From assembly GCA_028707065.1 (NCBI GenBank), contig JAQTUZ010000006.1:7367-71366 (forward strand): 64,000 nt of DNA. The letters are read 5' to 3'. Positions 1 through 64,000 of this stretch are shown here, piece after piece; the stretch's first letter is position 1, and the number at the start of each line of letters is the position of its first letter. A model generated the notes under the pieces. That model saw only the letters and a list, made by a program, of their open reading frames with translations, searched no databases and was not told where the DNA came from. The translations under genes were made by a program, and so were the position numbers. The DNA comes from Patescibacteria group bacterium (lineage in GTDB: Bacteria; Patescibacteriota; Patescibacteriia; Patescibacteriales; WJLG01).

Positions 1-664
1 CCATCGATTTCTTGGTCGGTACTTGGGGCTGCCATTCCGTAAAATTGATATTGCCGACCTTGGCTCCCGAATTAACCTCGGCTTTAGCTTTTCCCGAATA
101 ATTGATGTTACCCGCCACATCCGCGCCTGAACCGAAAGTAAGCGAACCGCTTTTAACATCCAAACTACCGTCGATCTTGCCGTTAATGATAACATTGCCT
201 CCGGCGATTTTCACATTTCCCTTGACCGGCGCGTCAATCGTGATGCTGCCGCCCGCGATCAACAGATCTCCGTCCACGCTGGATTTGCCCGTCAGATTGA
301 TGTTGCCGCCGGCGATAGCCAAATCGCCCTTGACCGGACCGGTGATAAAAATGTTTCCGCCCGCGATTTTCGCGTTGTCGCCAATCGTGCCGCTTAAATT
401 CAGCGTGCCGCCGGCTAAGAGCAGATCTTTTTCCACGTCGCCTGAGACGGTTACAAAACCTCCGGCCGCGGTAAGATCACCGGTCGTAATGCCGTTAACG
501 GTAACATTGCCGCCAACCGCGTAGAGATTCTTGTGGGTTTCTGCCGCGCCAACCAAGACGTTGCCATCTTTGCCCGTGGCGGTGGCAAAATCAGCCGCCA
601 TTGCCGAACCTGCTATGCCGAAAAGCAAAACTCCCAGAACCAACCCTTGAATAATTTTTCGCAT
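1..664 (-). CDS. Secreted beta-helix repeat protein (bactofilin-like / polymer-forming repeat type), C-terminus cut by window edge
   Basis: Absent from the ORF track because there is no stop in the window. ATG at 664. Translation starts MRKIIQGLVLGVLLFGIAGSAMA (signal peptide), then repeated units such as GGNVTVNG, GGFVTVSGDV, GGTLNLSG, GGNIFITGPVKGDL, GGNINLTG, GGSITIDAPVKGNV. The + ORF 102..524 is its antisense shadow. Confidence 0.6.
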   Translation of the reverse strand, partial: MRKIIQGLVLGVLLFGIAGSAMAADFATATGKDGNVLVGAAETHKNLYAVGGNVTVNGITTGDLTAAGGFVTVSGDVEKDLLLAGGTLNLSGTIGDNAKIAGGNIFITGPVKGDLAIAGGNINLTGKSSVDGDLLIAGGSITIDAPVKGNVKIAGGNVIINGKIDGSLDVKSGSLTFGSGADVAGNINYSGKAKAEVNSGAKVGNINFTEWQPQVPTKKSM

Positions 665-718
665 ATTTTTTATAATTATCGCTTGCGCGTTTACGCAAGA
701 TGAGAAATTTTTCGACAA

Positions 719-772
719 AACACACCCCGTCCGCCTTTTGGGCGTCCACCCCTCTAAAATAGAGGGGGCTTT
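719..772. repeat. GC-rich palindromic dispersed element (acacaccccg...ccacccctc-loop-gagggg), intergenic copy
   Basis: aacacaccccgtccgccttttgggcgtccacccctctaaaatagaggggg; same two-module layout as 12 other copies in the window. Confidence 0.8.
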
Positions 773-778
773 TTTATT

Positions 779-919
779 TTTTGTCATCCTGAGCGCCGCG
801 CGAAGGATCTATTTTGCAGGAACTCCGAACTTCTTCGACAAAAATTTTTAAAATTATTATACGAACTTCTAGCACAATAGATCCTTCACTCCGCTACGCT
901 CCGTTCAGGATGACAAAAG
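779..919. repeat. Inverted-repeat (MITE-like) element with gtcatcctga-cg...gaaggatctatt arms
   Basis: Left arm 781-813 (ttgtcatcctgagcgccgcgcgaaggatctatt) is the imperfect reverse complement of right arm 877-917 (aatagatccttcactccgctacgctccgttcaggatgacaa). About 60 bp of AT-rich spacer lies between them. Confidence 0.65.
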
Positions 920-963
920 AAAAAACGTTGCGCAACAATTTAGCAATTTAACAATATAACAAT

Positions 964-3900
964 TTATTCCTCTCTCTTCTCTACTCTCTCCGTATCTGTC
1001 TCCTTCCCCCATCCCGGCTTGTCGCTCGCTTCGATTCTCCGGTCTTGATTGGAACGGCGGACATCGTCGCGGTCGCGCGGGCCTTCCTCGCCTTCGGAGC
1101 GCTTTTCGCCCAAAAGCTGGACGTCGAGGCAAAGGCCTTTTAATTCACGGACCAAAACATTAAATGATTCCGGCACATTAACTTTATTTATTTTTTCGCC
1201 TTTGATGATCGATTCATAAGCGGCAGAACGGCCGGGCACATCATCGGATTTGATCGTCAAAATTTCCTGCAAAGTATGCGCCGCGCCATAGCCTTCCAAG
1301 GCCCAGACTTCCATTTCTCCGAAACGCTGGCCGCCGAATTGCGCCTTGCCGCCGAGCGGCTGCTGGGTGATCAACGAGTACGGACCGATCGAGCGCTGGT
1401 GCATCTTGTCTTCCACCATATGGTTAAGCTTCAAGAGATATTTCATGCCGACGACAACTTTATTTTCATAGGCTTGTCCGGTTTTTCCGTCCAGAAGAGT
1501 GATCTTGCCGTCGATCGGCAAACCCGCCTTAGCCAATTCTTCGCGGATCTTTTCTTCGCCGATTCCGTTCAAGGCCGGAGTCGCAACTTTATAGCCAAGT
1601 TTTTTGCAGGCAAAACCCAGATGAACTTCCAAAGTCTGGCCCAAGTTCATTCTCGAAATAATGCCCAAAGGCGACAAAATAACGTCGATCGGCGTGCCGT
1701 CTTCCATATATGGCATATCTTCGGTGGCAACGACGCGGGAAATAACGCCTTTGTTTCCATAGCGGCCGGCCATCTTGTCGCCGACTTGGATCTTTCTTAA
1801 ATTGGCGACCGAAACTTGGATCGATTGAATCACGCCCGCGGCTAATTTATCGCCGGCTTCGCGGGAAAAATATTTGATATCGACGACCTTGCCGTGTTCG
1901 CCATGTTCCAAATACAAAGAAGAGTCGCGCACGTCTTTGGCCTTTTCGCCAAAAATGACACGGAGCAGCTTTTCTTCCGCCGACAATTCGGTTTCGCCTT
2001 TCGGAGTGATCTTGCCGACCAAAATATCGCCGGAAGAAACTTCGGCGCCAATGCGGATCACGCCGCTCTCATCCAAATTTTTCAATTTCTCTTCCGAGAT
2101 ATTAGGAATGTCGTTAGTGATCAATTCCGGACCAAGCTTGGTGTCGCGCACGTCAACCGTATAGTTCTCTATATAGATAGAGGTGAAGATATCATCGCGG
2201 ACCATTCGCTCGGATACGATCACCGCGTCTTCATAATTGAATCCTTCCCAAACCATGAAAGCGATCAAAACGTTCTTGCCCAAAGCCAATTCGCCCTTAT
2301 CAATGACCGGGCCGTCGCTCAATACCTGATGTTTATGGACATGGTCGCCCAAATCGACGATCGGTCGCTGATTGATGCAAGTCGAGGCGTTGGAGCGCAA
2401 AAATTTGGTCAATTCATAAACTTTATCTTCGCCTTTTTTATTGCGCACGATTATTTTGGCGGCATCGACAAAAGTGACTTCGCCGTCTTCCAGAGCGATG
2501 ATCACGTGGCCGGAATCGCGGGCGGCTCTTTCTTCCGCGCCGGTGCCGACGATCGGCGATTCGGCCGTCATCAGCGGTACGGCCTGGCGCTGCATGTTCG
2601 TGCCCATCAGGGCGCGCTGGCCGTCGTTATGTTCCATGAACGGGATCAAGGAAGTGGCGATGGAAATGATCTGGTTGGCGGCAACGCCGAAGAGATCGAC
2701 GTTTTTTACTTCATCGGTGGTCGGATTGCCGTATTTTCTCACTTCGCAAGTGGCCACCAGAAAATGGCCGTTCTCATCGATCGGCGTGGTCGCGGCGGTG
2801 GAAATGAATTTTTCTTCTTCAAAAGCGTCCAGATAAACGATCTCATCAGTCACGACCGGCACCACCGGGATTAAAACCTTAGCGTTGACTTTATCTTTGA
2901 TATGCTTAGCCGCTTCATGAGTGATCTTTTCGCCGGCCTTGATGATTACCTTGCCTTTTTTATTAGCCGGCACTTCAGACATCAAAATATGTTTTTTGCC
3001 GAGCGGCAATTCCGCGTCTTTTATTTCATAAACGTCTTCGCGGGTGATCTTGCCCGGAAGTTCTTTATTATTAATTTCCAAATCATGCCAGACCTGGCGA
3101 TACGGCGCTTCCAAAAAACCGTAAGAATTCAAACGGGCGAAACTGGCCAAGTGGCCGACCAAACCGATATTCGGGCCTTCGGGAGTGGCAATCGGACAAA
3201 TGCGGCCATAGTGAGTGGTGTGCACGTCGCGCACGTCAAATCCGGCGCGCTCGCGGGTCAAACCGCCCGGACCCATCGCCGACAATCTTCTTTTATGTTC
3301 AAGCTCGGCCAGCGGATTGGTCTGGTCCATAAATTGGGACAATTGCGAAGACATGAAGAATTCCTTGACAACCGAAATAACCGGACGAGCATTGATCAGC
3401 TTGTTCGGGGTTAAAGTATGGATATCAGCGGTGGACATCCGGTCTTTGACGATGCGCTCCATTCTGGCCAGACCGACGCGGAAACGATTCTGGATCAATT
3501 CGCCGATCGCTCTGACGCGGCGATTGGACAAGTGATCAATATCGTCTTCCGGTTCCTGAGTAATATTCAAACGGATGACTTCGCGGACGATGTTCACCAG
3601 ATCTTCCTTGCGCAAGACGCGGGTTTCCTTATTGACCGGCAAACCTTCGCCGAAACGGCGGTTCAATTTATAGCGGCCGACGCGGCCAAAATCGTAGCGG
3701 TCAAAACGGAAGAACATCGAATAGATCAAAGACTTGGCGTTTTCCGGATTGGCCAGGTCGCCGGGACGGATCTTTTTGTAAACTTCTTCCAAACCTTCTT
3801 CTTCGTTATGCGCCGCATCTTTGGCGATCGTCGCTTCGATAAAAGTCTGCTCCTCCTCGCCGCGGCGGACAATATCGATATCCTTGAACAAATTTATCAG

Positions 3901-4527
3901 CGATTCATCAGTCGCGTAGCCAAAAGCCCTCAATAAAGAAGTGAAAGCGACTTTTCTTTTGCGGTCGATGCGCACCCAGATGACTTTATTAACGTCAGTT
4001 TCGATTTCCAGCCAGGCGCCGCGATTCGGGATGATCTTCGCGCCATAATATTTCTTGCCCTTGATGAATTCCGCGGAAAAAATAACGCCGGCGGAACGGA
4101 TCAATTGCGAAACCACGACTCTTTCAATGCCATTGACGATGAACGTGCCGTTCTGGGTCATTAACGGAAAATCGCCCAAGAAAACTTCCTGCGCCGTGGT
4201 TTCCTTGGTGCGCTTGTTGACCAGGCGGGTTTTCACCCGCAACGGCGCTTCGTAAGTGATATTCTTGGCGCGCGATTGCTTTTCGTCGAATTTCGGCTCG
4301 TCCAGATAATATTCTTCGAAATAAAGTTCCAAGTCGCGGCCGATGAAATCAGTGATCGGCGAAATCTCATCGAACAGTTCGGCCAAACCTTCTTTGGCGA
4401 ACCATTTATAAGAATCCAGCTGCATCTCGATCAGATTCGGCATTTCCAGCACGCCCTTGCCGTGAGTGAAGAGGCGGCGGCCGGTACCGGTGACGATAAA
4501 TTCCTTAGGAACATTTTTGGTAGACAT
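964..4527 (-). CDS. rpoB: DNA-directed RNA polymerase subunit beta
   Basis: 1187-aa ORF with hallmark beta-subunit segments (NMQRQAVPL, GGQRFGEMEVWALEGYGAAHTLQE, GRYGNKGVISR). ATG at 4527. Ends in a charged tail of about 50 aa (GEKRSEGEEGPRDRDD...VEKREE). Confidence 0.98.
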   Translation of the reverse strand: MSTKNVPKEFIVTGTGRRLFTHGKGVLEMPNLIEMQLDSYKWFAKEGLAELFDEISPITDFIGRDLELYFEEYYLDEPKFDEKQSRAKNITYEAPLRVKTRLVNKRTKETTAQEVFLGDFPLMTQNGTFIVNGIERVVVSQLIRSAGVIFSAEFIKGKKYYGAKIIPNRGAWLEIETDVNKVIWVRIDRKRKVAFTSLLRAFGYATDESLINLFKDIDIVRRGEEEQTFIEATIAKDAAHNEEEGLEEVYKKIRPGDLANPENAKSLIYSMFFRFDRYDFGRVGRYKLNRRFGEGLPVNKETRVLRKEDLVNIVREVIRLNITQEPEDDIDHLSNRRVRAIGELIQNRFRVGLARMERIVKDRMSTADIHTLTPNKLINARPVISVVKEFFMSSQLSQFMDQTNPLAELEHKRRLSAMGPGGLTRERAGFDVRDVHTTHYGRICPIATPEGPNIGLVGHLASFARLNSYGFLEAPYRQVWHDLEINNKELPGKITREDVYEIKDAELPLGKKHILMSEVPANKKGKVIIKAGEKITHEAAKHIKDKVNAKVLIPVVPVVTDEIVYLDAFEEEKFISTAATTPIDENGHFLVATCEVRKYGNPTTDEVKNVDLFGVAANQIISIATSLIPFMEHNDGQRALMGTNMQRQAVPLMTAESPIVGTGAEERAARDSGHVIIALEDGEVTFVDAAKIIVRNKKGEDKVYELTKFLRSNASTCINQRPIVDLGDHVHKHQVLSDGPVIDKGELALGKNVLIAFMVWEGFNYEDAVIVSERMVRDDIFTSIYIENYTVDVRDTKLGPELITNDIPNISEEKLKNLDESGVIRIGAEVSSGDILVGKITPKGETELSAEEKLLRVIFGEKAKDVRDSSLYLEHGEHGKVVDIKYFSREAGDKLAAGVIQSIQVSVANLRKIQVGDKMAGRYGNKGVISRVVATEDMPYMEDGTPIDVILSPLGIISRMNLGQTLEVHLGFACKKLGYKVATPALNGIGEEKIREELAKAGLPIDGKITLLDGKTGQAYENKVVVGMKYLLKLNHMVEDKMHQRSIGPYSLITQQPLGGKAQFGGQRFGEMEVWALEGYGAAHTLQEILTIKSDDVPGRSAAYESIIKGEKINKVNVPESFNVLVRELKGLCLDVQLLGEKRSEGEEGPRDRDDVRRSNQDRRIEASDKPGWGKETDTERVEKREE

Positions 4528-5028
4528 AAATATAATTAATAATTTTTATAATAATTATTTTTAAATTTTTTGATAAATGTCTATTTTTTGAGCACGAGTG
4601 AAGACCGGGAAAAAAATATTCAAAAATATTTTTACCGCTAAACGACAAAAAAACCTCAAAGCCCGCTCTGGTAGGTTTGAGTTTTTATAAACTGTTAAAT
4701 TAAATTGGTTAAATAGATCACCTTCGAAGACGTTCCAGCGTCGGGAAAAACGCCAGAAGTGCTTTTAAAGTGAATAAAAATGAGCCCCTGGCTCAAAAGA
4801 AGAATCTGAACTTATGTGCCTTATGTTAGCAAGTAACTATTACCCTGTCAAGCGTTTTCCAATGGCTAATTAGCGATATCTGTCAAATTTATCTAACTTT
4901 AGAATAAAAATAGGTTTTTTTGATTGACAAAATGGAAAATTATTATCACTTGACAACAGGTTATGCACAGATTAGTTGATTAGTTAATCAGGTACTTAGT
5001 TGAAAAGTAGATGGGTTCGAAAAATTTT

Positions 5029-5185
5029 GTCCCCTCCTCGCCTGTCCCGCAAAGCGATAGCGTGCGGGAGGAGGGGTGGCCGCGCCGCGCGGACGGGGTG
5101 TGTTAAAAGTCCCCTCCTCGGGAGGGGTGGCAGTCCGCCGCCTTGTCCGCCTCGGGCGGAGGACTGACGGGGTGGGTCTATTCCC
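5029..5185. repeat. Two tandem GC-rich palindromic elements (reverse orientation)
   Basis: 5029-5104 is cccctcc...ggaggggtggccgcgccgcgcggacggggtgtgtt, with a nested hairpin cccgca..tgcggg. 5109-5185 is cccctcctcgggaggggtgg...gacggggtgggtctattcc. ORFs 4996..5190(-) and 5143..5337(+) are built from these repeats. Confidence 0.8.
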
Positions 5186-5235
5186 GACAATATTATAAAA
5201 ATTTATTTATTCCACTTTTTTTTAAAAAAAAATAC

Positions 5236-6228
5236 TTACCAACTAACTCCTTGACGACTATTAATGTTCGCACAATTTGCCCAATAACAATTATTTTTGT
5301 CACAATAATCACCGGAACGTTCATTCTTTTCATTTGAAGCTAATTTTCTGAACGTCTTCACGTCAGCGCCCTTTAACACAGAGGCGCCGCAATATACGTT
5401 ATTTTTATCTATGGAAATATAATCATCAAAAATTTTAAAACTTTTAACATCAACACCTTGAATTTTAGAAATCTGAACGGGCTTATCTGGCGAAGTGACG
5501 ACGTAATAAACGTTATTTTTATCCTTAGAATATATAAAATCTATAATTTTAAACGAAGCAGGATCTGCCCCTAAAATTATAAGTCCCATATAGTAAGCAT
5601 TGTTTTTGTCCTTTGCGTAATGAAAATCTTCAGCAGCTTGACCATATTCCGTGTGTTTATACTTAATTGTTTCAAAAGTTTCAGAATCAGCTCCGGACAC
5701 ATTAACAAGAACGCCTGCAATTCGGAGCGGCAAAACCGGGGGAAGAGATAAAATTTTATCACCATCCTTAAAATACGTACAATTATAATTTTTAAAGGTT
5801 TCTGGATTAACATGCTCCCATTCAACATTCGGGTAAGTTGTACTAGCCAAATAAACACCATTCTTATCTTTAACAACACCGCTCCAAAAAGCAGTGTCGC
5901 GACCACATATCAATTCAAATGTCTCCACATCAAACTTGCCGAAATTGAAGCTAATGGTTTCACTGCCCGGACAAATATTTTTCCATAAAGCCCGGCAATT
6001 CTCTGTATCATAACAAAATCTTTCGTTCCAAGCATTTAGATTTGTATTGCAAGTACTAGTTTCTAAGTCTCTATAAAAATCATGGCCAGTCTCTACGGTT
6101 TTATTTGCAGTATCTTTCTTGTCGACACTTTGTTTAGCACTCGGCAATTTGACTGAACAAGCAGACAAAACGGTTATGCCGACTAACAGCAAAACAAAAC
6201 TGATAACAAGTAATACTATTTTTTTCAT
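5236..6228 (-). CDS. DKNYY-repeat lipoprotein
   Basis: Lipoprotein signal MKKIVLLVISFVLLLVGITVLSAC. Repeated DKN(N/G)(A/V)Y(Y/L/C)-type motifs (DKNGVYL, DKNNAYY, DKNNVYY, DKNNVYC) spaced about 30-60 aa apart, as in the DKNYY family. Confidence 0.75.
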   Translation of the reverse strand: MKKIVLLVISFVLLLVGITVLSACSVKLPSAKQSVDKKDTANKTVETGHDFYRDLETSTCNTNLNAWNERFCYDTENCRALWKNICPGSETISFNFGKFDVETFELICGRDTAFWSGVVKDKNGVYLASTTYPNVEWEHVNPETFKNYNCTYFKDGDKILSLPPVLPLRIAGVLVNVSGADSETFETIKYKHTEYGQAAEDFHYAKDKNNAYYMGLIILGADPASFKIIDFIYSKDKNNVYYVVTSPDKPVQISKIQGVDVKSFKIFDDYISIDKNNVYCGASVLKGADVKTFRKLASNEKNERSGDYCDKNNCYWANCANINSRQGVSW

Positions 6229-6232
6229 AATT

Positions 6233-7681
6233 TTATTTATTACCTCTAACCATATTTATCTCTTCTCTCGCCACCGTCCGGTCGTCCCACGGGATTTTTT
6301 CGCCGTTGGCCATCATCATTAATTGCTCGCTCCCCTTACCCGAAATCAAAATCAAATCACCTTCTTCGGCAATTTCGATTGCCTTGCGGATCGCGGCGCG
6401 GCGATCAGGGATTTTAAATAAATCGAAATTTAATTTTTTTCCTTCCTTCTCCGCTCCGATCGCAATCTGCTCGATAATCAATAACGGATCATCGTCATAA
6501 GGATCTTCGTTGGTGATAATTACGTAGTCAGCGCGCTTGCCAACTAACAATCCCAATTTTGGCCGACGCGCCACATCGCGTCCCCCGCCGGCCGAACCCA
6601 AAACATTAATAATCCGATTGTGCGGAAATTTTTCAATCGTATCGTAAAGCTTGGCTAAAGAATTCGGTTCGAAGGCATAGTCAACAATAACAGTAAAGGA
6701 CTGGCCCTCATCGATCTTTTCCATCCGGCCGGCCACGCCTTTGACGCTTTTTAATCCCTCTTTTATCTCATTGATATCTTTTACTGCCAGCCGCGCCACG
6801 CAAGCGGCGGCCATCGCATTGGCGGCATTAAATTCACCCAATAATGACAGCTGAATTTTTTCGCCAAAGGCCTGGAAGGAAACGCCTTCCGTTTCGGTTT
6901 TTATTTCGCTGTAATATTCAATCTGTAAATTTTCAGGCAAGTCTAATTCCCCTCTCGAGAGGGGTGCCGAGCCCGGCGAGGCGGGGTGTGTTAAAGAATC
7001 GACCATCTTAAATCCGATTTTTTCTTCCGCCCAGAAGGAAAGAAAATACGGCGCGTTCTCATCATCAAGATTAGCGACCACGGTTTTTTTGATCCGTTTC
7101 AAATCGGTTTTTTGCAGACAGCTGGCCTGGTTGCAGATTTTAAAAATATCATCAACATATTTTATCTTGCAGTCTTTCAAATGCTCGAATAATTTTCCCT
7201 TGGCTTTCTTGTAATTCTCAAAACCGCCGTGCGATTCGATGTGCTCGGGATATAAACCGGTAAAGATCAACCAGTCATAATTAATAAATTTGTGGCGGTA
7301 TTGGCGGATGCCTTCGGAAGTCGTTTCCACAATCGCGAACTGGCAGCCGTTCTTGACCATCTTCGCCAGCAAACCTTGCAGAAAAAATCGGCCGACCATG
7401 GTCATTCGCTTGTCATTCAACCATTCTTTTTTACCGTCATCAAAAACTGCCGTGGAAGATAAGCCAACTTTAAATCCGCACTCTTTCAAAGTTCTTAACA
7501 ATAAATAAGCTGTGGTGGTTTTGCCGATCGTCCCGGTAATACCGATCACCACCATTTTTTCCGACGGAAAACCGGCAAACAAAGCCGAACTCCAGCTTAA
7601 TAAATAATGATACGGCGACTGAAGCGCCTTGAAAATCTTTTTCGGGATCAATTTCTTGATGAATGAGAATATTTTATCCAT
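6233..7681 (-). CDS. Mur ligase family protein (MurE-like UDP-MurNAc-peptide ligase, short N-terminal domain)
   Basis: P-loop VVIGITGTIGKTTT, ETTSEG...RH segment, C-terminal NVLGSAGGGRD...ITNEDP typical of Mur ligases. Carries an in-frame GC-rich repeat insertion (THPASPGSAPLSRGELD). Confidence 0.8.
   Translation of the reverse strand: MDKIFSFIKKLIPKKIFKALQSPYHYLLSWSSALFAGFPSEKMVVIGITGTIGKTTTAYLLLRTLKECGFKVGLSSTAVFDDGKKEWLNDKRMTMVGRFFLQGLLAKMVKNGCQFAIVETTSEGIRQYRHKFINYDWLIFTGLYPEHIESHGGFENYKKAKGKLFEHLKDCKIKYVDDIFKICNQASCLQKTDLKRIKKTVVANLDDENAPYFLSFWAEEKIGFKMVDSLTHPASPGSAPLSRGELDLPENLQIEYYSEIKTETEGVSFQAFGEKIQLSLLGEFNAANAMAAACVARLAVKDINEIKEGLKSVKGVAGRMEKIDEGQSFTVIVDYAFEPNSLAKLYDTIEKFPHNRIINVLGSAGGGRDVARRPKLGLLVGKRADYVIITNEDPYDDDPLLIIEQIAIGAEKEGKKLNFDLFKIPDRRAAIRKAIEIAEEGDLILISGKGSEQLMMMANGEKIPWDDRTVAREEINMVRGNK
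6948..6992. repeat. GC-rich palindromic element inserted in frame in the Mur ligase CDS
   Basis: cccctctcgagaggggtgccgagcccggcgaggcggggtgtgtt; translated on the minus strand as THPASPGSAPLSRGE. Confidence 0.8.
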
Positions 7682-7778
7682 TTAATTCAATGTTTATGTT
7701 AATAATTTTATTCTATCATAGAAAAAAAATTTTCGCATCAACGCTAAATTAATTAATAAAACCGGCCTTCCGCTACTA

Positions 7779-7807
7779 TTGACATATTGACTTATTTATG
7801 CTATTAT
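7779..7807 (+). promoter_or_regulatory. Sigma70-type promoter for the 7908 gene
   Basis: TTGACA (7779-7784), 17-nt spacer ending in TGc, TATTAT (7802-7807); about 100 nt upstream of the ATG. Confidence 0.55.
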
Positions 7808-7907
7808 TAATGAACTGCTCATTAAAACAATATAAATTTACATTCGCATAAAAACGTTGTTTTTTCAATCACAAATACACACTTCACCTCATTGAAAGGC
7901 GGCCGTT

Positions 7908-8504
7908 ATGTCCAAGCGAATAGTAATTGTTGCGCGTCATGGAGAAAAGGGAACCGGAGACAAAAAGGATTCGCTAACAGCGAAGGGCGCAATGCAGATT
8001 TATGGCCTGGCAGAGCTTCTGGAAAGACGTTACGGTCGCATAGGAAAAATCGCATACAGCGGCGCGAACAGAACCAGACAGTGCTCGGCTATCGCGGCAA
8101 TAGCGATGGGATTCTGGAACCCAACCATTTCCCTCAATCCCCTCTTTCATTTCGAAGTTCCTTTTGAGACCGTTTTCAAAAGCCAAATGGATCCGTATCT
8201 GGCTGAATGTGAAGCGATCAAGACTGCCGGCGGGACAATGAAGGAAGCGCTGGAAATCAGCGAATACACGCGTGTTGCAAGGAAACAAATCGCCCAAGCG
8301 ATCATTGAATACGCGGCAAGCGCAGATCCGGCCATCGACCCAGTTATTCTGGCCTTCAGCCACGGCTCTTATGCAGAGTTCGCAATCCCTGAGCATCAAC
8401 TCAGCGACTTTCCCTCTCTGATGCAGATGGGATCAGCAATCGCATATGAGGTAGAGAACGGCATTATCACTAACGCCACCTTCATCATCCCCGCCGTCGC
8501 CTAA
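7908..8504 (+). CDS. Histidine phosphatase superfamily protein (PGM-like branch)
   Basis: N-terminal IVIVARHGEKG (RHG catalytic motif) and C-terminal LAFSHGS (second catalytic His). Confidence 0.75.
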   Translation: MSKRIVIVARHGEKGTGDKKDSLTAKGAMQIYGLAELLERRYGRIGKIAYSGANRTRQCSAIAAIAMGFWNPTISLNPLFHFEVPFETVFKSQMDPYLAECEAIKTAGGTMKEALEISEYTRVARKQIAQAIIEYAASADPAIDPVILAFSHGSYAEFAIPEHQLSDFPSLMQMGSAIAYEVENGIITNATFIIPAVA

Positions 8505-8528
8505 CACGACGCACAAGCAAACACACCA

Positions 8529-8564
8529 GAGCCCGACTTCTTAGGAAGCCGGGCTCATTTTTTT
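8529..8564 (+). terminator. Rho-independent terminator between convergent genes
   Basis: gagcccgacttc-ttag-gaagccgggctc stem (one mismatch) followed by attttttt. Confidence 0.7.
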
Positions 8565-8584
8565 ATAAAACCTTTTTTTACAAT

Positions 8585-9475
8585 CTATTCCTTATTGGAA
8601 AATTTTTCATCAAACTCTTGCCGCTCCTTGATTATCTCCTCGATTAAATTCCGGTCCAGCTCGACGCTTTCCTGCCTGTCCCCTATTTTATAATTAACGA
8701 TTATTTTTTGCTCCGGTCCGCGATTGATTATCTCGACGCGGATGCTTTCCGTTTCCTTGGAGCCGTTGCCCAGACCTTTTTGGAATTCTCTTCTTTTCTC
8801 CACGCCGAATTTTTTCTCCAAGACTTTGGCGACAAAACATTCAAAAATGCCCTGGTGAGTAGCAAGATATCTTTCCAGCTGATTCCCGAATTTTTCATAC
8901 TTATCGGTTCGCGCGGCAAGCCGATTAAAATTATTTCCGACTTGGGCGTAGCGGTCGATAATTTCGGCAACATTACCGGCTTGACGCAAATAAGTCGAGG
9001 ATGTCTTGTCCCCTAGTTCCAGCGCGCGCTGATCACTTTTTTCAAAGATATTTTCCAAATACTCCCCTTTCTTAAAAGCATCCATCGCCTCCACGCCGGC
9101 TGGTCCGCTTAAATCAAAATTTAACCGATCATCGACAATAACTTTTTTCCCATATTTCTGCTCTTGGGCGATCATCGCTTCTATTTCCTCCAAAGACTGA
9201 TAAGGGTTGATATGCTCGGGAAGCATCGAGCGCAGAGCAGTTTCATGAGTTCTCTTCCGTGAACTTCCCCAAGCCAAAGACACTTCGGGCTGGGCTTGCA
9301 GCCTTTCGCCTTTCAGATTCGCCAAATCCCGGCCCGCTTGCGATAACCTGATTTCCGCATCCGGTTTTTCCGGAGCTTTTTCCTTAATGCTATGGCGCAT
9401 AATTTCTAAAACTACTCTGGTCTCGACCTGCCTTTCTCCTTCAAAATTGATTCCTTCGCCGTTTTGTTTGAACAT
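8585..9475 (-). CDS. Histidine phosphatase superfamily-like protein; last gene of the island
   Basis: VVLEIMRHSIKEK (RH motif), SQAGRDLA, RKRTHETA, YLATHQGIFE (second His). Paralogous in layout to 27607..28482. Confidence 0.55.
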   Translation of the reverse strand: MFKQNGEGINFEGERQVETRVVLEIMRHSIKEKAPEKPDAEIRLSQAGRDLANLKGERLQAQPEVSLAWGSSRKRTHETALRSMLPEHINPYQSLEEIEAMIAQEQKYGKKVIVDDRLNFDLSGPAGVEAMDAFKKGEYLENIFEKSDQRALELGDKTSSTYLRQAGNVAEIIDRYAQVGNNFNRLAARTDKYEKFGNQLERYLATHQGIFECFVAKVLEKKFGVEKRREFQKGLGNGSKETESIRVEIINRGPEQKIIVNYKIGDRQESVELDRNLIEEIIKERQEFDEKFSNKE

Positions 9476-9497
9476 AAATTTACTATTAAAATTATAA

Positions 9498-10517
9498 CTA
9501 TTTTATTATTTCCACAATCCCCCGATTAGCATCAACAATAACCACGTCCCCGTCGCGCAAAACTTTCGTGGCGATCTTGGTGCCGATGACGCAGGGCTTT
9601 TTCATTTCCCGGGCAATGATGGCCGCGTGGCAGGTAACCCCTCCTTCATCGGTGACAAAGGCGGCGGCCAGCTTCATGGCCGGAACAAAATCCGGCGTAG
9701 TCATGAAAGAAACGATAACTTCGCCTTTTTTAAATTCATTAATCTGATCCTTTCTTCTTAAAATTCTGACCACACCCCTGACATTGCCGCCAAAACCGGT
9801 TTGGCCCTTGATGATTTTCAGATTCTTATCAACTTTATCGATTTTAATAATATAATTTTTATTCTTTCGGGCAAATTCTTTCAAGCTGATCAGCGCGGCA
9901 TATTTTTCTCCGACCACGACCATATTCTTGCGCCGCCGCGCTAATTTTTTAAGCGAGGGCGGTTTTGAAATCTCCCGGCGCAAAATCAAATTTTCATAGC
10001 CTTTTAATTCCGGATGCAAATAGATCAAGCTATTCCGGATCAATCGATCGCTTTTTTCGAAATAAACGTCGGTTTCACGCACCGCTAAAGCCAGCTTTCG
10101 TAAATTTTTCGGCGTCCGCTCGTCCACGGCCGATAAATAATAAATTGTAAAAACCAAAACATCTTCAAAAAATCTATCTACATAGCTTTTCAACGCCGCG
10201 GAACTCTTCAACGCCGATTTTTGCCATTGTTTTTCAAAATATTTTAAATTTTTTTGATGCCGCTTAATAAAGCCCACTAAAAAATTCTTATCTTTTTTAT
10301 TGATGGCAAGCAATTTGTCAGTCGCCTCTTTCAGCGCTTCGGGACTTTCCCAAATCTCCACCGCCCCATCATTAATATAATCAAACATCGGCGGATTAAT
10401 CGGTTTTTTAATACCCAAAAATTTCCGCGGCGCCTTAGCCAATGCCTCATACCAGCCTTGCTGCGTAACCAAAGCCGAATCGCGCGTTAAACTTTTTTCA
10501 AAATGTATTTTTTTCAT
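9498..10517 (-). CDS. Phosphohistidine swivel-domain protein, short class (339 aa)
   Basis: C-terminus GEVIVSFMTTPDFVPAMKLAAAFVTDEGGVTCHAAIIAREMKKPCVIGTKIATKVLRDGD matches the PEP-utilizing enzyme mobile domain (PF00391-type) with its catalytic His. Confidence 0.85.
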   Translation of the reverse strand: MKKIHFEKSLTRDSALVTQQGWYEALAKAPRKFLGIKKPINPPMFDYINDGAVEIWESPEALKEATDKLLAINKKDKNFLVGFIKRHQKNLKYFEKQWQKSALKSSAALKSYVDRFFEDVLVFTIYYLSAVDERTPKNLRKLALAVRETDVYFEKSDRLIRNSLIYLHPELKGYENLILRREISKPPSLKKLARRRKNMVVVGEKYAALISLKEFARKNKNYIIKIDKVDKNLKIIKGQTGFGGNVRGVVRILRRKDQINEFKKGEVIVSFMTTPDFVPAMKLAAAFVTDEGGVTCHAAIIAREMKKPCVIGTKIATKVLRDGDVVIVDANRGIVEIIK

Positions 10518-10521
10518 AATT

Positions 10522-12030
10522 CTATGTTCTTTTAATTATCCTTACCCAGCCATGATTAGCATTCACTTCGACTTGGTCGCCATCATGCAAAACTTTGGTA
10601 GCGATCTTCGTGCCGATGATGCAGGGAATCCCCAGCTCGCGGGAAACGATTGCCGCATGGCAAGTTACTCCGCCTTCGTCAGTGACGATCGCCGCGGCCT
10701 TTTTCATCGCCGGAATATAATCGGGCCGGGTCATTACGGCAACCAATATATCTCCCTTATTTATTTTGCCAATCTCTTTGGCGCTTTTCAATATTTTTAC
10801 CGGGCCAGTTGCTTTGCCGGTGGAGGCGGACAAGCCGCGGAAATCATCGACCGCCGTCAGCTTGATACTACCCAAGATCACTTTCTTCACCTGATCGGCT
10901 TCCCGACCGCTCAATATTTCAAACCCTTCTTTATCAAAATAAATCACGCTGTTCTTTTCTCTGGCCTTTAAAAATTTCTTATTAGGTTTAGCTTGAAAAA
11001 TTCGTGAAAGCTCCGGCGGAGTAAAATATTTTATATCCGCCAAAGAAATGTCGATGCGGCGGCAAATCTCCGCCAAGATCAAACTGAAATAATGAATCGT
11101 CCAATAAGTTGATTTTTTGCGCTCATCCTGCCAATAAGTGAAATCCTCGGAAATTTTCAATAAATCTTTCAACTCGCCTTTTATTTTTAAAATTTTCATC
11201 AGCCGGCTTTTGTTTTTCTTGTTTTTCGCGGGCAATTCTTCGATCCGTTTAATTTCCTGGCTTAAATCTAGTTTAGCCGCTAATAATTTCTCGACCTCCT
11301 GCTTAAAATGATTGACGCTTAAGACATAGGAATCAACGTAATTATTTCGGGTCCAAAAATACTTTTTCTGATATGCCTTTAATAATTCACCGGCATTTTT
11401 CCGGTATTTTTTTATCTGCCAAGCCATCTTCATCAACTCGACCTCGGCCTCATTGATAAAAGAGAGATGCGTCGGCGCCGTCAGCGCGGAAAAAACTTCA
11501 GTGAACCTTTCTCTATCTTTTATTTTAGATTTATCATAAATTTTCCTGATCTGGTCGGCGATCAATTGATCGGTGCCCAAAGCAAAACCGTCGATCAAAG
11601 AACTGGAGCTGAAACGATTATAGGAAATTTGCGCAAAATCGTCATGCAGCTTGATCAATTCTTGATCGCTTAATTTTTTCAGATTAGTTTTTTCAACCGC
11701 TAAACATTTGTCATCAAACAAATCTTCATCTTTTTTCCAGAGCTTGATGAAATCGGCGCTTAAATTGGGATTTTTCTTGGCTGCTTTGATGATCGAGGTA
11801 TAGACTTTTTTGATATCTTCCATTTCAATATACCAGTCAGCCTTGCCCTGATCGAAAAAACAATAATGAACGGTAAAATCGCCGCCCATTTTTCTCTTGG
11901 TGTGCGTATCGATCTCGGCCGCGCCGATGAAATACATAAAATACGGCGAGCCGTCGAACCGCTGATGGTACCATTCTTTGCCCTGCCATTTTTTCAATTT
12001 TCTCTTGATCAACCCCTTAACGTACTTCAT
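10522..12030 (-). CDS. Phosphohistidine swivel-domain protein, long class (502 aa)
   Basis: C-terminus VTDEGGVTCHAAIVSRELGIPCIIGT. N-domain motifs LTAPTHLSFINEAEVEL, KKYFWTRNNY, YWQDERK shared with the other long paralogs. Confidence 0.85.
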   Translation of the reverse strand: MKYVKGLIKRKLKKWQGKEWYHQRFDGSPYFMYFIGAAEIDTHTKRKMGGDFTVHYCFFDQGKADWYIEMEDIKKVYTSIIKAAKKNPNLSADFIKLWKKDEDLFDDKCLAVEKTNLKKLSDQELIKLHDDFAQISYNRFSSSSLIDGFALGTDQLIADQIRKIYDKSKIKDRERFTEVFSALTAPTHLSFINEAEVELMKMAWQIKKYRKNAGELLKAYQKKYFWTRNNYVDSYVLSVNHFKQEVEKLLAAKLDLSQEIKRIEELPAKNKKNKSRLMKILKIKGELKDLLKISEDFTYWQDERKKSTYWTIHYFSLILAEICRRIDISLADIKYFTPPELSRIFQAKPNKKFLKAREKNSVIYFDKEGFEILSGREADQVKKVILGSIKLTAVDDFRGLSASTGKATGPVKILKSAKEIGKINKGDILVAVMTRPDYIPAMKKAAAIVTDEGGVTCHAAIVSRELGIPCIIGTKIATKVLHDGDQVEVNANHGWVRIIKRT

Positions 12031-12035
12031 ATATT

Positions 12036-13109
12036 TTATGATTTGATTATTTTTACAACCCCCTTATCCGCATCGACTTCCACCAGGTCGCCGTCGCGCA
12101 AAACTTTGGTGGCGATTTTGGTGCTCATCACCGCCGGAATTTTAAATTCCCGGGCAATGACCGCGACGTGGGACAAAATCCCGCCTTCATCGGTAATTAT
12201 CGCCAAAAATTTCCGCAACAGCGGAGTGTCTTGCGGCCGGGTGATATTGGTCACCAAAATCTGTCCCGGCTTGACGCTTTTGACGCCATGAAAAGATTTA
12301 TAGACCCGGCCCCTGACTTTTCCGGGATAAGCAGTCGTGCCTTTGATAAGATTAACCTTAAAATTGTCAGGCCAAAAATGCCGGCGCAGAACGGCAATAT
12401 CTCTTTGGTCACTTCCCGACATATCCTCATTATTATAAAACAAATAAACATACCCTGATCTCCTTTTCGCCAACTCCGCTAATTTTATTCGCGACAATTT
12501 TTTTGCTTTCAGGAATGTTTGAAATTCTTTCAAGGTTAAATATCTTAATAAATCTCCGTCAAAACTCAAAACTTTTCCGATTTGATCAACGCCTTTGATG
12601 ATCAGCGGCTCAATTTCCGGATAAATAAGGTTAGCGACCGCGTCCCTGTCTTTGGCGATCGAATCGGCCAGCTTGCCCATTTTTTTCGCTCGCTCCGGAT
12701 CATCTTTAACATATCTCATGATCGAATTGTAAAAGCCGATCGAGCAGAGAACTTCCGGGTAAACCTTCGTTATCATTTCCAGAGTTTTAAAATAATCTTT
12801 TTTTCTCTTTTCCCTGACAATGGCGAGTTTATTTTTCCGGAAGCGGATTTTAAATTTATTATTTAAGCCGGCTAAAGCGGAAATTTTCACCTTCCGGTTG
12901 AATAATTTCCCCACTTTATTTTCATTAATTAAAAAATTCACCCGATTGCTTTCGCCGATACTGCCGATCGTTCCGTAAGAATAGCCGGCCATTTCTTGAA
13001 GAAGTTTGGTGTAGCCCAAAAACAGGCAGCTAACCGAAAATAGCGGCAGTTTTCTGGAACTGGCGTGAACCAATCCCGCAGCTTGAATGATTTTTAGATA
13101 TTTATTCAT
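12036..13109 (-). CDS. Phosphohistidine swivel-domain protein, short class (357 aa), most diverged swivel
   Basis: C-terminus ITDEGGILSHVAVIAREFKIPAVMSTKIATKVLRDGDLVEVD. Confidence 0.8.
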   Translation of the reverse strand: MNKYLKIIQAAGLVHASSRKLPLFSVSCLFLGYTKLLQEMAGYSYGTIGSIGESNRVNFLINENKVGKLFNRKVKISALAGLNNKFKIRFRKNKLAIVREKRKKDYFKTLEMITKVYPEVLCSIGFYNSIMRYVKDDPERAKKMGKLADSIAKDRDAVANLIYPEIEPLIIKGVDQIGKVLSFDGDLLRYLTLKEFQTFLKAKKLSRIKLAELAKRRSGYVYLFYNNEDMSGSDQRDIAVLRRHFWPDNFKVNLIKGTTAYPGKVRGRVYKSFHGVKSVKPGQILVTNITRPQDTPLLRKFLAIITDEGGILSHVAVIAREFKIPAVMSTKIATKVLRDGDLVEVDADKGVVKIIKS

Positions 13110-13111
13110 CT

Positions 13112-14584
13112 TTAATTATTTAATTTGATGACGACGCCACGCTCCGCGTCGACCTCCACCAAATCGCCGTCGCGCAGAACTTTGGTGGCGATTTTCGTAC
13201 CGATAATGCAGGGCTTTTTCAGTTCACGGGAGACGATCGCGGCATGAGCCGTGATTCCGCCTTTGTCGGTGATGATCGCTCCGCATTTTTTCATGGCCGG
13301 CAAAAGATTGGGGTTGGTGGCCGGTGAAACCAAAATATCGCCGTCTTCGACTTTTGCCATATCGGCGGAGTTGATGACCAATTTAACTATGCCTCTTACC
13401 TTGCCGCGATAAGCGCACTCGCCTTTGAATTCCCCGACTCCCGTAATCTTTTTTTCCGGCATCACATATTTTTTTACAAAAGCTTTGGCTGGTTGGCCGA
13501 CGTATAATTTTAATTTTTTATCGCCCACCCATATTACCGAATATTTGATCCTTTCATTCAATTCTCCTTCGCTATATTTCCTTTCCACCAGCGCGCGCCT
13601 CATTTCATCGGGCATTATATGCTTAACCTGGATCGGAGTAAGCAAAAGCCGGCGGCCGATCTCGCGGATAAGCTTATCCAAATGATAATGAGATTGGTAC
13701 AAAACGTCTTTGCGGTAATCTTTGGCATACATCACTTCTCTGGCCAAATTAAATAAAAAATAATAATCTTTATCCTTATCCAATCCAAATTCTTTGATAA
13801 TTTTATGGCGCTGGGCTTCAAGCTCGATTTTCTGCCGCTCCATCTCTTCCAGTCGGGCGGTAAAATCAAAATTCTCGCCAAGCATCCCGTTTAATCGGCC
13901 GGAAAAATATTTTTTATCCCAAGCCGGGCCGTCATAGCCGAAAGGGATATAACAATATTTTTGATAGTGCCGATTCAATTCCGGCTCGATCGATTTAACT
14001 CCTTTTTCTTTTGCCTTAAGCCCCAGGCGCAACAGCCCGATCTCTTCTTTAACTCTGGCCGAATCCTTGATAGGAGTGATAAGAATGTTCAAATAATTTT
14101 CCAATCGGCCTTGGTGATTTTTGATTTTTCCGGCTAAATATTTTTTTAATAAATTCGTAAAATAATATTCTGTTCCTTCCAGGGCATTAGGAAACCAGCC
14201 GTAAGCGTAGGTTGTTACGTATTTTTTCCGATAGATTAAATATAGTTTTAATAGCTCTCGATCGGTTTTTTTAGCAAGCTCGGCCCGATAAACTCCCTGG
14301 GTAAACTTTATCAAATCGGCGCAATGAATATAAATATCGGCGGTGGCTCTTTCGGACCATCCGCTATCAGCCAAAACTTTTTTTACGGTCCCCGGCGCGA
14401 TAAAATTAAACCTGGCCGGGTCAATCGCCACCCGATTGGTGCGATCGGCAAATTCCTGAATCTGGCCGGTCTTGGCCCAGGGATAAAGCTTCTTTAATTT
14501 AAAAGCGAACATTTCGCCCAAAAGGCAAAACGGCCAAAGACAAACTTCCGGGTTAACTACGGAAAATTTAAACTTCCTTTTCAT
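13112..14584 (-). CDS. Phosphohistidine swivel-domain protein, long class (490 aa)
   Basis: C-terminus ITDKGGITAHAAIVSRELKKPCIIGT; N-domain LITPIKDSARVKEEIGLL, QKYCYIPFGY, AKDYRKD. Confidence 0.85.
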   Translation of the reverse strand: MKRKFKFSVVNPEVCLWPFCLLGEMFAFKLKKLYPWAKTGQIQEFADRTNRVAIDPARFNFIAPGTVKKVLADSGWSERATADIYIHCADLIKFTQGVYRAELAKKTDRELLKLYLIYRKKYVTTYAYGWFPNALEGTEYYFTNLLKKYLAGKIKNHQGRLENYLNILITPIKDSARVKEEIGLLRLGLKAKEKGVKSIEPELNRHYQKYCYIPFGYDGPAWDKKYFSGRLNGMLGENFDFTARLEEMERQKIELEAQRHKIIKEFGLDKDKDYYFLFNLAREVMYAKDYRKDVLYQSHYHLDKLIREIGRRLLLTPIQVKHIMPDEMRRALVERKYSEGELNERIKYSVIWVGDKKLKLYVGQPAKAFVKKYVMPEKKITGVGEFKGECAYRGKVRGIVKLVINSADMAKVEDGDILVSPATNPNLLPAMKKCGAIITDKGGITAHAAIVSRELKKPCIIGTKIATKVLRDGDLVEVDAERGVVIKLNN

Positions 14585-14595
14585 TTTACTTGAGT

Positions 14596-15435
14596 TTAGA
14601 CTCTCTTAAAAACCATCAAATATAAATATTTGAAAAATCGATGCGGCCGGTCATGAAATTTTTCAACTAATTCAAACCCTTGCCGTTCAACTAACTTAAT
14701 AAACTTATTTTCCGGATAAACCGTATTGATAACTTTGTTGCGAAACAAATTTATTCGGTCATATTCCTTCTTGCTCAAAACGGATTGCTGGCATAGACCA
14801 TCTATCATCTTAAAAGCCTTAGCGTTATCGCTTTGGAAAGTTTTGCTATTATAAACTTGCTTTTTATAAACCAAATATCTCAATTCCATATACATATCAA
14901 CCCAGCTTAATTTCTTTTTACGGAAATCTTCAACGACCATTTTGGCATTTTTATAAGTTTTAAACTTCGCCGTAAAAACAACTTGGCGCAACACCAAATA
15001 ACCGCCCACGGGCAGCAGGCTGGAACAAACTTTGATTAACTTTTCGTTTTCTCTTCTCGCGGCTAAATTATTTAACGCTCCATCCCCCATGATTACGCCA
15101 AAACTTTTGGCGGGAAAATCCATGGTCAGCCAATTGCCAATAACCTTTTTGTCCAAGGGGTTATTTTTTTTCTCCATCAATCCTGAAAATTTTTTCATCA
15201 TCGTTCGGCTAACGTCAACGGCCACGCTCTCAAGACCGGCCGCGATCGCGCCATCTCTTAATTCCGGCGTTGCTCCCAAAGTCAAAGCTCTCTTGGGCAA
15301 AGTTCTATCTTTTGCCGCGCGAGCCAGATATTTCTGATAAACCGCCAATTCATTTCCCGAGGGCGCGAAAGGCGGGATGCGGTTTTTCTTTTTTCCTCTT
15401 TTGGCGGCTATTTTCCAGCCTTGAATTTTTGACAT
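14596..15435 (-). CDS. Class I SAM-dependent methyltransferase-like protein (paralog 1 of 5)
   Basis: LTLGATPELRD (atypical motif I), VAVDVS, GVIMGDGALNN, LLPVGGYLV (motif III-like). Confidence 0.65.
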   Translation of the reverse strand: MSKIQGWKIAAKRGKKKNRIPPFAPSGNELAVYQKYLARAAKDRTLPKRALTLGATPELRDGAIAAGLESVAVDVSRTMMKKFSGLMEKKNNPLDKKVIGNWLTMDFPAKSFGVIMGDGALNNLAARRENEKLIKVCSSLLPVGGYLVLRQVVFTAKFKTYKNAKMVVEDFRKKKLSWVDMYMELRYLVYKKQVYNSKTFQSDNAKAFKMIDGLCQQSVLSKKEYDRINLFRNKVINTVYPENKFIKLVERQGFELVEKFHDRPHRFFKYLYLMVFKRV

Positions 15436-15437
15436 AA

Positions 15438-16295
15438 TTATTTTTTAGCCCGGCCGAAGAAAAAAAGCATCGTGTCTTTAGAAAAATTAAAGTCACTGGT
15501 GCCTTCGACCGCAATTAATTCAAAATATTTTTTAAACATCTCTTCAAAGATCGGGCGGGAAACAAAAGTATGTTTGATCTTCCCGCGCAGGTTTCCCAGA
15601 TCATTATAAAGCTTATCATCCAGCCGGCCTTGTTGATGCGCCGCGTCAATTTCTTCATAAAATTTACCCATCTCATAAGCAAATTCGCCGCTCTTGGCCT
15701 TGGCGGAAATATCGCTATAGAGGCGCAAATCAATATAAGCGTCAAACCAATGAATATTGCCGGCGGCATAACCCTGATCAATCTCTTCGACTTTTTCAAT
15801 CTCTCTTTGCGGGTTAAAAATTACTTCCCGCAAAATTACACAACCACCCTTCTTTAATAACCTATTTATTTCGGCAAAAAATTTATCATGGTCCTTGAAA
15901 GCGATGTTATTTTCCACGCCGTCGCCGAGAATCAAATCAAAAGAATCGCCGGGTAAGCCGCTTTGGAGCCAATCGCCGACGACGATCTTTTCCTTGGGGC
16001 TATTGGCATATTCCATCAACGGCGCGGTCTTGGTTATCATATCCGGACTGATATCGATCATGGTCAAATCTCCGCCTCTTTTAAAGACCATGTCCCGCGT
16101 CTCGGGGGTAACGCCAAAAACGCAGGCTTGAAAATTTTTCTTGCCCGCAAGCGCTTGGTCCAAAAGCTCCTCATATTTTTTTAAGATTCCCGGGCCGGCC
16201 GAAGGCGCGGCCATATACTTGCTCCGGCTCTTCGTCCTCTGATCGGCCGTTTTGTCCCTCCATTCTTCTTTTTTTATTTCAGAATGCGTTTTCAT
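15438..16295 (-). CDS. Class I SAM-dependent methyltransferase-like protein (paralog 2 of 5)
   Basis: VFGVTPETRD, LTMIDIS, DLILGDGVENN, LLKKGGCVIL. Confidence 0.65.
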   Translation of the reverse strand: MKTHSEIKKEEWRDKTADQRTKSRSKYMAAPSAGPGILKKYEELLDQALAGKKNFQACVFGVTPETRDMVFKRGGDLTMIDISPDMITKTAPLMEYANSPKEKIVVGDWLQSGLPGDSFDLILGDGVENNIAFKDHDKFFAEINRLLKKGGCVILREVIFNPQREIEKVEEIDQGYAAGNIHWFDAYIDLRLYSDISAKAKSGEFAYEMGKFYEEIDAAHQQGRLDDKLYNDLGNLRGKIKHTFVSRPIFEEMFKKYFELIAVEGTSDFNFSKDTMLFFFGRAKK

Positions 16296-16304
16296 AAAAT
16301 AATA

Positions 16305-17174
16305 TTATTTTTTAACTTGGCAGGACCAGATCGGTACGATCTTGGCCGCTTCCGGCCAAAAAACGTCAGTAAAAAAACCTTTTTCTTTGATAGTAAAATA
16401 ACGGGAAACTAATTTTGCGACATCTTTTTCAAGATCGGCCACCCAGGCTTTTTTCATCGGTTTCCAGGTTTCCCACATAAAATTCAAAATATATTCCATC
16501 TTGGGATTAGGGTGGACGAATTTATTTTTTTGCCAATATTTTTTTATTCCCCTGTTGAGGGTTGCCATATTTAGCAGCTTATTCTTGGCGTTGGGAATGA
16601 TCAAATATGAAGCATAGAGCATTTCCATGGCCGAATTATCATGTTTCGGTAAATTTTTTTCACATTCCTCCAAAAATTTTTCTATAGTAATTGGTTTATA
16701 TTTATCAGGCAAAACATAAAAACGGCTCACAAAATAACCGCCCGGCTTAAGCATCCGGGCTACGCCGCGCAAAAGATCATTTTGTTTCTCTCTGGGGATA
16801 TTGGCTAAAACAATATCGCCGACAATTACGTCGAAATAACCAGCGGCTAAAGGATTATCAATCCAGTCGCTGATCACTATTTTTTCTTTGGCCTCTTTAT
16901 ATTTCCTTAAACCGTTCATTGCCTTGACCATCACCTCGATCGCGTCAATAATGGTTACCTCGCATTTCAATTCATAAAGCAAGTCGCGCAATTCCGGAGT
17001 CGCGCCCATAACCAAAGCTCTTGGTTTCTTCTTTCCCCTGACCGCTTGTTTAATAAATTTTTTATACGCCGCCAAATCGCCTTTGGTGGGGCGGCCGGGG
17101 TTAGTGTTATATTTTTCCCAGCGCTCGGCCATCAATTGCCACGGTTCTTTGTAAATCAATTTTTGTTTAGCCAT
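16305..17174 (-). CDS. Class I SAM-dependent methyltransferase-like protein (paralog 3 of 5)
   Basis: ALVMGATPELRD, VTIIDAI, DVIVGDIVLAN, MLKPGGYFV. Start moved to ATG 17174 (MAKQKLIYKEPW), because the track start at 17285 would overlap the upstream gene by about 100 nt. Confidence 0.65.
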   Translation of the reverse strand: MAKQKLIYKEPWQLMAERWEKYNTNPGRPTKGDLAAYKKFIKQAVRGKKKPRALVMGATPELRDLLYELKCEVTIIDAIEVMVKAMNGLRKYKEAKEKIVISDWIDNPLAAGYFDVIVGDIVLANIPREKQNDLLRGVARMLKPGGYFVSRFYVLPDKYKPITIEKFLEECEKNLPKHDNSAMEMLYASYLIIPNAKNKLLNMATLNRGIKKYWQKNKFVHPNPKMEYILNFMWETWKPMKKAWVADLEKDVAKLVSRYFTIKEKGFFTDVFWPEAAKIVPIWSCQVKK

Positions 17175-17179
17175 ATTTT

Positions 17180-18538
17180 TTATTCCAATGCTTTTTTCAA
17201 ACTCGCCGCCACTGTCTCGGCCTCGCCGCCAATTTCGATTCCGGCCGAGATGCGCACGGTTTTTTCCGACAAAGGCGTTAACCAAGTTTCATTATGGCCA
17301 AAACCCACGCCGATCTTGATTTTTCCTTGCGCATTGGCAAAAGCGCGGCGGGCAAATTCGTCAGCCGAAATATCTTTCAATTCGAGATAAAAAACCGTAA
17401 CGATCCCTTGCGGCGCAAAACTGTCAGCCAATTCTTTGTCCGGATGTCCGGCCAAATTCGGATGATAAGCGATCGCTTTGCCGGTATCGTTCAATTCCTT
17501 GGCCAAACCCAAAGCGTTCTTGGCATGCAAATCCATCCGCTCTTTCATTATTGCCAAAGAATCGGGAGGAATTTCTTTTAAGCTGGAAGGTTGCAAATAG
17601 GTTCCCAATCTGGTTCTTTCTTTCTTGATTGCCTTGATCTTCTCCGGATTTTTGGAATAGGCCAGACCCATCGTGATCTTATCAGCGCCGGATTGATAGT
17701 GCTTGGTGCCGCTTTCCACGACTACCATATTAGTGACCATCTCGCCCTTGGTCTCGCCCAGCGCGTCATAAAGTTTGGCGGAAGGCAAAGTATTATCAAT
17801 GATCAAGTTTAACCGGTCGCGCTCATTGTTGCCCACGTATTTAACCATATCCGCCAGATCTTTGATGATTTCTTTTCTCTCCCCGGGGATTTTGCCTTCG
17901 ACTTTTCTTACTGCTTCGCGCAAGCAAAAATAATTACTGGTCTCTTGAAATTCATTAATCGCCGCCAAAATGATTTTTTTTTCTTCTTCTCCCAGGTCGG
18001 CGTATTTGTCCGAAAATTTTGCCGTCGCCAATCTTTTGTCCAAAAGCGCGGCGGGCGTATTTTCAGTTTGGTATTTTTTATTCGCTGCTTCGGCGGCCGG
18101 AATTATTTTTCCCAGATCAGCCATTCTCATTTCTTTGGCATTGGCCACGCTTTCCAAAATTATCGCGCTCGGCTGCAACTCCTCGATTTTTTTGATGATT
18201 CCCGCCGTATCTTCCGGTTTGATGATCTCGACTTTAACGCCCCGTTTTTTCAAGTCTTCGAATAAACCGGCGGTAGCGCTATAAACTTTATCACTGGCTA
18301 AAACTACTTCACCGGCCCGCAATTCTTCCGCCTCGATGGCGGTATGGATCGCCGCCATGCCGGCATTAAAAACCGCCGCGTCAGCGGCCCCGGTTTCCGC
18401 CGCGATCTCTTTTTCAAATTCTCTTAATTCTCCATAGCCGGAACGCGCGTAAACATCAGCACCTTGCCCGGCGCGATGTTTGGCAAATTCTTCGTTCCAT
18501 GATTCCGGACTATGCGGCGTGGAAATTTTCTCCGACAT
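17180..18538 (-). CDS. Cys/Met-metabolism-type PLP-dependent enzyme (452 aa)
   Basis: ELREFEKEIAAETGAADAAVFNAGMAAIHTAI...VVLASDKVYSAT resembles the cystathionine synthase/lyase fold. Candidate PLP lysine in VVESGTKHYQSG. An extra insert of about 90 aa lies after the N-terminal domain. Confidence 0.65.
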   Translation of the reverse strand: MSEKISTPHSPESWNEEFAKHRAGQGADVYARSGYGELREFEKEIAAETGAADAAVFNAGMAAIHTAIEAEELRAGEVVLASDKVYSATAGLFEDLKKRGVKVEIIKPEDTAGIIKKIEELQPSAIILESVANAKEMRMADLGKIIPAAEAANKKYQTENTPAALLDKRLATAKFSDKYADLGEEEKKIILAAINEFQETSNYFCLREAVRKVEGKIPGERKEIIKDLADMVKYVGNNERDRLNLIIDNTLPSAKLYDALGETKGEMVTNMVVVESGTKHYQSGADKITMGLAYSKNPEKIKAIKKERTRLGTYLQPSSLKEIPPDSLAIMKERMDLHAKNALGLAKELNDTGKAIAYHPNLAGHPDKELADSFAPQGIVTVFYLELKDISADEFARRAFANAQGKIKIGVGFGHNETWLTPLSEKTVRISAGIEIGGEAETVAASLKKALE

Positions 18539-18555
18539 ATATTTAAAATTAAAAA

Positions 18556-19416
18556 TTACTTTTTCTTCAAGGAAAAAACCGGGATGACGAATTCTTCATA
18601 TAAACTGAAATAAGGCGCGCTTTTCAAATCCGGGTTTTGCTGGCGGGAAATGATCTGAAAATATTTTTCCATCAATTCCCGATAACCTTTCTCCGCCATT
18701 ATTCCCCATTCCTTGTCATCTTTTAACATTTTCCCCAGAAACGGGCCGTTCAATAATCGCGCCACTTTTTTTGCCGGATGGACATATTTATCCTGTTGCG
18801 GATCAAAATACTTCTCTAAATATTTTCGCGCCGCCGCCATCGAGCGGGATTCGGCATTAAAATGCAGCGTCATGAATAAAACACCCTCAGCTTTTTCGTC
18901 GTTGTATTCGATAAACAAATCAAGTAATTCGTCCGCCGGGAGTTTAATGATTTTTTCCGGGGCAACGGAAAAACGCGTGACGAAAATCCCATCTTTATTT
19001 AAAAGTTCGCTAACGCGGCGCAAGAATTTATCCAAGTCCGGCGAATTGCTGAAAACCCCATCGCCCATGATCAAATCAAAAAAATTGTCAGCCAAAGGCA
19101 AAGTCGCCCAATCTGACAAAATAAAAACTTCACCCGGGATTTTACGGCTTAAAAGCGAATTCATCGCCAGATACATTTCCAGGTTGATATCCGCGCAAAC
19201 CAAATAAACGCGCCCGGCATATTCTCCGGCCAGATCGCGCAATTCCGGCGTCGAGCCTAACACCAAAACATTGATTTTTTCCTTGACTTTTAATTTTTCC
19301 TCGAAGGCCTGGCGGTAAAAAACCAAATCACCAGCGCCCGGCCGGGCCGGCCAGGTATTTTTTTTCCAATAGGCTGCGACGTTTTTCCAAGCCAGAGAAA
19401 TATGATCTTTTGCCAT
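18556..19416 (-). CDS. Class I SAM-dependent methyltransferase-like protein (paralog 4 of 5)
   Basis: VLVLGSTPELRD, LVCADIN, DLIMGDGVFSN, LLNKDGIFV. Confidence 0.65.
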   Translation of the reverse strand: MAKDHISLAWKNVAAYWKKNTWPARPGAGDLVFYRQAFEEKLKVKEKINVLVLGSTPELRDLAGEYAGRVYLVCADINLEMYLAMNSLLSRKIPGEVFILSDWATLPLADNFFDLIMGDGVFSNSPDLDKFLRRVSELLNKDGIFVTRFSVAPEKIIKLPADELLDLFIEYNDEKAEGVLFMTLHFNAESRSMAAARKYLEKYFDPQQDKYVHPAKKVARLLNGPFLGKMLKDDKEWGIMAEKGYRELMEKYFQIISRQQNPDLKSAPYFSLYEEFVIPVFSLKKK

Positions 19417-19420
19417 AGAA

Positions 19421-20295
19421 TTATTTACTTAATAAATAGAACGGCGAATGCTCGGCGAAATCGTAATCAGATGAATAAAGAATTTTCCTGATCTTAAAAT
19501 ATTTTTTCATCATTCTCTCGCCTTTCTTTTGAGCGAGATAAGTCCAAAATTTCTCTTTGACCATCCACCAAGATTTGCAGAAATATCTGAAAACTTTTTG
19601 TTCTGTCTTGCTTAAGCTCGAAATTTTATCTTGCAAAGCTCTGATTTCCTGGTCATAAATTAAGAGCGTCGCCTTTTCGTTCGTGAGAGAAGAATTTAAC
19701 AGAAGATTATTGGCAAAAAATCCCGCCGCTACCCGCACGCTTAATTTTCCTTGCGCCACGCGCTTGGCCTGTTTCTTCAATTCTTTCTCCGGTCCCCGAG
19801 ACGCTTGCTTTTCGGCGCGAGTAAGATTTCGGGTGATAAAATAGCCGTCTGATTTTAATATTTTTTTGGCTTGGGAAAAAAATTCGCTTTCATGGCCGCC
19901 GATATTACCCAAAAGATAGTCGCCGATGCAAACATCAACGCTGCCGGGTTTGATCACTTTGGCGGCCACGATCCAATTTCCCTCGACAAATTTTTCTCTG
20001 TTATTTTTTTTCTTAACCATTGAAGTCATGGCAATAAACATGTCTTTGGTCATTTCCAAACATGATACTTTCGCGCCTTGTTTTTGGCTGTACCGCGAGA
20101 GTAGGTCCCGAATTTCCGGCGTGGAACCGTAAACAACGATAACCGCGTTCTTCTTGCCTTGAAGGGCGATTTTAAGAAATTTATCGTAATTTTTCAGATC
20201 TTCCCGGCTGGGTCGGCCGGGAGAGGAAAGCAAGCGCCAAAGCTTAGACATTGTTTGCCACTTTTCGCGATGTTTTTTAAACTTACTATCAGTCA
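19421..20295 (-). CDS. Class I SAM-dependent methyltransferase-like protein (paralog 5 of 5)
   Basis: VVYGSTPEIRD, VSCLEMT, DVCIGDYLLGN, ILKSDGYFI. The track start at 20317 is a TTG inside the predicted 5' UTR, so ATG 20295 (MTDSKFKK) is preferred. Confidence 0.6.
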
Positions 20296-20328
20296 TAAAA
20301 AAATATTTTATTACCAAGATAGAATGTT

Positions 20329-20357
20329 ATTTTAGCAAAAAAAATGAATTTAGTCAA
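20329..20357 (-). promoter_or_regulatory. Sigma70-type promoter for the methyltransferase block
   Basis: Minus strand reads TTGACT, 17 nt (aaattcattttttttgc), TAAAAT, with TGn extended -10; about 30 nt upstream of ATG 20295. Confidence 0.6.
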
Positions 20358-20393
20358 AATAAAAAGGCCGTCGCGTAAAACTGCGCAACGGCC
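20358..20393 (-). terminator. Rho-independent terminator after PLP gene 20418..21497
   Basis: Minus strand: ggccgttgcgc-agtttta-cgcgacggcc hairpin followed by tttttatttt. Confidence 0.65.
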
Positions 20394-20417
20394 CCGAAAA
20401 ACAATGTCTCTTGACTA

Positions 20418-21497
20418 TTAATCGAGAGAATCCAAAGCGATCATCAAAGTGTCGGTGTTCGCCTTGTTCCTTTGCCGGCCTACCGAAATCCGGGTCAAAC
20501 CAGGCTCATCGACATATTTGGCAAGCGGTCCGACAAAGGGACAGATTCGCCACTCGTTCGAGCCGAAACTCACCGCAATGGTCCAATCGACTTTGTTGAC
20601 CACCCCGTCAGCGATTTTTTTCGCCGCTTCTTCGCCGCCTTTGGGAACGATGTACAAGACTCCGCCGCCCAAACCGCCATACCATTTTTCAAGAACCCCG
20701 TCATCCGTCAAAGTCGGATAATAAACGCTCTTGATTGCCGGGTGTTTCAGACAGGCTCGGGCCAGTTCGTCCGCAGCCAGGGAATGCGCCTCATACCGTG
20801 CCTTTGTTTCCGCAACATGCTCGAGATAATATTCGGCCGTCGAAGGTAACATGGCGAAGTTGGCAAACAGCGGGAATTTGGCGATCTTTTCGATTGTGGC
20901 AATGCTGGCGGAAATGCGGCCCCCGGCGGCTTCATCTTCGGGCTGCTCGTACTTGGTGAGCGATCCGATTAAGACGAGATTTTCCCACTGGTATTCCTCG
21001 GGAACCCAAAGCGGGGTGAAGGTTGAATCAATGACCAGGTAATTGCGGCAATCCGCGGTATAAGTGTCTGGGTCAATAACCGGCATGGTTTTGGAATTGC
21101 CGATCGTTTCCACAAAGCACATCTTAACCTCCGCAGTCAGCGAATGCATCATGGCAAAGATATCCGTGGTGAGCGGGTCAAACCAAAGGACTTTCAAAAT
21201 TCCTCTGGCCTCCAGCTCCTTGAACAGATTTTTTGTGCCGGGATAAATTTCGGTCGAAACCGCGACCAGATCGCCGGTTGAAGTCAGCGCCAGCACGGTG
21301 GCGAGCACTGCATTTCTGCCTTTGTCGACCACCAGCGTATCTGCTCCGCCGTAATAGCCGGACAAATATTGTTCCAGTATTCTCGTCGCCGGGCTTCCGG
21401 TCAAATAATGACCTTCATCCCAGGTCCGTAGCATTTCGCTAACCGAATCATGATGCCGGACGATACCGAGCCACGGATTTTTTCCGAGATTTTCCAT
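20418..21497 (-). CDS. Cys/Met-metabolism-type PLP-dependent enzyme (359 aa)
   Basis: TRILEQYLSGYYGGADTLVVDKGRNAVLATVLAL...VAVSTEIYPGT. Candidate PLP lysine in LIGSLTKYEQ. Has its own promoter and terminator. Confidence 0.65.
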   Translation of the reverse strand: MENLGKNPWLGIVRHHDSVSEMLRTWDEGHYLTGSPATRILEQYLSGYYGGADTLVVDKGRNAVLATVLALTSTGDLVAVSTEIYPGTKNLFKELEARGILKVLWFDPLTTDIFAMMHSLTAEVKMCFVETIGNSKTMPVIDPDTYTADCRNYLVIDSTFTPLWVPEEYQWENLVLIGSLTKYEQPEDEAAGGRISASIATIEKIAKFPLFANFAMLPSTAEYYLEHVAETKARYEAHSLAADELARACLKHPAIKSVYYPTLTDDGVLEKWYGGLGGGVLYIVPKGGEEAAKKIADGVVNKVDWTIAVSFGSNEWRICPFVGPLAKYVDEPGLTRISVGRQRNKANTDTLMIALDSLD

Positions 21498-21564
21498 AAC
21501 AAACCACCTCTCTTTTTTTATTGTTTATAGTTTAATGATCACGAATAAATTACAGTAACTTTGA

Positions 21565-21593
21565 ATTATATCACAAAAATCGAATTAAGTCAA
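21565..21593 (-). promoter_or_regulatory. Strong sigma70-type promoter for PLP gene 20418..21497
   Basis: Minus strand reads TTGACT, 17 nt, TATAAT, preceded by TGa (extended -10); about 68 nt upstream of ATG 21497. Confidence 0.65.
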
Positions 21594-21594
21594 T

Positions 21595-21626
21595 AAAACC
21601 GCTCAATCCTGCAAAGTAAGCGGTTT
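21595..21626 (-). terminator. Putative terminator hairpin after swivel gene 21650..22663
   Basis: Minus strand: aaaaccgct-tactttgcaggattg-agcggtttt followed by attgac. The U-tract is partly inside the stem, so this is weaker than the others. Confidence 0.4.
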
Positions 21627-21649
21627 TATCTAATTTTAGGTAAAAAATA

Positions 21650-22663
21650 TTATAAAATTTTCACTATTCCCTTATTAGCATCGACTTCCACCAGATCACC
21701 GTCGCGCAAAACCTTGGTGGCTATCTTCGTTCCGATAACACAGGGAATTCCTAACTCGCGGGAAACGATCGCGGCGTGGCAAGTGACTCCGCCCTCGTCC
21801 GTTACGATTGCCGCGGCTTTTTTTATTATGGGGACAAAAGACGGCTCGGTCATCTCGGCCACTAGAATTTCGCCCGGTTGAAAATTCGCGAACTGTTTTT
21901 TTGAGATGATGATCCTCGCCCTTCCCTTTGCCCAGCCAGAGCAAGCGATAGTGCCTTTAATATTATTTCTCGGCTGGACAGTTTCTTTCTCCAGCGTAAT
22001 TTTATTTTCCCTTAATTTAACTTTTAATTCCTCAGGCGTATACAATTTACCATTAAACAAAGCATAGCCGCCCAGGCGCTTTTTGATCTTGGTTAAACTA
22101 TTCAAAGAAAGTTTTTTGATTTCATCCACCATCACAACGGGAAATATTTTTTCCCATCCCGGATTCAACTTATTCCAAACGTCGGCCAAGGGCTGGGAAG
22201 TTGTGCTGGAATATTTTTCATACTTTGCTCTTAATCCCAGCGCTTTATTTTTATCTTTCTCTGGCAGACCTGCCACATTAGGAGCATCAAAAATCAAAGT
22301 CATCGCCGACCACCAGCGGGTTAAAGCACTATAATATTTTCTCGCTTGCCGCGCATTGGCCAGCTTTTTCTTTCCGGAAATATAAAGAAACATATAGGGC
22401 CAATTCTCTTTCAGTGTTTTAGATAATTTTTTGAGAAAACCTCTGTCTTGCTTTGCCTCTCTGAGAATCAAATTATATCTTTCGTCAGTTTCACGCTGAT
22501 TGAAAAAAACCGATGTTTTCTCGCCTTGGCGCAAAAAAAGAGTATGTTTAAGTTTGAGTCCTAAAAATCTCTGGCAGCCCAGCCGATTGCTTTCATTCCA
22601 CATGCAAAAATAAACCAATGGCCGCTCCCGGGAAAATTCTTTGGCAAGTTTTATTGTTTTCAT
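21650..22663 (-). CDS. Phosphohistidine swivel-domain protein, short class (337 aa)
   Basis: C-terminus VTDEGGVTCHAAIVSRELGIPCVIGTKIATKVLRDGDLVEVDANKG. Its start overlaps the upstream stop by 4 nt. Confidence 0.85.
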   Translation of the reverse strand: MKTIKLAKEFSRERPLVYFCMWNESNRLGCQRFLGLKLKHTLFLRQGEKTSVFFNQRETDERYNLILREAKQDRGFLKKLSKTLKENWPYMFLYISGKKKLANARQARKYYSALTRWWSAMTLIFDAPNVAGLPEKDKNKALGLRAKYEKYSSTTSQPLADVWNKLNPGWEKIFPVVMVDEIKKLSLNSLTKIKKRLGGYALFNGKLYTPEELKVKLRENKITLEKETVQPRNNIKGTIACSGWAKGRARIIISKKQFANFQPGEILVAEMTEPSFVPIIKKAAAIVTDEGGVTCHAAIVSRELGIPCVIGTKIATKVLRDGDLVEVDANKGIVKIL

Positions 22664-24165
22664 TTGGTTATGATCTTAACAATTCCCTGGTTCGCGTCCA
22701 CTTCTACCAGATCTCCGTCGCGCAGAACCTTGGTGGCGATCTTCGTGCCGATGATACAGGGTTTTTTCATTTCGCGGGCGATGATCGCCGCATGACAAGT
22801 TATTCCGCCTTGATCAGTGACAAAAGCGGCAGCCTTTTTCATTAGCGGCACATATTCCGGGGTTGTCTGATTGACGACTAAAATTTCTCCGGCTTTAAAA
22901 TTTTTAACCTCAGAAAAACTGAAAATCACCCGAGCAATCCCCCGTACTACACCTCGATAAGCTGCTGCTCCGCGCACCTCTTTCAAATTATGAAATTCTT
23001 GAAAATAATAATTTATCGGCAAATCTTTATCATAGCGGGAGCGAGGAATAAGATGAATATCTTCGTTGCAATAAATCGCCAGCACTCCCTTGTCGCGGCG
23101 TTGTTTTATTTCCAACCAATCAATTTTTTTAAATTTTTCTTCAGACAAAAATTCCATTGGCGTAATACAAAAGATCAGGCTGCGGTCAAGTTTTTCTTTC
23201 TTGGCCACGGCTTGCAGAGCTTCGTAAAAAATCGTATCACTCCGCAGGACTCCGCCTTTCCTTTTATCCTGAATATCCGTAAAAAATTCCGACGTTTCTA
23301 TCAAACCGCGTAAAAACGGTGAAATTTTTAATTTATTAAATAAGATTCGTTTTACCTGGCGATTATGGATATAACGTTCATTTTCTTCCTTAATTTTTTG
23401 ATTGATTTTGTTACCGAGTTTTTTTAATTCTTCCCGGACTTCGCGGTAGATATCGGCGACGGAAACTCTCTGATACAAAAAATAGCTTGAGCGCGCCCAG
23501 AAAAATTTGGCTGCTAATTTTTTACAATCGACCAGGATTAATTTTTTATTTTTTCCAGCAATTATCTTTTGGGCAATTTTTAATTTTCCCAGTTCAAATT
23601 CGTTGACGAAGGAATTGAAAACCGGCGCAGTCAATTTAGCGATCACTTCGCTGGTCGCCTTTTTCCCAAGTTCATCCTTGATTATTTTTTCAAACCAATC
23701 TTCTTCCGAATCATCCAGGAAAGCATCGACCACATATCCATAAACGGCATTATCGATAATCTTCCGATAAAGATTAGCTGTTCTTTTCCTGATCTCCTTG
23801 ACTGACAATTTATTAAAATCAACTTGAGCTAGCTCATTCCAGGCAGAAAGATAGTCGGCCAGCGATTTATTCCAAAGTTTGTAAAATTTTGCGCTGAATT
23901 TATTATCTTTCTTAATTGCGTTAAGAATATCCTTTCTTTTTTGCAACAATAAATTTCTATCCCAGAACCAATCGATATAGTTCGCTCGATTATGGTTTTG
24001 GAAATGAAAACCGTACTGCATCGCATAGGGGCTGGCTTTTTCTCCGTGAGCGACGGCCAAACCCTGCAAAGCCATACCAAACAAATAACCAGGCGCGCTT
24101 TTTTTATAAAAGGCGGTTTTATTTTTAATTCTTGCGAATGATTTTTTAAAAGTATACTGGCTCAT
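22660..24165 (-). CDS. Phosphohistidine swivel-domain protein, long class (501 aa)
   Basis: C-terminus VTDQGGITCHAAIIAREMKKPCIIGT; N-domain LTAPVFNSFVNEFELGKL, AKFFWARSSY, DIQDKRK. Confidence 0.85.
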   Translation of the reverse strand: MSQYTFKKSFARIKNKTAFYKKSAPGYLFGMALQGLAVAHGEKASPYAMQYGFHFQNHNRANYIDWFWDRNLLLQKRKDILNAIKKDNKFSAKFYKLWNKSLADYLSAWNELAQVDFNKLSVKEIRKRTANLYRKIIDNAVYGYVVDAFLDDSEEDWFEKIIKDELGKKATSEVIAKLTAPVFNSFVNEFELGKLKIAQKIIAGKNKKLILVDCKKLAAKFFWARSSYFLYQRVSVADIYREVREELKKLGNKINQKIKEENERYIHNRQVKRILFNKLKISPFLRGLIETSEFFTDIQDKRKGGVLRSDTIFYEALQAVAKKEKLDRSLIFCITPMEFLSEEKFKKIDWLEIKQRRDKGVLAIYCNEDIHLIPRSRYDKDLPINYYFQEFHNLKEVRGAAAYRGVVRGIARVIFSFSEVKNFKAGEILVVNQTTPEYVPLMKKAAAFVTDQGGITCHAAIIAREMKKPCIIGTKIATKVLRDGDLVEVDANQGIVKIITK

Positions 24166-24174
24166 AGATATTTA

Positions 24175-25263
24175 TTATTTGATGATTTTCACTATCCCCT
24201 TATCCGCGTCCACTTCCACCAGATCGCCGTCGCGCAGAACTTTGGTGGCGATCTTCGTGCCGATGACGCAGGGCTTTTTCAGCTCGCGAGAGACAATGGC
24301 GGCATGGCAAGTGATGCCGCCCTCATCGGTGATAATGGCGACGGCTTTCTTTAATACCGGCAAATAATCGGGCGTGGTCATTGAAGACACAATAACATCC
24401 CCCGTTTCAACTTTCCCAAAATCGAGGTTTGATAAAACTATTTTAACTTTTCCTTTAGCTTTGCCGGCACAAGCGATCGATCCTTTTATCTCCTCTGCGG
24501 CTTCTGCCTGATATTTTTTTAGTGACCATCCTTTTCTAGCAACCAGATCATCTATTCTTTCCGAGCTTAAGCCGGCACGGGAAACTAAAAAATAATTTTT
24601 TCTTTGTTTGATTATTTTTACATCCGCTTTCCGCCCCGAAAAAATCGCCTGAATTTCTTCTAAAGATAAATACTTTTTTAAAGAATCGTCCTTAAAACCA
24701 GCGCGCTTAACAGCTTCCGCTCCGATCATAATCGAAAAATCATTGACAAGCGGCGCCATTTTTTCAACTTCTCGGCGAGCTGAAATTGCGGCCGTTATCG
24801 ACTGCTCGTATTTAGAGACATCAGCATGATTTTCCATCTGAAAAGGAAAGGAGAGATCAAGTGAGAAAGACGGGCCGATTTCGTCGAGCTTACCAGAAAA
24901 ATCACTGACTAGTTGAAAAAGTTCTTGGCCGGACATACTTCTCAAACCTTCTTTTTTTACCTTTTCACACCAATCCAATAATGCAGAAACCTTCAATCTT
25001 AATTCGCCGACAATTCTAATGAGCCACTGGTCGTCAGCGGAAATCTTGGAAATAATAAAATCTCGTAGCGAAACGTAGCGTTCGACCGGCGGATGATAAA
25101 CCGTTACCACATTATTTTCTCCTTCAATAATTGCATCGGTATAGCTCCAACCGAATTGTTTTTCGAATTCGGTCGTATACGAGCGGTGCCACAATTCGCT
25201 AAATAGCACCGACCAATCGCGTGAAATACTTTTTTCAAATTCAATCCTGTTTTTTTGACTCAT
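24175..25263 (-). CDS. Phosphohistidine swivel-domain protein, short class (362 aa)
   Basis: C-terminus ITDEGGITCHAAIVSRELKKPCVIGT. Confidence 0.85.
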   Translation of the reverse strand: MSQKNRIEFEKSISRDWSVLFSELWHRSYTTEFEKQFGWSYTDAIIEGENNVVTVYHPPVERYVSLRDFIISKISADDQWLIRIVGELRLKVSALLDWCEKVKKEGLRSMSGQELFQLVSDFSGKLDEIGPSFSLDLSFPFQMENHADVSKYEQSITAAISARREVEKMAPLVNDFSIMIGAEAVKRAGFKDDSLKKYLSLEEIQAIFSGRKADVKIIKQRKNYFLVSRAGLSSERIDDLVARKGWSLKKYQAEAAEEIKGSIACAGKAKGKVKIVLSNLDFGKVETGDVIVSSMTTPDYLPVLKKAVAIITDEGGITCHAAIVSRELKKPCVIGTKIATKVLRDGDLVEVDADKGIVKIIK

Positions 25264-25267
25264 TAAT

Positions 25268-26545
25268 TTATTTTAAAATTTTTACGATCCCTTTGTCCGC
25301 GTCCACTTCCACCAGATCGCCGTCACGCAGAACTTTGGTGGCGATCTTCGTGCCGATGACGCAGGGCTTCTTCAGTTCTCGGGCGATGATCGCCGCATGG
25401 CAGGTTATGCCGCCCTCGTCAGTCACAAAAGCCGAGGCTTTCTGCATCGCGGAAATAAAAGACGGCAGAGTCATGGGTGAAACCAAGACCTCGCCTTTTT
25501 TGATCTTGCCCAATTCTCGGGGATGGCGGATGATTTTCACGACTCCTCTGACCACGCCTTTAAAGGCGGATAAGCCCTTGATGTTCTCGCTGGAATTTTC
25601 GGCAAAAGATACTATCGGCTGGTTAGAAATTATTTGGGAACCATGACTATAAAAATAACTGAATTTTTCAGGATAGCGGCGCGGCTCGCCGGCAAAAATC
25701 GATTCAAGATCATAGTGTGCCAATTCCTCAAAGGAAACTCCGATCGATTCCGCCAGCTCCATAAAGATCGGCCGCGCCAAGCCAAGGGCTTCATAGAACT
25801 TATCGGTCCGGTCAGTGCGCAAAAAAACCAATTCTTGAATTTCGGAAAATATTTTTTTGAACCGGGCCGGTATTTTTACTTTGGCCGCGACTGCTCGGGG
25901 AGAATTTCTCTTGATTTCGGCCAAATCCTTAAGGCTGTAAAAATCGGAAAATCCATCCCGGCTTTTCAGCCAGGCGTATTTTTTTCTTACCGCCGCCAAA
26001 CTTTTTCCCGACTGGAGAGCTGAAAGCATTTTTCCATATTCATTTTTTTTCCGCGGCGCACTCGCTTCACCGATAAATTTTTCATCGCCCTTAAAATATT
26101 TTTCCACTTTTTCCGCTACCAATTCGCGGCAATATTCTTCTAAAGGAATAGAAAGCCAAATAAAAGGAAAATAGGCTCTAATCAGCTCTAAAGTTCTCCT
26201 CATTTTTTCCCTGGCCTTCATTTTTTTATTTTTTACCAGAGCCCTGATTGCTTTTTTATTGTTCCGGTGGGTTTTTTCTAATTGCCGAGTGATGTAAAAA
26301 ACGCTTCTTTTTGCCAAAAATTTTTTCAAATAGACAAAATTCTGATCATTGGCTTTCCGGGAATAATATATGTTGGGGAATTGATAAAGCCCGACCTCAT
26401 AACCGAAGCCTTTTAGGCCAACCCTGGTAAAATTTTTCTTCGTCGGCCCGGGCAAGAAAAACGAGGCCACAAAAGCGCCATACGGCCTTTCCAGCCAATG
26501 CACCCATTCAATTTTTCTAGCCTCTTTCAACGATTTCAATTGCAT
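25268..26545 (-). CDS. Phosphohistidine swivel-domain protein, intermediate length (425 aa)
   Basis: C-terminus VTDEGGITCHAAIIARELKKPCVIGT. Confidence 0.85.
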   Translation of the reverse strand: MQLKSLKEARKIEWVHWLERPYGAFVASFFLPGPTKKNFTRVGLKGFGYEVGLYQFPNIYYSRKANDQNFVYLKKFLAKRSVFYITRQLEKTHRNNKKAIRALVKNKKMKAREKMRRTLELIRAYFPFIWLSIPLEEYCRELVAEKVEKYFKGDEKFIGEASAPRKKNEYGKMLSALQSGKSLAAVRKKYAWLKSRDGFSDFYSLKDLAEIKRNSPRAVAAKVKIPARFKKIFSEIQELVFLRTDRTDKFYEALGLARPIFMELAESIGVSFEELAHYDLESIFAGEPRRYPEKFSYFYSHGSQIISNQPIVSFAENSSENIKGLSAFKGVVRGVVKIIRHPRELGKIKKGEVLVSPMTLPSFISAMQKASAFVTDEGGITCHAAIIARELKKPCVIGTKIATKVLRDGDLVEVDADKGIVKILK

Positions 26546-26556
26546 TTAAAATTATC

Positions 26557-27603
26557 TTATTTGATTATTTTCACTACCCCTCGATCGGCATCGACTTCCA
26601 CCAAGTCGCCGTCATGCAAAACCTTGGTGGCGATCTTCGTGCCGATGACGCAGGGCTTCTTCAGTTCTCGGGCGATGATCGCGGCGTGGCAGGTGATTCC
26701 GCCTTCATCGGTAATAATTGCCCCGCATTTTTTAATCAAGGCCATTAATTCCGGGCTAGTGCTCGTCGCCACTAAAATATCTCCCTCATTAAAAACAATG
26801 GATTTTATTTCGTTGGTTAAAACTAAACGCACTGTCCCTTTTGCAAAGCCGCCATAAGCGGAATTACCTCTGACGATATCAGTCAACTTACTGGCTCCTT
26901 CTATTTTACTGATGATTTTGCCCGGATCTTTAACCCAGGAAATTCTTTCCGCACCGTTAAAATTTCGGTAAACGAAAAACTTACCCTTCTTTGATTCGGA
27001 AACTCTTTTCGACAAGTTTACTCTTTTTTTCTGTAATATCTCGTTCAGAGTAACAAAGTTGATTTCCTCTCTGTTTTTCAAACCGAGCGACTCGCGCTCT
27101 TTAAGCGCCAAAGGCACGATGATTTTATTTATCACCCTTTCATAATAAGAAACCATTCTTAACTTTCTGACCAAAGCAAAAATTCTCTTGTCCTTAGTCG
27201 AATTGGTTAGAGCGTCGCCGGATTTAAAAGGCAAAACCGTGCAAAGCAAAGATAGCTCAATCATAAAATCGACGGCCGATTTAAAATCCTTAAAATTATT
27301 CTTTTTAATTTCCCGGACCGCCTTGGTATTTAAAACCAATCCGCGCTTCAGCAACTTTTCCAGTTTATTTTTATTTTTCAGAACTAAATTATTTAGAGCC
27401 CGGTAAAACTTGGCTTGTTCATCTCGGCGCCGATAATATCTTACAACTCCTTTGGGGTGCTCGATCATTAAACAATTCTTAAAATTTGCTCCAACTGTAT
27501 GAAGGTACAATTTAGAATAATACCATTCGCGCCACAAAGAAGCGCCGAAAAGAGTGAATGGCCGGGCAAGATACAATTCCCATTTCTTTATTTTTTGTCT
27601 CAT
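26557..27603 (-). CDS. Phosphohistidine swivel-domain protein, short class (348 aa)
   Basis: C-terminus ITDEGGITCHAAIIARELKKPCVIGT. Confidence 0.85.
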   Translation of the reverse strand: MRQKIKKWELYLARPFTLFGASLWREWYYSKLYLHTVGANFKNCLMIEHPKGVVRYYRRRDEQAKFYRALNNLVLKNKNKLEKLLKRGLVLNTKAVREIKKNNFKDFKSAVDFMIELSLLCTVLPFKSGDALTNSTKDKRIFALVRKLRMVSYYERVINKIIVPLALKERESLGLKNREEINFVTLNEILQKKRVNLSKRVSESKKGKFFVYRNFNGAERISWVKDPGKIISKIEGASKLTDIVRGNSAYGGFAKGTVRLVLTNEIKSIVFNEGDILVATSTSPELMALIKKCGAIITDEGGITCHAAIIARELKKPCVIGTKIATKVLHDGDLVEVDADRGVVKIIK

Positions 27604-27606
27604 AGA

Positions 27607-28482
27607 CTATTTCAGCTGGTGAAGTTTTTTATAAAATTCCGCCAATTCTTCGACTTTCGCCAAGTCCAAATGAGCGTCTTTTATTTCTTGCCGGGCAGGA
27701 TTGTCAAAATCAACAGATAATTCTTTCAAGGCGCCGCGAGTATCACTTTCAAGATGCACATTATAAGCCTCGGAAGGATCGAACTCTCCGCCGATTTGCT
27801 CCGAGTTATCAAAACCAAGATATTCTTCGTTTCCAGCGTCTTTATAAACCAACGCTTGCTGGAGCAGTAATTCCATAGTTCCGCCATGGGTGCCGGCCGG
27901 GATTAAAATTTTTGATCCGGAATTTATTTTTTTCATCATCTCCAGATAATGCATCAAGACAAAGGCGTGGGTGCCGGCCACTTCCTTTTTATACGTTTCA
28001 GCCTTCTCCCCTTTTAAAGAGAGTAAATAATTAACGACGCCAGTTTGCGCTTTTTTGGCCGCCGCCGATTTTTCCAAATCCGGCAAAGTGCTGAAATTTT
28101 CCGGCAAAAATGAATTATAAATTTCGACGTGGTGATAAGGGCGCTCGCTGATTATCGTTTCAAAATTTAAAGCCTCGCTCTTTCTGGTATTGAAAGCTTC
28201 TTCACCCGCGATTTCGTGCGAATAGAGATGCGCGGTCTCCAGAGACCGGGCCATTCCTTCTTTGTTTTTTGGGCCGGCATTTGAACCAATCGCTTTAATT
28301 GCAGAAAAGTCATCTTCAGCAACGCCGCTGGCTCTGGCTCGCTCCCTGGTTACTTCCCGGCCGTAATCAGTTAAGTTGCTTTCCTTGTCTCGTTCACCGT
28401 GACGGATAAATTTAACCGTGATACTGACATTGGCTCCTTTTTCCAGAATCGGTTCTTGGTCTAATTTTTTTTCGTTGAACAT
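27607..28482 (-). CDS. Histidine phosphatase superfamily protein (291 aa), inside the island
   Basis: VKFIRHGERDKESNLTDYGRE (RHG motif), second His in IPAGTHGGTMELL; immediately downstream of the ATP-grasp gene. Confidence 0.7.
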   Translation of the reverse strand: MFNEKKLDQEPILEKGANVSITVKFIRHGERDKESNLTDYGREVTRERARASGVAEDDFSAIKAIGSNAGPKNKEGMARSLETAHLYSHEIAGEEAFNTRKSEALNFETIISERPYHHVEIYNSFLPENFSTLPDLEKSAAAKKAQTGVVNYLLSLKGEKAETYKKEVAGTHAFVLMHYLEMMKKINSGSKILIPAGTHGGTMELLLQQALVYKDAGNEEYLGFDNSEQIGGEFDPSEAYNVHLESDTRGALKELSVDFDNPARQEIKDAHLDLAKVEELAEFYKKLHQLK

Positions 28483-28493
28483 ATTTGTCTAAT

Positions 28494-29444
28494 TTATAAA
28501 GTAGTTATCGGCCGGGACTGAACAATATAAAATTTCTTTTTCTCACAGGCCCATTCGATATCGCAGGGAAAATTATAATGTTTTTCAATGCCCAGGCAAA
28601 TTTTAGCCAGTTCAATTATTTCTTTATTGGTCAATTTTTGTTTCTCCTGCGCCGGCTTCAAAACTTTTACCCATTTGATTCTCTTTTTCAAGTCTTTGAC
28701 TAATTTTCTTTCCTGTTGGGCGATATTCACATCCATCAAAAATAAATCTTTTTTGCCCAAGACATAGCTATCCGGCGTGATCGAGCCGGAAACGATCGCT
28801 TCGCCCAGGCCGAAACCGGCCTCGATGATCATTTGGTTTTTATCCTGCGTCACCGGATGAACGGTAAAGGCAATGCCGGAAATTTCCGAATCAACCATTT
28901 TTTGAATGACCACGGCCACGGAAACTTTTGAATCAACCAAACCTTTTTCCTGGCGATAAAAAATCGCCCGCGGCGTAAAAAGTGAAGCCCAGCATCTTTT
29001 CACGTTATCCAACAAAGTTTTCTCGGTCGTATTCAAATACGATTCCAATTCCCCTGCCCAGGATGCGACCGAAGAATCCTCGGCCGTAGCCGAAGAACGC
29101 ACGGCCACGAATTTGGCATCCAACTTTTTAAAATCCGCCTTGATTTCTCTGACGATGTCGGCCGGCATTGTCGCGTCCATGATCAGATCACTAATTTCCG
29201 CGGAAGTCTTGGAAACGGAATTTACATCATCATATTTAACCTTTTTTAATTTGGCCGCGATATCCTGAAACAAATCCGTCTCTTCCAAGAAGCGGTCAAA
29301 GGCCGGCGCCAGAACCACAAATCCCGGCGGCACCGGAATTTTCGCGCCGGTCATCTCGCCCAGCGATGCACCCTTGCCTCCGGCGATATCGACATTCTTT
29401 TTATTCAACTCTTTAAAATTCTTACAAAATTTTTCTTTGGCCAT
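28494..29444 (-). CDS. Stand-alone PEP synthase / PPDK N-terminal ATP-grasp (nucleotide-binding) domain protein (316 aa)
   Basis: VDIAGGKGASLGEMTGAKIPVPPGFVV, VAVRSSATAEDSSVASWAGELESYLN, VAVVIQKMVDSEISGIAFTVHPVT, IIEAGFGLGEAIVSG, ends ...FYIVQSRPITTL. Matches PPDK_N (PF01326-type) with no swivel or TIM-barrel domain attached. Confidence 0.9.
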   Translation of the reverse strand: MAKEKFCKNFKELNKKNVDIAGGKGASLGEMTGAKIPVPPGFVVLAPAFDRFLEETDLFQDIAAKLKKVKYDDVNSVSKTSAEISDLIMDATMPADIVREIKADFKKLDAKFVAVRSSATAEDSSVASWAGELESYLNTTEKTLLDNVKRCWASLFTPRAIFYRQEKGLVDSKVSVAVVIQKMVDSEISGIAFTVHPVTQDKNQMIIEAGFGLGEAIVSGSITPDSYVLGKKDLFLMDVNIAQQERKLVKDLKKRIKWVKVLKPAQEKQKLTNKEIIELAKICLGIEKHYNFPCDIEWACEKKKFYIVQSRPITTL

Positions 29445-29448
29445 AAAA

Positions 29449-30996
29449 TTATTTGATTATTTTAACTAAACCATTTTTTAAATCCATCTCTATCAAATCG
29501 CCGTCATGCAAAATTTCGGTGGCGATTTTTGTTCCGATAATACAGGGTACTTTCAACTCCCGGGAAATTATCGCCGCATGCGTGGTGATGCCGCCCTCAT
29601 TAGTGATAATTGCCCCCGCTTTCTTCATTAACGGCACGAATTCCGGCCTCGTCATTCCGGTCACTAAAATTTCGCCTTCTGCCAAGAAATCATTTTCCGG
29701 ATCAAGAACGATTTTTACCCTTCCCTTCACGGCGTTTCCTGATTTTCCCGCCGAAGCGACAAATCCCTTAATTATGCCGGCAGGCAATAATTCTTCTCCC
29801 TGCTTTTTAAATGATCGCTTTATTTCGTCAGCCTCTTGGCCGAAAATATCTTTTGTTTTCAATAAACCTTTTTCAAAATATGAAAAGAAAAGGACTTTAT
29901 TCCTTTTATCCAATTCCTTCGGGGAAATTTTCTTATTTCTTTCGAGAAGCCCGATTAGGTCAGTAAAAAAATAAAAAGACAAATCAGTTCGGGAAATTTT
30001 AAATCTTTTCGCCGTTTCTCCAAGCACCCGATCGATACAATAGATCAGCCGCAAAATATTTTCTTTCCGCTTATCCTGCCAAAAGGAAAAATCTCTGATT
30101 ATCACAAAAAATAATTTCGACTCGGCGGACATTCCATATTTAGCATAAATATTCCGCAAGCTTTTTTTTGCCAAAATTTCCCGGTTCTTTAAGCTATATT
30201 CCTCTTTGTTTATCTGCTTAATGGTCTTTTTTTCGATTTCCGCGGCAAGGGAATTCAAAAAATAATCCTCGTTCAAATAGTTGGCTTTTTTGTAGCCATT
30301 TTGAATCCAAAAATAGCTATCAGCATGATTATCAAGCTCTTGCTTGAACTTTTTAAATTTTATCAAAACAGCCGGATTTTTTTTCAATACCGCATTTTTT
30401 AATTTTGCATCCTTAAGCGCCATTTTAGCCAAGCTTAAAAGATGTAGTTTTTCCCGTTCAATAAAACCGAGCTTTTCCGAAGCGGTTAAGGCATGGATAG
30501 CTTTCGGCAATTCGCTCGCTGGAATATTTTTTAAATTATCGGCATAGTCTTTCTCAGATAAAAAATCCAACGCCTCGGTAATAATCGCGTAGCCGAACAT
30601 CTTTCGGCCAAATTTCTTAAATTCTGCAAGCAGGGCCGCCAAACGCATATTCGAGAAAACGGATAGGTCGGCTAATTTTGTTTCTTGAATTTTTTTTTCA
30701 ATGTTTAAGGAAACTTCCTCAAACTTCCTTCCTTTTTCTTTGAAATAATTTTTATCATTTCTATATTTCTCCGCGACCCAAGAAAGCGTCTGTCTGGTTT
30801 CATCCTCTCTTGACCATTCAAATAAATAATTATCACCGAGATAATAAGCGCAAACCGAAAAGATCTCTTTTTGATAAACTTTTTTTGTTTCTAAATAACA
30901 GGTTTTGAAAAGATCGACAAAACAATTGGCAGCCGGAGTTTCCTCTTCTTTCCATTGATGTAATTCGATAATTTTTAATATTTCTTTAATATTCAT
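29449..30996 (-). CDS. Phosphohistidine swivel-domain protein, long class (about 515 aa)
   Basis: C-terminus ITNEGGITTHAAIISRELKVPCIIGT; N-domain LTASEKLGFIEREKLHLL, DSYFWIQNGY, FWQDKRK. The track start at 31002 is TTG, so ATG 30996 (MNIKEILK) is preferred. Confidence 0.85.
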   Translation of the reverse strand: MNIKEILKIIELHQWKEEETPAANCFVDLFKTCYLETKKVYQKEIFSVCAYYLGDNYLFEWSREDETRQTLSWVAEKYRNDKNYFKEKGRKFEEVSLNIEKKIQETKLADLSVFSNMRLAALLAEFKKFGRKMFGYAIITEALDFLSEKDYADNLKNIPASELPKAIHALTASEKLGFIEREKLHLLSLAKMALKDAKLKNAVLKKNPAVLIKFKKFKQELDNHADSYFWIQNGYKKANYLNEDYFLNSLAAEIEKKTIKQINKEEYSLKNREILAKKSLRNIYAKYGMSAESKLFFVIIRDFSFWQDKRKENILRLIYCIDRVLGETAKRFKISRTDLSFYFFTDLIGLLERNKKISPKELDKRNKVLFFSYFEKGLLKTKDIFGQEADEIKRSFKKQGEELLPAGIIKGFVASAGKSGNAVKGRVKIVLDPENDFLAEGEILVTGMTRPEFVPLMKKAGAIITNEGGITTHAAIISRELKVPCIIGTKIATEILHDGDLIEMDLKNGLVKIIK

Positions 30997-30998
30997 TT

Positions 30999-32444
30999 TC
31001 AACTTAAAATTTTAATCATTCCCTTATCCGCATCGACTTCCACCGTCATCCCGTCACGTAAAACTTGCGTGGCGATCTTAGTGCCGACGACGCAGGGAAT
31101 GCCGAGCTCGCGGGAAATAATCGCCGCGTGGCAAGTGATACCTCCCTCGTCGGTAATGATGGCGCGCGAAATTTTCATAATCGGCACGTAATCCGGCAAA
31201 GTCATGCCGGTGACCAAAATATCGCCCGGTTTTATTTTCTTAAATCCTTCTTGGGCGCCCTGGCAAACCTTGACCGTGCCGGTGACTTTACCCTTGGTGG
31301 CGCCGGTACCTTTGAATTCTTGAATGTCGCCGCCGGCGTTGGCCATTTCTTTTTTTCTTAATTTGATCGCTTTGTCTCCGGAAATTAACTTAATGCCGTT
31401 TTTGCCGGCAATCACTGCCACGGCTTTCAGGCGGCGGGCAATTTCTTTTTTATCAATCTGACCGCCGGCCAGTATTTTCTTTATTTCTTCATGCGTGAAA
31501 AATTCGCGCCCATTTTTTTCAATCTTGCATCTTCGCGCTGCCTCGTTCAACAGTAAATTATTGGCAAAAACCGTCCGCACCTGCATTTCCTTGCGCAAAT
31601 CATGCAAATAAGCGAACTGATCGAATATTTCCAACCAATATTTAACTTTGTCCCCAAAATGATATTTTTTTAAAGCCTCTTGCCTTTGCCGACTGATTTT
31701 TTTCAAATGCTCAGCTCGATCGGCTAAAACTTTTTTCATATTTCTTTCCCGGCGCCGCTTAGCTATTTCCCGACGATAATAATGCATAATTCGGGGCCGA
31801 AGATTTTCCCAGCCCAAACAAACCCACCAGAATTCCTGATAAATTTTGGCGATCTCTCGATCAGAAACCTTTTTTTGCCGAGCCAGTTTAATGATTGCCT
31901 CTTCTTCGCGGCTGACAAATGTCTGATAGATCGGCGCGGATAAAGCCCGATAAAGATCAGAAAATCCCTGCTCGGCAACCGATATTTTATTTTCGCTAAG
32001 TTTGCTTTTTAAGATTTTGGTTAAAAAATTTTCCGAGACCGAATCAAAAGCGTCCAGATCGATCATGGAAAAACCAACTGCCAACCCTGCCTCCTTTTCC
32101 AGATAATCATAAAATTTAATCAAATCCGCGTTGCTGGCCTTGGCCAAATTCATCTTTCTTATTTTTTCCGTCGCCCCGACGGCTTTTTTCACCGCGGCGA
32201 TATATTTACGATAATATTCATCACACTTCTTTTTCTTAGCCAAACCGGCCAACAATGAATTCCCCCATTCGGTTATTTCCTTTTTCGACCATGACCACCA
32301 TAATTTTTCCCCTTCGTTAACATAAAAAATCAGCAAAGAATGCTTTTTGCCGGTCTTGGGGATCGCCCGCGCCATCGCCTTAAAAAAATCCACCCGATGC
32401 AACGGAATCGTCCCTCTGGTATAAATTTCCCATTTATCGTTCAT
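30999..32444 (-). CDS. Phosphohistidine swivel-domain protein, long class (481 aa)
   Basis: C-terminus ITDEGGITCHAAIISRELGIPCVVGT; N-domain LSAPIYQTFVSREEEAII, EFWWVCLGWEN, YLHDLRKE. Confidence 0.85.
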   Translation of the reverse strand: MNDKWEIYTRGTIPLHRVDFFKAMARAIPKTGKKHSLLIFYVNEGEKLWWSWSKKEITEWGNSLLAGLAKKKKCDEYYRKYIAAVKKAVGATEKIRKMNLAKASNADLIKFYDYLEKEAGLAVGFSMIDLDAFDSVSENFLTKILKSKLSENKISVAEQGFSDLYRALSAPIYQTFVSREEEAIIKLARQKKVSDREIAKIYQEFWWVCLGWENLRPRIMHYYRREIAKRRRERNMKKVLADRAEHLKKISRQRQEALKKYHFGDKVKYWLEIFDQFAYLHDLRKEMQVRTVFANNLLLNEAARRCKIEKNGREFFTHEEIKKILAGGQIDKKEIARRLKAVAVIAGKNGIKLISGDKAIKLRKKEMANAGGDIQEFKGTGATKGKVTGTVKVCQGAQEGFKKIKPGDILVTGMTLPDYVPIMKISRAIITDEGGITCHAAIISRELGIPCVVGTKIATQVLRDGMTVEVDADKGMIKILS

Positions 32445-32448
32445 ATTA

Positions 32449-33951
32449 TTATTTCAAAATTTTTATCAAGCCCTTGTCCGCGTCAACTTCAACTAAATCG
32501 CCTTCGCGCAAAACTTGGGTGGCAATCTTCGTGCCCACCAGGCAAGGTATGCCCAACTCTCGGGAAACGATCGCCGCGTGGCAGGTTACCCCACCCTCAT
32601 TGGTGACAATAGCGGCGGCCTTTTTCATGGCCGAAATAAGATCGGGACTGGTCGCCTGCGATACCAAGATATTTCCCTTCTTCATTTTACCCAAATCTTC
32701 TATCGTATTAATTATCTTTACAATCCCTTTGGCCTTGCCCGCTTGGGCCGGCATGCCTTTTATCTCGCGGGAGTTTACGTTTATTTTGGAGCTGATAAAT
32801 TTAATCTTATCGAATCCTTTTACTGCTTCCTTGCCAACTTTCATTTCCGTTCCCTGGCCGGAGGAAACTGTGATTAAAAAATCTTTCATTCTTTCTTCAA
32901 CAATTTTCTTCAATTCTTTCGGATTGGTTTCCAAATATTTTTCAAACTCCTCAGCTAAAATATATTTTGATTGTATGGCCGTCAAACCGGCTCTCCGGCC
33001 AAGCTCTTCGTCGATAAATTTCAAATTATACATGGCTTTCAAAAATTCATACTCCCGAACCCATTTATAATAACCCAGCCAACTTATCAGCCCGAACAAC
33101 TTTCTTTCTTTGGTATTCAGTTTTAATTTAGCGGCCGCCTGATTAAAATCATCAAGGGCGCGCTGATTGTAATTATTCAAGTAACCCAAGCGCAGACTAT
33201 TATCGGTTCTCGCCTTCTCCAAAACAAGTTTGGCGAAATAGTCTGAATCCCAAGCTGGCTTATGGGCAAAGTCATAAGAGAGCCAGCCGTATTCGGATAT
33301 TAAATATCGCAGCTTATCCCGAAAAACTCTCTTAAGCTCTTTTGCTGATTTTATTTTTTTATTTTTTGCCGCTTGAGCTAATTTCAAAACATCAATCTCC
33401 TGGTCGTGCGTCTTTAACTTTTTCAAAGGGCTGGTAAGCGCGACAAAGTAATCGGCAAAATTTTCCGGATTATTTTCGGTTTTCTTTCTCAGTATTTTTT
33501 CAGCCTTAAGATACAGAAGGTTATCGTCGCGATAACCGATCATCGTCGGCGCCGCGCCATAAGAATACATTCGGAATAGTTCTTTGATAAAATCTTTAAA
33601 AAATCCGATCAAAACCGCATTTTTCTCTTGGCGCAAATCTTTATTTAAGAATTTGCTCGAAAACTTATTAAGTTTGATCGCTCTTTGATATGCCTCCTTC
33701 AAAATACGCATAAAAAATGCCTGGTCTGTCAGTGCCCGAGCGGCAATCTTGTTTATTGTGTCTTTCATGCCGCGATCTTCCCAGAAGTAAACGCTGCGCG
33801 CGTTTTTCCAATATGTGCCGACATTATTGATCGAACTTTCGGGAAAAACTTTTTTAAAACCGAAAACAGTGGCCGCCATGCAGGTTTTCATCAGTATCAA
33901 TGGGTAAGGACGGTTGTCGAAAAGTTTAAAATATTCCTGTTTCGATTTCAT
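32449..33951 (-). CDS. Phosphohistidine swivel-domain protein, long class (500 aa)
   Basis: C-terminus VTNEGGVTCHAAIVSRELGIPCLVGT; its start overlaps the upstream stop by 1 nt (TAATG). Confidence 0.85.
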   Translation of the reverse strand: MKSKQEYFKLFDNRPYPLILMKTCMAATVFGFKKVFPESSINNVGTYWKNARSVYFWEDRGMKDTINKIAARALTDQAFFMRILKEAYQRAIKLNKFSSKFLNKDLRQEKNAVLIGFFKDFIKELFRMYSYGAAPTMIGYRDDNLLYLKAEKILRKKTENNPENFADYFVALTSPLKKLKTHDQEIDVLKLAQAAKNKKIKSAKELKRVFRDKLRYLISEYGWLSYDFAHKPAWDSDYFAKLVLEKARTDNSLRLGYLNNYNQRALDDFNQAAAKLKLNTKERKLFGLISWLGYYKWVREYEFLKAMYNLKFIDEELGRRAGLTAIQSKYILAEEFEKYLETNPKELKKIVEERMKDFLITVSSGQGTEMKVGKEAVKGFDKIKFISSKINVNSREIKGMPAQAGKAKGIVKIINTIEDLGKMKKGNILVSQATSPDLISAMKKAAAIVTNEGGVTCHAAIVSRELGIPCLVGTKIATQVLREGDLVEVDADKGLIKILK

Positions 33952-35486
33952 TATTTTATAATCTTAATTATTCCGCTTTTCAGATCCATTTCCACGTTAT
34001 CGCCGGTTTTCAATTTCTGCGTGGCGTTTTTGGTGCCGATGATCGCGGGAATGCCGAGTTCGCGGGAAACGATGGCGGCGTGGCAGGCGATGCCGCCTTC
34101 GTTGGTGATCACCGCCTTCGCCTGGCGCATTAACGGGATAAATTCCACTCTCGTCATCGAGGTTACCAAAATATCGCCGGCTTTAATTTTATCTTTATCC
34201 AGATCAAGGACAATCGACACCCGGCCGGAAATTTTACTTTGGCCGGCGGAGGAAGCGACAAAACCTTTCAGTCCTTGGCTTTCCGCCCCCTGGCGCATAG
34301 CGGCAAGAAATAAATCCTTGCCGGCTTGACCGGAAAAAATACTTGGCGCTTCCAGCTCGTTGGTAAAAACCAGGAAAACACCCTCGGACGACCTTTTTTT
34401 AACTTGACTGACTGATATTTTTTTACCGCTCTTTAAAAATTCATCAAGCTCCGCGATTAAATAAGAAGAAATTTCCTCATAGCTTAAACCCAAATACTCC
34501 GCCAAATCCTCAAGAAAAGTAAAAGTATAATAGCACGCCTCCATCATCCATTTTTTGCGCCAATCGATCCAGGTAGCGATCAGCAGGGAAAAATCCAAAT
34601 CCTTTTTATCTGCCTTGGTCAATTTCAACCCACCCAAAATTTTATTTTTTTCCCGCTGAATTTTCCGAAAATTATTTTCTATCTCAGCTAATTCTTTGGC
34701 TAAATTTTTCTTACCCTTATTAATTATTTCCTCTTTAACTTTAGCCAGGAATTCCGCGGCGCTGATGCGGTGAGCGCGATAATAATCGGTTTTGGTCCAA
34801 AAACTCTGCGCCAAATATTTTTTGACTAGCGTGGCAACTTTTTTATCTTGCAGTAATTCAACATTACTTTTTTTACTCCACCCTTTTTTAATCAGATAAA
34901 GGCTGGTTTTTAAAGACGTAATCCGGCCCAGATTCATAACCGACTGTTCGGCCGGATGAGACAGCGTCATGATTATCCGCCGGGCTTCATTGATTTCTAT
35001 TTTATTGCGCCGGGCGAAACGCGGGACCACTTCGCGATTGATCACTTCTCCTTTATCTTCCCCGAGCACGCTATACGGCCACCATTGCCGGGATTTTTCC
35101 TTGAAACGCCGATAAAATTCCCCCCACTCGGCGCGCGACAAAGATTTCTTTTCTCGGATTTCAAATTTACGCCAAAGACTAGCCATCTCTTCGGTTATTC
35201 TTTTCTGTGCGACCATTAGCTCCCGGACTTTTTTCGGATTTTTTTGATAGTCGCGATAGATTTGCGAACCGATATCATTAATCAATCTCTTGGGGGTCAT
35301 CTGATAATAACCGGACTTTTTTCCCGAAGCCTCATAAGTAAATATCGGGCTGAATTTAAAGCCGCTGACCAAATTGAATTTAGCGTAAGCGCTGAAAGCC
35401 AAATCCAAAATCAGCAAATTCGCGGTGGCATTTTGAATATCCAGCTCATTGCTTTTAAGATATTTAAAAATTTGTTTTTTAGTCAT
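33951..35486 (-). CDS. Phosphohistidine swivel-domain protein, long class (511 aa)
   Basis: C-terminus ITNEGGIACHAAIVSRELGIPAIIGT; N-domain QSFWTKTDYY, TWIDWRKK. Confidence 0.85.
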   Translation of the reverse strand: MTKKQIFKYLKSNELDIQNATANLLILDLAFSAYAKFNLVSGFKFSPIFTYEASGKKSGYYQMTPKRLINDIGSQIYRDYQKNPKKVRELMVAQKRITEEMASLWRKFEIREKKSLSRAEWGEFYRRFKEKSRQWWPYSVLGEDKGEVINREVVPRFARRNKIEINEARRIIMTLSHPAEQSVMNLGRITSLKTSLYLIKKGWSKKSNVELLQDKKVATLVKKYLAQSFWTKTDYYRAHRISAAEFLAKVKEEIINKGKKNLAKELAEIENNFRKIQREKNKILGGLKLTKADKKDLDFSLLIATWIDWRKKWMMEACYYTFTFLEDLAEYLGLSYEEISSYLIAELDEFLKSGKKISVSQVKKRSSEGVFLVFTNELEAPSIFSGQAGKDLFLAAMRQGAESQGLKGFVASSAGQSKISGRVSIVLDLDKDKIKAGDILVTSMTRVEFIPLMRQAKAVITNEGGIACHAAIVSRELGIPAIIGTKNATQKLKTGDNVEMDLKSGIIKIIK

Positions 35487-35490
35487 AATC

Positions 35491-36915
35491 TTAACGTAAA
35501 ATTTTCACCACGCCGTGGTTGGCGCGGACTTCAAGAAGCATGCCGGTTTTTAAAACTTTGGTCGCCACTTTTGTGCCAATGATCGCCGGGATTCCCAGCT
35601 CGCGGGAAATTATCGCCGCGTGACTTGTAATTCCGCCCTCGTCGGTGACAATCGCCGCCGCCTTTTTTAAAGCCGTCATAAATTCCGGGCGAGTCATTGA
35701 AGCCACCACCACATCACCAACTTCGACTTTAGCCAATGAGGCCAGATCGCGGCAAATAATCGCCCGACCGACCGCCGTGCCGATATTAGCAATCGAACCA
35801 TGAATTTCTTTTTTGTTTTCCTCGCTGGCGGTGATCCGTTCATTTTTAAAGGCGATTAATTTTTTCGCCGTTTTTTCAGTATAAGAATATTCCTGGCTGT
35901 TATTGGTCAAAAAAACCACGCCGCTCTTTCTAATCTCTAATTGATTTTTCAACGACCTGATGTCTTTGAATGATTTAATCCGGCGCATATCCTTAACTCC
36001 CAAATAAAGTAAAAAAACATACGGGATTTTCATTCGACGGGCGATTTCTTTGAGCAAGCGGGCAAGATAACCGACCGTCCTTAAAGTTTCCGCCTTTCTT
36101 TCATCCTGCCAAATAGCCGCAAAATTAATGATCTTAGCCATCGCTTCGGTCGCGCGGCTTAATTTTATTTTCTCCGGCGGATTCTTTACCGCATTTTTCT
36201 TTTCCGCCGCCGCTATTTTTTTCAATTTTTCCGCGAAAAAATCAGCCTTAAGTTCTTGCACTCCCGCATAACTATTCAAAATCCAAAAATATTTTTTAGC
36301 ATGCTCTGGCAATTTTTCTTTTCTTACCCGGCTGGAAAATTTAAGCAATTTTTTCAGTTCCAATTCTTCTCGGGCGATAAAAGACAGTTTAGTCGGCGCA
36401 GTTAAAATTCCGAAATAATGATTAAATTCGTCTTTATTCTTTATTTCCGCGAATAAACTCTTCTTGAATTCATTCTCGATTTCAATGCCGACGGCGTCCA
36501 CCAAATGGGAAATACCAACCGAATCCATCTGCGCCTGATTTAATTTTTTCAAAATGGCCATCAATTCTCCCTGGAAAATTTTTTTCAGATCAAGCCGGTC
36601 GATTTTTTTAAACAAAGCTCGGTGCGGCTGAAAAATCTGACTATATCTTCTCTTTTGCTGTTTCAAATAATCCGGATTCCGCTTCAATTTATTTTTAACT
36701 ATTCCCCAAATCCGCCGGAAATCATCAGCTAAATACCACATTTCGCCGTAGCCATTGGCATAATTATGGATAAACATGGAATAGCCGAAACCCAGCTCCC
36801 TTTTCATCGCGAAACCGCTGTAGGCCGGCAGATTGAGAAAACTGGGCACGGCGTTGAATCCCTGCACGTACCAATCTTTTTTCAGTGCTCGTTTTAGTAA
36901 ATTAATTTTCCCCAT
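35491..36915 (-). CDS. Phosphohistidine swivel-domain protein, long class (474 aa)
   Basis: C-terminus VTDEGGITSHAAIISRELGIPAIIGT; N-domain LTAPTKLSFIAREELEL, KKYFWILNSYAG, IWQDERK. Confidence 0.85.
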   Translation of the reverse strand: MGKINLLKRALKKDWYVQGFNAVPSFLNLPAYSGFAMKRELGFGYSMFIHNYANGYGEMWYLADDFRRIWGIVKNKLKRNPDYLKQQKRRYSQIFQPHRALFKKIDRLDLKKIFQGELMAILKKLNQAQMDSVGISHLVDAVGIEIENEFKKSLFAEIKNKDEFNHYFGILTAPTKLSFIAREELELKKLLKFSSRVRKEKLPEHAKKYFWILNSYAGVQELKADFFAEKLKKIAAAEKKNAVKNPPEKIKLSRATEAMAKIINFAAIWQDERKAETLRTVGYLARLLKEIARRMKIPYVFLLYLGVKDMRRIKSFKDIRSLKNQLEIRKSGVVFLTNNSQEYSYTEKTAKKLIAFKNERITASEENKKEIHGSIANIGTAVGRAIICRDLASLAKVEVGDVVVASMTRPEFMTALKKAAAIVTDEGGITSHAAIISRELGIPAIIGTKVATKVLKTGMLLEVRANHGVVKILR

Positions 36916-36922
36916 ACCAAAA

Positions 36923-38383
36923 TTAATTTAATCTCTTTATTATTCCCTTATCCGCGTCGACTTCGACCAGATCGCCGGTTTTGATTAGCTTGGTCGCGTT
37001 ACGGGTATTGACCAGACAGGGCACGCCGAGTTCGCGGGAGACGATGGCCGCGTGACAGGTCATGCCGCCGTAATCGGTGATCACGGCGGCGGCTTTTCTC
37101 ATCACAATGATATACTCCGGCGAAGTCATGCTGGCTACCAAAATTTCTCCGGGCTTGAATTTATTTTGCTCCTTAAACGGATCAGTGATGATCCGCGCAA
37201 TGCCACGGACGATTCCGCCTTTACCGCGGCTTACTAATAATCCTCTGATTTCTCTGGAAAAAACAATTTTCTCTTCGGCATATTCTTGCCAAAACTTCTG
37301 GAACGTCGCTTTATCGGTAAAATCATAAATTTTCCCATTTTCCGAATACCAGCCGTAATATTTTCTTCTTTTTAAAATTTCCTTTTTATCAATTTTCCCC
37401 CTGACTACTTTTACCAGTTCTTCAAAATAACACCATTGCAACTCGCCGAATTTCCAGGAAGTATTTTTTTCAACGGCCCGCAAAGCCAAATCCCAAAGAT
37501 GATTCTGCCGCCAAATATAGCCTTTGCGGAAATCCTGCCACCAAATCGATTCGCTTAACTCGGCGGCAATGAGGATGATTTTTTTATCCAGCTTGAGTTT
37601 CTTGATTAAATCCGCCTTGCGTTTCCGATTATGCTCAATTTTTTTCTTAATCTCCCTGATGATATTTTCAGCCTTTTCGCGCCTTAATAATCCTTTCAGC
37701 TTAATGCTAAAATATTCCGGGCTTAGGATGCGGTTGCCGCCATAGCTATTCAAAATCCAATGCCAATTTTTTGAATGGTCTTTCAAAGCCGCAGCCAATT
37801 CTTTTTTATTTTTTATCGGAGCCAATTTGAGCAGCGCTAATTCTTCATCCTGAAAAAAAGAATATTTGACCGGCGCGGAAAGGATTTCCAAATATTCGTC
37901 CGCGCGGGTCGGATCGATCTTGGCCAATTCTTTCTTCAATAGATATTCTCCGCCCCAGTTGGCGATTTCCGGCACGTGGACTATCAGCCAGAAACGATTG
38001 TTCAAATCCGCCAACCGATTCAGCGAACGCAGCAAATCCTCTTTGGACAAATCGCTTTTGAATTTATTTTCCAATTCCGGCGCCAGCGCTTCATATTCTT
38101 TTATCCAACGCTCAAATTTCTTCCATTGCGCGCGGTAATTATTTTGATTAAGAAAATAGCGGCGGAAATATTTCAATCCGGTTTCCCGGAGCGTACTGGA
38201 TTGATTGATCCAGATCATGCTTTTGCCTTCCTTAAACAGACAGATATTAGGCGGCCAAGGCCAGGGATAATGTTTGGCGACATCGCGCAAAATACCGATG
38301 ACAAAACCGGTAGGATAAATCAGTTTAATGCTGATCGGCCCCCATTTGAACAATTCTTTTCGGGAATCGATATTAATCTTCAT
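36923..38383 (-). CDS. Phosphohistidine swivel-domain protein, long class (486 aa); first paralog of the array
   Basis: C-terminus ITDYGGMTCHAAIVSRELGVPCLVNT; N-domain LSAPVKYSFFQDEELALL, NWHWILNSYGG, WWQDFRK. Confidence 0.85.
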   Translation of the reverse strand: MKINIDSRKELFKWGPISIKLIYPTGFVIGILRDVAKHYPWPWPPNICLFKEGKSMIWINQSSTLRETGLKYFRRYFLNQNNYRAQWKKFERWIKEYEALAPELENKFKSDLSKEDLLRSLNRLADLNNRFWLIVHVPEIANWGGEYLLKKELAKIDPTRADEYLEILSAPVKYSFFQDEELALLKLAPIKNKKELAAALKDHSKNWHWILNSYGGNRILSPEYFSIKLKGLLRREKAENIIREIKKKIEHNRKRKADLIKKLKLDKKIILIAAELSESIWWQDFRKGYIWRQNHLWDLALRAVEKNTSWKFGELQWCYFEELVKVVRGKIDKKEILKRRKYYGWYSENGKIYDFTDKATFQKFWQEYAEEKIVFSREIRGLLVSRGKGGIVRGIARIITDPFKEQNKFKPGEILVASMTSPEYIIVMRKAAAVITDYGGMTCHAAIVSRELGVPCLVNTRNATKLIKTGDLVEVDADKGIIKRLN

Positions 38384-38390
38384 AATAAAT

Positions 38391-38420
38391 CAAGCTGGGC
38401 ACTATTAAGCGCCCAGCTTG
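38391..38420 (-). terminator. GC-rich hairpin between the amidohydrolase gene and the first swivel gene (possible partial terminator or attenuator)
   Basis: caagctgggc / gcccagcttg 10-bp stem with a 10-nt loop. On the minus strand it is followed only by atttatt, a weak U-tract. Confidence 0.35.
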
Positions 38421-38427
38421 TAAAAAA

Positions 38428-40116
38428 CTACTTCTTCTCGACCAACCTTCCCTGCCGATAAATCTTCTGAATCCCCGCTTCCAGATCGGTGACCTTGTCG
38501 CCCATTATGCCGGAATCCCTGCCCATTGCCGCCATTTCTTGCGCCGAAGCATCTCCCGTGAGCAGCTTATTCAGCGTTTCCCGGTTGATTACCACGACGT
38601 TGGCAGCCGCGCCTTCCGCAATTCTTCCCTGACCGCCATTTCTATTCTCCCAATCAGCTCCGGCCAAAGAATAAGCGGCCAAAGCCTGGGTGAAAGGAAT
38701 GCGCTGTGCTTCGTTAGGATTATGCGTCGCGGCATACATCCCGAACAGCGCCGAAGTCGGCATGCCGTCCGAACCGAACATCATCGGTATGCCTTTGTTC
38801 ACGATATCAGCATGCGGGCAAATTTGGGTAACTCTCTTGCCCAACCGATCTTCGTAAACATAATCAGTTAAGAAATTGGACTGCGAACTTACCCAGACGC
38901 CGAGTTTCGCGGCTTCGTCCAGTTTGCTACCGGAGAGTTCGAAATGCTCAATGCGGAAACGGCTCGGATCAAGTTTGGCTTTTTCCGCCATCGCTTGCCA
39001 TTTTTTGGCGGTATCCAACGCGCGCTGGATACCGGCATCACCGATCGCGTGCATGGCCGCTCCATTAATTCCGTATTCTTTGGCCAACGCAATCGCCTTG
39101 TTCAACTCGTCAGTGGAATGATACTCAATCCCTTTCCCGCCAATATCACCATAGGGTTCATCGACCATGGCCGTGTGCGAACCAAAACTTCCGTCCGCCA
39201 ACAGCTTCAAGCCGAACATCTTCCAATCCTTCTGCGGGTCAAAGAGCCCGGCCTTTTCCAGTTCCCCTTGGCGCTTCAACAGCTCCATGGTTAATACCGG
39301 CGGCATAAAGACCTGACGAACGGGAAATTCTGTTTTCTCCATTTCTTTCCAGTTGCGCCGAGTCATGAGCATCGCCGTCAAATCCATGAACGACAACGGA
39401 TACATTTCATGGACATCGGTAATGCCTTGGCCGATCCACTCGTTCAGTTTGTTTTTCATGCCTTCCGCAATCCTTTCCGCGCCAAACGGAGCTTCCGCAA
39501 CCTGAATGGCGAGAATCGCGTAGGCTTCGGTCGCCTGACCGGTACGTTCATCGAAACTTCCGGAAGTGACCGGCCGACCGGCTTCGGTTTCAGCCGTAAT
39601 CGCATTTTTGAGCAAACCGATCATGCGTGAATTAAGGCGGGCGCCGTGAAAACTGTTATCGACCAGACAAATCGGCCGATACGGTGAAATTTCGTCCAAC
39701 TGCTCGCGCCAAACATCCGGAACGCTGGCAGTGTTGTGGCATAAAAAAACCTTGGGAGTTTCACCTTTCTCTTCTTTCAATTGCTTGCCAAGACTTTGGC
39801 GCATCTCATCCAAAGAATCTGCCGCAGCAAAGCCCGCTCCGATGACATCGAAAGTCCCATACATCAGATGATTATGGGTGTCGGTGAATCCCGGCAAAGC
39901 CACGCCGCCTTGTTCCACGCCGACGGTTAAATCGGGCCGGCTGATTTTTTCCGCCTCGAGCCATTCCCGCACATCGCGAGGATTGCCGATTTTGACGATC
40001 TTTCCGCTGGCGGGGTCGGTCACGAATTCAATCTCGGTTTTGGATTGAAGTTCTTTATCCTCGGGCGAATCCGGAGCAAACACTTGTTCCGGCTTGAAAT
40101 GTGTAATGTTGTTCAT
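38428..40116 (-). CDS. Metal-dependent amidohydrolase (Amidohydro_3 / YtcJ-like, 562 aa)
   Basis: GFTDTHNHLMYG (HxH metal motif), MHAIGDAGI, RIEHFEL, MFGSDGMP. Confidence 0.8.
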   Translation of the reverse strand: MNNITHFKPEQVFAPDSPEDKELQSKTEIEFVTDPASGKIVKIGNPRDVREWLEAEKISRPDLTVGVEQGGVALPGFTDTHNHLMYGTFDVIGAGFAAADSLDEMRQSLGKQLKEEKGETPKVFLCHNTASVPDVWREQLDEISPYRPICLVDNSFHGARLNSRMIGLLKNAITAETEAGRPVTSGSFDERTGQATEAYAILAIQVAEAPFGAERIAEGMKNKLNEWIGQGITDVHEMYPLSFMDLTAMLMTRRNWKEMEKTEFPVRQVFMPPVLTMELLKRQGELEKAGLFDPQKDWKMFGLKLLADGSFGSHTAMVDEPYGDIGGKGIEYHSTDELNKAIALAKEYGINGAAMHAIGDAGIQRALDTAKKWQAMAEKAKLDPSRFRIEHFELSGSKLDEAAKLGVWVSSQSNFLTDYVYEDRLGKRVTQICPHADIVNKGIPMMFGSDGMPTSALFGMYAATHNPNEAQRIPFTQALAAYSLAGADWENRNGGQGRIAEGAAANVVVINRETLNKLLTGDASAQEMAAMGRDSGIMGDKVTDLEAGIQKIYRQGRLVEKK

Positions 40117-40175
40117 ATGAATTCCCTTCTGGGATTAAGGTTATATCGACAATATTGTAAATGTACCAACGACTA

Positions 40176-40204
40176 AAATTAGCACATTTGTAGGCACTTG
40201 TCAA
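40176..40204 (-). promoter_or_regulatory. Sigma70-type promoter upstream of the amidohydrolase (and possibly the island)
   Basis: Minus strand reads TTGACA, 17 nt (agtgcctacaaatgtgc), TAATTT, with TGn; about 60 nt upstream of ATG 40116. Confidence 0.55.
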
Positions 40205-41149
40205 CTATTTAACTTTAATACCCAATAAATAAGTAATGATGGCCATCTCGCAATAAACCATGATCTTAAGCAATTTTTTACCCGACATTCTCGGATCATC
40301 GTCAACTTCTTTCAAGGCCACCAGGCGTCCGTCGGTAGTGGCTCGCGGTTCGCCCACGTCGATGATCGCGTCTTTTTTTACCTTGGCCAAATCAGCTTTT
40401 GAGAAAGGCATGAAAGCCTTGTTGAATTTATCGACCAAAGCCGGATCTTCGCCGGCTTGCGGCAAGCCTTCAATGACGAATAAGTAATCGACTTTGCCGA
40501 TGAAATTCGCCAGCTTGTCTTCCTGATAAGTCGAGCCGTTCTTCTTGATCATCTCGCGGATATATTCAGGCAGTTTGAATTCGGGAATAACCGGATCCTC
40601 GTAAAATTCCACGCCAAATAAACTTAATACCTTAGCGGCCGCTTTCATCGGGCGGGAAGATTTGCTCATCCCGTAAATACCGATTTTCAAACCCTCTAAC
40701 CGGCCCAACTCATGGAGAGCCGCATAAGGGAAGCCGGCGCCCGCGATCGAATGCTCTTCCGAGCCGGACATCGCATTGATCAAGGGCACGGGAAAACCTT
40801 TAGCCGCCAACTCGGTTAGATCCAAACTCTTGTGCCGGATTCCCATGATATCGCAAAGCGGCGCAACACCGCGCAATGTATCGTCCAAATCTTCTTCGCC
40901 GGTTTCCAGATAAGTTCCCTTGATCCCGGCAATACCGAACCAGCCGCCGCCCAAGCGGACCATCGCCGCCTGCAAGCTAGCCGCGGTCCTGGTGCTTTCC
41001 TGGAAAAACATCGTGGCCATCACCATTCCCGGACAAAGGTTGGTGAAATTTTTTCCCTTAGCGATTCCCTTTTCAAAAATTTCCGTCCGGCGAAAAATCT
41101 CCAAATACTCTTCCTTGGTGAAATCTTCAGTGCGCGTAAAATGTTTCAT
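40205..41149 (-). CDS. Aspartate/ornithine carbamoyltransferase-fold protein, divergent
   Basis: MFFQESTRTAASLQAAMVRLGG resembles the carbamoyl-phosphate-binding S-T-R-T-R motif but lacks the last Arg. DIMGIRH is present. The HPTQ-like motif is replaced by EEHSIAG. Confidence 0.55.
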   Translation of the reverse strand: MKHFTRTEDFTKEEYLEIFRRTEIFEKGIAKGKNFTNLCPGMVMATMFFQESTRTAASLQAAMVRLGGGWFGIAGIKGTYLETGEEDLDDTLRGVAPLCDIMGIRHKSLDLTELAAKGFPVPLINAMSGSEEHSIAGAGFPYAALHELGRLEGLKIGIYGMSKSSRPMKAAAKVLSLFGVEFYEDPVIPEFKLPEYIREMIKKNGSTYQEDKLANFIGKVDYLFVIEGLPQAGEDPALVDKFNKAFMPFSKADLAKVKKDAIIDVGEPRATTDGRLVALKEVDDDPRMSGKKLLKIMVYCEMAIITYLLGIKVK

Positions 41150-41153
41150 AAAT

Positions 41154-41342
41154 TTATAAATTATTAATAAAATTCTTAATTGATCGGTCGTAAGTTTTTT
41201 CTTCCGCAGTGGAAAAATAGCAGGCCGGCAACTCCTTGTTCGCGCGGTGATAAGCGACGCACTCGCAGCATTTCCCCTTGAGCTCGCAACCTTGATAGGT
41301 GCAAGGACAATTTTGTAAATTCTTTTTTATTCGGCATTCCAT
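41154..41342 (-). CDS. Small Cys-rich protein (62 aa, 8 Cys)
   Basis: [43 protein letters not shown]; a dense CxC / CC pattern that suggests metal binding. Tightly packed between its neighbours. Confidence 0.55.
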
Positions 41343-41361
41343 AAATTTATTTCAGCCGAAT

Positions 41362-42138
41362 CTAAGCGATGAGTTTGGCGAAAAAATCATCTACCGCTTG
41401 CACGATTTTATCATCAAATTCTTTTTCTTCTTCCTTTTTTATTTTGTCGCCCAGAAATTCATGATAGCTATAAACTGAATCGTTAACACATAACATCACA
41501 TCTTCTTGGGAAATAATCTGATCTCTGATCAGCGGCTTGATTTTTTTCAAGGCATACGCCCAAGCTCCCCTTTCCCGGCGCAAGACAAACTCCATATCTT
41601 CCTCATTTCTAGCGTTATCTGCCAAGACTTTCATCCTCCAATTTCTTTTATTTTTGGTCTGCTCATAGTCGACGCAGTGGCCGATCTCGTGCAAAAGACC
41701 CAACAGGCCATCCACTGTTGTAATATCCCCTCTAACAATGCATAGCTGATCCTTGACGCCTGCCTTTCCCCCGGTATACCAGGCATAGGGCTCAAAAAAA
41801 ACTTCGTAATCTCTGGGCAATTCCGACAGCAAATTAATCATCGTTTCCGACTGTTTGGACTTAATCGAATAATTATTAAGTTTCCGCCAATTGAGGCTGT
41901 TTGCACGTGGCTCAAAATCCTTACCGTCCGTCCCGACCGGGCAACCGGAATCTTCATAACCGAGATCAAGGACAATCTTCTCATTTTCCACATGGATCTG
42001 ATCATGATCTTTGTAATCAATTTCTACGATCCTTTTATTTTTTATTTCTCGCGACTGTTCTTCTTCGCTTTTTTTGACGGTGGAAACAATGCGATTCAAA
42101 TAATCACTCTCAAATTGATGAAAAATATTTTTTTCCAT
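41362..42138 (-). CDS. Hypothetical protein with HEXXH zinc-metallopeptidase motif
   Basis: LLGLLHEIGHCVDYE. Start ambiguous: ATG 42138 lies 10 nt after the FemAB stop, while ATG 42219 would overlap the FemAB gene by about 70 nt. Confidence 0.5.
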   Translation of the reverse strand: MEKNIFHQFESDYLNRIVSTVKKSEEEQSREIKNKRIVEIDYKDHDQIHVENEKIVLDLGYEDSGCPVGTDGKDFEPRANSLNWRKLNNYSIKSKQSETMINLLSELPRDYEVFFEPYAWYTGGKAGVKDQLCIVRGDITTVDGLLGLLHEIGHCVDYEQTKNKRNWRMKVLADNARNEEDMEFVLRRERGAWAYALKKIKPLIRDQIISQEDVMLCVNDSVYSYHEFLGDKIKKEEEKEFDDKIVQAVDDFFAKLIA

Positions 42139-42148
42139 TAAAAATGGA

Positions 42149-43216
42149 TTATTTAATAAGTCTGCGTATTTTTCTAAAAATTTTGTAGGCGGAATATTTT
42201 TGCTTATCGAAAATAACATCAAAGGTTCCGGGATAATTCATTTCCTGGCCGGCAAAGCCGCGTTTGAAACGCGTCACGCCCGGCCATTTCTTTTCATCAA
42301 TGCCGGAGAAATCATAAAATTTACACCCGGCGGCTTTGGCAAGCTTGATCATTTCCCATTGCAGGAGATGCGGCGCCATCAATTCCCGGTTTTCATTGGC
42401 CGAGGCGCCATGGAGATAGACGGCCGTATCGCCGAAAAAACTAAAAATTCCTGCACAGATAATTTTTCCCTCAAATTCTCCCCCTTCGCCAAGGCTACGG
42501 GGGACAAAGCCAAAAAATAATTTTATCAATCCGCCATTGAGAGAAAGCATCTTTTGATAATACTCCTTGCTATGCAAACGGAAGCCGTCTCGGTTGACCG
42601 TAGCTGACATTAAATTCCAAAATTTATCAAATTCTTCGGCCATAACACACCCCGGCGCCGCGGCGGCGCCACCCCTCTCGAGAGGGGACTTTTCCGCTTC
42701 CCGGATTTTAACGCCTTTTTTTTCGGCTAAACGGATATTATAACGAGTCTTCTGATGCATATTTTTAAGCAAATCGTCTTCAGATAAATTCAAATCCAAG
42801 ATGATAGTTTTACTGACCTGGATATCAATGGTTTTGAAAATTGGAAATTGGAAATTGGAAATTGGAAATTGTTCTAGCGGTTCGAAACGCAAAAAAATAA
42901 CTTTTTCCTTCTGGGCAATTCTTTCTATCTCTGCAAAGAAAAAATTAATCATCTCTGCTCCCTGCTCTCTGCTCTCCGCTCTGATCACCGGGCCGCGCGG
43001 ACAATAAAAATAATTCATTCCTAAAGGCATTGTTTTTTTTACCAAAGTTGCCGCCGCGATCAGCTCGCCATTTTCCTCCACACCGAGGCGGATAATTTTT
43101 CCTTCAACTTTCTCCTGGAATTCTCCCCATTCCCACGATTGCAAAAATTCGGCATGCGGTTGCGCTCCGAGAAAATCATTGAGTCTTTGTTTATCTTTTA
43201 TTTCAACTATGATCAT
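42149..43216 (-). CDS. FemAB-family peptidoglycan interpeptide-bridge peptidyltransferase
   Basis: FLQSWEWGEFQEK, MNYFYCPRGPV, KTRYNIRLAEKKGV, YLHGASANENRELMAPHLLQWEMIKLAKAAGCKFYDFSGI. Carries two in-frame repeat insertions. Confidence 0.85.
   Translation of the reverse strand: MIIVEIKDKQRLNDFLGAQPHAEFLQSWEWGEFQEKVEGKIIRLGVEENGELIAAATLVKKTMPLGMNYFYCPRGPVIRAESREQGAEMINFFFAEIERIAQKEKVIFLRFEPLEQFPISNFQFPIFKTIDIQVSKTIILDLNLSEDDLLKNMHQKTRYNIRLAEKKGVKIREAEKSPLERGGAAAAPGCVMAEEFDKFWNLMSATVNRDGFRLHSKEYYQKMLSLNGGLIKLFFGFVPRSLGEGGEFEGKIICAGIFSFFGDTAVYLHGASANENRELMAPHLLQWEMIKLAKAAGCKFYDFSGIDEKKWPGVTRFKRGFAGQEMNYPGTFDVIFDKQKYSAYKIFRKIRRLIK
42645..42689. repeat. GC-rich palindromic element inserted in frame in the FemAB gene
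   Basis: acacaccccggcgccgcggcggcgccacccctctcgagagggga; translated as SPLERGGAAAAPGCV. Confidence 0.8.
42835..42870. repeat. AT-rich heptamer tandem repeat (ggaaatt x4-5) in frame in the FemAB gene
   Basis: gaaaattggaaattggaaattggaaattggaaatt; translated as FPISNFQFPIFK. Confidence 0.8.
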
Positions 43217-43237
43217 CTTGAATATTGTCAGGAATAA

Positions 43238-43282
43238 ACCCTCCCCGTCGCCGAGGCGGCGCCACCCCTCCCCGGGAGGGGA
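43238..43282. repeat. GC-rich palindromic element, intergenic
   Basis: ggaataaaccctccccgtcgccgaggcggcgccacccctccccgggagggg. Confidence 0.75.
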
Positions 43283-43287
43283 ATTTT

Positions 43288-43863
43288 TTATTTTATGTTC
43301 TTCAGTGCTTCACGGATGCGCTTGCCTGAATCAGTAATTGATTTATCAACTTTAGATAACGCCTCGCGGGCTTGCTGAATCGAATAACCAAGAGAAACCA
43401 GAGCGTCGATCTCATCGCCGCGCAGACCAACGGAAGAAATTGCACCTTCGGCCGGAACTAAAACCCCGACTTTGTCGCGCAGATCCAAAATTACCCGCTC
43501 GGCGGTTTTTTTGCCAATGCCGGAAACTTTGGTTAATAAATGAATATCCCCCTCGGCAATCGCGGTCTTGATTTCTTCCACGCCGGCAATCGCCATTATT
43601 CCCAAGCCGGATTTCGGACCGATGCCGGAAACCGATAACAGCATTTCAAACATCGCCAGCTTTTCATAGGTCGTAAAACCATAAAGATCTTCAGCGTCCT
43701 CTCTGATATATTGATGGGTGAATAATTCCAGCTGGTCGCCGATTTTTGTTTCCGCCGCCAAATTTTCATTGACAAAAATCTTATAGCCGACGCTTTCATG
43801 CACGGCCAGAATAATAAAATTACTTCCCTTCTTGATAATTTTTCCCTTTAAGTAACTAATCAT
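43288..43863 (-). CDS. ruvA: Holliday junction branch migration complex subunit RuvA
   Basis: MISYLKGKI..., helix-hairpin-helix motifs VSGIGPKSGLGI and VSGIGKKTAERVILDLRDK; 191 aa. Confidence 0.92.
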   Translation of the reverse strand: MISYLKGKIIKKGSNFIILAVHESVGYKIFVNENLAAETKIGDQLELFTHQYIREDAEDLYGFTTYEKLAMFEMLLSVSGIGPKSGLGIMAIAGVEEIKTAIAEGDIHLLTKVSGIGKKTAERVILDLRDKVGVLVPAEGAISSVGLRGDEIDALVSLGYSIQQAREALSKVDKSITDSGKRIREALKNIK

Positions 43864-43869
43864 ATTCTT

Positions 43870-43969
43870 AATGTAAGACTAATCTACGAATACATACTAA
43901 TAAAACGAATGAGTGTTTAGGAGGCATTCGTTATATTAGTATGTATTCGTATGACATTAGTATTACAAT
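43870..43969. repeat. Palindromic element of about 100 bp, copy A
   Basis: ...tacgaatacatactaat...cgaatgagtgtttaggaggcattcgttatattagtatgtattcgtatgacattagtattacaat. Self-complementary arms of about 40 bp; near-identical copy at 55699-55797. Confidence 0.8.
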
Positions 43970-43970
43970 T

Positions 43971-44912
43971 TTATCTTTTAATCCTGATAAACCCAGCGAT
44001 GGGGATAATTTTGATTCCCTTCTTTTCCAGTTCATCGCAAAAAAGATTTAAGCCCAAAGAGTCGGACGACATGTGGCCGGCAATAACAACATTGATATGA
44101 TTTTTTTCCGCTTCTTCGCGGTGCTTTTCCGAAAGATGCATGCCGATGACCGTGCCAATCCCCGCTTGCGCCATTTTTTCAAAAATTTCCTTGGCGCCCT
44201 CGGTGCCGCCGGTGAATTCGCTGACCGCGATCTTGCCGCAATGATTTTCGGGAGTGCCGGCAAAAAGCGTCGGACCGGCATTTAATTTCGCCGCTTCTTT
44301 ATATTCGGGAATTTCTTTGATCAAATCCAGAAGGTCGCCGACGAATTCCGGCTTTTTCTTCTCGATCAAATCGACGATAAAGCGCGCCCCCAGATTATCG
44401 CAAGGCGTATGGATGCACATATAATCCAAATTCAGCGCTGAAGCAAAATCTACCCAGCGATTATAATTGCCGGAAATTACGCTGCGGCCGACTTCGGAAA
44501 TGCGCGGCTTGATCAATTTTTCGGCGATATTGATCGGTACGCCATAATCAGCCAAAACCTCGGATTGCAGATCCATCACCGAATGCAGATCGGCCAACGC
44601 CTTGCCTTCCGGGTGATGGGCAAAAAGCAGATCAATATCCCCTCTTTCTTTGGCTAAAAGCATTTCCGAGCCTTCCAAATCCACGCCGACCATGATTTTT
44701 TTAATCTGCTTGGAATTTCCAAAAACCAAAATCCGGCTGTCCGAATATGGGTTGCTTAACTTTTCCGCATCAAATTCCGCCTTTTTGTCCTTATCTAATT
44801 TTCCGTATTTCTTCTTGGCGCGCTCTAAATACGCCGCAACTTTCTTCTCCCCTCTTAAATCGCTCTTAATGCCGAGCTTAATCCCTAAATCGAAAATTTC
44901 TTTAATCGTCAT
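43971..44912 (-). CDS. Nif3-like dinuclear metal centre protein (GTP cyclohydrolase 1 type 2 homolog family)
   Basis: DLLFAHHPEG motif, C-terminal VVIAGHMSSD, 313 aa. Confidence 0.8.
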   Translation of the reverse strand: MTIKEIFDLGIKLGIKSDLRGEKKVAAYLERAKKKYGKLDKDKKAEFDAEKLSNPYSDSRILVFGNSKQIKKIMVGVDLEGSEMLLAKERGDIDLLFAHHPEGKALADLHSVMDLQSEVLADYGVPINIAEKLIKPRISEVGRSVISGNYNRWVDFASALNLDYMCIHTPCDNLGARFIVDLIEKKKPEFVGDLLDLIKEIPEYKEAAKLNAGPTLFAGTPENHCGKIAVSEFTGGTEGAKEIFEKMAQAGIGTVIGMHLSEKHREEAEKNHINVVIAGHMSSDSLGLNLFCDELEKKGIKIIPIAGFIRIKR

Positions 44913-44956
44913 AAAATTAATTACAAATTATTAATTATAAATTTTTTCTGGGATAA

Positions 44957-45017
44957 GTCCCCTCTTGGGAGGGGTGCCGATCCGCCCCGGGAGGAGAGGC
45001 GGGGTGGGTCTATTCCT
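44957..45017. repeat. GC-rich palindromic element (reverse orientation)
   Basis: cccctcttgggaggggtgccgatccgccccgggaggagaggcggggtgggtctattcc. Confidence 0.75.
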
Positions 45018-45048
45018 GACCTTATTAAAAATATTTACCAATAATGTC

Positions 45049-45106
45049 GGGAATATACCCTCCCCGTCTCGCGCGGCGCGAGCCACCCCTCCCGTGGAGG
45101 GGACTT
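45049..45106. repeat. GC-rich palindromic element (forward orientation), facing the 44957 copy
   Basis: gggaatataccctccccgtctcgcgcggcgcgagccacccctcccgtggagggga. Confidence 0.75.
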
Positions 45107-45109
45107 TTT

Positions 45110-46015
45110 TTATTTCATTCCTCTCAACGCGGCGATACGGTCGGCGACCGGCGGGTGGGTTAAGAATAATTTGGTGAAAAAACCGACATGGCCGTCCTGG
45201 CCCTTTAAAGGTGAAATGATATATAGATGCGCGGTGGCGCGGTTGGCAACTTCGAGAGGTTCAGTGTCGGCGGAAATTTTTTCCAAGGCGCGGATCAGGC
45301 CTTCGGGATAGCGGGTCAACAAGGCGCCATCGGCATCGGCTTTGAATTCTCGCTTGCGGGAAATGGCCATTTGCATCAAGGAGGCGAAGATCGGCGCGAG
45401 AATCGCCAAAACAATGGCGACGATCAACATTATCAACTGTAATTGTCCGCCTTCATCATTGCTGCGGCGACGGCGTCCACCAAAAAAACTCCAGCGCATA
45501 AACCAATCGGCCAACAAGACAACCACGCCGACCAAAACCGTGACGACCGTGGAAAGCAAAATGTCGCGGTTGCCGATGTGCGAAAGCTCATGGGCGATCA
45601 CGCCTTCCAACTCGATCCTTTCCAATTTCTGCAAAAGGCCGGTGGTGACGGCGATGACCGCGTGCTGGGGATCGCGGCCGGTGGCAAAAGCGTTCGGCGC
45701 CGAATCATTAATCACGTAAATTTTCGGCACCGGCAGTCCGGCCGTAATACAAAGATTTTCCACCAAATGATAAAGTTCGCGATTTAGATCATGATCAATT
45801 TCATGCGCGCTCGACATAGCCAAAACAATTTTGTCCGACCACCAATAACTGATGAATGAAGAAATTATGCTAAAGCCGACGGCGATATACAAAATCTCCG
45901 GCGCGTTCATCGCCCGCGAAAAAACCCAGCCGATGCCGATGACCGCGATGAAAAATATGGTCATCAGCAGCCAAGTCTTGCGCGCGTTGGAATCGGAATC
46001 GGTGTATAGTGTCAT
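45110..46015 (-). CDS. htpX: Zinc metalloprotease HtpX (M48 family)
   Basis: HELSHIGNRD (HExxH), multiple TM segments, C-terminal THPPVADRIAAL. Confidence 0.92.
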   Translation of the reverse strand: MTLYTDSDSNARKTWLLMTIFFIAVIGIGWVFSRAMNAPEILYIAVGFSIISSFISYWWSDKIVLAMSSAHEIDHDLNRELYHLVENLCITAGLPVPKIYVINDSAPNAFATGRDPQHAVIAVTTGLLQKLERIELEGVIAHELSHIGNRDILLSTVVTVLVGVVVLLADWFMRWSFFGGRRRRSNDEGGQLQLIMLIVAIVLAILAPIFASLMQMAISRKREFKADADGALLTRYPEGLIRALEKISADTEPLEVANRATAHLYIISPLKGQDGHVGFFTKLFLTHPPVADRIAALRGMK

Positions 46016-46035
46016 AAAAAAAATAATTTAAATTT

Positions 46036-47964
46036 CTACTTGCGAAAAACAAACTCGCGCTCCGCACTCCACGCATAATCAGGCTTAGCCCAATGGTGGT
46101 ACAGCCATCGCTCGTCACTATTAAACCGCTGCACACTGAAAACGCTTGGATCACCGTTGGGGTCGGTAATTCTTTTCATGCCGACATATAACGATTCTCC
46201 TTTGGGCTGTTGGCGTTGAAAAATTTGTTCATAGTTTAATCTTAATTGCGGGCCGACTTCGGGCGGACATAATTTCAAGCCTAATTCTTCGACTTTCTCA
46301 TATATTTCTTTGGTAGTCGCTCCGCTGGAAAATCCTAAATCTTCAACTTTAAGCCGAACTAAATTTATTTTCTCCGGCTTTTTAACAACATCAAAGTCGG
46401 GATTAGCTAACATGCCCCCAGCAAAAGGGGAGATAATTTTTTTTCCTTCGGAATAATTCGATTCGGCAATAATATCTTTCTTGCTCTTACCACCGATAGT
46501 CATTTTTACTTGCTCAATTTTTCCTTCCGGAAAAGAAGTATAGACATGCTCTAAATTTTTAGAAAATATGCCGGGGAATAACGGGCCAATATAGGCCTTG
46601 GTATTTTCGTTTACATCCTCTTGCCGATAAGCGATCTGATTCGGCTGACATTCCAAAGCAATCGGCGCATCTTCTTTTTTGTTTCTTGTTTGGATTATTT
46701 CCGCGATGCGCGGATCTCGTTGGAAGCCAAAACCTTCGATGGAAACGTTAATTTCGTAAAGAAATATCAAATCATCTTTGGTCAGCGGTTCTTGTTGTTT
46801 TGTTTTATTATCAATCTCGGTCAGCTTCTTCATGCCAACTGCTTTCTTTTCATAAACAGCCCCGTCTGGAAATTCTTTCATTTTTTCTTTAACCACATCA
46901 CTAATATACGGGTCAAGATTTTGTTCTTGGGCAACACCCCGAACTTCGGCAATGTTATTACCACTCAAGCGGATGGCCACGCGAGGAATTTTCGCTTGGC
47001 CGTTTTCATCCAAAGAATAATAGACATAAAAATCGCCACCAGCCAATTGTGTTTTTGCGGTTGATTCGCCGGCCGTGCACCAGCCGGTGCCATGGCCCTG
47101 CAACGATTCAACCAAAGGCATATGATCGGAATTTCTGTCATACTTTATCCATTTTCCTTCGGTATTAGCTAACTTTTCTTTAGAAGCCGGGGTTACTTTA
47201 TCAATCGCCCAGGCATAGAGCTTGGCGAAATTTTCGCCTTGGAGGATTTTAGCGAATTTTTCCTGATCAGCTTTTCTCTCCTGTTTTTCTTCGGCGGTTA
47301 AATCAGCTTCGGTATGATCTCTTTTTTCTTCTTCTAATAATTTTTGTTCCTTGGTTTGCGGCTGATATTTCTTTTCAATCGCGTCTAAAACATAGGCCAA
47401 GGCCTCGCGGTTTATATCCGGAAACGGCTTAACCGTACTTTTAGAGCGTTTGGTGAATTGCTTGGTTTCCTTATCATATTCGCCCAAAGACAAAATGCTG
47501 CGAAAGGCATAATATTTCAGCCAATCCGGATAGGTGGCATCATTAGAGGACAAATAATCAACCCAATTATCCAGCGAGCTTTTTTGATCAGTGATAAGTA
47601 TTTCGGCTAACTGGTCTTTTTGCTCATCGAATATTTCAACATTGCCATGGCCTTGTTCGCGAGCTAAGCGTTTTTGAGTCTCAAAATAGCCGTCCGGCAC
47701 TTCTTCCAGCTTGATGACGAATTCTTCGTGCAAAACATTTTTCAGCAAATTGAGATTCCGTTCCCGCCGGTCAAAATCCGGATGATTTTCCAGCTTCGGT
47801 GGATGGATGATATTTTCCAGGCGATCAAGATAATTCTGAATGCGGTCAGCCGGTTTTTGTGATACTTTTTCACCGGTATTTTGTTCGGTGCGCAAAGCCG
47901 CCGCCACAACTTCTTCGCTGTTGTGCAGATTGTATTTTTGTTTTAGAAAATTTGGATTTTCCAT
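46036..47964 (-). CDS. Hypothetical protein (642 aa)
   Basis: Long uninterrupted ORF with ATG at 47964. No family recognised by eye. Contains GHGTGWCTAGES and several charged coiled stretches. Confidence 0.7.
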   Translation of the reverse strand: MENPNFLKQKYNLHNSEEVVAAALRTEQNTGEKVSQKPADRIQNYLDRLENIIHPPKLENHPDFDRRERNLNLLKNVLHEEFVIKLEEVPDGYFETQKRLAREQGHGNVEIFDEQKDQLAEILITDQKSSLDNWVDYLSSNDATYPDWLKYYAFRSILSLGEYDKETKQFTKRSKSTVKPFPDINREALAYVLDAIEKKYQPQTKEQKLLEEEKRDHTEADLTAEEKQERKADQEKFAKILQGENFAKLYAWAIDKVTPASKEKLANTEGKWIKYDRNSDHMPLVESLQGHGTGWCTAGESTAKTQLAGGDFYVYYSLDENGQAKIPRVAIRLSGNNIAEVRGVAQEQNLDPYISDVVKEKMKEFPDGAVYEKKAVGMKKLTEIDNKTKQQEPLTKDDLIFLYEINVSIEGFGFQRDPRIAEIIQTRNKKEDAPIALECQPNQIAYRQEDVNENTKAYIGPLFPGIFSKNLEHVYTSFPEGKIEQVKMTIGGKSKKDIIAESNYSEGKKIISPFAGGMLANPDFDVVKKPEKINLVRLKVEDLGFSSGATTKEIYEKVEELGLKLCPPEVGPQLRLNYEQIFQRQQPKGESLYVGMKRITDPNGDPSVFSVQRFNSDERWLYHHWAKPDYAWSAEREFVFRK

Positions 47965-48037
47965 ATTTTGATACTTATTATCTTTACAGCTTTGCCCAAG
48001 AATTGAGCAAAGCGAAAAGAGAATAACTTATATTGAA

Positions 48038-48135
48038 CTCCACCCCGCCTTACCGGGCTCGGCACCCCTCCCGCGGAGGGGAATTTTTAACACACTCCGT
48101 CCGGCGCGGCGCCGTCCACCCCTCTCTAGAGGGGA
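48038..48135. repeat. Two tandem GC-rich palindromic elements
   Basis: 48038-48084 is ctccaccccgccttaccgggctcggcacccctcccgcggagggg. 48088-48135 is aacacactccgtccggcgcggcgccgtccacccctctctagagggg. Confidence 0.8.
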
Positions 48136-48201
48136 ATTAAATTATCAGCTTTACTGCTTTGCCCAAAGATTGAGCAAAGCGAAAAGACAATAATTAAAAG
48201 T

Positions 48202-48453
48202 CTAAGAAGTTAACTCATTGATCTCCTCTTTAATCTTTCGGTCGTTTTCCTCGACTCTTCTACTGATCAAGGCGGTCTTTTCTTTTGGACTAAGAGCATT
48301 ATAATGCCTTCCGCGTTCTTCGAGAACTTCTTGGCGGGCCATATGCACTTTATCGACTGCGGCGACAAATTTTTCCAGCGTGTCTTTAACTTCAGCGGGG
48401 TCTTCGGAGATAGCTACTCCAGCGAGTTTGTCTAGCGAATTTAAATTTCCCAT
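48202..48453 (-). CDS. Small hypothetical protein (83 aa)
   Basis: Start moved to ATG 48453 (MGNLNSLDKLAG...), because the track start at 48540 overlaps the lemA 3' end. Confidence 0.45.
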   Translation of the reverse strand: MGNLNSLDKLAGVAISEDPAEVKDTLEKFVAAVDKVHMARQEVLEERGRHYNALSPKEKTALISRRVEENDRKIKEEINELTS

Positions 48454-48484
48454 ATAGTTTGATTCGATACTTGAATAAATAAGC

Positions 48485-49045
48485 TTAAAACTTAACTTGC
48501 ACCGGGGCTTTTTCGTCTTCGGCGGCCTGGAAGAATTCATAGGCCTTGAAGTTCAGCATGCCGTTGATGATGTTGGTCGGGAAAACTTGGATCGAGGTGT
48601 TGAAGTCGCGGACATTGCCGTTGTAAAAGCGGCGGGAAGCCTGAACTTTGTCTTCGGTGTCGGTCAATTCTCTTTGCAGTTCTAAAAAGTTTTGGTTGGC
48701 TTTCAAGTCCGGATAAGCTTCCGATAAGGCAAAAATTGATTTTAAGGCGCCGGTGAGCATATTTTCCGCTTCGCCTTTGGCGGCCGAGGCGCCATCAGTC
48801 ACGCTCATCGCGCGGTTGCGGGCATTAACCACATTTTCAAAAGCAGTTTTTTCATGCGCCGCATAGCCCTTAACGGTCTCGATCAAATTCGGAATCAGGT
48901 CGTAGCGTCTTTTTAATTGGACGGTAATATCGCTCCAAGCTTCGTCGACGCGATTCTTGCCGCGGATCAAACCATTGTACATGGCGATCACCCAAAGCGC
49001 GATCAAAACGATGACGCCCAGAATGATCAATAAAGTTGTGTTCAT
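48485..49045 (-). CDS. lemA: LemA family protein
   Basis: N-terminal TM helix, then YNGLIRGKNRVDEAWSDITVQLKRRYDLIPNLIETVKGYAAHE, typical of LemA. Confidence 0.9.
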   Translation of the reverse strand: MNTTLLIILGVIVLIALWVIAMYNGLIRGKNRVDEAWSDITVQLKRRYDLIPNLIETVKGYAAHEKTAFENVVNARNRAMSVTDGASAAKGEAENMLTGALKSIFALSEAYPDLKANQNFLELQRELTDTEDKVQASRRFYNGNVRDFNTSIQVFPTNIINGMLNFKAYEFFQAAEDEKAPVQVKF

Positions 49046-49061
49046 AGATTTGATAGAATTT

Positions 49062-49176
49062 TAAATTTTGTAATTTTTAATTTTTAAAGAATTTTTAAAG
49101 TCTAATTTTTAAAAATTAAAAATTTAGATTTCTTTAAAAATTATAAAATTAAAAATTTAAAAATTATCTATTATAT
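49062..49176. repeat. AT-rich imperfect long hairpin (aaattt/taaaaatt repeats)
   Basis: Left arm taatttttaatttttaaagaatttttaaagtctaattttt pairs imperfectly with right arm aaaaattaaaaatttagatttctttaaaaattataaaatta. Confidence 0.6.
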
Positions 49177-49181
49177 GTTAA

Positions 49182-49292
49182 TTATTTTTTATCTTCTTTT
49201 TCTTTTTTCGCATCTTCAACTACTCCGGCGATCACCGCGCCGATAACCAGCAAAACAAAAACAATAATGCCTATTCCTATCATATTTTTCAT
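49182..49292 (-). CDS. Possible 36-aa single-TM peptide
   Basis: MKNMIGIGIIVFVLLVIGAVIAGVVEDAKKEKEDKK. Its ATG overlaps the ileS TGA stop (ATGA). Not in the ORF track because it is too short. Confidence 0.35.
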   Translation of the reverse strand: MKNMIGIGIIVFVLLVIGAVIAGVVEDAKKEKEDKK

Positions 49293-52200
49293 ATTTTTTT
49301 AATTTTTATAATCAATTTCTCGCCGTTGGCTTCGACCTCTTTTCCGCCTTCGGCCGCGCCGATGATTATCTTTTCCGCCAAAACATCTTTTTTCAAATCT
49401 TTGGCAAACATTTTCAGGGCATTTTTTACCGCCTCGCTTTCAGTCGCGATGGTCAAGGCAATCCGATCATTGATCGTCAGTTTGGTGTTCTTGCGCTCGG
49501 CGTTTATAAAGCGAACTAGTTCGCGCTTCAAGCCCTCGGCGATTAACTCCGGCGTCATCGCCGTATCTAACTCGACCGACAAATCACCTTCGCCAACCGT
49601 ACTCGTCACTTTTTTTACATTCAATTCATCTTTGATCAATTCAACGTATTCATTTCTTAATTCATAATTCTTAATTCTTAATTCAGTCAAGGGTTGACGC
49701 ACCTTAATGCCGGCCTCATCGCGCTTGGCCAAACCAAGTTCAACGACTTTGCGCGCCAAAGCCATATCGGCAACCACCCCCATCCCCTCCTTGGAAAGGA
49801 GGGGTGCGCTAGGCCACTCTTCAAGATGCACGGACATTTCCGGATCGGCAAAATTATTGCCCGTGACTTTCTGCCACAATTCTTCAGCGATGAACGGCGT
49901 GAACGGCGCCATCACTTTAGCCAAGTCAGTCAATACTAATCTAGTCGTTGCTAGTGCTGAATCTCCATCGGATAACACACCCCGTCGCTCGCTGTCGCTC
50001 GCGCCACCCCTCTCTAGAGGGGACTCATTATTTTTGAAACGATCGCGGCTGCGGCGCAAATACCAGGTGGAAAAATCATCGATGAATAAAGCGATCGGGC
50101 GCGTTGCGCTCGGCAAATCATATTTTTTCATCCCCTCGCTCACTTCGGCGACTAGCTGATTTAATCTGGCAATAATCCACTTATCCAAAACATTTTTTGG
50201 TTCAAAGTCAGAACCACCCCCAGACCCCTCCTTGGAAAGGAGGGGGGCGCCAGCATACATTTCATAGAATTTATAAACATTCCAGAGGATCATATTTACT
50301 TTGCGCAAACAATCGGATACGCCTTTTTCGGAAAAATTCAGATTCTCGGCAGTCATCACCGGCGAAGTCAAAAGATAATAGCGCAAAGCGTCGGCGCCGT
50401 ATTTCGCGAATAATTCGGTTGGATCGGGATAATTTTGCAAGCGCTTGGACATTTTCTTGCCGTCCTCGGCCAAAACAATTCCATTGACGATGACATTTTT
50501 ATAAGCAAAGTTATTCTTGATACCGGTGGCCATCACGTGCAGATAATAAAACCAAGCTCGGGTCTGGTCTACGCCTTCAGCGATAAACTCAGCCGGAAAA
50601 TTCTGCTCAAATCTTTCTTTGTTCTCAAAAGGATAATGCATTTGCGCATAAGGCATCGAACCGGAATCGAACCAGGTATCCAAAACATCAGGCACGCGCT
50701 TCATCTTCTCTCCGCAGATATCGCATTTTAAAATAATTTTATCGACCGAATCTTTATGCAGATCAATTTCTTTTTTGGCGGCATTATTGACATAAACGAT
50801 TTTAAATTCGCTTTTTCTGGTGTGGTCCGGGCCGTACAGCGACAAACCGGATTCGTGCTTGCTCCGGCCTCTTAAAATGCTGATCAAATCGTCGATCGGA
50901 TCAGAATGCGAAATAATTAAGATCGTTTTGCCTTTATTTTTTTCCAAAACCGGCAAGAGCCATTGATACATCCGCTCGCCGACTTCGGTTTGCGTTTCGC
51001 CCGTACCGCCGCAACGAATATCCATTACTTCTTCAGGCGTTGCAGCCAGATATTTTTGGCGGATTTTGTCATGAGCGGCCAATTCTTTGCGATCCTTATT
51101 TTCCCAAGCGCCCAAATTTATTTCTCGCAGGGAATCAACTATCTCAAAATCAATCCCCAGGCTTTGACAGATTAGCTCGGCAGTTTCCCTGGTGCGGGTC
51201 ACGGGAGAAGCATAAGCAACAATCTTTTTTTCCTGTCCGGCTATTTCTTTGGTTAATTTTTCTATCGTTGACGCTACCTGTGTCTTTCCTTTTTCTGTCA
51301 AATGATTATCTTCTTTAAGCGCAGTAATAACGCCGGCGGCATTGCTCTCGGCCTCGCCATGACGGATTAAAATCAATTTGGTCAACTGGCCGTCGGCGGC
51401 CTGATATAATTCTTCCAGCGAACCTAAAACTTTTTTGGCGCCACATTGGCATTCCCAAATCGGGAGAACCGAAGCCCAAAAACGCTGGCGGGAAATCGAC
51501 CAATCGCGCGCGCCCTCGAGCCAATTGCCGAATCGGCCCTTTTTAATATGCTCCGGCGACCAGTTGATCGCTTCGGCCAATTCCAGCATCCGCGGTTTCA
51601 TCTGGGTTATCTTTACGAACCAGGACGAAGTCGCGTAATTGATCAGCGGCGTTTCACAGCGCCAGCAATGCGGATAACTATGCTCGAATTTTTCTTTGGA
51701 GAACAATAAATTCTTCGCGGCCAAATATTTAATTATCGCCACATCAGTCGCTTGCACATCGTCTTTCGGTTTCACATGCAGACCGGCAAACTCGCCCATT
51801 TCCGGTTTGAAAGTTCCATCCATCGCGACATGCTGGATGAACGGCAGATTATATTCGCGGCCCAAGATCATATCGTCCTCGCCAAAAGCCGGTGCGATAT
51901 GCACTACGCCGGTGCCGTCTTCGGTCGTGACAAAATCGCCGTGATAAATCTTCCAGCCATTATCGCGATTCACCAATTTTTCATCTTTGGCATAATAATC
52001 AAACAACGGCTTATATTTTTTGCCGATTAATTTCTCGCCTTTAAATTCTTTAATTATTTTATATTCTTTGCCCTCAAAAATCTTTATTGCCCGCTCTTTC
52101 GCCAAAATATATTTTTCAATTTGTAATTTGTCATTTGTAATTTGTAATTCAATATAGTCAATTTCCTTCCCGACTGCGAGCGCAACATTTCCCGGCAGCG

Positions 52201-52951
52201 TCCACGGCGTAGTCGTCCAAGCTAAAACAAAAGTCTGGGCCTGGCTCGCCGAAGCATCAGTGGAGGCGGCTTCATCGACTAATTCGAATTTCGCCGTCAC
52301 GGAAAGATCTTTGACGTCCTTATAGCCTTCCGCCACTTCCGATTGCGACAAAGTCGTTTCGCAGCGCGGACAAATATACATCGAGCGATAATCTTTATAA
52401 ACCAGATCATTATCCCAAAGCTGTTTGAATGCCCACCAGATCGATTCCATGTAACTCAAATCCATCGTGCGATAGGGGCGATCCATATCCACCCAGCGGC
52501 CCAAACGCTTAACGATCTTTTCCCATTCATCGGCATAAGACAAAACTTTCGAGCGGCAAAGCGCGTTGAATTTTTCCACGCCGATCGTCTCCATAATCTC
52601 CTTTTTGCTCTTAGTGCCCAATTCTTTCTCGACGATATTCTCGATCGGCAAGCCATGACAATCCCAGCCCCAGCGGCGCGGAATATGATACCCGTTCATC
52701 GTCCAAAAACGCGGCACCACATCTTTCATAAGCGAGGCGACCAGATGGCCGTAATGCGGCGTACCGGTGGCGAACGGCGGACCGTCATAAAAAACATATT
52801 CGCCGCGAGGCGCATCTTTCTGAACGGACTTTTCAAAAATTTTATTCTTTTCCCAGAACGCCAAAACCTCCTCTTCCATCCCGACAAAAATATTCTTTTT
52901 TCCCTCGTCCGCCGAAGCCTTGGCGAAGGCTGATTGATTAATTTTTTCCAT
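49289..52951 (-). CDS. ileS: Isoleucine--tRNA ligase (type 2-like) with several insertions
   Basis: HIGH motif GTPHYGH, KMSKS motif KKMSKR, WTTTPWTLPGN, DWSISRQRFW, VPDVLDTWFDSGSMPYAQ. 1220 aa, which is long for the family. Confidence 0.97.
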   Translation of the reverse strand: MEKINQSAFAKASADEGKKNIFVGMEEEVLAFWEKNKIFEKSVQKDAPRGEYVFYDGPPFATGTPHYGHLVASLMKDVVPRFWTMNGYHIPRRWGWDCHGLPIENIVEKELGTKSKKEIMETIGVEKFNALCRSKVLSYADEWEKIVKRLGRWVDMDRPYRTMDLSYMESIWWAFKQLWDNDLVYKDYRSMYICPRCETTLSQSEVAEGYKDVKDLSVTAKFELVDEAASTDASASQAQTFVLAWTTTPWTLPGNVALAVGKEIDYIELQITNDKLQIEKYILAKERAIKIFEGKEYKIIKEFKGEKLIGKKYKPLFDYYAKDEKLVNRDNGWKIYHGDFVTTEDGTGVVHIAPAFGEDDMILGREYNLPFIQHVAMDGTFKPEMGEFAGLHVKPKDDVQATDVAIIKYLAAKNLLFSKEKFEHSYPHCWRCETPLINYATSSWFVKITQMKPRMLELAEAINWSPEHIKKGRFGNWLEGARDWSISRQRFWASVLPIWECQCGAKKVLGSLEELYQAADGQLTKLILIRHGEAESNAAGVITALKEDNHLTEKGKTQVASTIEKLTKEIAGQEKKIVAYASPVTRTRETAELICQSLGIDFEIVDSLREINLGAWENKDRKELAAHDKIRQKYLAATPEEVMDIRCGGTGETQTEVGERMYQWLLPVLEKNKGKTILIISHSDPIDDLISILRGRSKHESGLSLYGPDHTRKSEFKIVYVNNAAKKEIDLHKDSVDKIILKCDICGEKMKRVPDVLDTWFDSGSMPYAQMHYPFENKERFEQNFPAEFIAEGVDQTRAWFYYLHVMATGIKNNFAYKNVIVNGIVLAEDGKKMSKRLQNYPDPTELFAKYGADALRYYLLTSPVMTAENLNFSEKGVSDCLRKVNMILWNVYKFYEMYAGAPLLSKEGSGGGSDFEPKNVLDKWIIARLNQLVAEVSEGMKKYDLPSATRPIALFIDDFSTWYLRRSRDRFKNNESPLERGGASDSERRGVLSDGDSALATTRLVLTDLAKVMAPFTPFIAEELWQKVTGNNFADPEMSVHLEEWPSAPLLSKEGMGVVADMALARKVVELGLAKRDEAGIKVRQPLTELRIKNYELRNEYVELIKDELNVKKVTSTVGEGDLSVELDTAMTPELIAEGLKRELVRFINAERKNTKLTINDRIALTIATESEAVKNALKMFAKDLKKDVLAEKIIIGAAEGGKEVEANGEKLIIKIKKI
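49774..49810. repeat. GC-rich palindromic element (cccctccttggaaaggagggg subtype) in frame in ileS
   Basis: ccacccccatcccctccttggaaaggaggggtgcgct; translated as SAPLLSKEGMGVV. Confidence 0.8.
49973..50026. repeat. GC-rich palindromic element in frame in ileS
   Basis: aacacaccccgtcgctcgctgtcgctcgcgccacccctctctagagggga; translated as SPLERGGASDSERRGVL. Confidence 0.8.
50213..50250. repeat. GC-rich palindromic element (cccctccttggaaaggagggg subtype) in frame in ileS
   Basis: ccacccccagacccctccttggaaaggaggggggcgcc; translated as APLLSKEGSGGGS. Confidence 0.8.
50770..51385 (-). other. Histidine-phosphatase (PGM-like) domain inserted inside IleRS
   Basis: LILIRHGEAESN, LTEKGKTQ, ASPVTRTRETAE, LREINLGAWEN, GETQTEVGERM, ILIISHSDPI. 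Sits between ...GSLEELYQAADGQ and ...IDLHKDSVDKIILKCDICGEKMKRVPDVLDTWFDSG. Confidence 0.8.
52117..52150. repeat. AT-rich repeat (aatttgtaatttgt) in frame in ileS
   Basis: caatttgtaatttgtcatttgtaatttgtaattc; translated as ELQITNDKLQIEKY. Confidence 0.7.
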
Positions 52952-53037
52952 TTGAAAATTCTAAAATTTCAAACATTGAGATTTGTTTGAAAATTCCTGC
53001 CTGCTGGCAGGCAGGGATAATTGAAAATTATGTATTA

Positions 53038-53066
53038 ATATTACCCTTTTTTTAGCTCTTTGTCAA
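53038..53066 (-). promoter_or_regulatory. Sigma70-type promoter for ileS
   Basis: Minus strand reads TTGACA, 17 nt (aagagctaaaaaaaggg), TAATAT. The leader of about 85 nt contains hairpins cctgcctg/caggcagg and tttcaaaca/tgtttgaaa. Confidence 0.6.
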
Positions 53067-53114
53067 AAACAAAAAAACACATTTATAAACATAAATGCAT
53101 TGCTAATCTAAGCC

Positions 53115-53156
53115 CAAAATAAAAAGGGCTATTCCGAAAAAAATTCGAAATAGCCG
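53115..53156 (-). terminator. Rho-independent terminator after gene 53201..53551
   Basis: Minus strand: ggctatttcgaa-ttttt-ttcggaatagcc followed by ctttttatttt. Confidence 0.7.
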
Positions 53157-53200
53157 GAGTGAAAAATAAGCCCGAATCAGGTCCGCTTGACCGGAAATTC

Positions 53201-53551
53201 CTAGCAATCGCCCACCAGCCGTAGCAAGTCGCTGGCCCTGATTCCATCAGGAAGACGAGCATAAAAATAAATAACCATCAGGCCAAGGAGCGTGAGAGAA
53301 GGATTTTTGTCAGGGAAAACACCGTGGCAAAAATGCAAAGTAGCCGCTACTTGGGCATCGCTAGCCCGGAAAATCAGGCAATCGATCGAATGAATGATCT
53401 GGTTGATCCGGAATAATTCTTTTGTTTCTGAGTTAAAAACATCCGCGATCTTCGGATCCAGCTCCCGGGGAACATTAAGAACTATTTCCCCAATGTCCAG
53501 TAATTTGACCGCCTTTTCAGCCACATCGCTCATGGCATTGGAAAGCTCCAT
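53201..53551 (-). CDS. Hypothetical protein (about 116 aa)
   Basis: ORF on the operon strand. The track start at 53557 is TTG, so ATG 53551 (MELSNAMSD) is preferred. No recognisable motif. Confidence 0.5.
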   Translation of the reverse strand: MELSNAMSDVAEKAVKLLDIGEIVLNVPRELDPKIADVFNSETKELFRINQIIHSIDCLIFRASDAQVAATLHFCHGVFPDKNPSLTLLGLMVIYFYARLPDGIRASDLLRLVGDC

Positions 53552-53641
53552 TGTCAATCCTTTCGCTAAATTGTTAAGAACAAACTTAATCTCCCTAACC
53601 TAATACTTTTAGGATTGTTTGTCAATCGGCTGACAAATTTT

Positions 53642-55675
53642 TTATTTCGCCAAATTGAACGCAGTGCTGGTGGCATTGGGATTTTTTCCGCGGGTGAAAT
53701 AATATTGCATGATATCTTGCGCCACGTTCAAAGCGATCTGACTGCCCTCGATACCCTCCTCAACTAAAACCGTTACCACGATCTCCGGATTTTTATAAGG
53801 CGCGAAAGCCGTGAACCAAGCGTGGGGAACTTTATCCGTCCCCCATTGGGCCGTGCCGGTCTTAGCCGCCGCTTCCACGGGCAAACTTTGCAATTTTTGA
53901 GCGCTGCCTGATGTAACCACTTGCCGCATTCCCTGCCTGACCACTTCAATATTATAAGGATCGACCATATTCTGCCGGATAATTTTTGGCGCTACCGGAG
54001 TGATGGTTTGATCATTATTGGTCAAAACGGCCTTGACCACATGCGGCTGGTAAAGCGTGCCATGATTGGCGAAGACCGCCGTCCAATTGGCATTTTGCAA
54101 TGGCGTCACCAAAAGATCGCCCTGGCCGATAGCCAGATGATAAGTATCGCCGATATACCAGCTTTCGCCCCTGACCTGTTCTTTCCAGGCTTTGCTCGGC
54201 ACGAAGCCGGGCGATTCATTGGGCAGATCGATCCCGGTTTCCATCCCCAAGCCGAAAAGCAGCAGGTATTTGGCGATCCGATCCACGCCCAAACCGACAA
54301 AATTTTCATAACCGCCGCCAATATAATAAAAAAAAGTATTGATCGACCAAGCCAAAGCCCGGCGCACGTCAGTGATCCCGTGTCCGCCGGAAAGCCAATC
54401 GGGAAAGAACCATTGATTAACATGGATGCCACCGGTGGAATTCACCGTGGTGTGTTCGGAAATCACTTTTTCCTGCAGCGCCGCCGCCGCGATCACCATT
54501 TTAACCGTCGAACCGGACGGATATTCCCCGGAGATCGAACGATCAAACAGCGGATTATCCGGAGCATTGACCAGCGCTCCGTATTCGTCGGCAGTAATGC
54601 CGCGGGCAAAAAGCGTATTGTCATAAGAAGGCAAACTGATCAAAGTCAAAATTTCCCCGTTGTTCGGATCCATGATCACCACCGCCGCTTTATTTTCGAT
54701 CTTGGCCGCTTTCAAGCGCGCGTTCAAAATCTCTTCCGCTTTTTTTTGCAGATCATAATCAATGCTTAACTGGAGATCGCTGCCGTTAACCGCCGGCTGT
54801 TCGCTTAATACTTTTTTAGCCGAGCCCAGCGCGTCAACTTCAATCTTGGAAAAACCGCTCTTGCCTTTCAACGTGCTTTCCCAGGAATTTTCCACCCCGG
54901 CCTTGCCGATATAGTCGATGGGCGAATAATCTTTGCCGTATCGCTCAAGATCGGTGTCGCTAACCTTGCCGGTGTAGCCTAAAATATGTGAAAGCGATAA
55001 AACTCCGCCGGTAAGATATTGCCGCAGATCTTTGGTCGACAAAACAATGCCGGGCATATCATCAGCCGACAAATAAACCAGCATGGCTTTGTCATAATCG
55101 AGCTTATCAATGATAAAAATCGGCCGCGAATAATCCGCCGACCCGGGTACGATCTTAACGAGCTCGCCGCGCAGACTATTGAGCAAGGCTTCCTTTTTCG
55201 CCGCGTCGTCGGGAAAAATCATCGCACCGGCCTTGGCCAAGATTTCATTTCTTTTTTCCGGATCAAAAGGCATTTCGGACGGGATGAGATACAGAATGAA
55301 GTTGGCGGCATTGCGGACCAGCGGCCGTCCGGTTCGATCGTAAATTATTCCGCGTTTGGCTTCGATGCGCGCCGTTCTGACGCTATTGCCTTCCGCCATC
55401 GATGAATAATAATCGCCCTTGATCACCTGCAGCCAGGCCACTCGCGCGAGCAGCAAACCGCTGAAAACAATGATAAAAATTATAAAAAAATTCAGCCGGG
55501 AAAATTCAAAAGTCCGACCTACCACTTCGCCGATCTTTCCGCTCGGAATAAACGAACTTTCGATCCACTCCCGGAAATGAGAATATTTTTCCAATTTGCC
55601 ATTCTTAAAACCGCCATGCTTCAGCACGAACGGGTCGTCTGTTTTTAAATCATATTTTTTAGTCGAATTGAACAT
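53642..55675 (-). CDS. mrdA: Penicillin-binding protein 2 (elongasome transpeptidase)
   Basis: SxxK (SGSTVKM), SxN (WSINTF), KTG (KTGTAQ), N-terminal TM anchor; directly downstream of mreBCD. Confidence 0.92.
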   Translation of the reverse strand: MFNSTKKYDLKTDDPFVLKHGGFKNGKLEKYSHFREWIESSFIPSGKIGEVVGRTFEFSRLNFFIIFIIVFSGLLLARVAWLQVIKGDYYSSMAEGNSVRTARIEAKRGIIYDRTGRPLVRNAANFILYLIPSEMPFDPEKRNEILAKAGAMIFPDDAAKKEALLNSLRGELVKIVPGSADYSRPIFIIDKLDYDKAMLVYLSADDMPGIVLSTKDLRQYLTGGVLSLSHILGYTGKVSDTDLERYGKDYSPIDYIGKAGVENSWESTLKGKSGFSKIEVDALGSAKKVLSEQPAVNGSDLQLSIDYDLQKKAEEILNARLKAAKIENKAAVVIMDPNNGEILTLISLPSYDNTLFARGITADEYGALVNAPDNPLFDRSISGEYPSGSTVKMVIAAAALQEKVISEHTTVNSTGGIHVNQWFFPDWLSGGHGITDVRRALAWSINTFFYYIGGGYENFVGLGVDRIAKYLLLFGLGMETGIDLPNESPGFVPSKAWKEQVRGESWYIGDTYHLAIGQGDLLVTPLQNANWTAVFANHGTLYQPHVVKAVLTNNDQTITPVAPKIIRQNMVDPYNIEVVRQGMRQVVTSGSAQKLQSLPVEAAAKTGTAQWGTDKVPHAWFTAFAPYKNPEIVVTVLVEEGIEGSQIALNVAQDIMQYYFTRGKNPNATSTAFNLAK

Positions 55676-55698
55676 TTATTTCAAAATATATATTGCCA

Positions 55699-55797
55699 AA
55701 TGTAATACTAATAAATACGAATACATACTAATTTCGAATGTGTTTTTAGCAAGAATTCGTTATATTAGTATGTATTCGTATTCATTAGTATTACAAT
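55699..55797. repeat. Palindromic element of about 100 bp, copy B
   Basis: aaatgtaatactaataaatacgaatacatactaatttcgaatgtgtttttagcaagaattcgttatattagtatgtattcgtattcattagtattacaat. Confidence 0.8.
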
Positions 55798-55803
55798 AAA
55801 AAC

Positions 55804-56337
55804 CTACTTTTTGATAATAAATACCGGCTTCAGCCGATCGCTGATCAAATTGGTCAAATAGAAAAGGACCGCGACCGCCAGGAGATTCAAAACAAGGCCG
55901 TCCGCTAACCGCAACCAAAAATTTTTAACAAGCGGAAAAAACGCGGCTTTGTTTTCCGAAAAAAAACCGGCCGAATAAAAAACGAGGTTGAAAACAAAAT
56001 AATAAAAAATCGTGGCGAAAAAAGTCAGGCCAAAAAAAGAATAAAGGGAACGGTTGGTGAAAAAATTCTTAGCCAGAAAAGAAGTGAAGAGAAAGATCGC
56101 CGGCCAAAGAAAGATAAAAAATCCGAACCAAAGAGGAAAATACAGATCAAAAAACAGGCCAATCAAAAAAAACCACCAAATCGTTTTGTAACCTCCGCTC
56201 CATTCCAGGGAAAAAACCAAAAAAATGATCACCAAATCCAGCCCCCGCAGCCAAAGCGGCAAGGCGGAAATGAAAGCGATTTGCAGGATCACCAGCGCGA
56301 TGACCAAAACTAATTTGAAGAAAAGGCGAAGATACAT
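55804..56337 (-). CDS. mreD: Rod shape-determining protein MreD
   Basis: 177-aa polytopic membrane protein located between mreC and mrdA. Confidence 0.8.
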   Translation of the reverse strand: MYLRLFFKLVLVIALVILQIAFISALPLWLRGLDLVIIFLVFSLEWSGGYKTIWWFFLIGLFFDLYFPLWFGFFIFLWPAIFLFTSFLAKNFFTNRSLYSFFGLTFFATIFYYFVFNLVFYSAGFFSENKAAFFPLVKNFWLRLADGLVLNLLAVAVLFYLTNLISDRLKPVFIIKK

Positions 56338-56340
56338 TTA

Positions 56341-56430
56341 TGAAATTGGAAATTTGAAATTGGAAATTTGGAAACAAATATTTTTAAAACTAATTTCCAA
56401 TTTCTAATTTCTAATTTCTTGCCATTTATT
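56341..56430. repeat. AT-rich long imperfect hairpin (gaaattg/gaaattt heptamers) between mreC and mreD
   Basis: tgaaattggaaatttgaaattggaaatttggaaac ... ctaatttccaatttctaatttctaatttc. Confidence 0.75.
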
Positions 56431-56451
56431 CCTAAAATTTATAAAACAATA

Positions 56452-57264
56452 TTACGGGATAATTATTGAAACGATGGTTAAATTGTCGAGGTTCGCCGCC
56501 GGCTGGATATTGACGCTTTGCCAAATATCGTTGCTGCCGCGGTCCACTTTGGCCGCTTGGCCGATCAATAAGCCGCGGGGAATATTCGACTCCAATCCGC
56601 TGGTCACGACCAGATCGCCGACGCTGACACTTTCCACTTGCGGAATATAATCCATATTGATGGTCAAGCCGAGATTGCCGCCGGTTACGCCGATCGTCCG
56701 GTTGACATTCTGCAGCGTGGCCGCCATTTTGCAGCCCGAATTGGTGATCAGAGTGACGCGAGAAATTTTTTCTTCGGTCGCCGTAACTTTTCCGACTACG
56801 GCGCCAGTCTCGTCCAGCGCCGCCAATCCAGCCACGATCCCGTCGTCACGGCCCTTATCGATTACCAGATCGCCCAAACTTTCTTCCGGACCGTTTAAAA
56901 TCTCCCGCGAAATAACATTGGCTAAAACATATTTTTTTTGCTGCCCCGAGTCCAAAAATTTCAAATGCTGGCGCAAGACGGAATTCTCATCCTGTAAGTT
57001 TTTTAAAGAAGCGTTTTCCACGGTCAGTCGTTCGACTTTTTTTTCCAAATCCTCAACTTGCACGGCCAAATTTTCCTGCCGGACGCTATTGGAATATTTC
57101 TTATTAATCTCGTTTGACCAAAACTGCAAACGGGATGCCACCGGATTAAACACCAAGAAAAAAACTCTCTCCACCGGCGCCAACCAACCGACGAAATGCA
57201 AAAAAATAAGCAACCCCACGGTTGCCAGGAACAAAACTATTAATTTGAGATTAAATTTTTTCAT
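56452..57264 (-). CDS. mreC: Rod shape-determining protein MreC
   Basis: N-terminal TM helix, coiled-coil (LAVQVEDLEKKVERLTVENASLKNLQDEN), C-terminal beta domains. The track start at 57297 is TTG, so ATG 57264 (MKKFNLK) is preferred. Confidence 0.88.
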   Translation of the reverse strand: MKKFNLKLIVLFLATVGLLIFLHFVGWLAPVERVFFLVFNPVASRLQFWSNEINKKYSNSVRQENLAVQVEDLEKKVERLTVENASLKNLQDENSVLRQHLKFLDSGQQKKYVLANVISREILNGPEESLGDLVIDKGRDDGIVAGLAALDETGAVVGKVTATEEKISRVTLITNSGCKMAATLQNVNRTIGVTGGNLGLTINMDYIPQVESVSVGDLVVTSGLESNIPRGLLIGQAAKVDRGSNDIWQSVNIQPAANLDNLTIVSIIIP

Positions 57265-57354
57265 AAAGAATGGGAAAAAACAGAGAACAAAGAGCAAAGA
57301 ACAAAATTTATTTAAATCACCCTGCTCTATGCTCTATGCTCCCATGCTCTATGT

Positions 57355-58398
57355 TTAAAGTTCTTCGCTTCCCGGAGCCAGCACCTTCTTTAATAACTCG
57401 TTGTCTGATAATAGAATGCCCATGCCGCGAACCACGCAGGTTAAAGGATCGTCGGAAATACGCACTGGAATCTTGGTCGCGGCGGCGATCTGCTTATCCA
57501 AACCGCGCAACAGAGCTCCGCCTCCGGAAAGAAAAATGCCATTTTCGTAAATATCAGCCACCAATTCCGGCGGCGTTATTTCCAAAGTAAGTTTGATATT
57601 TTCAATGATCTTATTGATCGATTTGGCGATTGCTTCCCGAATTTGCGCGTCATCGACCATCACGGCTCGGGGCAAGCCATTGATCAGATCGCGGCCGCGG
57701 ACCTCCATTTCCATGTCTTCTTTTAGCTGAATGGCCGAACCGATCTTGATCTTCACGCTTTCCGCCACCTGTTCGCCGATCAAAATATTGAATTCCTCGC
57801 GGATATAATCGATGATATCGCTATCGAAACTATTCCCCGCCACATTCAAAGACTTATAAGTAACTACGCCGCCCAAGGAAATTACAGCAATCTCCGAAGT
57901 GCCGCCGCCGATATCCACCACCATATTCGCCACCGCTTCGGTTACCGGCAAGCGCGCGCCGATCGCCGCCGCCATCGCCTCTTCGATCAAAAATACTTCG
58001 CGGGCGCCGGAAGATTTGGCCGCGTCTTCGACCGCCTTTTTTTCCACTTCAGTGATATCGATCGGGATGCCGACGATCATCCGCGGCCGCGGAATGAGCG
58101 TAAAACTTTCACTATGGACTTTATCGACAAAATATTTCAGCATTTTTTCCGTCACTTCAAAATCCGAGATCACGCCCTCGTTCATCGGTTTGATCGCCTT
58201 GATATGCGACGGAGTTTTGCCCACCATTTTCCGGGCTTCTTCGCCCACGGCTAAAATTTCGTCTGTCCGCACATTGACGGCGACGACTGACGGCTCATTG
58301 ATCACAATCCCCTTGTCAGTCGTGTAAACCAGAGTATTCTTAGTACCCAGATCAATGGCCAAATCCTTGCTAAACTTTCCTAATAGCTTATTGAACAT
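57355..58398 (-). CDS. mreB: Rod shape-determining protein MreB
   Basis: DLAIDLGTKNTLVY, VVDIGGGTSEIAVISLGG, GIFLSGGGALLRGLDK; actin-fold signature. Confidence 0.97.
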   Translation of the reverse strand: MFNKLLGKFSKDLAIDLGTKNTLVYTTDKGIVINEPSVVAVNVRTDEILAVGEEARKMVGKTPSHIKAIKPMNEGVISDFEVTEKMLKYFVDKVHSESFTLIPRPRMIVGIPIDITEVEKKAVEDAAKSSGAREVFLIEEAMAAAIGARLPVTEAVANMVVDIGGGTSEIAVISLGGVVTYKSLNVAGNSFDSDIIDYIREEFNILIGEQVAESVKIKIGSAIQLKEDMEMEVRGRDLINGLPRAVMVDDAQIREAIAKSINKIIENIKLTLEITPPELVADIYENGIFLSGGGALLRGLDKQIAAATKIPVRISDDPLTCVVRGMGILLSDNELLKKVLAPGSEEL

Positions 58399-58446
58399 TA
58401 TAAAAACTCAGGTTAATAATCGATATTATTGTGCTAACATAATTTT

Positions 58447-58636
58447 TCAAAATCCTAAATTCAAAGCACAAAACTCAAAACAAATCTAAAATTAAAAAAC
58501 AAAAATTTAAAAAATTATATTGCATCGAAATTTTAGATTAAGATATTTTTTATCCCTGCGGGTAATAGACAGAAATTTTTGAATTTTGGATTTTAGATTT
58601 GTTTCGGATTTTGGATTTTGTGCTTCGGATTTTGCA
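58447..58636. repeat. Large imperfect inverted repeat between proS and mreB
   Basis: Left arm tcaaaatcctaaattcaaagcacaaaactcaaaacaaatctaaaat. Right arm attttagatttgtttcggattttggattttgtgcttcggattttg. About 100 nt lies between the arms. Confidence 0.7.
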
Positions 58637-58657
58637 GATTTAAACAATATTACATTT

Positions 58658-59911
58658 TTAGGCTAAAAAATCTTTTACTGGGCTATCCAATTTAATTAGC
58701 TTCACCTGATCGCTGTTTCTTTTCTTAACTTCCACCGCGCCTTCGGCGAGCGTCTTATCACTTATTACCAGCCTGATCGGGCAGCCGATCAGATCGGCTT
58801 CGGCGAATTTTTCGCCCGCCCCGGCTTCTTCCCGTTCGTCATACAAAACTTCAACCCCCTGCTCTTGCAATTTTTCATACAGCTGGTCGGCTTCTTTTTT
58901 GTTATTTCCCCAGCTGGCCTTGTTGCCCAATAAAATCAGATGAACCTTGAAGGGCGCGATTTCCTCCGGCCAAATAATGCCGCGCTCGTCATGGCAAATT
59001 TCCACCACCGTACCCATTGCCCGGGAAGGGCCGATGCCAAAGCAACCCATCACTACGTCTTTCTTTTCCCCGTTTTTATCGACATATTGCAATCCGAACG
59101 GGCTGGAGAAACGATTAGCCAGCTTGAAAATATTGCCGACTTCCACGGCTTTGGCTTCACGGAATTTTTTGCCGCCGCAAATCGGGCATTGCGTCTGCTC
59201 GGCGATGATTTCGCGATTGATGGCGACGCGGCAATTATCGCAAATGTAAATTATATCCTCGCCCGCCGCGCAAAGCGTCTGGAACTCGTGGGAATATTTG
59301 GCGAAAGAACCGCCGGAAGCATAAGTTAAATAGGTAATGTCCCCCAGGCCGAAACGGTCGAAAATCTTAAAATAAGCATGCTTGGCTACTTCATAGAATT
59401 TATCCAGGTCCGCTTGATCGGCATGGAAAGAATAGAGGTCTTTCATGGAAAATTCCCGGCCGCGCATGATTCCGGACTTGGCCCGCAATTCATTGCGGAA
59501 TTTAGTCTGGATTTGATAAGGCATGATCGGCAGGTCGCGGTAAGAGAATAAAAATTTCTTAGCCAGCGGCACGATAACTTCTTCATGGGTAGCGCCTAAG
59601 GCGTATTCTTTTTCGTCCGCGCCTTTCAGCTTGAAGAGAACGTCAAAAGCTTCCCAGCGGCCGGTTGTTTCCATGTTTTCTTTAGGAATTAAAACCGGCA
59701 TCAAAATTTCCTCGCCGCCGATCTTATCCATTTCCTCGCGAATAATATCGCTGATCTTCTGCAAGACTCGCAGTCCCAAAGGTAAAAAAGAATAAACACC
59801 CGCCGAAAGCTTGTCGATAAAACCGGCCCGGATCAAAACTTGAGCGTTAAAGCTTACTTCGTCTTTTGGCGCCTCTTTGGTCACTTTGGTGAAAAGCTTG
59901 GATTGAAGCAT
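58658..59911 (-). CDS. proS: Proline--tRNA ligase, bacterial type lacking the INS editing domain
   Basis: MLQSKLFTKVTKEAPKDEVSFNAQVLIRAGFI, FRNELRAKSGIMRGREF (motif 2), GCFGIGPSR (motif 3). Only 417 aa. CDNCRVAINREIIAEQTQCPICGG occupies the INS position. Confidence 0.92.
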   Translation of the reverse strand: MLQSKLFTKVTKEAPKDEVSFNAQVLIRAGFIDKLSAGVYSFLPLGLRVLQKISDIIREEMDKIGGEEILMPVLIPKENMETTGRWEAFDVLFKLKGADEKEYALGATHEEVIVPLAKKFLFSYRDLPIMPYQIQTKFRNELRAKSGIMRGREFSMKDLYSFHADQADLDKFYEVAKHAYFKIFDRFGLGDITYLTYASGGSFAKYSHEFQTLCAAGEDIIYICDNCRVAINREIIAEQTQCPICGGKKFREAKAVEVGNIFKLANRFSSPFGLQYVDKNGEKKDVVMGCFGIGPSRAMGTVVEICHDERGIIWPEEIAPFKVHLILLGNKASWGNNKKEADQLYEKLQEQGVEVLYDEREEAGAGEKFAEADLIGCPIRLVISDKTLAEGAVEVKKRNSDQVKLIKLDSPVKDFLA

Positions 59912-60025
59912 ATTAAAAGCAATTACAAATTATGAATTATAAATTATAAATTTATATTTTTAGCTTTACTGGTGTGCAAAAAAATTATACAGCTGCCAAA
60001 ACAAATTTTTACGGTCTTAGATTAG

Positions 60026-60054
60026 ATTTTATCGCAAAATCAAGGCTTTGTCAA
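60026..60054 (-). promoter_or_regulatory. Sigma70-type promoter for proS
   Basis: Minus strand reads TTGACA, 17 nt (aagccttgattttgcga), TAAAAT; about 115 nt upstream of ATG 59911. Confidence 0.6.
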
Positions 60055-60089
60055 AACAAAAAAAGGCCTGGCTCGATAAGCGCCAAGCC
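60052..60089 (-). terminator. Rho-independent terminator after secF
   Basis: Minus strand: ggcttggcgcttatcgagccaggcc hairpin followed by tttttttgtttt. Confidence 0.7.
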
Positions 60090-60117
60090 CCTTAATATCC
60101 GGCGGTCTTTTAATTTT

Positions 60118-60990
60118 TTAGGACTTCTTTTCAAAGAGAAGCAATAAAGGCGAAGCGAGGAAGATCGAGCTCCAGGTGCCGATGAAGACGCCGATGGCCA
60201 TCGCCAAGGTGAAGTCGCGGATCGAAGCGCCGCCGAAGAGGAAAATGGCGATCAAGACCAGGATCACGGTGCTGGAAGTATTGATTGAGCGCACCAAGGT
60301 TTGATTGATGCTCATATTGACCGTGCCTTCGAAGTCCAACTCGCTCTTGGGCAAATTTTCCCGCACGCGATCAAAAACGACGATCGTATCATTAATGGTG
60401 TAGCCCAGAATGGTAAGCAAGGCGGCGATGAACGGCGCGTTGATTTCCATCTCGGCGTATTTTCCTAAAACCGAGAAAGTTCCCAAAACCACCAAGACGT
60501 TGAAAGCCAGGGCAATCACCGAGCACAAGCCGTACTTCCACGATTCCACCGGGCGGGAGACCTTGCGGAAAGCGAAGGCGATATAAATAAGAATAATGAT
60601 AATGGAAACGACAACGGCGTAAAAAGTTTTTCTTTTCAATTCTGAACCGATTGACGGACCGACCGAATCAAAACGCAATTCTTCCACTGAAGAAGTGCCT
60701 AATTTTTCCAAAATCTTGGTATGGACCTGATTTTCCGTGCTTTGAAAGCGCAGGATCATATCTTGCTCGCCCACCGGTTGGACGATCAAGCCGCCCAAAT
60801 CAAGGCCGGATAATTTGTCCTGCACATCGGTCACCGTCGGCCGATCACCGTTGAAACTCAATTCTTGCAAGCTGCCGCCGGTAAAATCAATGCCGAATTT
60901 CAGATGCCAAATGAACAGCGCGGCAATCGAAGCAATGGCGAGAATTATAGCGATAGCGAACCAGATTTTTCGATGTTGGATTATTTTCAT
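60118..60990 (-). CDS. secF: Protein translocase subunit SecF
   Basis: 290 aa. GIDFTGGS, six TM segments, DTIVVFDRVREN motif; directly downstream of secD. Confidence 0.93.
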   Translation of the reverse strand: MKIIQHRKIWFAIAIILAIASIAALFIWHLKFGIDFTGGSLQELSFNGDRPTVTDVQDKLSGLDLGGLIVQPVGEQDMILRFQSTENQVHTKILEKLGTSSVEELRFDSVGPSIGSELKRKTFYAVVVSIIIILIYIAFAFRKVSRPVESWKYGLCSVIALAFNVLVVLGTFSVLGKYAEMEINAPFIAALLTILGYTINDTIVVFDRVRENLPKSELDFEGTVNMSINQTLVRSINTSSTVILVLIAIFLFGGASIRDFTLAMAIGVFIGTWSSIFLASPLLLLFEKKS

Positions 60991-60995
60991 ATTTT

Positions 60996-61067
60996 GAAAT
61001 TTGAGATTTGAAATTGGAAATTTGATTGAAATTAATGTCTAATCTCAAATTTCTAATTTCAAATTTC
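60996..61067. repeat. AT-rich long imperfect hairpin between secD and secF
   Basis: gaaatttgagatttgaaattggaaatttga ... tctaatctcaaatttctaatttcaaatttc (about 24 of 30 positions pair). Confidence 0.75.
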
Positions 61068-61073
61068 TGCAAT

Positions 61074-63290
61074 TTATTTATTGGTAATTTGATTTTCCGT
61101 TTCCGTAGGTTTTTGCTTCACGCCCGTCATCAAGCTCAATCCAAACCACTTCTCCGGCAAAAGCGCCAAAAGATTCTTGGTCACGGTGATCGCCGAGAAA
61201 AGCGACATCACCACGCCGAAAAGCAAAGTAATGGCAAAACCCTTGACAATGCTAGTCGAGAAGAACATCAGCACCAAACAAGTCAGGATGGTGGCAATAT
61301 GACCGTCGCGAATGGAAAGCCAGGCACGATTAAAACCCAGTTCGATGGCTTTCGCCGCCGGCTTGCCGTAACGCAATTCTTCTTTGAATCTTTCAAAAAT
61401 CAAAATGTTGGCATCGACGGCCATGCCGATCGACAAGATAAATCCGGCCATACCCGGCAAAGTCAGAGTGACCGGCAATTGCGCCAGGCTGGGCATAGTG
61501 AAACAGCCGATGATCAATAGTACAAATCCGAGCAGGGCCAATGCCAAAGCCCCCCCGGTTAGCTGGAAAAATATCATTACAAAAGCGATCAAGACCAAAA
61601 GCATGATGCCCCAGACTTTAAAAATAGCCAGCAACAAAATGGAATAAATCGCCAAAGCCAAGACCGAAACCAAACCGGGCAAACGATAATAGAAGATCAT
61701 GAACAACGCGACCAACAAGACTCCCCACAATCCGGCTTGCAAACTGTTGGCCACTGAAACTTTTCCCAAAGTAGCGCCTACGGTTTGCTGGCTGACCAAG
61801 GTTATCGGCACGGGCAAAGCGCCGGCGTTCAAACTTTGCGATAAGGCATTAGCCTTGGCCACGGTGAAATTTCCGGTGATCACGGCACTGCCGCCGGAAA
61901 TCTTGGTATCCACGGTCGGCGCGCTGATAACTTCGCCATCCAAAAAAATGGCGATCGGTTTGCCGACATTACGGCCGGTCAACTCTTCAAATAAAGCTCC
62001 GCCTTCGTTATCAAAGGCCAAGGAAACTTCCGGCTGGCCGTTCTGATCAAATTGCACGCTGGCGCGCTTTAAATATTTTCCGGTCAGCTTGGTGGCAACC
62101 CAGCTTTGCTCGCCAGCGGCGGTATTAGCCGCGGCTTTGGCGATAAAAATCGTCTGGACTTTATATTCCTCGGCAGATCTTTCGTCTTCTTTATAGATCA
62201 GATGATAACCGAATTTTGTTTCGACTATGAAAGAAATGGTGCCTACTTTCTGCGGAAAAACCGCGTCTTCAAAAGGCTGAACCATCTGGCCTTGCCCGAA
62301 CCAGCCGAGTTCGCCGCCGCTTTGGGCAGCGCCAGGTTCAGTGGAGTTCTTTTTCACCAATTGGGTAAAATTCTGCGGGGTGGCGATCTTGGCCAACTCC
62401 TTGATCTTGGCCAAGGCTTCTTCCTTGGTAGTCGTGGCCGCGCAGCCTTCCGAACCCTGATAACAGATCAGCAAATGGCTGGCCTTCACTTCCTTTTTCG
62501 GCTGATTGGTAATTTGATTGGTAGCCGCGCGCTTATCCAACAATTTAGCGATGATGTACCCTTGACTCGTTTCGACAATATCGGTCGCGGCGCCGATCTT
62601 CAAACCGGCCAGTTTTACCGCCAATTCCGGAGCCTTTCCCGCGTCAATCCAATTTCCGGCCGCGGTAGAACTGGCGCTTTCATTATATTGCGCGGCGATC
62701 TTGGTGAAATCGCCATTAGAAATAATTTTACCCAAAGCGGTTTCGGCTTTTTTCAAAGCCGCCGCGTTCTGATCTTTTATTTTTTGCGCCTCGGCCGCGG
62801 TCGATGACGGAGTTCCTTGTTCCTTGAATTCCAAGATCGGCGTCTCGCCGATGATCTTGATGGCTTCGTCGATATTCTTTACCCCGGCCAATTCCACCAC
62901 GATCCGGTAATCTTCGCCGGCCGATTTCTGCACCTGGACCAATGGTTCGGAAACGCCATAAGCATTGACTCTTCTTTCAATGACATCGCGAACGCCTTGC
63001 GCCGCCGAGGCTTCATCGCCAACCGGCACCTGGGAAACATCAGCTTTATAGATCAGCTGGGTTCCGCCTTGCAAATCCAAACCCAGGCGGAAAGGCACGA
63101 ATTTGGCATGAGGCAATTGTACGAAGTCGTTGGTTTTGCCGGCGAGCCAATCCGCTCCTTGATTGTAATAATTTCCAAAGGCGATCAAGCCGGCGGTAAT
63201 GGTTAAGACCAGTAAAATAACCGCGAAGACCTGCCAGAGCTTGCCCTTAGTTGACGGTTGAAATAATTTCTTAAAAATGTTGTCGGCCAT
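61074..63290 (-). CDS. secD: Protein translocase subunit SecD with parvulin-domain insertion
   Basis: LGLDLQGGTQLIY, RRVNAYGVSEPLVQ, IVVELAGV, GKPIAIFLDGEVISAPTV, C-terminal TM bundle with DANILIFERFKEE. Start set to ATG 63290 (MADNIFKK, then the TM helix); the track start at 63569 adds an implausible 93 aa. Confidence 0.92.
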   Translation of the reverse strand: MADNIFKKLFQPSTKGKLWQVFAVILLVLTITAGLIAFGNYYNQGADWLAGKTNDFVQLPHAKFVPFRLGLDLQGGTQLIYKADVSQVPVGDEASAAQGVRDVIERRVNAYGVSEPLVQVQKSAGEDYRIVVELAGVKNIDEAIKIIGETPILEFKEQGTPSSTAAEAQKIKDQNAAALKKAETALGKIISNGDFTKIAAQYNESASSTAAGNWIDAGKAPELAVKLAGLKIGAATDIVETSQGYIIAKLLDKRAATNQITNQPKKEVKASHLLICYQGSEGCAATTTKEEALAKIKELAKIATPQNFTQLVKKNSTEPGAAQSGGELGWFGQGQMVQPFEDAVFPQKVGTISFIVETKFGYHLIYKEDERSAEEYKVQTIFIAKAAANTAAGEQSWVATKLTGKYLKRASVQFDQNGQPEVSLAFDNEGGALFEELTGRNVGKPIAIFLDGEVISAPTVDTKISGGSAVITGNFTVAKANALSQSLNAGALPVPITLVSQQTVGATLGKVSVANSLQAGLWGVLLVALFMIFYYRLPGLVSVLALAIYSILLLAIFKVWGIMLLVLIAFVMIFFQLTGGALALALLGFVLLIIGCFTMPSLAQLPVTLTLPGMAGFILSIGMAVDANILIFERFKEELRYGKPAAKAIELGFNRAWLSIRDGHIATILTCLVLMFFSTSIVKGFAITLLFGVVMSLFSAITVTKNLLALLPEKWFGLSLMTGVKQKPTETENQITNK
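62185..62815 (-). other. PrsA/SurA-like segment inside the SecD P1 domain: one degenerate plus one canonical parvulin PPIase domain
   Basis: Canonical: VKASHLLICYQGSEG...SGGELGWFGQGQMVQPFEDAVFPQKVGTISFIVETKFGYHLIYK. Preceding degenerate copy: FTKIAAQYNESASSTAAGNWIDAGK...IVETSQGYIIAKL. Confidence 0.8.
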
Positions 63291-63447
63291 ATATTTAATC
63301 AATGAGAATTTCCGCCAAAGGCGGATCAGCCCTTGGCTGAAAAAATTATAAATTATAAATATAACAAAAAATAAAAAGGATCGGTTGACACCCTTTAAAC
63401 AAAAAGAATAACGCAAAATGGCTGAAAAAGCAAGAGGAAAAAAAGAC

Positions 63448-63476
63448 TTGACTTTTTTTTGATTTACCACCATAAT
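63448..63476 (+). promoter_or_regulatory. Sigma70-type promoter for the + strand gene at 63539
   Basis: TTGACT (63448-63453), 17 nt, CATAAT (63471-63476); 62 nt upstream of the ATG. Confidence 0.5.
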
Positions 63477-63538
63477 ACCAAAAAACGATGTTCTTTCTGT
63501 CACTAACCAATTATAAACCCATAAAAAAGGAGAAGGAA

Positions 63539-64000
63539 ATGTTGAACACTTCAACCGAAAGATGTCCAAAAACGGCGAAACGGCTCACGATTCCGCCGAT
63601 AATCCCCGGTTTGCCGGCTACCGAAAAAATTATTTTTTACGGGAAAATGTACGGCGAAACATTCTTCATCATCACCACCGCCGATTCAGAGCTGGAAAAA
63701 TTAAATAAACTTTCCTTTTTTTTGGCTCCCAAAATCAATACACCTAAAGATGATAAAAAGGCGACAACTGACACGATCGAAGCAGCGGCAACAACCGACA
63801 CGAAAAAGGCGACAATCGATACGATCGAAGCGAAGGTATATCGCGGTCTTGGTCCGACTCTTGAATCTTTCTCGATAACCGCCGGCTGTAGAATGACCGA
63901 GAGCGACGGCATTCTTTGGTTCTGCAGGGCAAAAGCTGACGAACGCGAGCCCGCAGAAATCAGCATTTCTTTCCGGGAAAATAATTATCTCGTTAACGGC
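63539..64000 (+). CDS. Hypothetical protein, 3' end cut by window edge
   Basis: Not in the ORF track because there is no stop. aaggagaaggaaATG gives a good RBS. Open for 154 codons to the window end (MLNTSTERCPKTAKRLTIPP...). Preferred over the antisense ORF 63637..63966. Confidence 0.5.
   Translation, partial: MLNTSTERCPKTAKRLTIPPIIPGLPATEKIIFYGKMYGETFFIITTADSELEKLNKLSFFLAPKINTPKDDKKATTDTIEAAATTDTKKATIDTIEAKVYRGLGPTLESFSITAGCRMTESDGILWFCRAKADEREPAEISISFRENNYLVNG

Follow-up and report, generated by a model that had tools for sequence, protein, structure and literature searches.

Among the closest described parallels to the repeat analyzed here are the Rickettsia palindromic elements (RPEs), which are approximately 100-150 bp long, are confined to Rickettsia and its close relatives, and are not GC-rich relative to the host in the manner described below. 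We know of no enzyme partner of the RPEs. GC clusters and double-hairpin elements of fungal mitochondria are GC-rich palindromes that reside in an AT-richer genome, are mobile, and sometimes lie in frame in coding regions. As a protein family, DUF559 is very large and has no assigned function, its members being named only 'endonuclease domain-containing protein'. For RPEs, many in-frame insertions into unrelated genes, including essential ones, have been described, and these insertions are tolerated where the protein fold permits (review PMC10969869).

A sequence-only reading of a 64-kb stretch of Patescibacteria DNA (the whole stretch analyzed here, hereinafter the window) had pointed to 13 GC-rich palindromes, five of them in frame in the genes for a Mur ligase, FemAB, and IleRS, and had proposed a dispersed family that inserts in the manner of RPEs. 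Our analysis bears out this proposal, with orthologs showing presence or absence of the inserts. We consider it likely, with a probability of about 70%, that all 13 sequences represent one structured DNA repeat, approximately 35-80 nt long, which is mobile and has DUF559 as its putative partner. The likeness to RPEs is that a short palindromic repeat lies in frame in unrelated genes and that relatives have empty sites; here, five such copies occupy three genes within 64 kb, and many more are found in orthologs. Unlike RPEs, the present repeat is 35-80 nt long and is formed by two hairpins and conserved single-stranded boxes; its sequence is conserved over more than 20 phyla and viral contigs, and it flanks a DUF559 gene. 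Because the host belongs to Patescibacteria and both length and layout differ, RPEs serve as an analogy of behavior only, and membership in that family is not implied. The copies and the features associated with them are given in Table 1.

Table 1. Copies of the repeat and associated features in the 64-kb window (aa, residues of the encoded protein)
Feature	Coordinates	Strand	Location and remarks	Score
Copy 1, full type	720..767	+	Intergenic, downstream of rpoB (964-4527, -); followed by a T-run	25.4 bits, E 1e-5
Copy 2, full type, hairpin 2 enlarged (34-nt loop insert)	5029..5103	-	Intergenic, downstream of DKNYY gene (5236-6228, -); tandem with copy 3	
Copy 3, box variant GGAATAG-ACCCACCCCG, hairpin 1 long and nested	5109..5187	-	Tandem with copy 2	41.6 bits
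Copy 4	6949..6991	-	In frame in Mur ligase gene (6233-7681, -), sense; THPASPGSAPLSRGE, aa 231-245	36.6 bits
Copy 5	42645..42687	+	In frame in FemAB gene (42149-43216, -), antisense; SPLERGGAAAAPGCV, aa 177-191	38.1 bits
Copy 6, box variant ACCCTCCCCG	43238..43281	+	Intergenic, between ruvA stop and femAB start	36.5 bits
Copy 7, left arm of inverted doublet (<- ->)	44957..45016	-	Doublet with copy 8, 5' boxes face to face	37.2 bits
AT-rich spacer, 32 nt	45017..45048	.	Between doublet arms; position equals that of DUF559 in full units	
Copy 8, right arm of doublet	45049..45102	+	Abuts stop of M48 peptidase gene (45110-46015, -)	36.6 bits
Target sequence copy A, 52 nt, hairpin-containing	47975..48026	.	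One side of copies 9 and 10; 88% identity to copy B	
Copy 9, full type	48038..48081	+	Intergenic	45.6 bits, E 1e-11
Copy 10, full type, box ACACACTCCG	48088..48134	+	Tandem with copy 9	15.9 bits
Target sequence copy B, 52 nt	48142..48193	.	Other side of copies 9 and 10	
Copy 11, short subtype CCACCCCCAT-CCCCTCC-loop-GGAGGGG, without hairpin 1	49774..49804	+	In frame in IleRS gene (49289-52951, -); PSAPLLSKEGMGVV, aa 1047-1060	13.1 bits
Copy 12, full type	49975..50022	+	In frame in IleRS gene; SPLERGGASDSERRGVL, aa 977-993; 51 nt (17 codons) missing in relatives	
Copy 13, short subtype	50213..50245	+	In frame in IleRS gene; GAPLLSKEGSGGG, aa 901-913; common to 80%-identical ortholog P0002	17.9 bits

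Comparison of the copies revealed the following order of parts: (i) a 5' box (A)AC(A/C)CACCCCG, (ii) hairpin 1, (iii) hairpin 2 of the form CACCCCTC(C)-loop-(G)GAGGGG, and (iv) an AAT/T-rich tail. In the short subtype, the box is joined directly to hairpin 2, and hairpin 1 is missing. What had earlier been taken for a GC-rich spacer of 10-25 nt is hairpin 1, and it covaries. Hairpin 1 varies in both length and sequence, nearly every copy in the window having its own version, yet it can nearly always pair with itself; in copy 12 a direct repeat stands in its place. Self-complementarity of this part was assessed with a search pattern that left hairpin 1 unspecified: a stem of at least 4 bp was present in 57% of cases vs 10% of shuffles. 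In 116 model matches, 97.5% of cells were paired, compared with only 56-74% in slid controls, and double changes were observed at 9 pairs vs 3.5 in shuffles, a value as high being reached in 0 of 500 shuffles. The elements are GC-rich, as noted earlier, with a GC content of 0.54-0.70, compared with approximately 0.44 in the window.

A regular expression (CCCCTC..GAGGGG) applied to the window in both orientations returned exactly the 13 copies of Table 1. With at most one mismatch allowed, CCACCCCTC matched 18 times vs 6.6 expected (0 of 100 shuffles reached this count) and ACACACCCCG matched 9 times vs 1.3 expected, and the composite pattern CACCCCG-N8-38-CACCCCTC-N3-10-GAGGGG matched 7 times vs 0.00 expected. 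A covariance model, R1, was built from 17 copies from other phyla and included zero window sequence; its seed was kept gap-free, because MAFFT alone misaligned the variable loops. R1 recovered all 13 window copies in the right orientation with E-values from 1e-11 to 0.2; 11 of them had E-values of at most 0.01, and the weakest matches were those at 49769 (E 0.04) and 5030 (E 0.2). The sole extra window match, a weak one at 25948, proved on inspection not to be an element. Neither the window nor 15 loci from other phyla gave a match to Rfam at gathering thresholds, the E-value mode of Rfam yielded only generic hairpin noise from miRNA models far under threshold, and a tRNA/tmRNA scan found none. 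The repeat family is undescribed in the literature that we searched on palindromic elements, MITEs, DUF559, and Vsr-like nucleases.

Among GTDB species genomes, the exact pattern has at least 120 matching loci, spread over more than 20 phyla; in IMG/VR, at least 120 viral stretches carry it. Among the matches listed are isolates of Chryseobacterium, Flavobacterium, Hymenobacter, Rufibacter, and Robertkochia, as well as metagenome-assembled genomes of Cyanobacteria, Acidobacteriota, Verrucomicrobiota, Proteobacteria, Firmicutes, Planctomycetota, Chlamydiota, Patescibacteria, and others. The family is not specific to this Patescibacteria lineage, and its spread across phyla is new. Orphans make up most copies everywhere, gene-less doublets and single copies far outnumbering those that flank DUF559. 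The short subtype also flanks DUF559 genes in other genomes; it is a widespread form and not a local decay product. A BLAST search of the consensus against plasmids gave no match, probably owing to low sensitivity or low complexity.

The host genes of the intragenic copies were identified by Pfam as encoding Mur_ligase_M/C, FemAB, and class I tRNA synthetase (IleRS) domains, in agreement with the earlier names. All five intragenic copies are in frame and stop-free, and only lengths of 3n were seen within genes. Judging from frame conservation only, the inserts would be read through as Pro/Gly/Arg/Ser-rich loops of 13-17 residues. Empty sites, which had been anticipated in relatives, were found in the orthologs. 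In IleRS, site 2 is filled in 3 of 28 orthologs, and at the DNA level L201 and L202, the two relatives used as DNA references for this empty site, differ from the window by a clean 51 nt. Apart from the window gene, only a 78%-identical ortholog carries the FemAB insert, which most orthologs lack; the same loop holds different repeat copies in 8 other orthologs. The Mur ligase insert is located in a hypervariable loop, and the segment is missing in 29 representatives. Relatives show independent insertions into the same loops, with subtypes, frames, and orientations that differ between neighboring orthologs. The AlphaFold (AF2) model of FemAB has a pLDDT of 85, with values below 50 for insert residues 180-185, and puts the insert in a predicted disordered loop between strand 170-173 and helix 193-210, as expected if insertions fall into surface loops. 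The repeat has inserted itself both between genes and into permissive protein loops, with repeated hits on the same loops.

Tandem copies 9 and 10 are bordered on both sides by a duplicated, hairpin-containing target of approximately 52 nt (88% identity), and relative L201 has a single target copy and no element at the same intergenic site, which is thus an empty site. The IleRS site shows no short target-site duplication. In the doublet at 44957-45102, the arms are arranged as they are around DUF559 genes, and the doublet looks like a gene-less (MITE-like), internally deleted unit, since its spacer sits where DUF559 lies in full units. A second palindromic element, unrelated to the family, is located at 772-925 directly after copy 1 and its T-run.

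Genes adjacent to the repeat were compared by all-against-all clustering of ORFs over 120 loci among those listed. DUF559 was the only specific protein family that recurred beside the element (8 of the 120 loci, always adjacent); neither a transposase, nor an HUH protein, nor another specific family was found in these loci. The association was quantified in 80 independently sampled metagenomic DUF559 loci, which represent one DUF559 subfamily, because the query was built from element-associated genes. In these loci, 95 of 120 element matches lie within 200 nt of DUF559 ORF ends, and the density of elements is 2.54 per kb at these ends vs 0.079 per kb elsewhere, a 32-fold difference. At least one adjacent copy was found in 47 of the 80 loci, copies on both sides in 25, and no adjacent match in 33. 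Upstream copies are mostly on the minus strand (37 minus, 7 plus), and downstream copies are mostly on the plus strand (36 plus, 15 minus). A complete unit consists of inverted copies around a DUF559 gene of 120-150 aa, with the 5' boxes directed inward and hairpin 2 outward, and the '- ORF +' order recurs at the two viral DUF559 ORFs. Arms of one unit are 76% identical vs 63% between units (0 of 5000 permutations as high). Even within one unit, the arms differ in hairpin 1, which is odd for simple copy-and-paste. Whole DUF559 cassettes are present in frame inside restriction genes of the MmeI/Eco57I type and of Type ISP, and no short target-site duplication is visible around DUF559 units.

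DUF559 is a Vsr-like PD-(D/E)XK endonuclease. Its profile matches 3HRL and also 3R3P (E 1e-4; 'Mobile intron protein' by deposit), and several acidic and His residues, including D53, E64, D66, and H70, are invariant in six aligned sequences. Neither NCBIfam nor PADLOC provided a functional name for the DUF559 partner. The group I intron homing endonuclease 3R3P, VSR, and DUF559 have previously been grouped together (PMC3424549), and DUF559 proteins were reported to be enriched among predicted targets of programmed inversion, i.e., to be flanked by inverted repeats (PMC9881135). In the 64-kb window there is no DUF559 ORF, and none was found in CPR/Patescibacteria, a protein-database search giving mainly Flavobacterium on top; for this reason, DUF559 remains a putative partner in this genome.

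The complete units allow comparison with other mobile systems. As in the REP/REPIN-RAYT system, singlets and inverted doublets are abundant, inverted repeats surround a small enzyme gene, and orphans are far in excess; however, the flanked gene is DUF559 and not a Y1 HUH protein (TnpA_REP), and whereas REPs are extragenic and species-specific in sequence, the present repeat also lies within genes and differs little between distant phyla. The homing endonuclease I-Bth0305I (PDB 3R3P), whose catalytic domain is Vsr-like, offers another parallel: a small nuclease gene, selfish in nature, is embedded in a particular sequence environment, and DUF559 cassettes are likewise inserted within other genes; DUF559 is related to this proven homing endonuclease by the 3R3P profile match at E 1e-4. 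In contrast to homing endonuclease genes, there is no intron or intein, the DUF559 cassette being read through in frame, and unlike classical homing sites, the flanks consist of structured inverted repeats, which occur in hundreds of gene-less copies as well. MITEs (Correia, ERIC, RUP, and others) are similarly small, non-autonomous, hairpin-forming, dispersed, and at times intragenic, but for the present repeat no IS-type transposase parent was found, no short duplication was seen at the IleRS site or DUF559 units, single arms are dispersed alone, and the sequence is kept across phyla. The fungal mitochondrial GC clusters, being organellar, lineage-specific, and devoid of a DUF559 partner, are a conceptual parallel only.

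A bolder reading, tentative and at somewhat less than even odds, is that DUF559 is the nuclease of an unrecognized class of selfish elements, the inverted arms of which, approximately 40 nt long, are found across most bacterial phyla and viruses, with hundreds of orphans per genome remodeling protein loops, including those encoded by essential genes of minimal CPR genomes. The arms would serve both as a recognition site and as homology for homing-like copying, and the long duplication of a hairpin target would reflect structure-directed staggered cleavage. In the reading that we consider likely, the DUF559 nuclease would cut at or beside the repeat, or at structured targets, and thereby start copying, which could proceed by homing-like repair with the arms as homology or by a staggered cut that is then filled in. 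Orphans would in that case be non-autonomous derivatives, either moved in trans or left behind. It is unlikely, though the next most plausible reading, that the repeat is mobile with DUF559 being merely a passenger or a favored landing site, and that the mover acts in trans (an HUH/RAYT-like or IS200-type enzyme) or is host template switching at hairpins. Such a mover would fit a window and CPR genomes in which no DUF559 was found, the vast excess of orphans over flanked genes, the difference in hairpin 1 between arms of one unit, and the 52-bp duplication, which is more in keeping with insertion by repair or replication than with transposition of the classical kind. To our knowledge, moreover, PD-(D/E)XK nucleases cut DNA and are not known to join strands, which counts against insertion driven by DUF559. 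On the other hand, the clustering of ORFs in the 120 loci among those listed revealed neither a transposase nor another specific family, the arms around DUF559 are strongly polar in their orientation, reproducibly so across genomes, metagenomes, and viral contigs, the arms co-vary within units, and the cassette is inserted as a whole in other genes.

Selection for a service to the host is improbable as the origin of the family. If the elements were intrinsic terminators or mRNA-stabilizing hairpins, as in REP/BIME, one would understand why several intergenic copies directly follow stop codons, why GAGGGG is followed by a T-run in the plus orientation of the element in copies 1, 6, and 8, and why the pairing is strongly conserved. 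However, both orientations with respect to the transcribed strand are found among the intergenic copies, five copies lie within essential ORFs, sites vary in presence or absence among close relatives, the same sequence recurs in more than 20 phyla and in viral contigs, and Rfam has no matching family. Some copies may nevertheless act secondarily as terminators, since several intergenic ones end in a T-run at the 3' ends of genes; in copies 1, 6, and 8, the T-run is on the strand opposite to the neighboring genes. The chance is minute that the intragenic segments are ancient protein sequence resembling palindromes by coincidence, or errors of assembly, the two outcomes that the sequence-only reading had named as fatal to its proposal. 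An insert common to FemAB of two relatives speaks for ancient sequence, and nothing else does; the orthologs do not all carry the segments with normal divergence, most lacking them and neighboring ones differing in subtype, frame, and orientation at one and the same loop, and the insert DNA scores as an element under a model trained on other phyla. An assembly artifact is ruled out, because independent assemblies from other samples (L201 and L202/L203) contain the same kind of insert.

For genome annotation, these repeats are a source of numerous spurious short ORFs and of unusual peptide segments (PLERGG, PLSRGE, PPKEGN, and similar ones); they may also add to the fragmentation of metagenome assemblies, and recognizing them would improve annotation. 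If the proposed role of DUF559 is true, a huge domain family would acquire a biological role, and a third type of partnership between an enzyme and a repeat would stand beside IS/MITE and RAYT/REP. For a 40-nt element to stay nearly identical in viral contigs and over 20 phyla, either transfer across phyla must be frequent or the recognition of DNA by a protein must be strongly constrained. Selfish DNA that writes new protein loops is represented here by a case far broader than Rickettsia, one that includes aminoacyl-tRNA synthetases and cell-wall enzymes of the ultra-small CPR bacteria.

The element is a dispersed structured repeat that shows insertion polymorphism and survives in frame in protein loops. 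The expression CCCCTC..GAGGGG matches exactly the 13 palindromes proposed by the sequence-only reading, with the element visible at each, and motif counts in the window lie well above chance expectation: 18 matches of CCACCCCTC (at most one mismatch) versus 6.6 expected, nine of ACACACCCCG (same tolerance) versus 1.3, and seven of the composite CACCCCG-N8-38-CACCCCTC-N3-10-GAGGGG versus 0.00 in shuffles. In common orientation, copies have a 5' box of one of two forms, (A)ACACACCCCG or GGAATA(g/t)ACCC(a/t)CCCCG, followed by a GC-rich stretch of different sequence in nearly every copy. This stretch, proposed as a spacer of 10-25 nt, is GC-rich as claimed but is no plain spacer, spanning 13-38 nt and forming its own hairpin (hairpin 1) in 10 of 11 full copies. 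Hairpin 2, (C/G)CA-CCCCTC(C)-loop-(G)GAGGGG, is followed by A(A/C)TT.... The window has a GC content of about 0.44 (roughly 40-45% was proposed for the genome), and the elements range from 0.54 to 0.70 (proposed, about 70%). The host is a Patescibacteria (CPR) MAG, with an IleRS 100% identical to an NCBI protein labelled "Patescibacteria group bacterium".

Positions of genes, element copies and repeats in the window (feature, position, strand, basis or description)
Mur ligase	6233-7681	-	Pfam
FemAB-family transferase	42149-43216	-	Pfam
IleRS, class I tRNA synthetase	49289-52951	-	Pfam
Short-form element copies	49774, 50213		box CCACCCCC joined to hairpin 2 via 2-3 nt
Doublet	44957-45016 / 45049-45102	- / +	32-nt AT-rich spacer; arms arranged as around DUF559
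Duplicated 52-nt target, two copies	47975-48026 and 48142-48193		bracket the tandem pair of element copies
AT-rich repeat sites	42818-42870 (FemAB), 52109-52151 (IleRS), 44901-44945, 56316-56418, 59903-59945, 60984-61060

None of the five intragenic copies breaks the reading frame or contains a stop codon, and both orientations occur, one copy in sense (Mur ligase, THPASPGSAPLSRGE) and four in antisense (SPLERGG..., ..APLLSKEG..). A comparison of 28 IleRS orthologs (57-83% identity) finds the segment of 17 residues at aa 977-993 in just three proteins, one of them that of the window; it is missing from all the rest, including an 80% identical protein, and comparison of the DNA with two relatives' loci (L201, L202) reveals a clean 51-nt (17-codon) difference corresponding to the element. 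The other two IleRS sites are, in relatives, empty or occupied by the short type or by the full type in other frames, and in some relatives hold peptides resembling products of unrelated repeats (CHSERSVS..., SFPRRRES..., NYELRITN...). The two loops have therefore taken insertions repeatedly and independently. The FemAB insert is common only to the window protein and a 78% identical ortholog, and was found at the equal codon position in L201 by a covariance model built from copies of other phyla; most orthologs lack it, and in eight further ones this loop is occupied by different copies. An AlphaFold2 model of FemAB (mean pLDDT 85, pTM 0.85) places the insert, as the expected surface-loop location predicts, in a coil of low confidence, with strand 170-173 before it and helix 193-210 after it; pLDDT is below 50 at residues 180-185. 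In the Mur ligase, the segment belongs to a hypervariable loop, and 29 representatives lack it; this test is weaker, because the representatives are at most about 50% identical.

An empty site was also found between genes. The tandem pair of copies at 48038-48134 is flanked on both sides by 52-nt sequences 88% identical to each other; the duplicated sequence includes a hairpin (GCTTTGC..GCAAAGC) immediately before the start codon of a 642-aa gene. In the syntenic spacer of L201 (14580-14640) this target is single and the element is absent; thus, the insertion came with a target duplication of about 52 bp.

The element occurs across phyla and in viral contigs, and the family is not lineage-specific. 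The composite pattern occurs in at least 120 stretches of GTDB contigs (one genome per species). The matches listed include Bacteroidota isolates (Chryseobacterium, Flavobacterium, Hymenobacter, Rufibacter, Robertkochia, Solirubrum) and MAGs of Cyanobacteria, Acidobacteriota, Verrucomicrobiota, Planctomycetota, Chlamydiota, Proteobacteria (beta, gamma, zeta), Firmicutes, Fibrobacterota, Nitrospinota, Lentisphaerota, Chloroflexota, Patescibacteria and others. Viral contigs carry it too, with matches in at least 120 IMG/VR stretches and often several to a contig. The 155 GTDB matches listed have common flanks outside the search pattern, a(a/c)C...GAGGGGAAT(T), and their unspecified middle holds hairpins of very different sequence (e.g., GCCCTTCGGGC, GGCGCTTCGCGCC, GTCAAAAATTCTTTGAATTTTTGC), with a stem of at least 4 bp in 57% versus 10% of shuffles. 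The covariance model, built from 17 copies, recovers all 13 window copies. Across its 116 matches, which come from independent loci, standard pairs make up 97.5% of pair cells, falling to 56-74% in slid controls, and nine pairs have both-sided changes versus 3.5 in shuffles (0/500 reach nine). Rfam contains no family matching the element in the window or in 15 loci of other phyla.

All-against-all clustering of ORFs from the at least 120 genome loci listed yielded a single specific family, DUF559 (PF04480), a Vsr-like PD-(D/E)XK nuclease present at eight of the loci listed and always touching the element; the other families were generic (ABC ATPases, response regulators, kinases, short-chain dehydrogenases). 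At two loci (L071, L058), the DUF559 gene has element copies on both sides, and at two others a copy-bracketed complete DUF559 domain lies as a cassette in frame, with the reading frame continuing through it, inside another gene, for an MmeI/Eco57I-type protein of Bacteroidota type (L114, 684-3539) and a Type ISP restriction protein (L023, 2508-4175). Extra tandem TEKIQNA repeats are present as well.

Independently, we searched 80 metagenome DUF559 loci, a sample of one subfamily (41-64% identity to the query), with the covariance model. Of 120 full matches in 355 kb, 95 lie within 200 nt of DUF559 ORF ends (2.54/kb versus 0.079/kb elsewhere, 32-fold); a copy adjoins DUF559 at 47 of the 80 loci, on both sides at 25. 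Upstream copies are mostly in minus orientation (37 versus 7 plus) and downstream copies in plus (36 versus 15 minus), the latter often providing the final codons. This polarity therefore defines a canonical unit, [<- arm] DUF559 [arm ->], with CACCCCG boxes beside the gene and hairpin 2/AAT outward. Full and short subtypes both serve as arms; arms are 76% identical within a unit versus 63% between units (0/5000 permutations reach this), despite unlike hairpins 1 in the two arms of one unit. Both DUF559 ORFs found at viral loci have the same arrangement. Since its arms are arranged in exactly this way, the window doublet looks like a gene-less unit. DUF559 itself is absent from the 64-kb window, and a protein-database search for it in CPR gave mainly Flavobacterium among the top matches.

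The DUF559 profile matches PDB entries 3HRL (E 1e-30) and 3R3P, a "mobile intron protein" (E 1e-4), and several acidic and His residues (D53, E64, D66 and H70 included) do not vary across six aligned sequences. VSR, DUF559 and the group I intron homing endonuclease (3R3P) have been placed in one group (PMC3424549), and a list of genes in which flanking inverted repeats are enriched includes DUF559 proteins (PMC9881135). Open-access papers and preprints yielded no report linking DUF559 to repeats or mobility, and NCBIfam and PADLOC assign it no function.

DUF559 may cut at arms or structured targets and so drive copying, and orphan copies would be non-autonomous. In a homing-like scheme, the nuclease would cut gene-less doublets, to be repaired from a gene-bearing unit with the arms as homology; the unit architecture and the kinship to a homing endonuclease fit such a scheme, which leaves the arrival of single arms at new places, protein loops for instance, unexplained. 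Staggered cuts that are directed by structure and then filled in are hinted at by the 52-bp duplication, the target of which contains a hairpin. We know of no strand-joining activity for the fold of DUF559. There is roughly one chance in five that DUF559 is a passenger and that the repeat is moved by a different enzyme or by some process of the host. Far less probable is a reading of the elements as host terminator or stability signals, contradicted by the use of both orientations, the intragenic copies and the polymorphism, although secondary use of some copies in this way is possible. That the intragenic segments are ancient sequence or assembly artefacts has practically no chance given the ortholog comparisons, the matches of the other-phyla model and the inserts in relatives' loci, and the claim of insertion is upheld.

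Other repeats and unusual genes occur nearby. A second, unrelated nested palindromic element at 772-925 (TTTTTTGTCATCCTGAGCGCCGCGCGAAGGATC ... GATCCTTCACTCCGC...TTCAGGATGACAAAAG) adjoins the element copy at 720-767. In L201, members of its family border a small GIY-YIG nuclease ORF (17555-18035); this is in the spacer between M48 and NIF3, which in the window holds the two-hairpin doublet instead. The family recurs there after lemA (14467-14578); translated repeats of this type (CHSERSVSVVEEPLK) are found in IleRS loops of orthologs P0003, P0004, P0010 and P0013. Together with the GIY-YIG gene, this family looks like a parallel case of a nuclease partnered with a repeat. Short AT-rich repeats, tandem or interspersed (GGAAATT, AATTACAAATT), occupy intergenic spacers and ORFs, and NYELRITNYEL/LQITN-type peptides occur in the same variable loops of IleRS orthologs, which suggests a third family likewise read through in frame. 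Mutually related, near-perfect AT-rich inverted repeats (TACGAATACATACTAAT... arms, 96-97% complementary) are intergenic at 55701-55795 and 43885-43951. IleRS contains a histidine phosphatase domain (His_Phos_1, aa 526-697) within its catalytic region, as in its closest relatives; other Patescibacteria IleRS have a NUDIX domain (PF00293), alone or with His_Phos_1. Fifteen paralogous minus-strand genes (about 340-520 aa) form three tandem blocks (9498-14584, 21647-27603, 29449-38383), an expansion unusual in a small genome. They have a common conserved 3' end of about 249 nt, and each of five scanned with Pfam has a C-terminal PEP-utilising-enzyme mobile domain (PF00391), the N-terminal parts being unmatched.

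The parallel drawn earlier with Rickettsia palindromic elements, which invade genes in frame (review PMC10969869), is apt as an analogy and is the closest in behaviour; the host lineage, length and layout differ, and the element is probably no RPE homologue. REP/REPIN-RAYT systems are closest in organization, with orphan hairpins and an enzyme gene between inverted copies, but the element has no HUH transposase; it also differs from classical MITEs in lacking a short TSD and an IS parent. The element thus fails defining features of both Rickettsia palindromic elements and REP/REPIN-RAYT, and it stands a substantial chance of being a new class of nuclease-repeat selfish element.

Follow-up and report, generated by a model that had tools for sequence, protein, structure and literature searches.

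Probable short-patch gene conversion among swivel domains in a split-dikinase-like gene array of a Patescibacteria genome

A contig of a Patescibacteria metagenome-assembled genome (MAG) contains 15 minus-strand paralogs that share a C-terminal phosphohistidine domain, and three adjacent members of this array carry 59-74-nt patches of nearly identical DNA that probably arose by interlocus gene conversion. Here, we describe the array and its relatives on the basis of a 64,000-nt stretch of this contig, which is referred to as the window throughout. The explanation as a whole, to which we assign a probability of roughly 0.7, is that the 15 genes encode the substrate-binding, His-carrier halves of split small-molecule dikinases of the rifampin phosphotransferase (RPH)/HpeH type and that the similarity of their 3′ ends has three layers, of which conversion is the most recent and the most local. 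It involves a known and ordinary mechanism in a new gene family.

Organization of the array

According to a repeat search, every paralog ends in one copy of a 249-nt 3′ module. The module codes for the PEP-utilizer "swivel" phosphohistidine domain. The copy in g24175 served as the reference of the repeat family, and the percentages below are DNA identities relative to it.

24175..24423, minus strand: swivel module of g24175 (gene 24175-25263), reference copy; PF00391, residues 286-356
25268..25516, minus strand: swivel module of g25268 (gene 25268-26545); PF00391, 75%
26557..26805, minus strand: swivel module of g26557 (gene 26557-27603); PF00391, 71%
9498..9746, minus strand: swivel module of g9498 (gene 9498-10517); PF00391, 72%
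10528..10776, minus strand: swivel module of g10522 (gene 10522-12030); PF00391, 69%
12039..12287, minus strand: swivel module of g12036 (gene 12036-13109); PF00391, 65%
13115..13363, minus strand: swivel module of g13112 (gene 13112-14584); PF00391, 71%
21647..21895, minus strand: swivel module of g21650 (gene 21650-22663); PF00391, 73%
22663..22911, minus strand: swivel module of g22660 (gene 22660-24165); PF00391, 72%
29449..29697, minus strand: swivel module of g29449 (gene 29449-31002); PF00391, 67%
30999..31247, minus strand: swivel module of g30999 (gene 30999-32444); family-derived HMM, 69%
32449..32697, minus strand: swivel module of g32449 (gene 32449-33951); family-derived HMM, 69%
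33951..34199, minus strand: swivel module of g33951 (gene 33951-35486); family-derived HMM, 62%
35491..35739, minus strand: swivel module of g35491 (gene 35491-36915); family-derived HMM, 63%
36923..37171, minus strand: swivel module of g36923 (gene 36923-38383); family-derived HMM, 63%
28494..29444, minus strand: stand-alone ATP-grasp (PPDK_N) gene; PF01326, E=5e-99

PF00391 was detected at the C-terminus of ten paralogs with scores of 78-97 bits (Pfam gathering cut-off, 23.1), and all 15, including the five outside the Pfam scan, had matches to a C-terminal HMM derived from the family. The catalytic His column is occupied by His in 15/15 copies, within the local motif T[DN]xGGxxxH; the swivel His motif has been given as T/S-x-x-G-G-x-x-x-H (PMC12167813). 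The only stand-alone PPDK_N gene in the window (28494-29444) encodes 316 amino acids that comprise this domain alone and match the ATP-grasp domains of PEP synthase and rifampin phosphotransferase. A separate ATP-grasp gene accompanied by swivel genes is also present in two relatives (L143 and L144), and the ATP-grasp protein is 95% identical in amino acid sequence to that of one relative, whereas the swivel genes of that relative are only 59-79% identical.

Because a PDB sequence search with g22660 gave matches confined to the swivel part, placement of the bodies required fold comparison. The AlphaFold2 model of g25268, the sole body modelled (pLDDT 90), has its best PDB matches in rifampin phosphotransferase (5fbu, 5fbt and 5hv1), with more than 500 alignment columns and query-normalised TM-scores of 0.46-0.57, and it superposes best on this single-chain enzyme in both body and swivel. 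The split HpeHI/CreHI/PpsAB architecture has been described previously (PMC12167813). As in those systems, the ATP-grasp component (here 28494-29444) is on a separate polypeptide and the second component combines a helical substrate-binding body with a C-terminal swivel carrying T-x-x-G-G-x-x-x-H. However, HpeHI, CreHI and PpsAB are 1:1 pairs, whereas here one ATP-grasp gene stands beside 15 swivel genes with unrelated bodies, and the likeness to HpeHI-type dikinases is drawn from sequence and one predicted structure in a Patescibacteria MAG. Presumably, the single ATP-grasp protein charges all 15 swivel proteins, and keeping the swivels compatible with it may be of some benefit. The preliminary description of this DNA, made from the letters alone, had proposed a constant module attached to differing bodies, which agrees well with a phosphohistidine carrier on bodies of different substrate types and a single ATP-grasp gene. 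A description of comparable one-ATP-grasp/many-swivel arrays was not found in the searchable literature, which does not prove that none exists.

Divergence of gene bodies and 3′ modules

Pairwise DNA identity among the 3′ modules is 0.56-0.75, and over the last approximately 80 codons the paralogs share 0.48-0.72 of amino acids and 0.58-0.71 of nucleotides. For the gene bodies, nucleotide identity is 0.31-0.41 and amino acid identity 0.09-0.25 (approximately 15%), so that they are, as had been remarked, barely alignable even as protein. The contrast between neighbouring 3′ ends and bodies that was noted at the outset is therefore real, but the term near-identical is too strong for modules that are 62-75% identical to the reference copy. 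When two paralogs have the same residue, they use the same codon in the bodies at a rate of 0.448 (0.442 expected) and in the whole domain at 0.484 (0.405 expected). Amino acid constraint explains most of the 3′ DNA similarity.

Each of the three paralogs searched (g24175, g25268 and g26557) has its own full-length orthologs at approximately 35-69% identity, including sequences named as DPANN archaea, and several further paralogs have clear counterparts in related loci. A comparison of the g25268 body with its closest ortholog gives a dN/dS of approximately 0.16. The bodies represent old, conserved subfamilies on which purifying selection acts; the suggestion that they are diversifying specificity modules is ruled out by the old ortholog families of the searched paralogs and the low dN/dS of g25268.

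Probable conversion patches in three adjacent genes

Near-identical DNA in the strict sense is restricted to two patches within the adjacent trio g24175, g25268 and g26557.

25335..25393, minus strand: patch in g25268, 59 nt identical to 26624-26682, with mismatches on both sides
26624..26682, minus strand: partner of the 59-nt patch, in g26557
24203..24276, minus strand: patch in g24175, 74 nt with one mismatch (24232) relative to 25296-25369
25296..25369, minus strand: partner of the 74-nt patch, in g25268

Since the two patches overlap at 25335-25369, g25268 is a mosaic of both neighbours. The shared strings quoted in the preliminary description are exact (a 57-mer at 25337/26626, a 28-mer at 24204/25297 and a 43-mer at 24233/25326). 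Runs of identical codons beyond chance occur in the trio only, with lengths of 19 (p<5e-5), 14 (p=0.002) and 11 codons (p=0.007), and no run between other paralog pairs survives correction for 105 pairs. In the core of the domain, i.e., the approximately 25 codons just past the catalytic His, dS is 0.30-0.38 within the trio, and most other pairs reach approximately 1 or higher; the upstream half of the domain has values of 1-4 or is saturated. The patches are thus identical beyond chance and bounded by divergence on both sides, as tracts of interlocus gene conversion should be.

Additional evidence comes from the closest relative (L001). Inside the patch, its ortholog of g25268 differs from g25268 and matches its own neighbour, whereas outside the patch it follows orthology. 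In a quartet of g25268, g26557, the L001 ortholog and the L001 neighbour, 15 sites in the upstream domain support orthology versus 1 for within-genome grouping, and the balance is reversed in the patch region, with 7 sites for within-genome grouping versus 1 for orthology (Fisher exact p ~2e-4, computed from the site counts); since L001 (2.8 kb) is the only close relative, this single quartet is the basis for conversion after speciation. Interlocus gene conversion is typically recognized by such a combination of ortholog grouping outside a patch and paralog grouping inside it, and RecA-type recombination would be the likely mechanism.

Other arrays were collected by a contig scan with the g25268 ortholog alignment. 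It returned 79 loci, most of which are ordinary PEP synthases from unrelated phyla because the scan patterns are C-terminal, and only about a dozen arrays were usable. When metagenomes were scanned for the DNA pattern of the core, 57 contigs were retrieved, of which nearly all matched once and none came from a relative closer than L001; being ascertained on the core sequence, these loci were excluded from unbiased codon tables. Identical runs of at least 50 nt were observed in 5/453 within-locus domain pairs versus 0/39,719 between-locus pairs, and runs of at least 40 nt in 9/453 versus 5/39,719. Independent patches were found in L019 (92 nt), L123 (74 nt), L001 (65 nt) and L008 (62 nt).

The relatives L001 and L144 also offer some support for an alternative, namely that whole 3′ ends have been exchanged or duplicated by unequal crossover or partial duplication rather than converted in patches. 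The gene junctions in L001 differ from those of the window and resemble crossover products: its g25268 ortholog carries a tail and intergenic spacer that resemble those of g12036 (KIIKY*, TAAAATATATATGAAGTACGT), with the g10522 ortholog next in order, and the gene upstream joins a different body to a g26557-type swivel and spacer. In L144, several members are missing and colinearity is kept only in part. As a substitute for conversion, however, such swapping appears unlikely, because the patches in the window are internal, with diverged flanks on either side, and reach neither stop codon nor intergenic spacer, into which a simple crossover would extend. Crossover and gene conversion are regarded as compatible, the former being an additional consequence of the same homology, at which crossing-over also appears to rearrange the array between close relatives.

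Codon usage in the core of the domain

Across the family, synonymous identity exceeds expectation in the core only. Same-codon identity there is 0.555, compared with a null of 0.401±0.019 (p<0.001), and it also lies above a null built from the codon usage of the core itself (0.495±0.024, p=0.008). The earlier statement that the identity extends to synonymous positions is hence valid for the 25-codon core and the trio patches but does not apply generally, the bodies being at expectation.

Recombination might be dispensed with if all of the 3′ similarity, synonymous sites included, reflected amino acid constraint plus codon preference at conserved residues. Such an account explains most of the signal (0.484 versus 0.405 expected over the whole domain), and the codons that predominate in the core (ATC, GGC, GCC, ACC and CGC) are mostly the preferred housekeeping codons of the genome, so part of the core excess could be due to codon selection at conserved residues. 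The excess is also common to the window and L144, and it is missing from 6 of the 10 arrays tested. Against it, several core columns are fixed on codons that the genome does not prefer, such as P604, with CCC in 12/15 copies (housekeeping genes: CCC 0.14, CCG 0.69) and CCT in L144, and V615, with GTT in 12/12 (housekeeping 0.29); D618 is GAC in 10/11 and S598 is TCC in 9/10. Constraint and codon preference can neither yield 59-nt and 74-nt patches restricted to adjacent genes, nor explain why identical stretches of at least 50 nt are absent from all between-genome pairs, nor why, at seven patch sites, g25268 agrees with its neighbour and the L001 ortholog likewise with its own. We regard a history without recombination as slightly less probable even than module swapping, and for the trio it is contradicted. 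Amino acid constraint and codon bias, the alternative named in the preliminary description, explain most of the 3′ similarity, but identity in the core (0.555 versus 0.400) and in the trio patches exceeds expectation.

The core is further distinguished by its GC3 of 0.69, compared with 0.56 elsewhere in the domain and 0.44 in the bodies; neither the remaining genes of the window nor other arrays show so large an increase. GC-biased gene conversion is a hypothesis for bacteria, and an increase from 0.44 to 0.69 exactly within the homogenised segment resembles its expected effect. However, selection for preferred codons predicts nearly the same codons, and there is no clear AT-to-GC trend among the seven patch differences, so GC-biased conversion is not demonstrated.

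Comparison between genomes restricts the extent of conversion. Core codon identity is 0.555 and 0.543 within the genomes of the window and L144 versus 0.540 between them (permutation p=0.24). Core uniformity shared with L144 does not reflect recent or ongoing genome-specific homogenisation, and concerted evolution of the whole family is rejected because within-genome identity is not higher. Core codon identity shows no significant relation to distance along the array (Mantel rho=-0.06, p=0.28), and the clear tracts all lie between adjacent genes. Of the two processes originally proposed, gene conversion is retained for three adjacent genes and family-wide concerted evolution is not; the comparison with orthologous arrays that had been recommended gave both results, the L001 quartet backing conversion and L144 showing equal core uniformity between genomes.

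The core might also be conserved as nucleotides for another purpose, whether as part of a structured RNA, as an antisense gene or as a regulatory site within the gene. Antisense ORFs of similar appearance do occur, and look-alike peptides of the kind reported earlier (STSTRSPSRRTLVAIFVPMTQGFF...) were located on the plus strand at 13149, 21681, 22697, 24209, 25302 and 32483; in addition, ortholog dS is lower in the core (0.32) than the gene-body mean (0.55), and GTT at V615 is over-represented in other genomes (0.52 versus 0.31 overall), in line with a weak same-codon preference at some columns. Nevertheless, stop codons interrupt two of the six antisense copies, an Rfam scan of the whole window matched no family, 23 other genomes follow their general codon usage at the core columns, and the window and distant arrays share codons no more often than expected. 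Given these ordinary codons, universal selection at the nucleotide level is rejected for the core, and a nucleotide-level function is very improbable. Least credible of all is an artefact of collapsed repeats or mixed paralog consensus in a metagenome-assembled contig: assemblers are known to struggle with repeated 3′ modules, but the patches are probably shorter than typical final k-mers and have unique flanks, similar patches are present in five assemblies obtained independently in different projects, and the L001 contig shows the same architecture with its own patch sequence.

Proposed model and relation to known systems

In the reading that we favour, each of the 15 genes would join a different ancient N-terminal body to the same C-terminal swivel phosphohistidine domain. 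Purifying selection on the protein sequence of the swivel would account for most of the DNA identity among modules. A second layer would be the synonymous excess and raised GC3 of the core, common to related genomes of the clade, which may stem from decaying ancestral homogenisation, or from selection on codons or biased conversion where the residues are most constrained. Recent non-reciprocal homologous recombination between tandem direct repeats would then have produced the patches in g26557, g25268 and g24175.

Gene conversion in short patches is a familiar process among tandem paralogs, and bacterial examples of interlocus gene conversion or concerted evolution include tufA/tufB, rRNA operons and the 3′ ends of babA/babB in Helicobacter pylori. 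The present case resembles these in that short non-reciprocal patches are copied between paralogs of one genome, are limited to the conserved part of otherwise diverged genes and make paralogs closer than orthologs within the patch. It differs in that homogenisation is weak and local, affecting 3/15 genes with patches below 100 nt, and that whole-family identity within the genome is not above that between related genomes. Unlike in contingency loci, there is no sign that variation made by conversion is being used.

As the swivel ends do not always carry the history of their own gene, phylogenies and ortholog assignments that rely on the C-terminus can be misleading. In MAGs of Patescibacteria and DPANN, the recurrent 3′ modules are likely to be hotspots of rearrangement within arrays and to complicate assembly. 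The genomic context may be of greater interest, in that a highly conserved ATP-grasp gene beside 15 RPH/HpeH-like partners suggests, at the level of sequence, a one-to-many split dikinase system. A more far-reaching idea, which is doubtful but conceivable, is that recombination keeps the swivel core interchangeable so that one ATP-grasp "charger" can serve at least 15 substrate modules, while the shared homology allows modules to be added, deleted, swapped and fused in Patescibacteria and DPANN; if true, this would represent a recombination-driven one-to-many kinase toolkit, which has not been described for dikinases. Fused forms comprise up to 8 units, in one 3768-aa ORF.

Architecture of the swivel gene array

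In the window, which belongs to a Patescibacteria (Candidate Phyla Radiation, CPR) genome, fifteen minus-strand genes between 9.5 and 38.4 kb encode proteins of 337-517 aa, each with a C-terminal PF00391 "PEP-utilising enzyme, mobile domain", the swivel phosphohistidine carrier, which was assigned by Pfam in 10 paralogs and by a family-derived HMM in the other five. The genes discussed here, with paralogs named by their lower window coordinate, are as follows.

24175-25263, minus: g24175, swivel gene
25268-26545, minus: g25268, swivel gene
26557-27603, minus: g26557, swivel gene
28494-29444, minus: stand-alone ATP-grasp gene (PPDK_N, by Pfam), one copy among the array genes
8585-9475 and 27607-28482: two genes without a Pfam match, whose counterparts in loci L143 and L144 from other genomes have faint His_Phos_1 matches
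interspersed in the swivel array: five SAM methyltransferase paralogs
interspersed in the swivel array: two Cys/Met PLP enzymes

The methyltransferases and PLP enzymes (14596-21497, minus) divide the swivel array into two blocks, and the methyltransferases have a short stretch of conserved DNA in common (repeat family D2).

The AlphaFold2 model of g25268 (pLDDT 90) has rifampin phosphotransferase (RPH) as its best match, with both body and swivel covered, and the product of 28494-29444 resembles RPH and PEP synthase in their ATP-grasp domains. Because of these resemblances, the array is predicted to have a split dikinase architecture of the type described for HpeHI, CreHI and PpsAB (PMC12167813), although, in contrast to those systems, a single ATP-grasp gene stands beside fifteen swivel-carrying partners. 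Compared with L144, a locus of a related genome, the ATP-grasp protein is 94.6% identical (L144:4073-5033, dS 0.82) and the swivel-gene orthologs are 59-79% identical, the ATP-grasp partner thus changing far more slowly than its swivel clients. Units of body plus swivel fused in single ORFs were also seen in other CPR and DPANN arrays (L008:598-11902; L010:6922-12913; L075:5272-9502; L012:383-4316), the largest being a 3768-aa ORF with 8 swivel domains from Woesearchaeota, followed by ORFs of 1997, 1410 and 1311 aa with 4, 3 and 2 swivel domains, respectively. No earlier description of this gene family was found in the literature searched.

Protein constraint in the 3′ module

The similarity of the 3′ ends is genuine, yet smaller than first described, and the module is kept mainly at the protein level. 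The shared strings quoted in the preliminary description are exact in the window, and an independent repeat search recovered a 249-nt module in 15 copies at the 3′ ends. The module recurs, but near-identity does not extend to the whole family, as the copies are only 62-75% identical to the reference; pairwise 3′ identity over 80 codons is 0.56-0.75. In codon alignments, amino-acid and nucleotide identities were 0.48-0.72 and 0.58-0.71 over the last ~80 codons, versus 0.09-0.25 and 0.31-0.41 in the bodies (the gene parts upstream of the swivel domain), which are, as had been noted, barely alignable even as protein.

Synonymous similarity was measured as the frequency of the same codon where two paralogs share a residue. 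The observed value was close to expectation in the bodies (0.448 versus 0.442), which are therefore saturated at synonymous sites, and rose above it in the whole domain (0.484 versus 0.405) and in the 25-codon core that follows the catalytic His (0.555 versus 0.400; motif I-x-x-R-E-x-x-x-P-C-x-I-G-T-K-I-A-T-K-V-L-R-D-G-D). The core lies 8 SD over an independent codon-redraw null (0.401±0.019) and also exceeds a null that takes the codon frequencies of the core itself (0.495±0.024, p=0.008). The identity claimed for synonymous positions is thus no general feature of the 3′ ends: the bulk of the 3′ similarity is protein constraint, with a genuine synonymous excess confined to the core.

The six look-alike antisense ORFs, of which two are broken by stops, are a side effect of coding-strand conservation.

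Gene conversion among three adjacent genes

Short, recent gene-conversion patches sit in three adjacent genes. In an identical-codon-run test with match probabilities specific to each column, solely the adjacent trio was flagged, with runs of 19 codons for g25268/g26557 (p<5e-5), 14 for g24175/g25268 (p=0.002) and 11 for g24175/g26557 (p=0.007). The underlying patches, each bounded by mismatches at both ends, make the swivel end of g25268 a mosaic of its two neighbours.

25335-25393 = 26624-26682: 59-nt exact patch, g25268/g26557
24203-24276 = 25296-25369: 74-nt patch with one mismatch, g24175/g25268

Nei-Gojobori dS in the core was 0.30-0.38 for the trio pairs and reached or exceeded roughly 1 in most of the remaining paralog pairs; the upstream half of the domain gave 1-4 or was saturated. 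As an empirical control, the 298 swivel domains of all loci retrieved were compared with each other for identical stretches. Stretches of ≥50 nt occurred in 5 of 453 within-locus pairs versus none of 39,719 between-locus pairs, and those of ≥40 nt in 9 and 5, respectively. A 92-nt match between adjacent genes of L019 includes unusual residues, and further long within-locus matches were found in L123 (74 nt), L001 (65 nt) and L008 (62 nt).

A full-length ortholog family, spanning ~35% to 69% identity, was found for each of the three genes searched (g24175, g25268 and g26557), the top relative of g25268 reaching 85% and some ortholog matches being named as DPANN archaea; these separate families argue that the paralogs split long ago. 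In the closest relative, L001 (2.8 kb), the g25268 ortholog shows 85% protein identity and 84% DNA identity. It tracks g25268 in the upstream swivel domain and differs from it at seven sites in the patch region (ACT, GCC, CGG, ATG, AAA, ATC, GGG), at all of which it equals its own upstream neighbour and g25268 equals g26557. Quartet sites accordingly favoured orthology over within-genome grouping by 15 to 1 in the upstream domain, versus 1 to 7 in the patch region (Fisher exact p ~2e-4, calculated from the site counts). Such a switch is what interlocus gene conversion typically leaves behind, and the conversion would post-date the split between the window and L001. The mechanism is of a known kind, conversion between tandem paralogs, and the homogenising recombination proposed earlier applies to these short patches and not to most of the similarity, which is protein constraint. 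The bodies, previously regarded as diversifying, did not behave as such: comparison of the g25268 body with its ortholog gave a dN/dS of ~0.16.

Between g25268 (25268-26545, minus) and L001:694-1974, dS is very uneven, from 0.19 in codons 1-40 to 1.7 in codons 320-360, a sign that diverged alleles or paralogs may have taken part in additional recombination.

Synonymous and GC3 anomaly of the core

The 25-codon core bears a clade-level synonymous and GC3 anomaly. Its columns carry ordinary codons in 23 other genomes, which were not selected on core sequence, and the window and distant arrays share codons about as often as expected. These codon comparisons revealed no universal conserved nucleotide-level element in the core, and an Rfam scan of the whole window gave no match. 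The excess is not peculiar to the window genome: matching within L144 is 0.543, the same excess as in the window, and window-to-L144 pairs match as often as within-genome pairs (0.540, permutation p=0.24). Matching to the window drops with distance, from 0.62 in L001, 0.54 in L144, 0.47 in L137 and 0.45 in L105 to 0.43, 0.39 and 0.33 in the remoter L024, L019 and L009.

These data fit homogenisation that is older than the L144 split and now decaying; they also fit codon selection particular to the clade, or biased conversion, where the residues are under the strongest constraint. Housekeeping genes prefer most of the favoured codons of the core too (ATC, GGC, GCC, ACC, CGC), and several core columns are fixed on non-preferred ones.

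Core columns and their codons
P604: CCC in 12/15 copies (housekeeping CCC 0.14; CCT in L144)
V615: GTT in 12/12
D618: GAC in 10/11
S598: TCC in 9/10

GC3 climbs from 0.44 in the bodies through 0.56 in the rest of the domain to 0.69 in the core, a larger rise than in any other array examined. Genes lying further apart in the array did not have significantly lower core codon identity.

Probable reshuffling of the array

In L001, the g25268 ortholog terminates in KIIKY*, followed by TAAAATATATATGAAGTACGT, the window counterpart of which is the tail and spacer of the paralog g12036 (KIIKS*, TAAAATATATGAAGTACGT). A g10522 ortholog, not one of g24175, comes next, and upstream a g25268-like body (35% identity) is fused to a g26557-type swivel and spacer. 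L144 partly keeps colinearity, with several members missing. The junctions in these two contigs would be the expected products of unequal crossovers within the shared 3′ module. In a Falkowbacteria genome, g26557 and its neighbour 27607-28482 (together 26557-28482, minus) have counterparts in an isolated pair without an array (L142:10001-11938), with identities of 69% and 55%, respectively.

Other features of the window

The isoleucyl-tRNA synthetase at 49289-52951 (minus, 1220 aa) contains a histidine-phosphatase domain (PF00300, residues 526-697, E=1.9e-30) with a match to the class-I catalytic-domain profile on either side. Two sizeable ORFs, 46036-47964 (minus, 642 aa) and 41362-42222 (minus, 286 aa), had no Pfam match. 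The ORF at 16305-17285 (minus), listed with a TTG start, shares 106 nt with the PLP gene upstream of it (17180-18538, minus) and, from a reading of its translation, probably starts at a downstream ATG. The product of 5236-6228 (minus), beside a Mur-ligase-like gene, is predicted to be a DKNYY-repeat lipoprotein (PF13644, E=5e-35).
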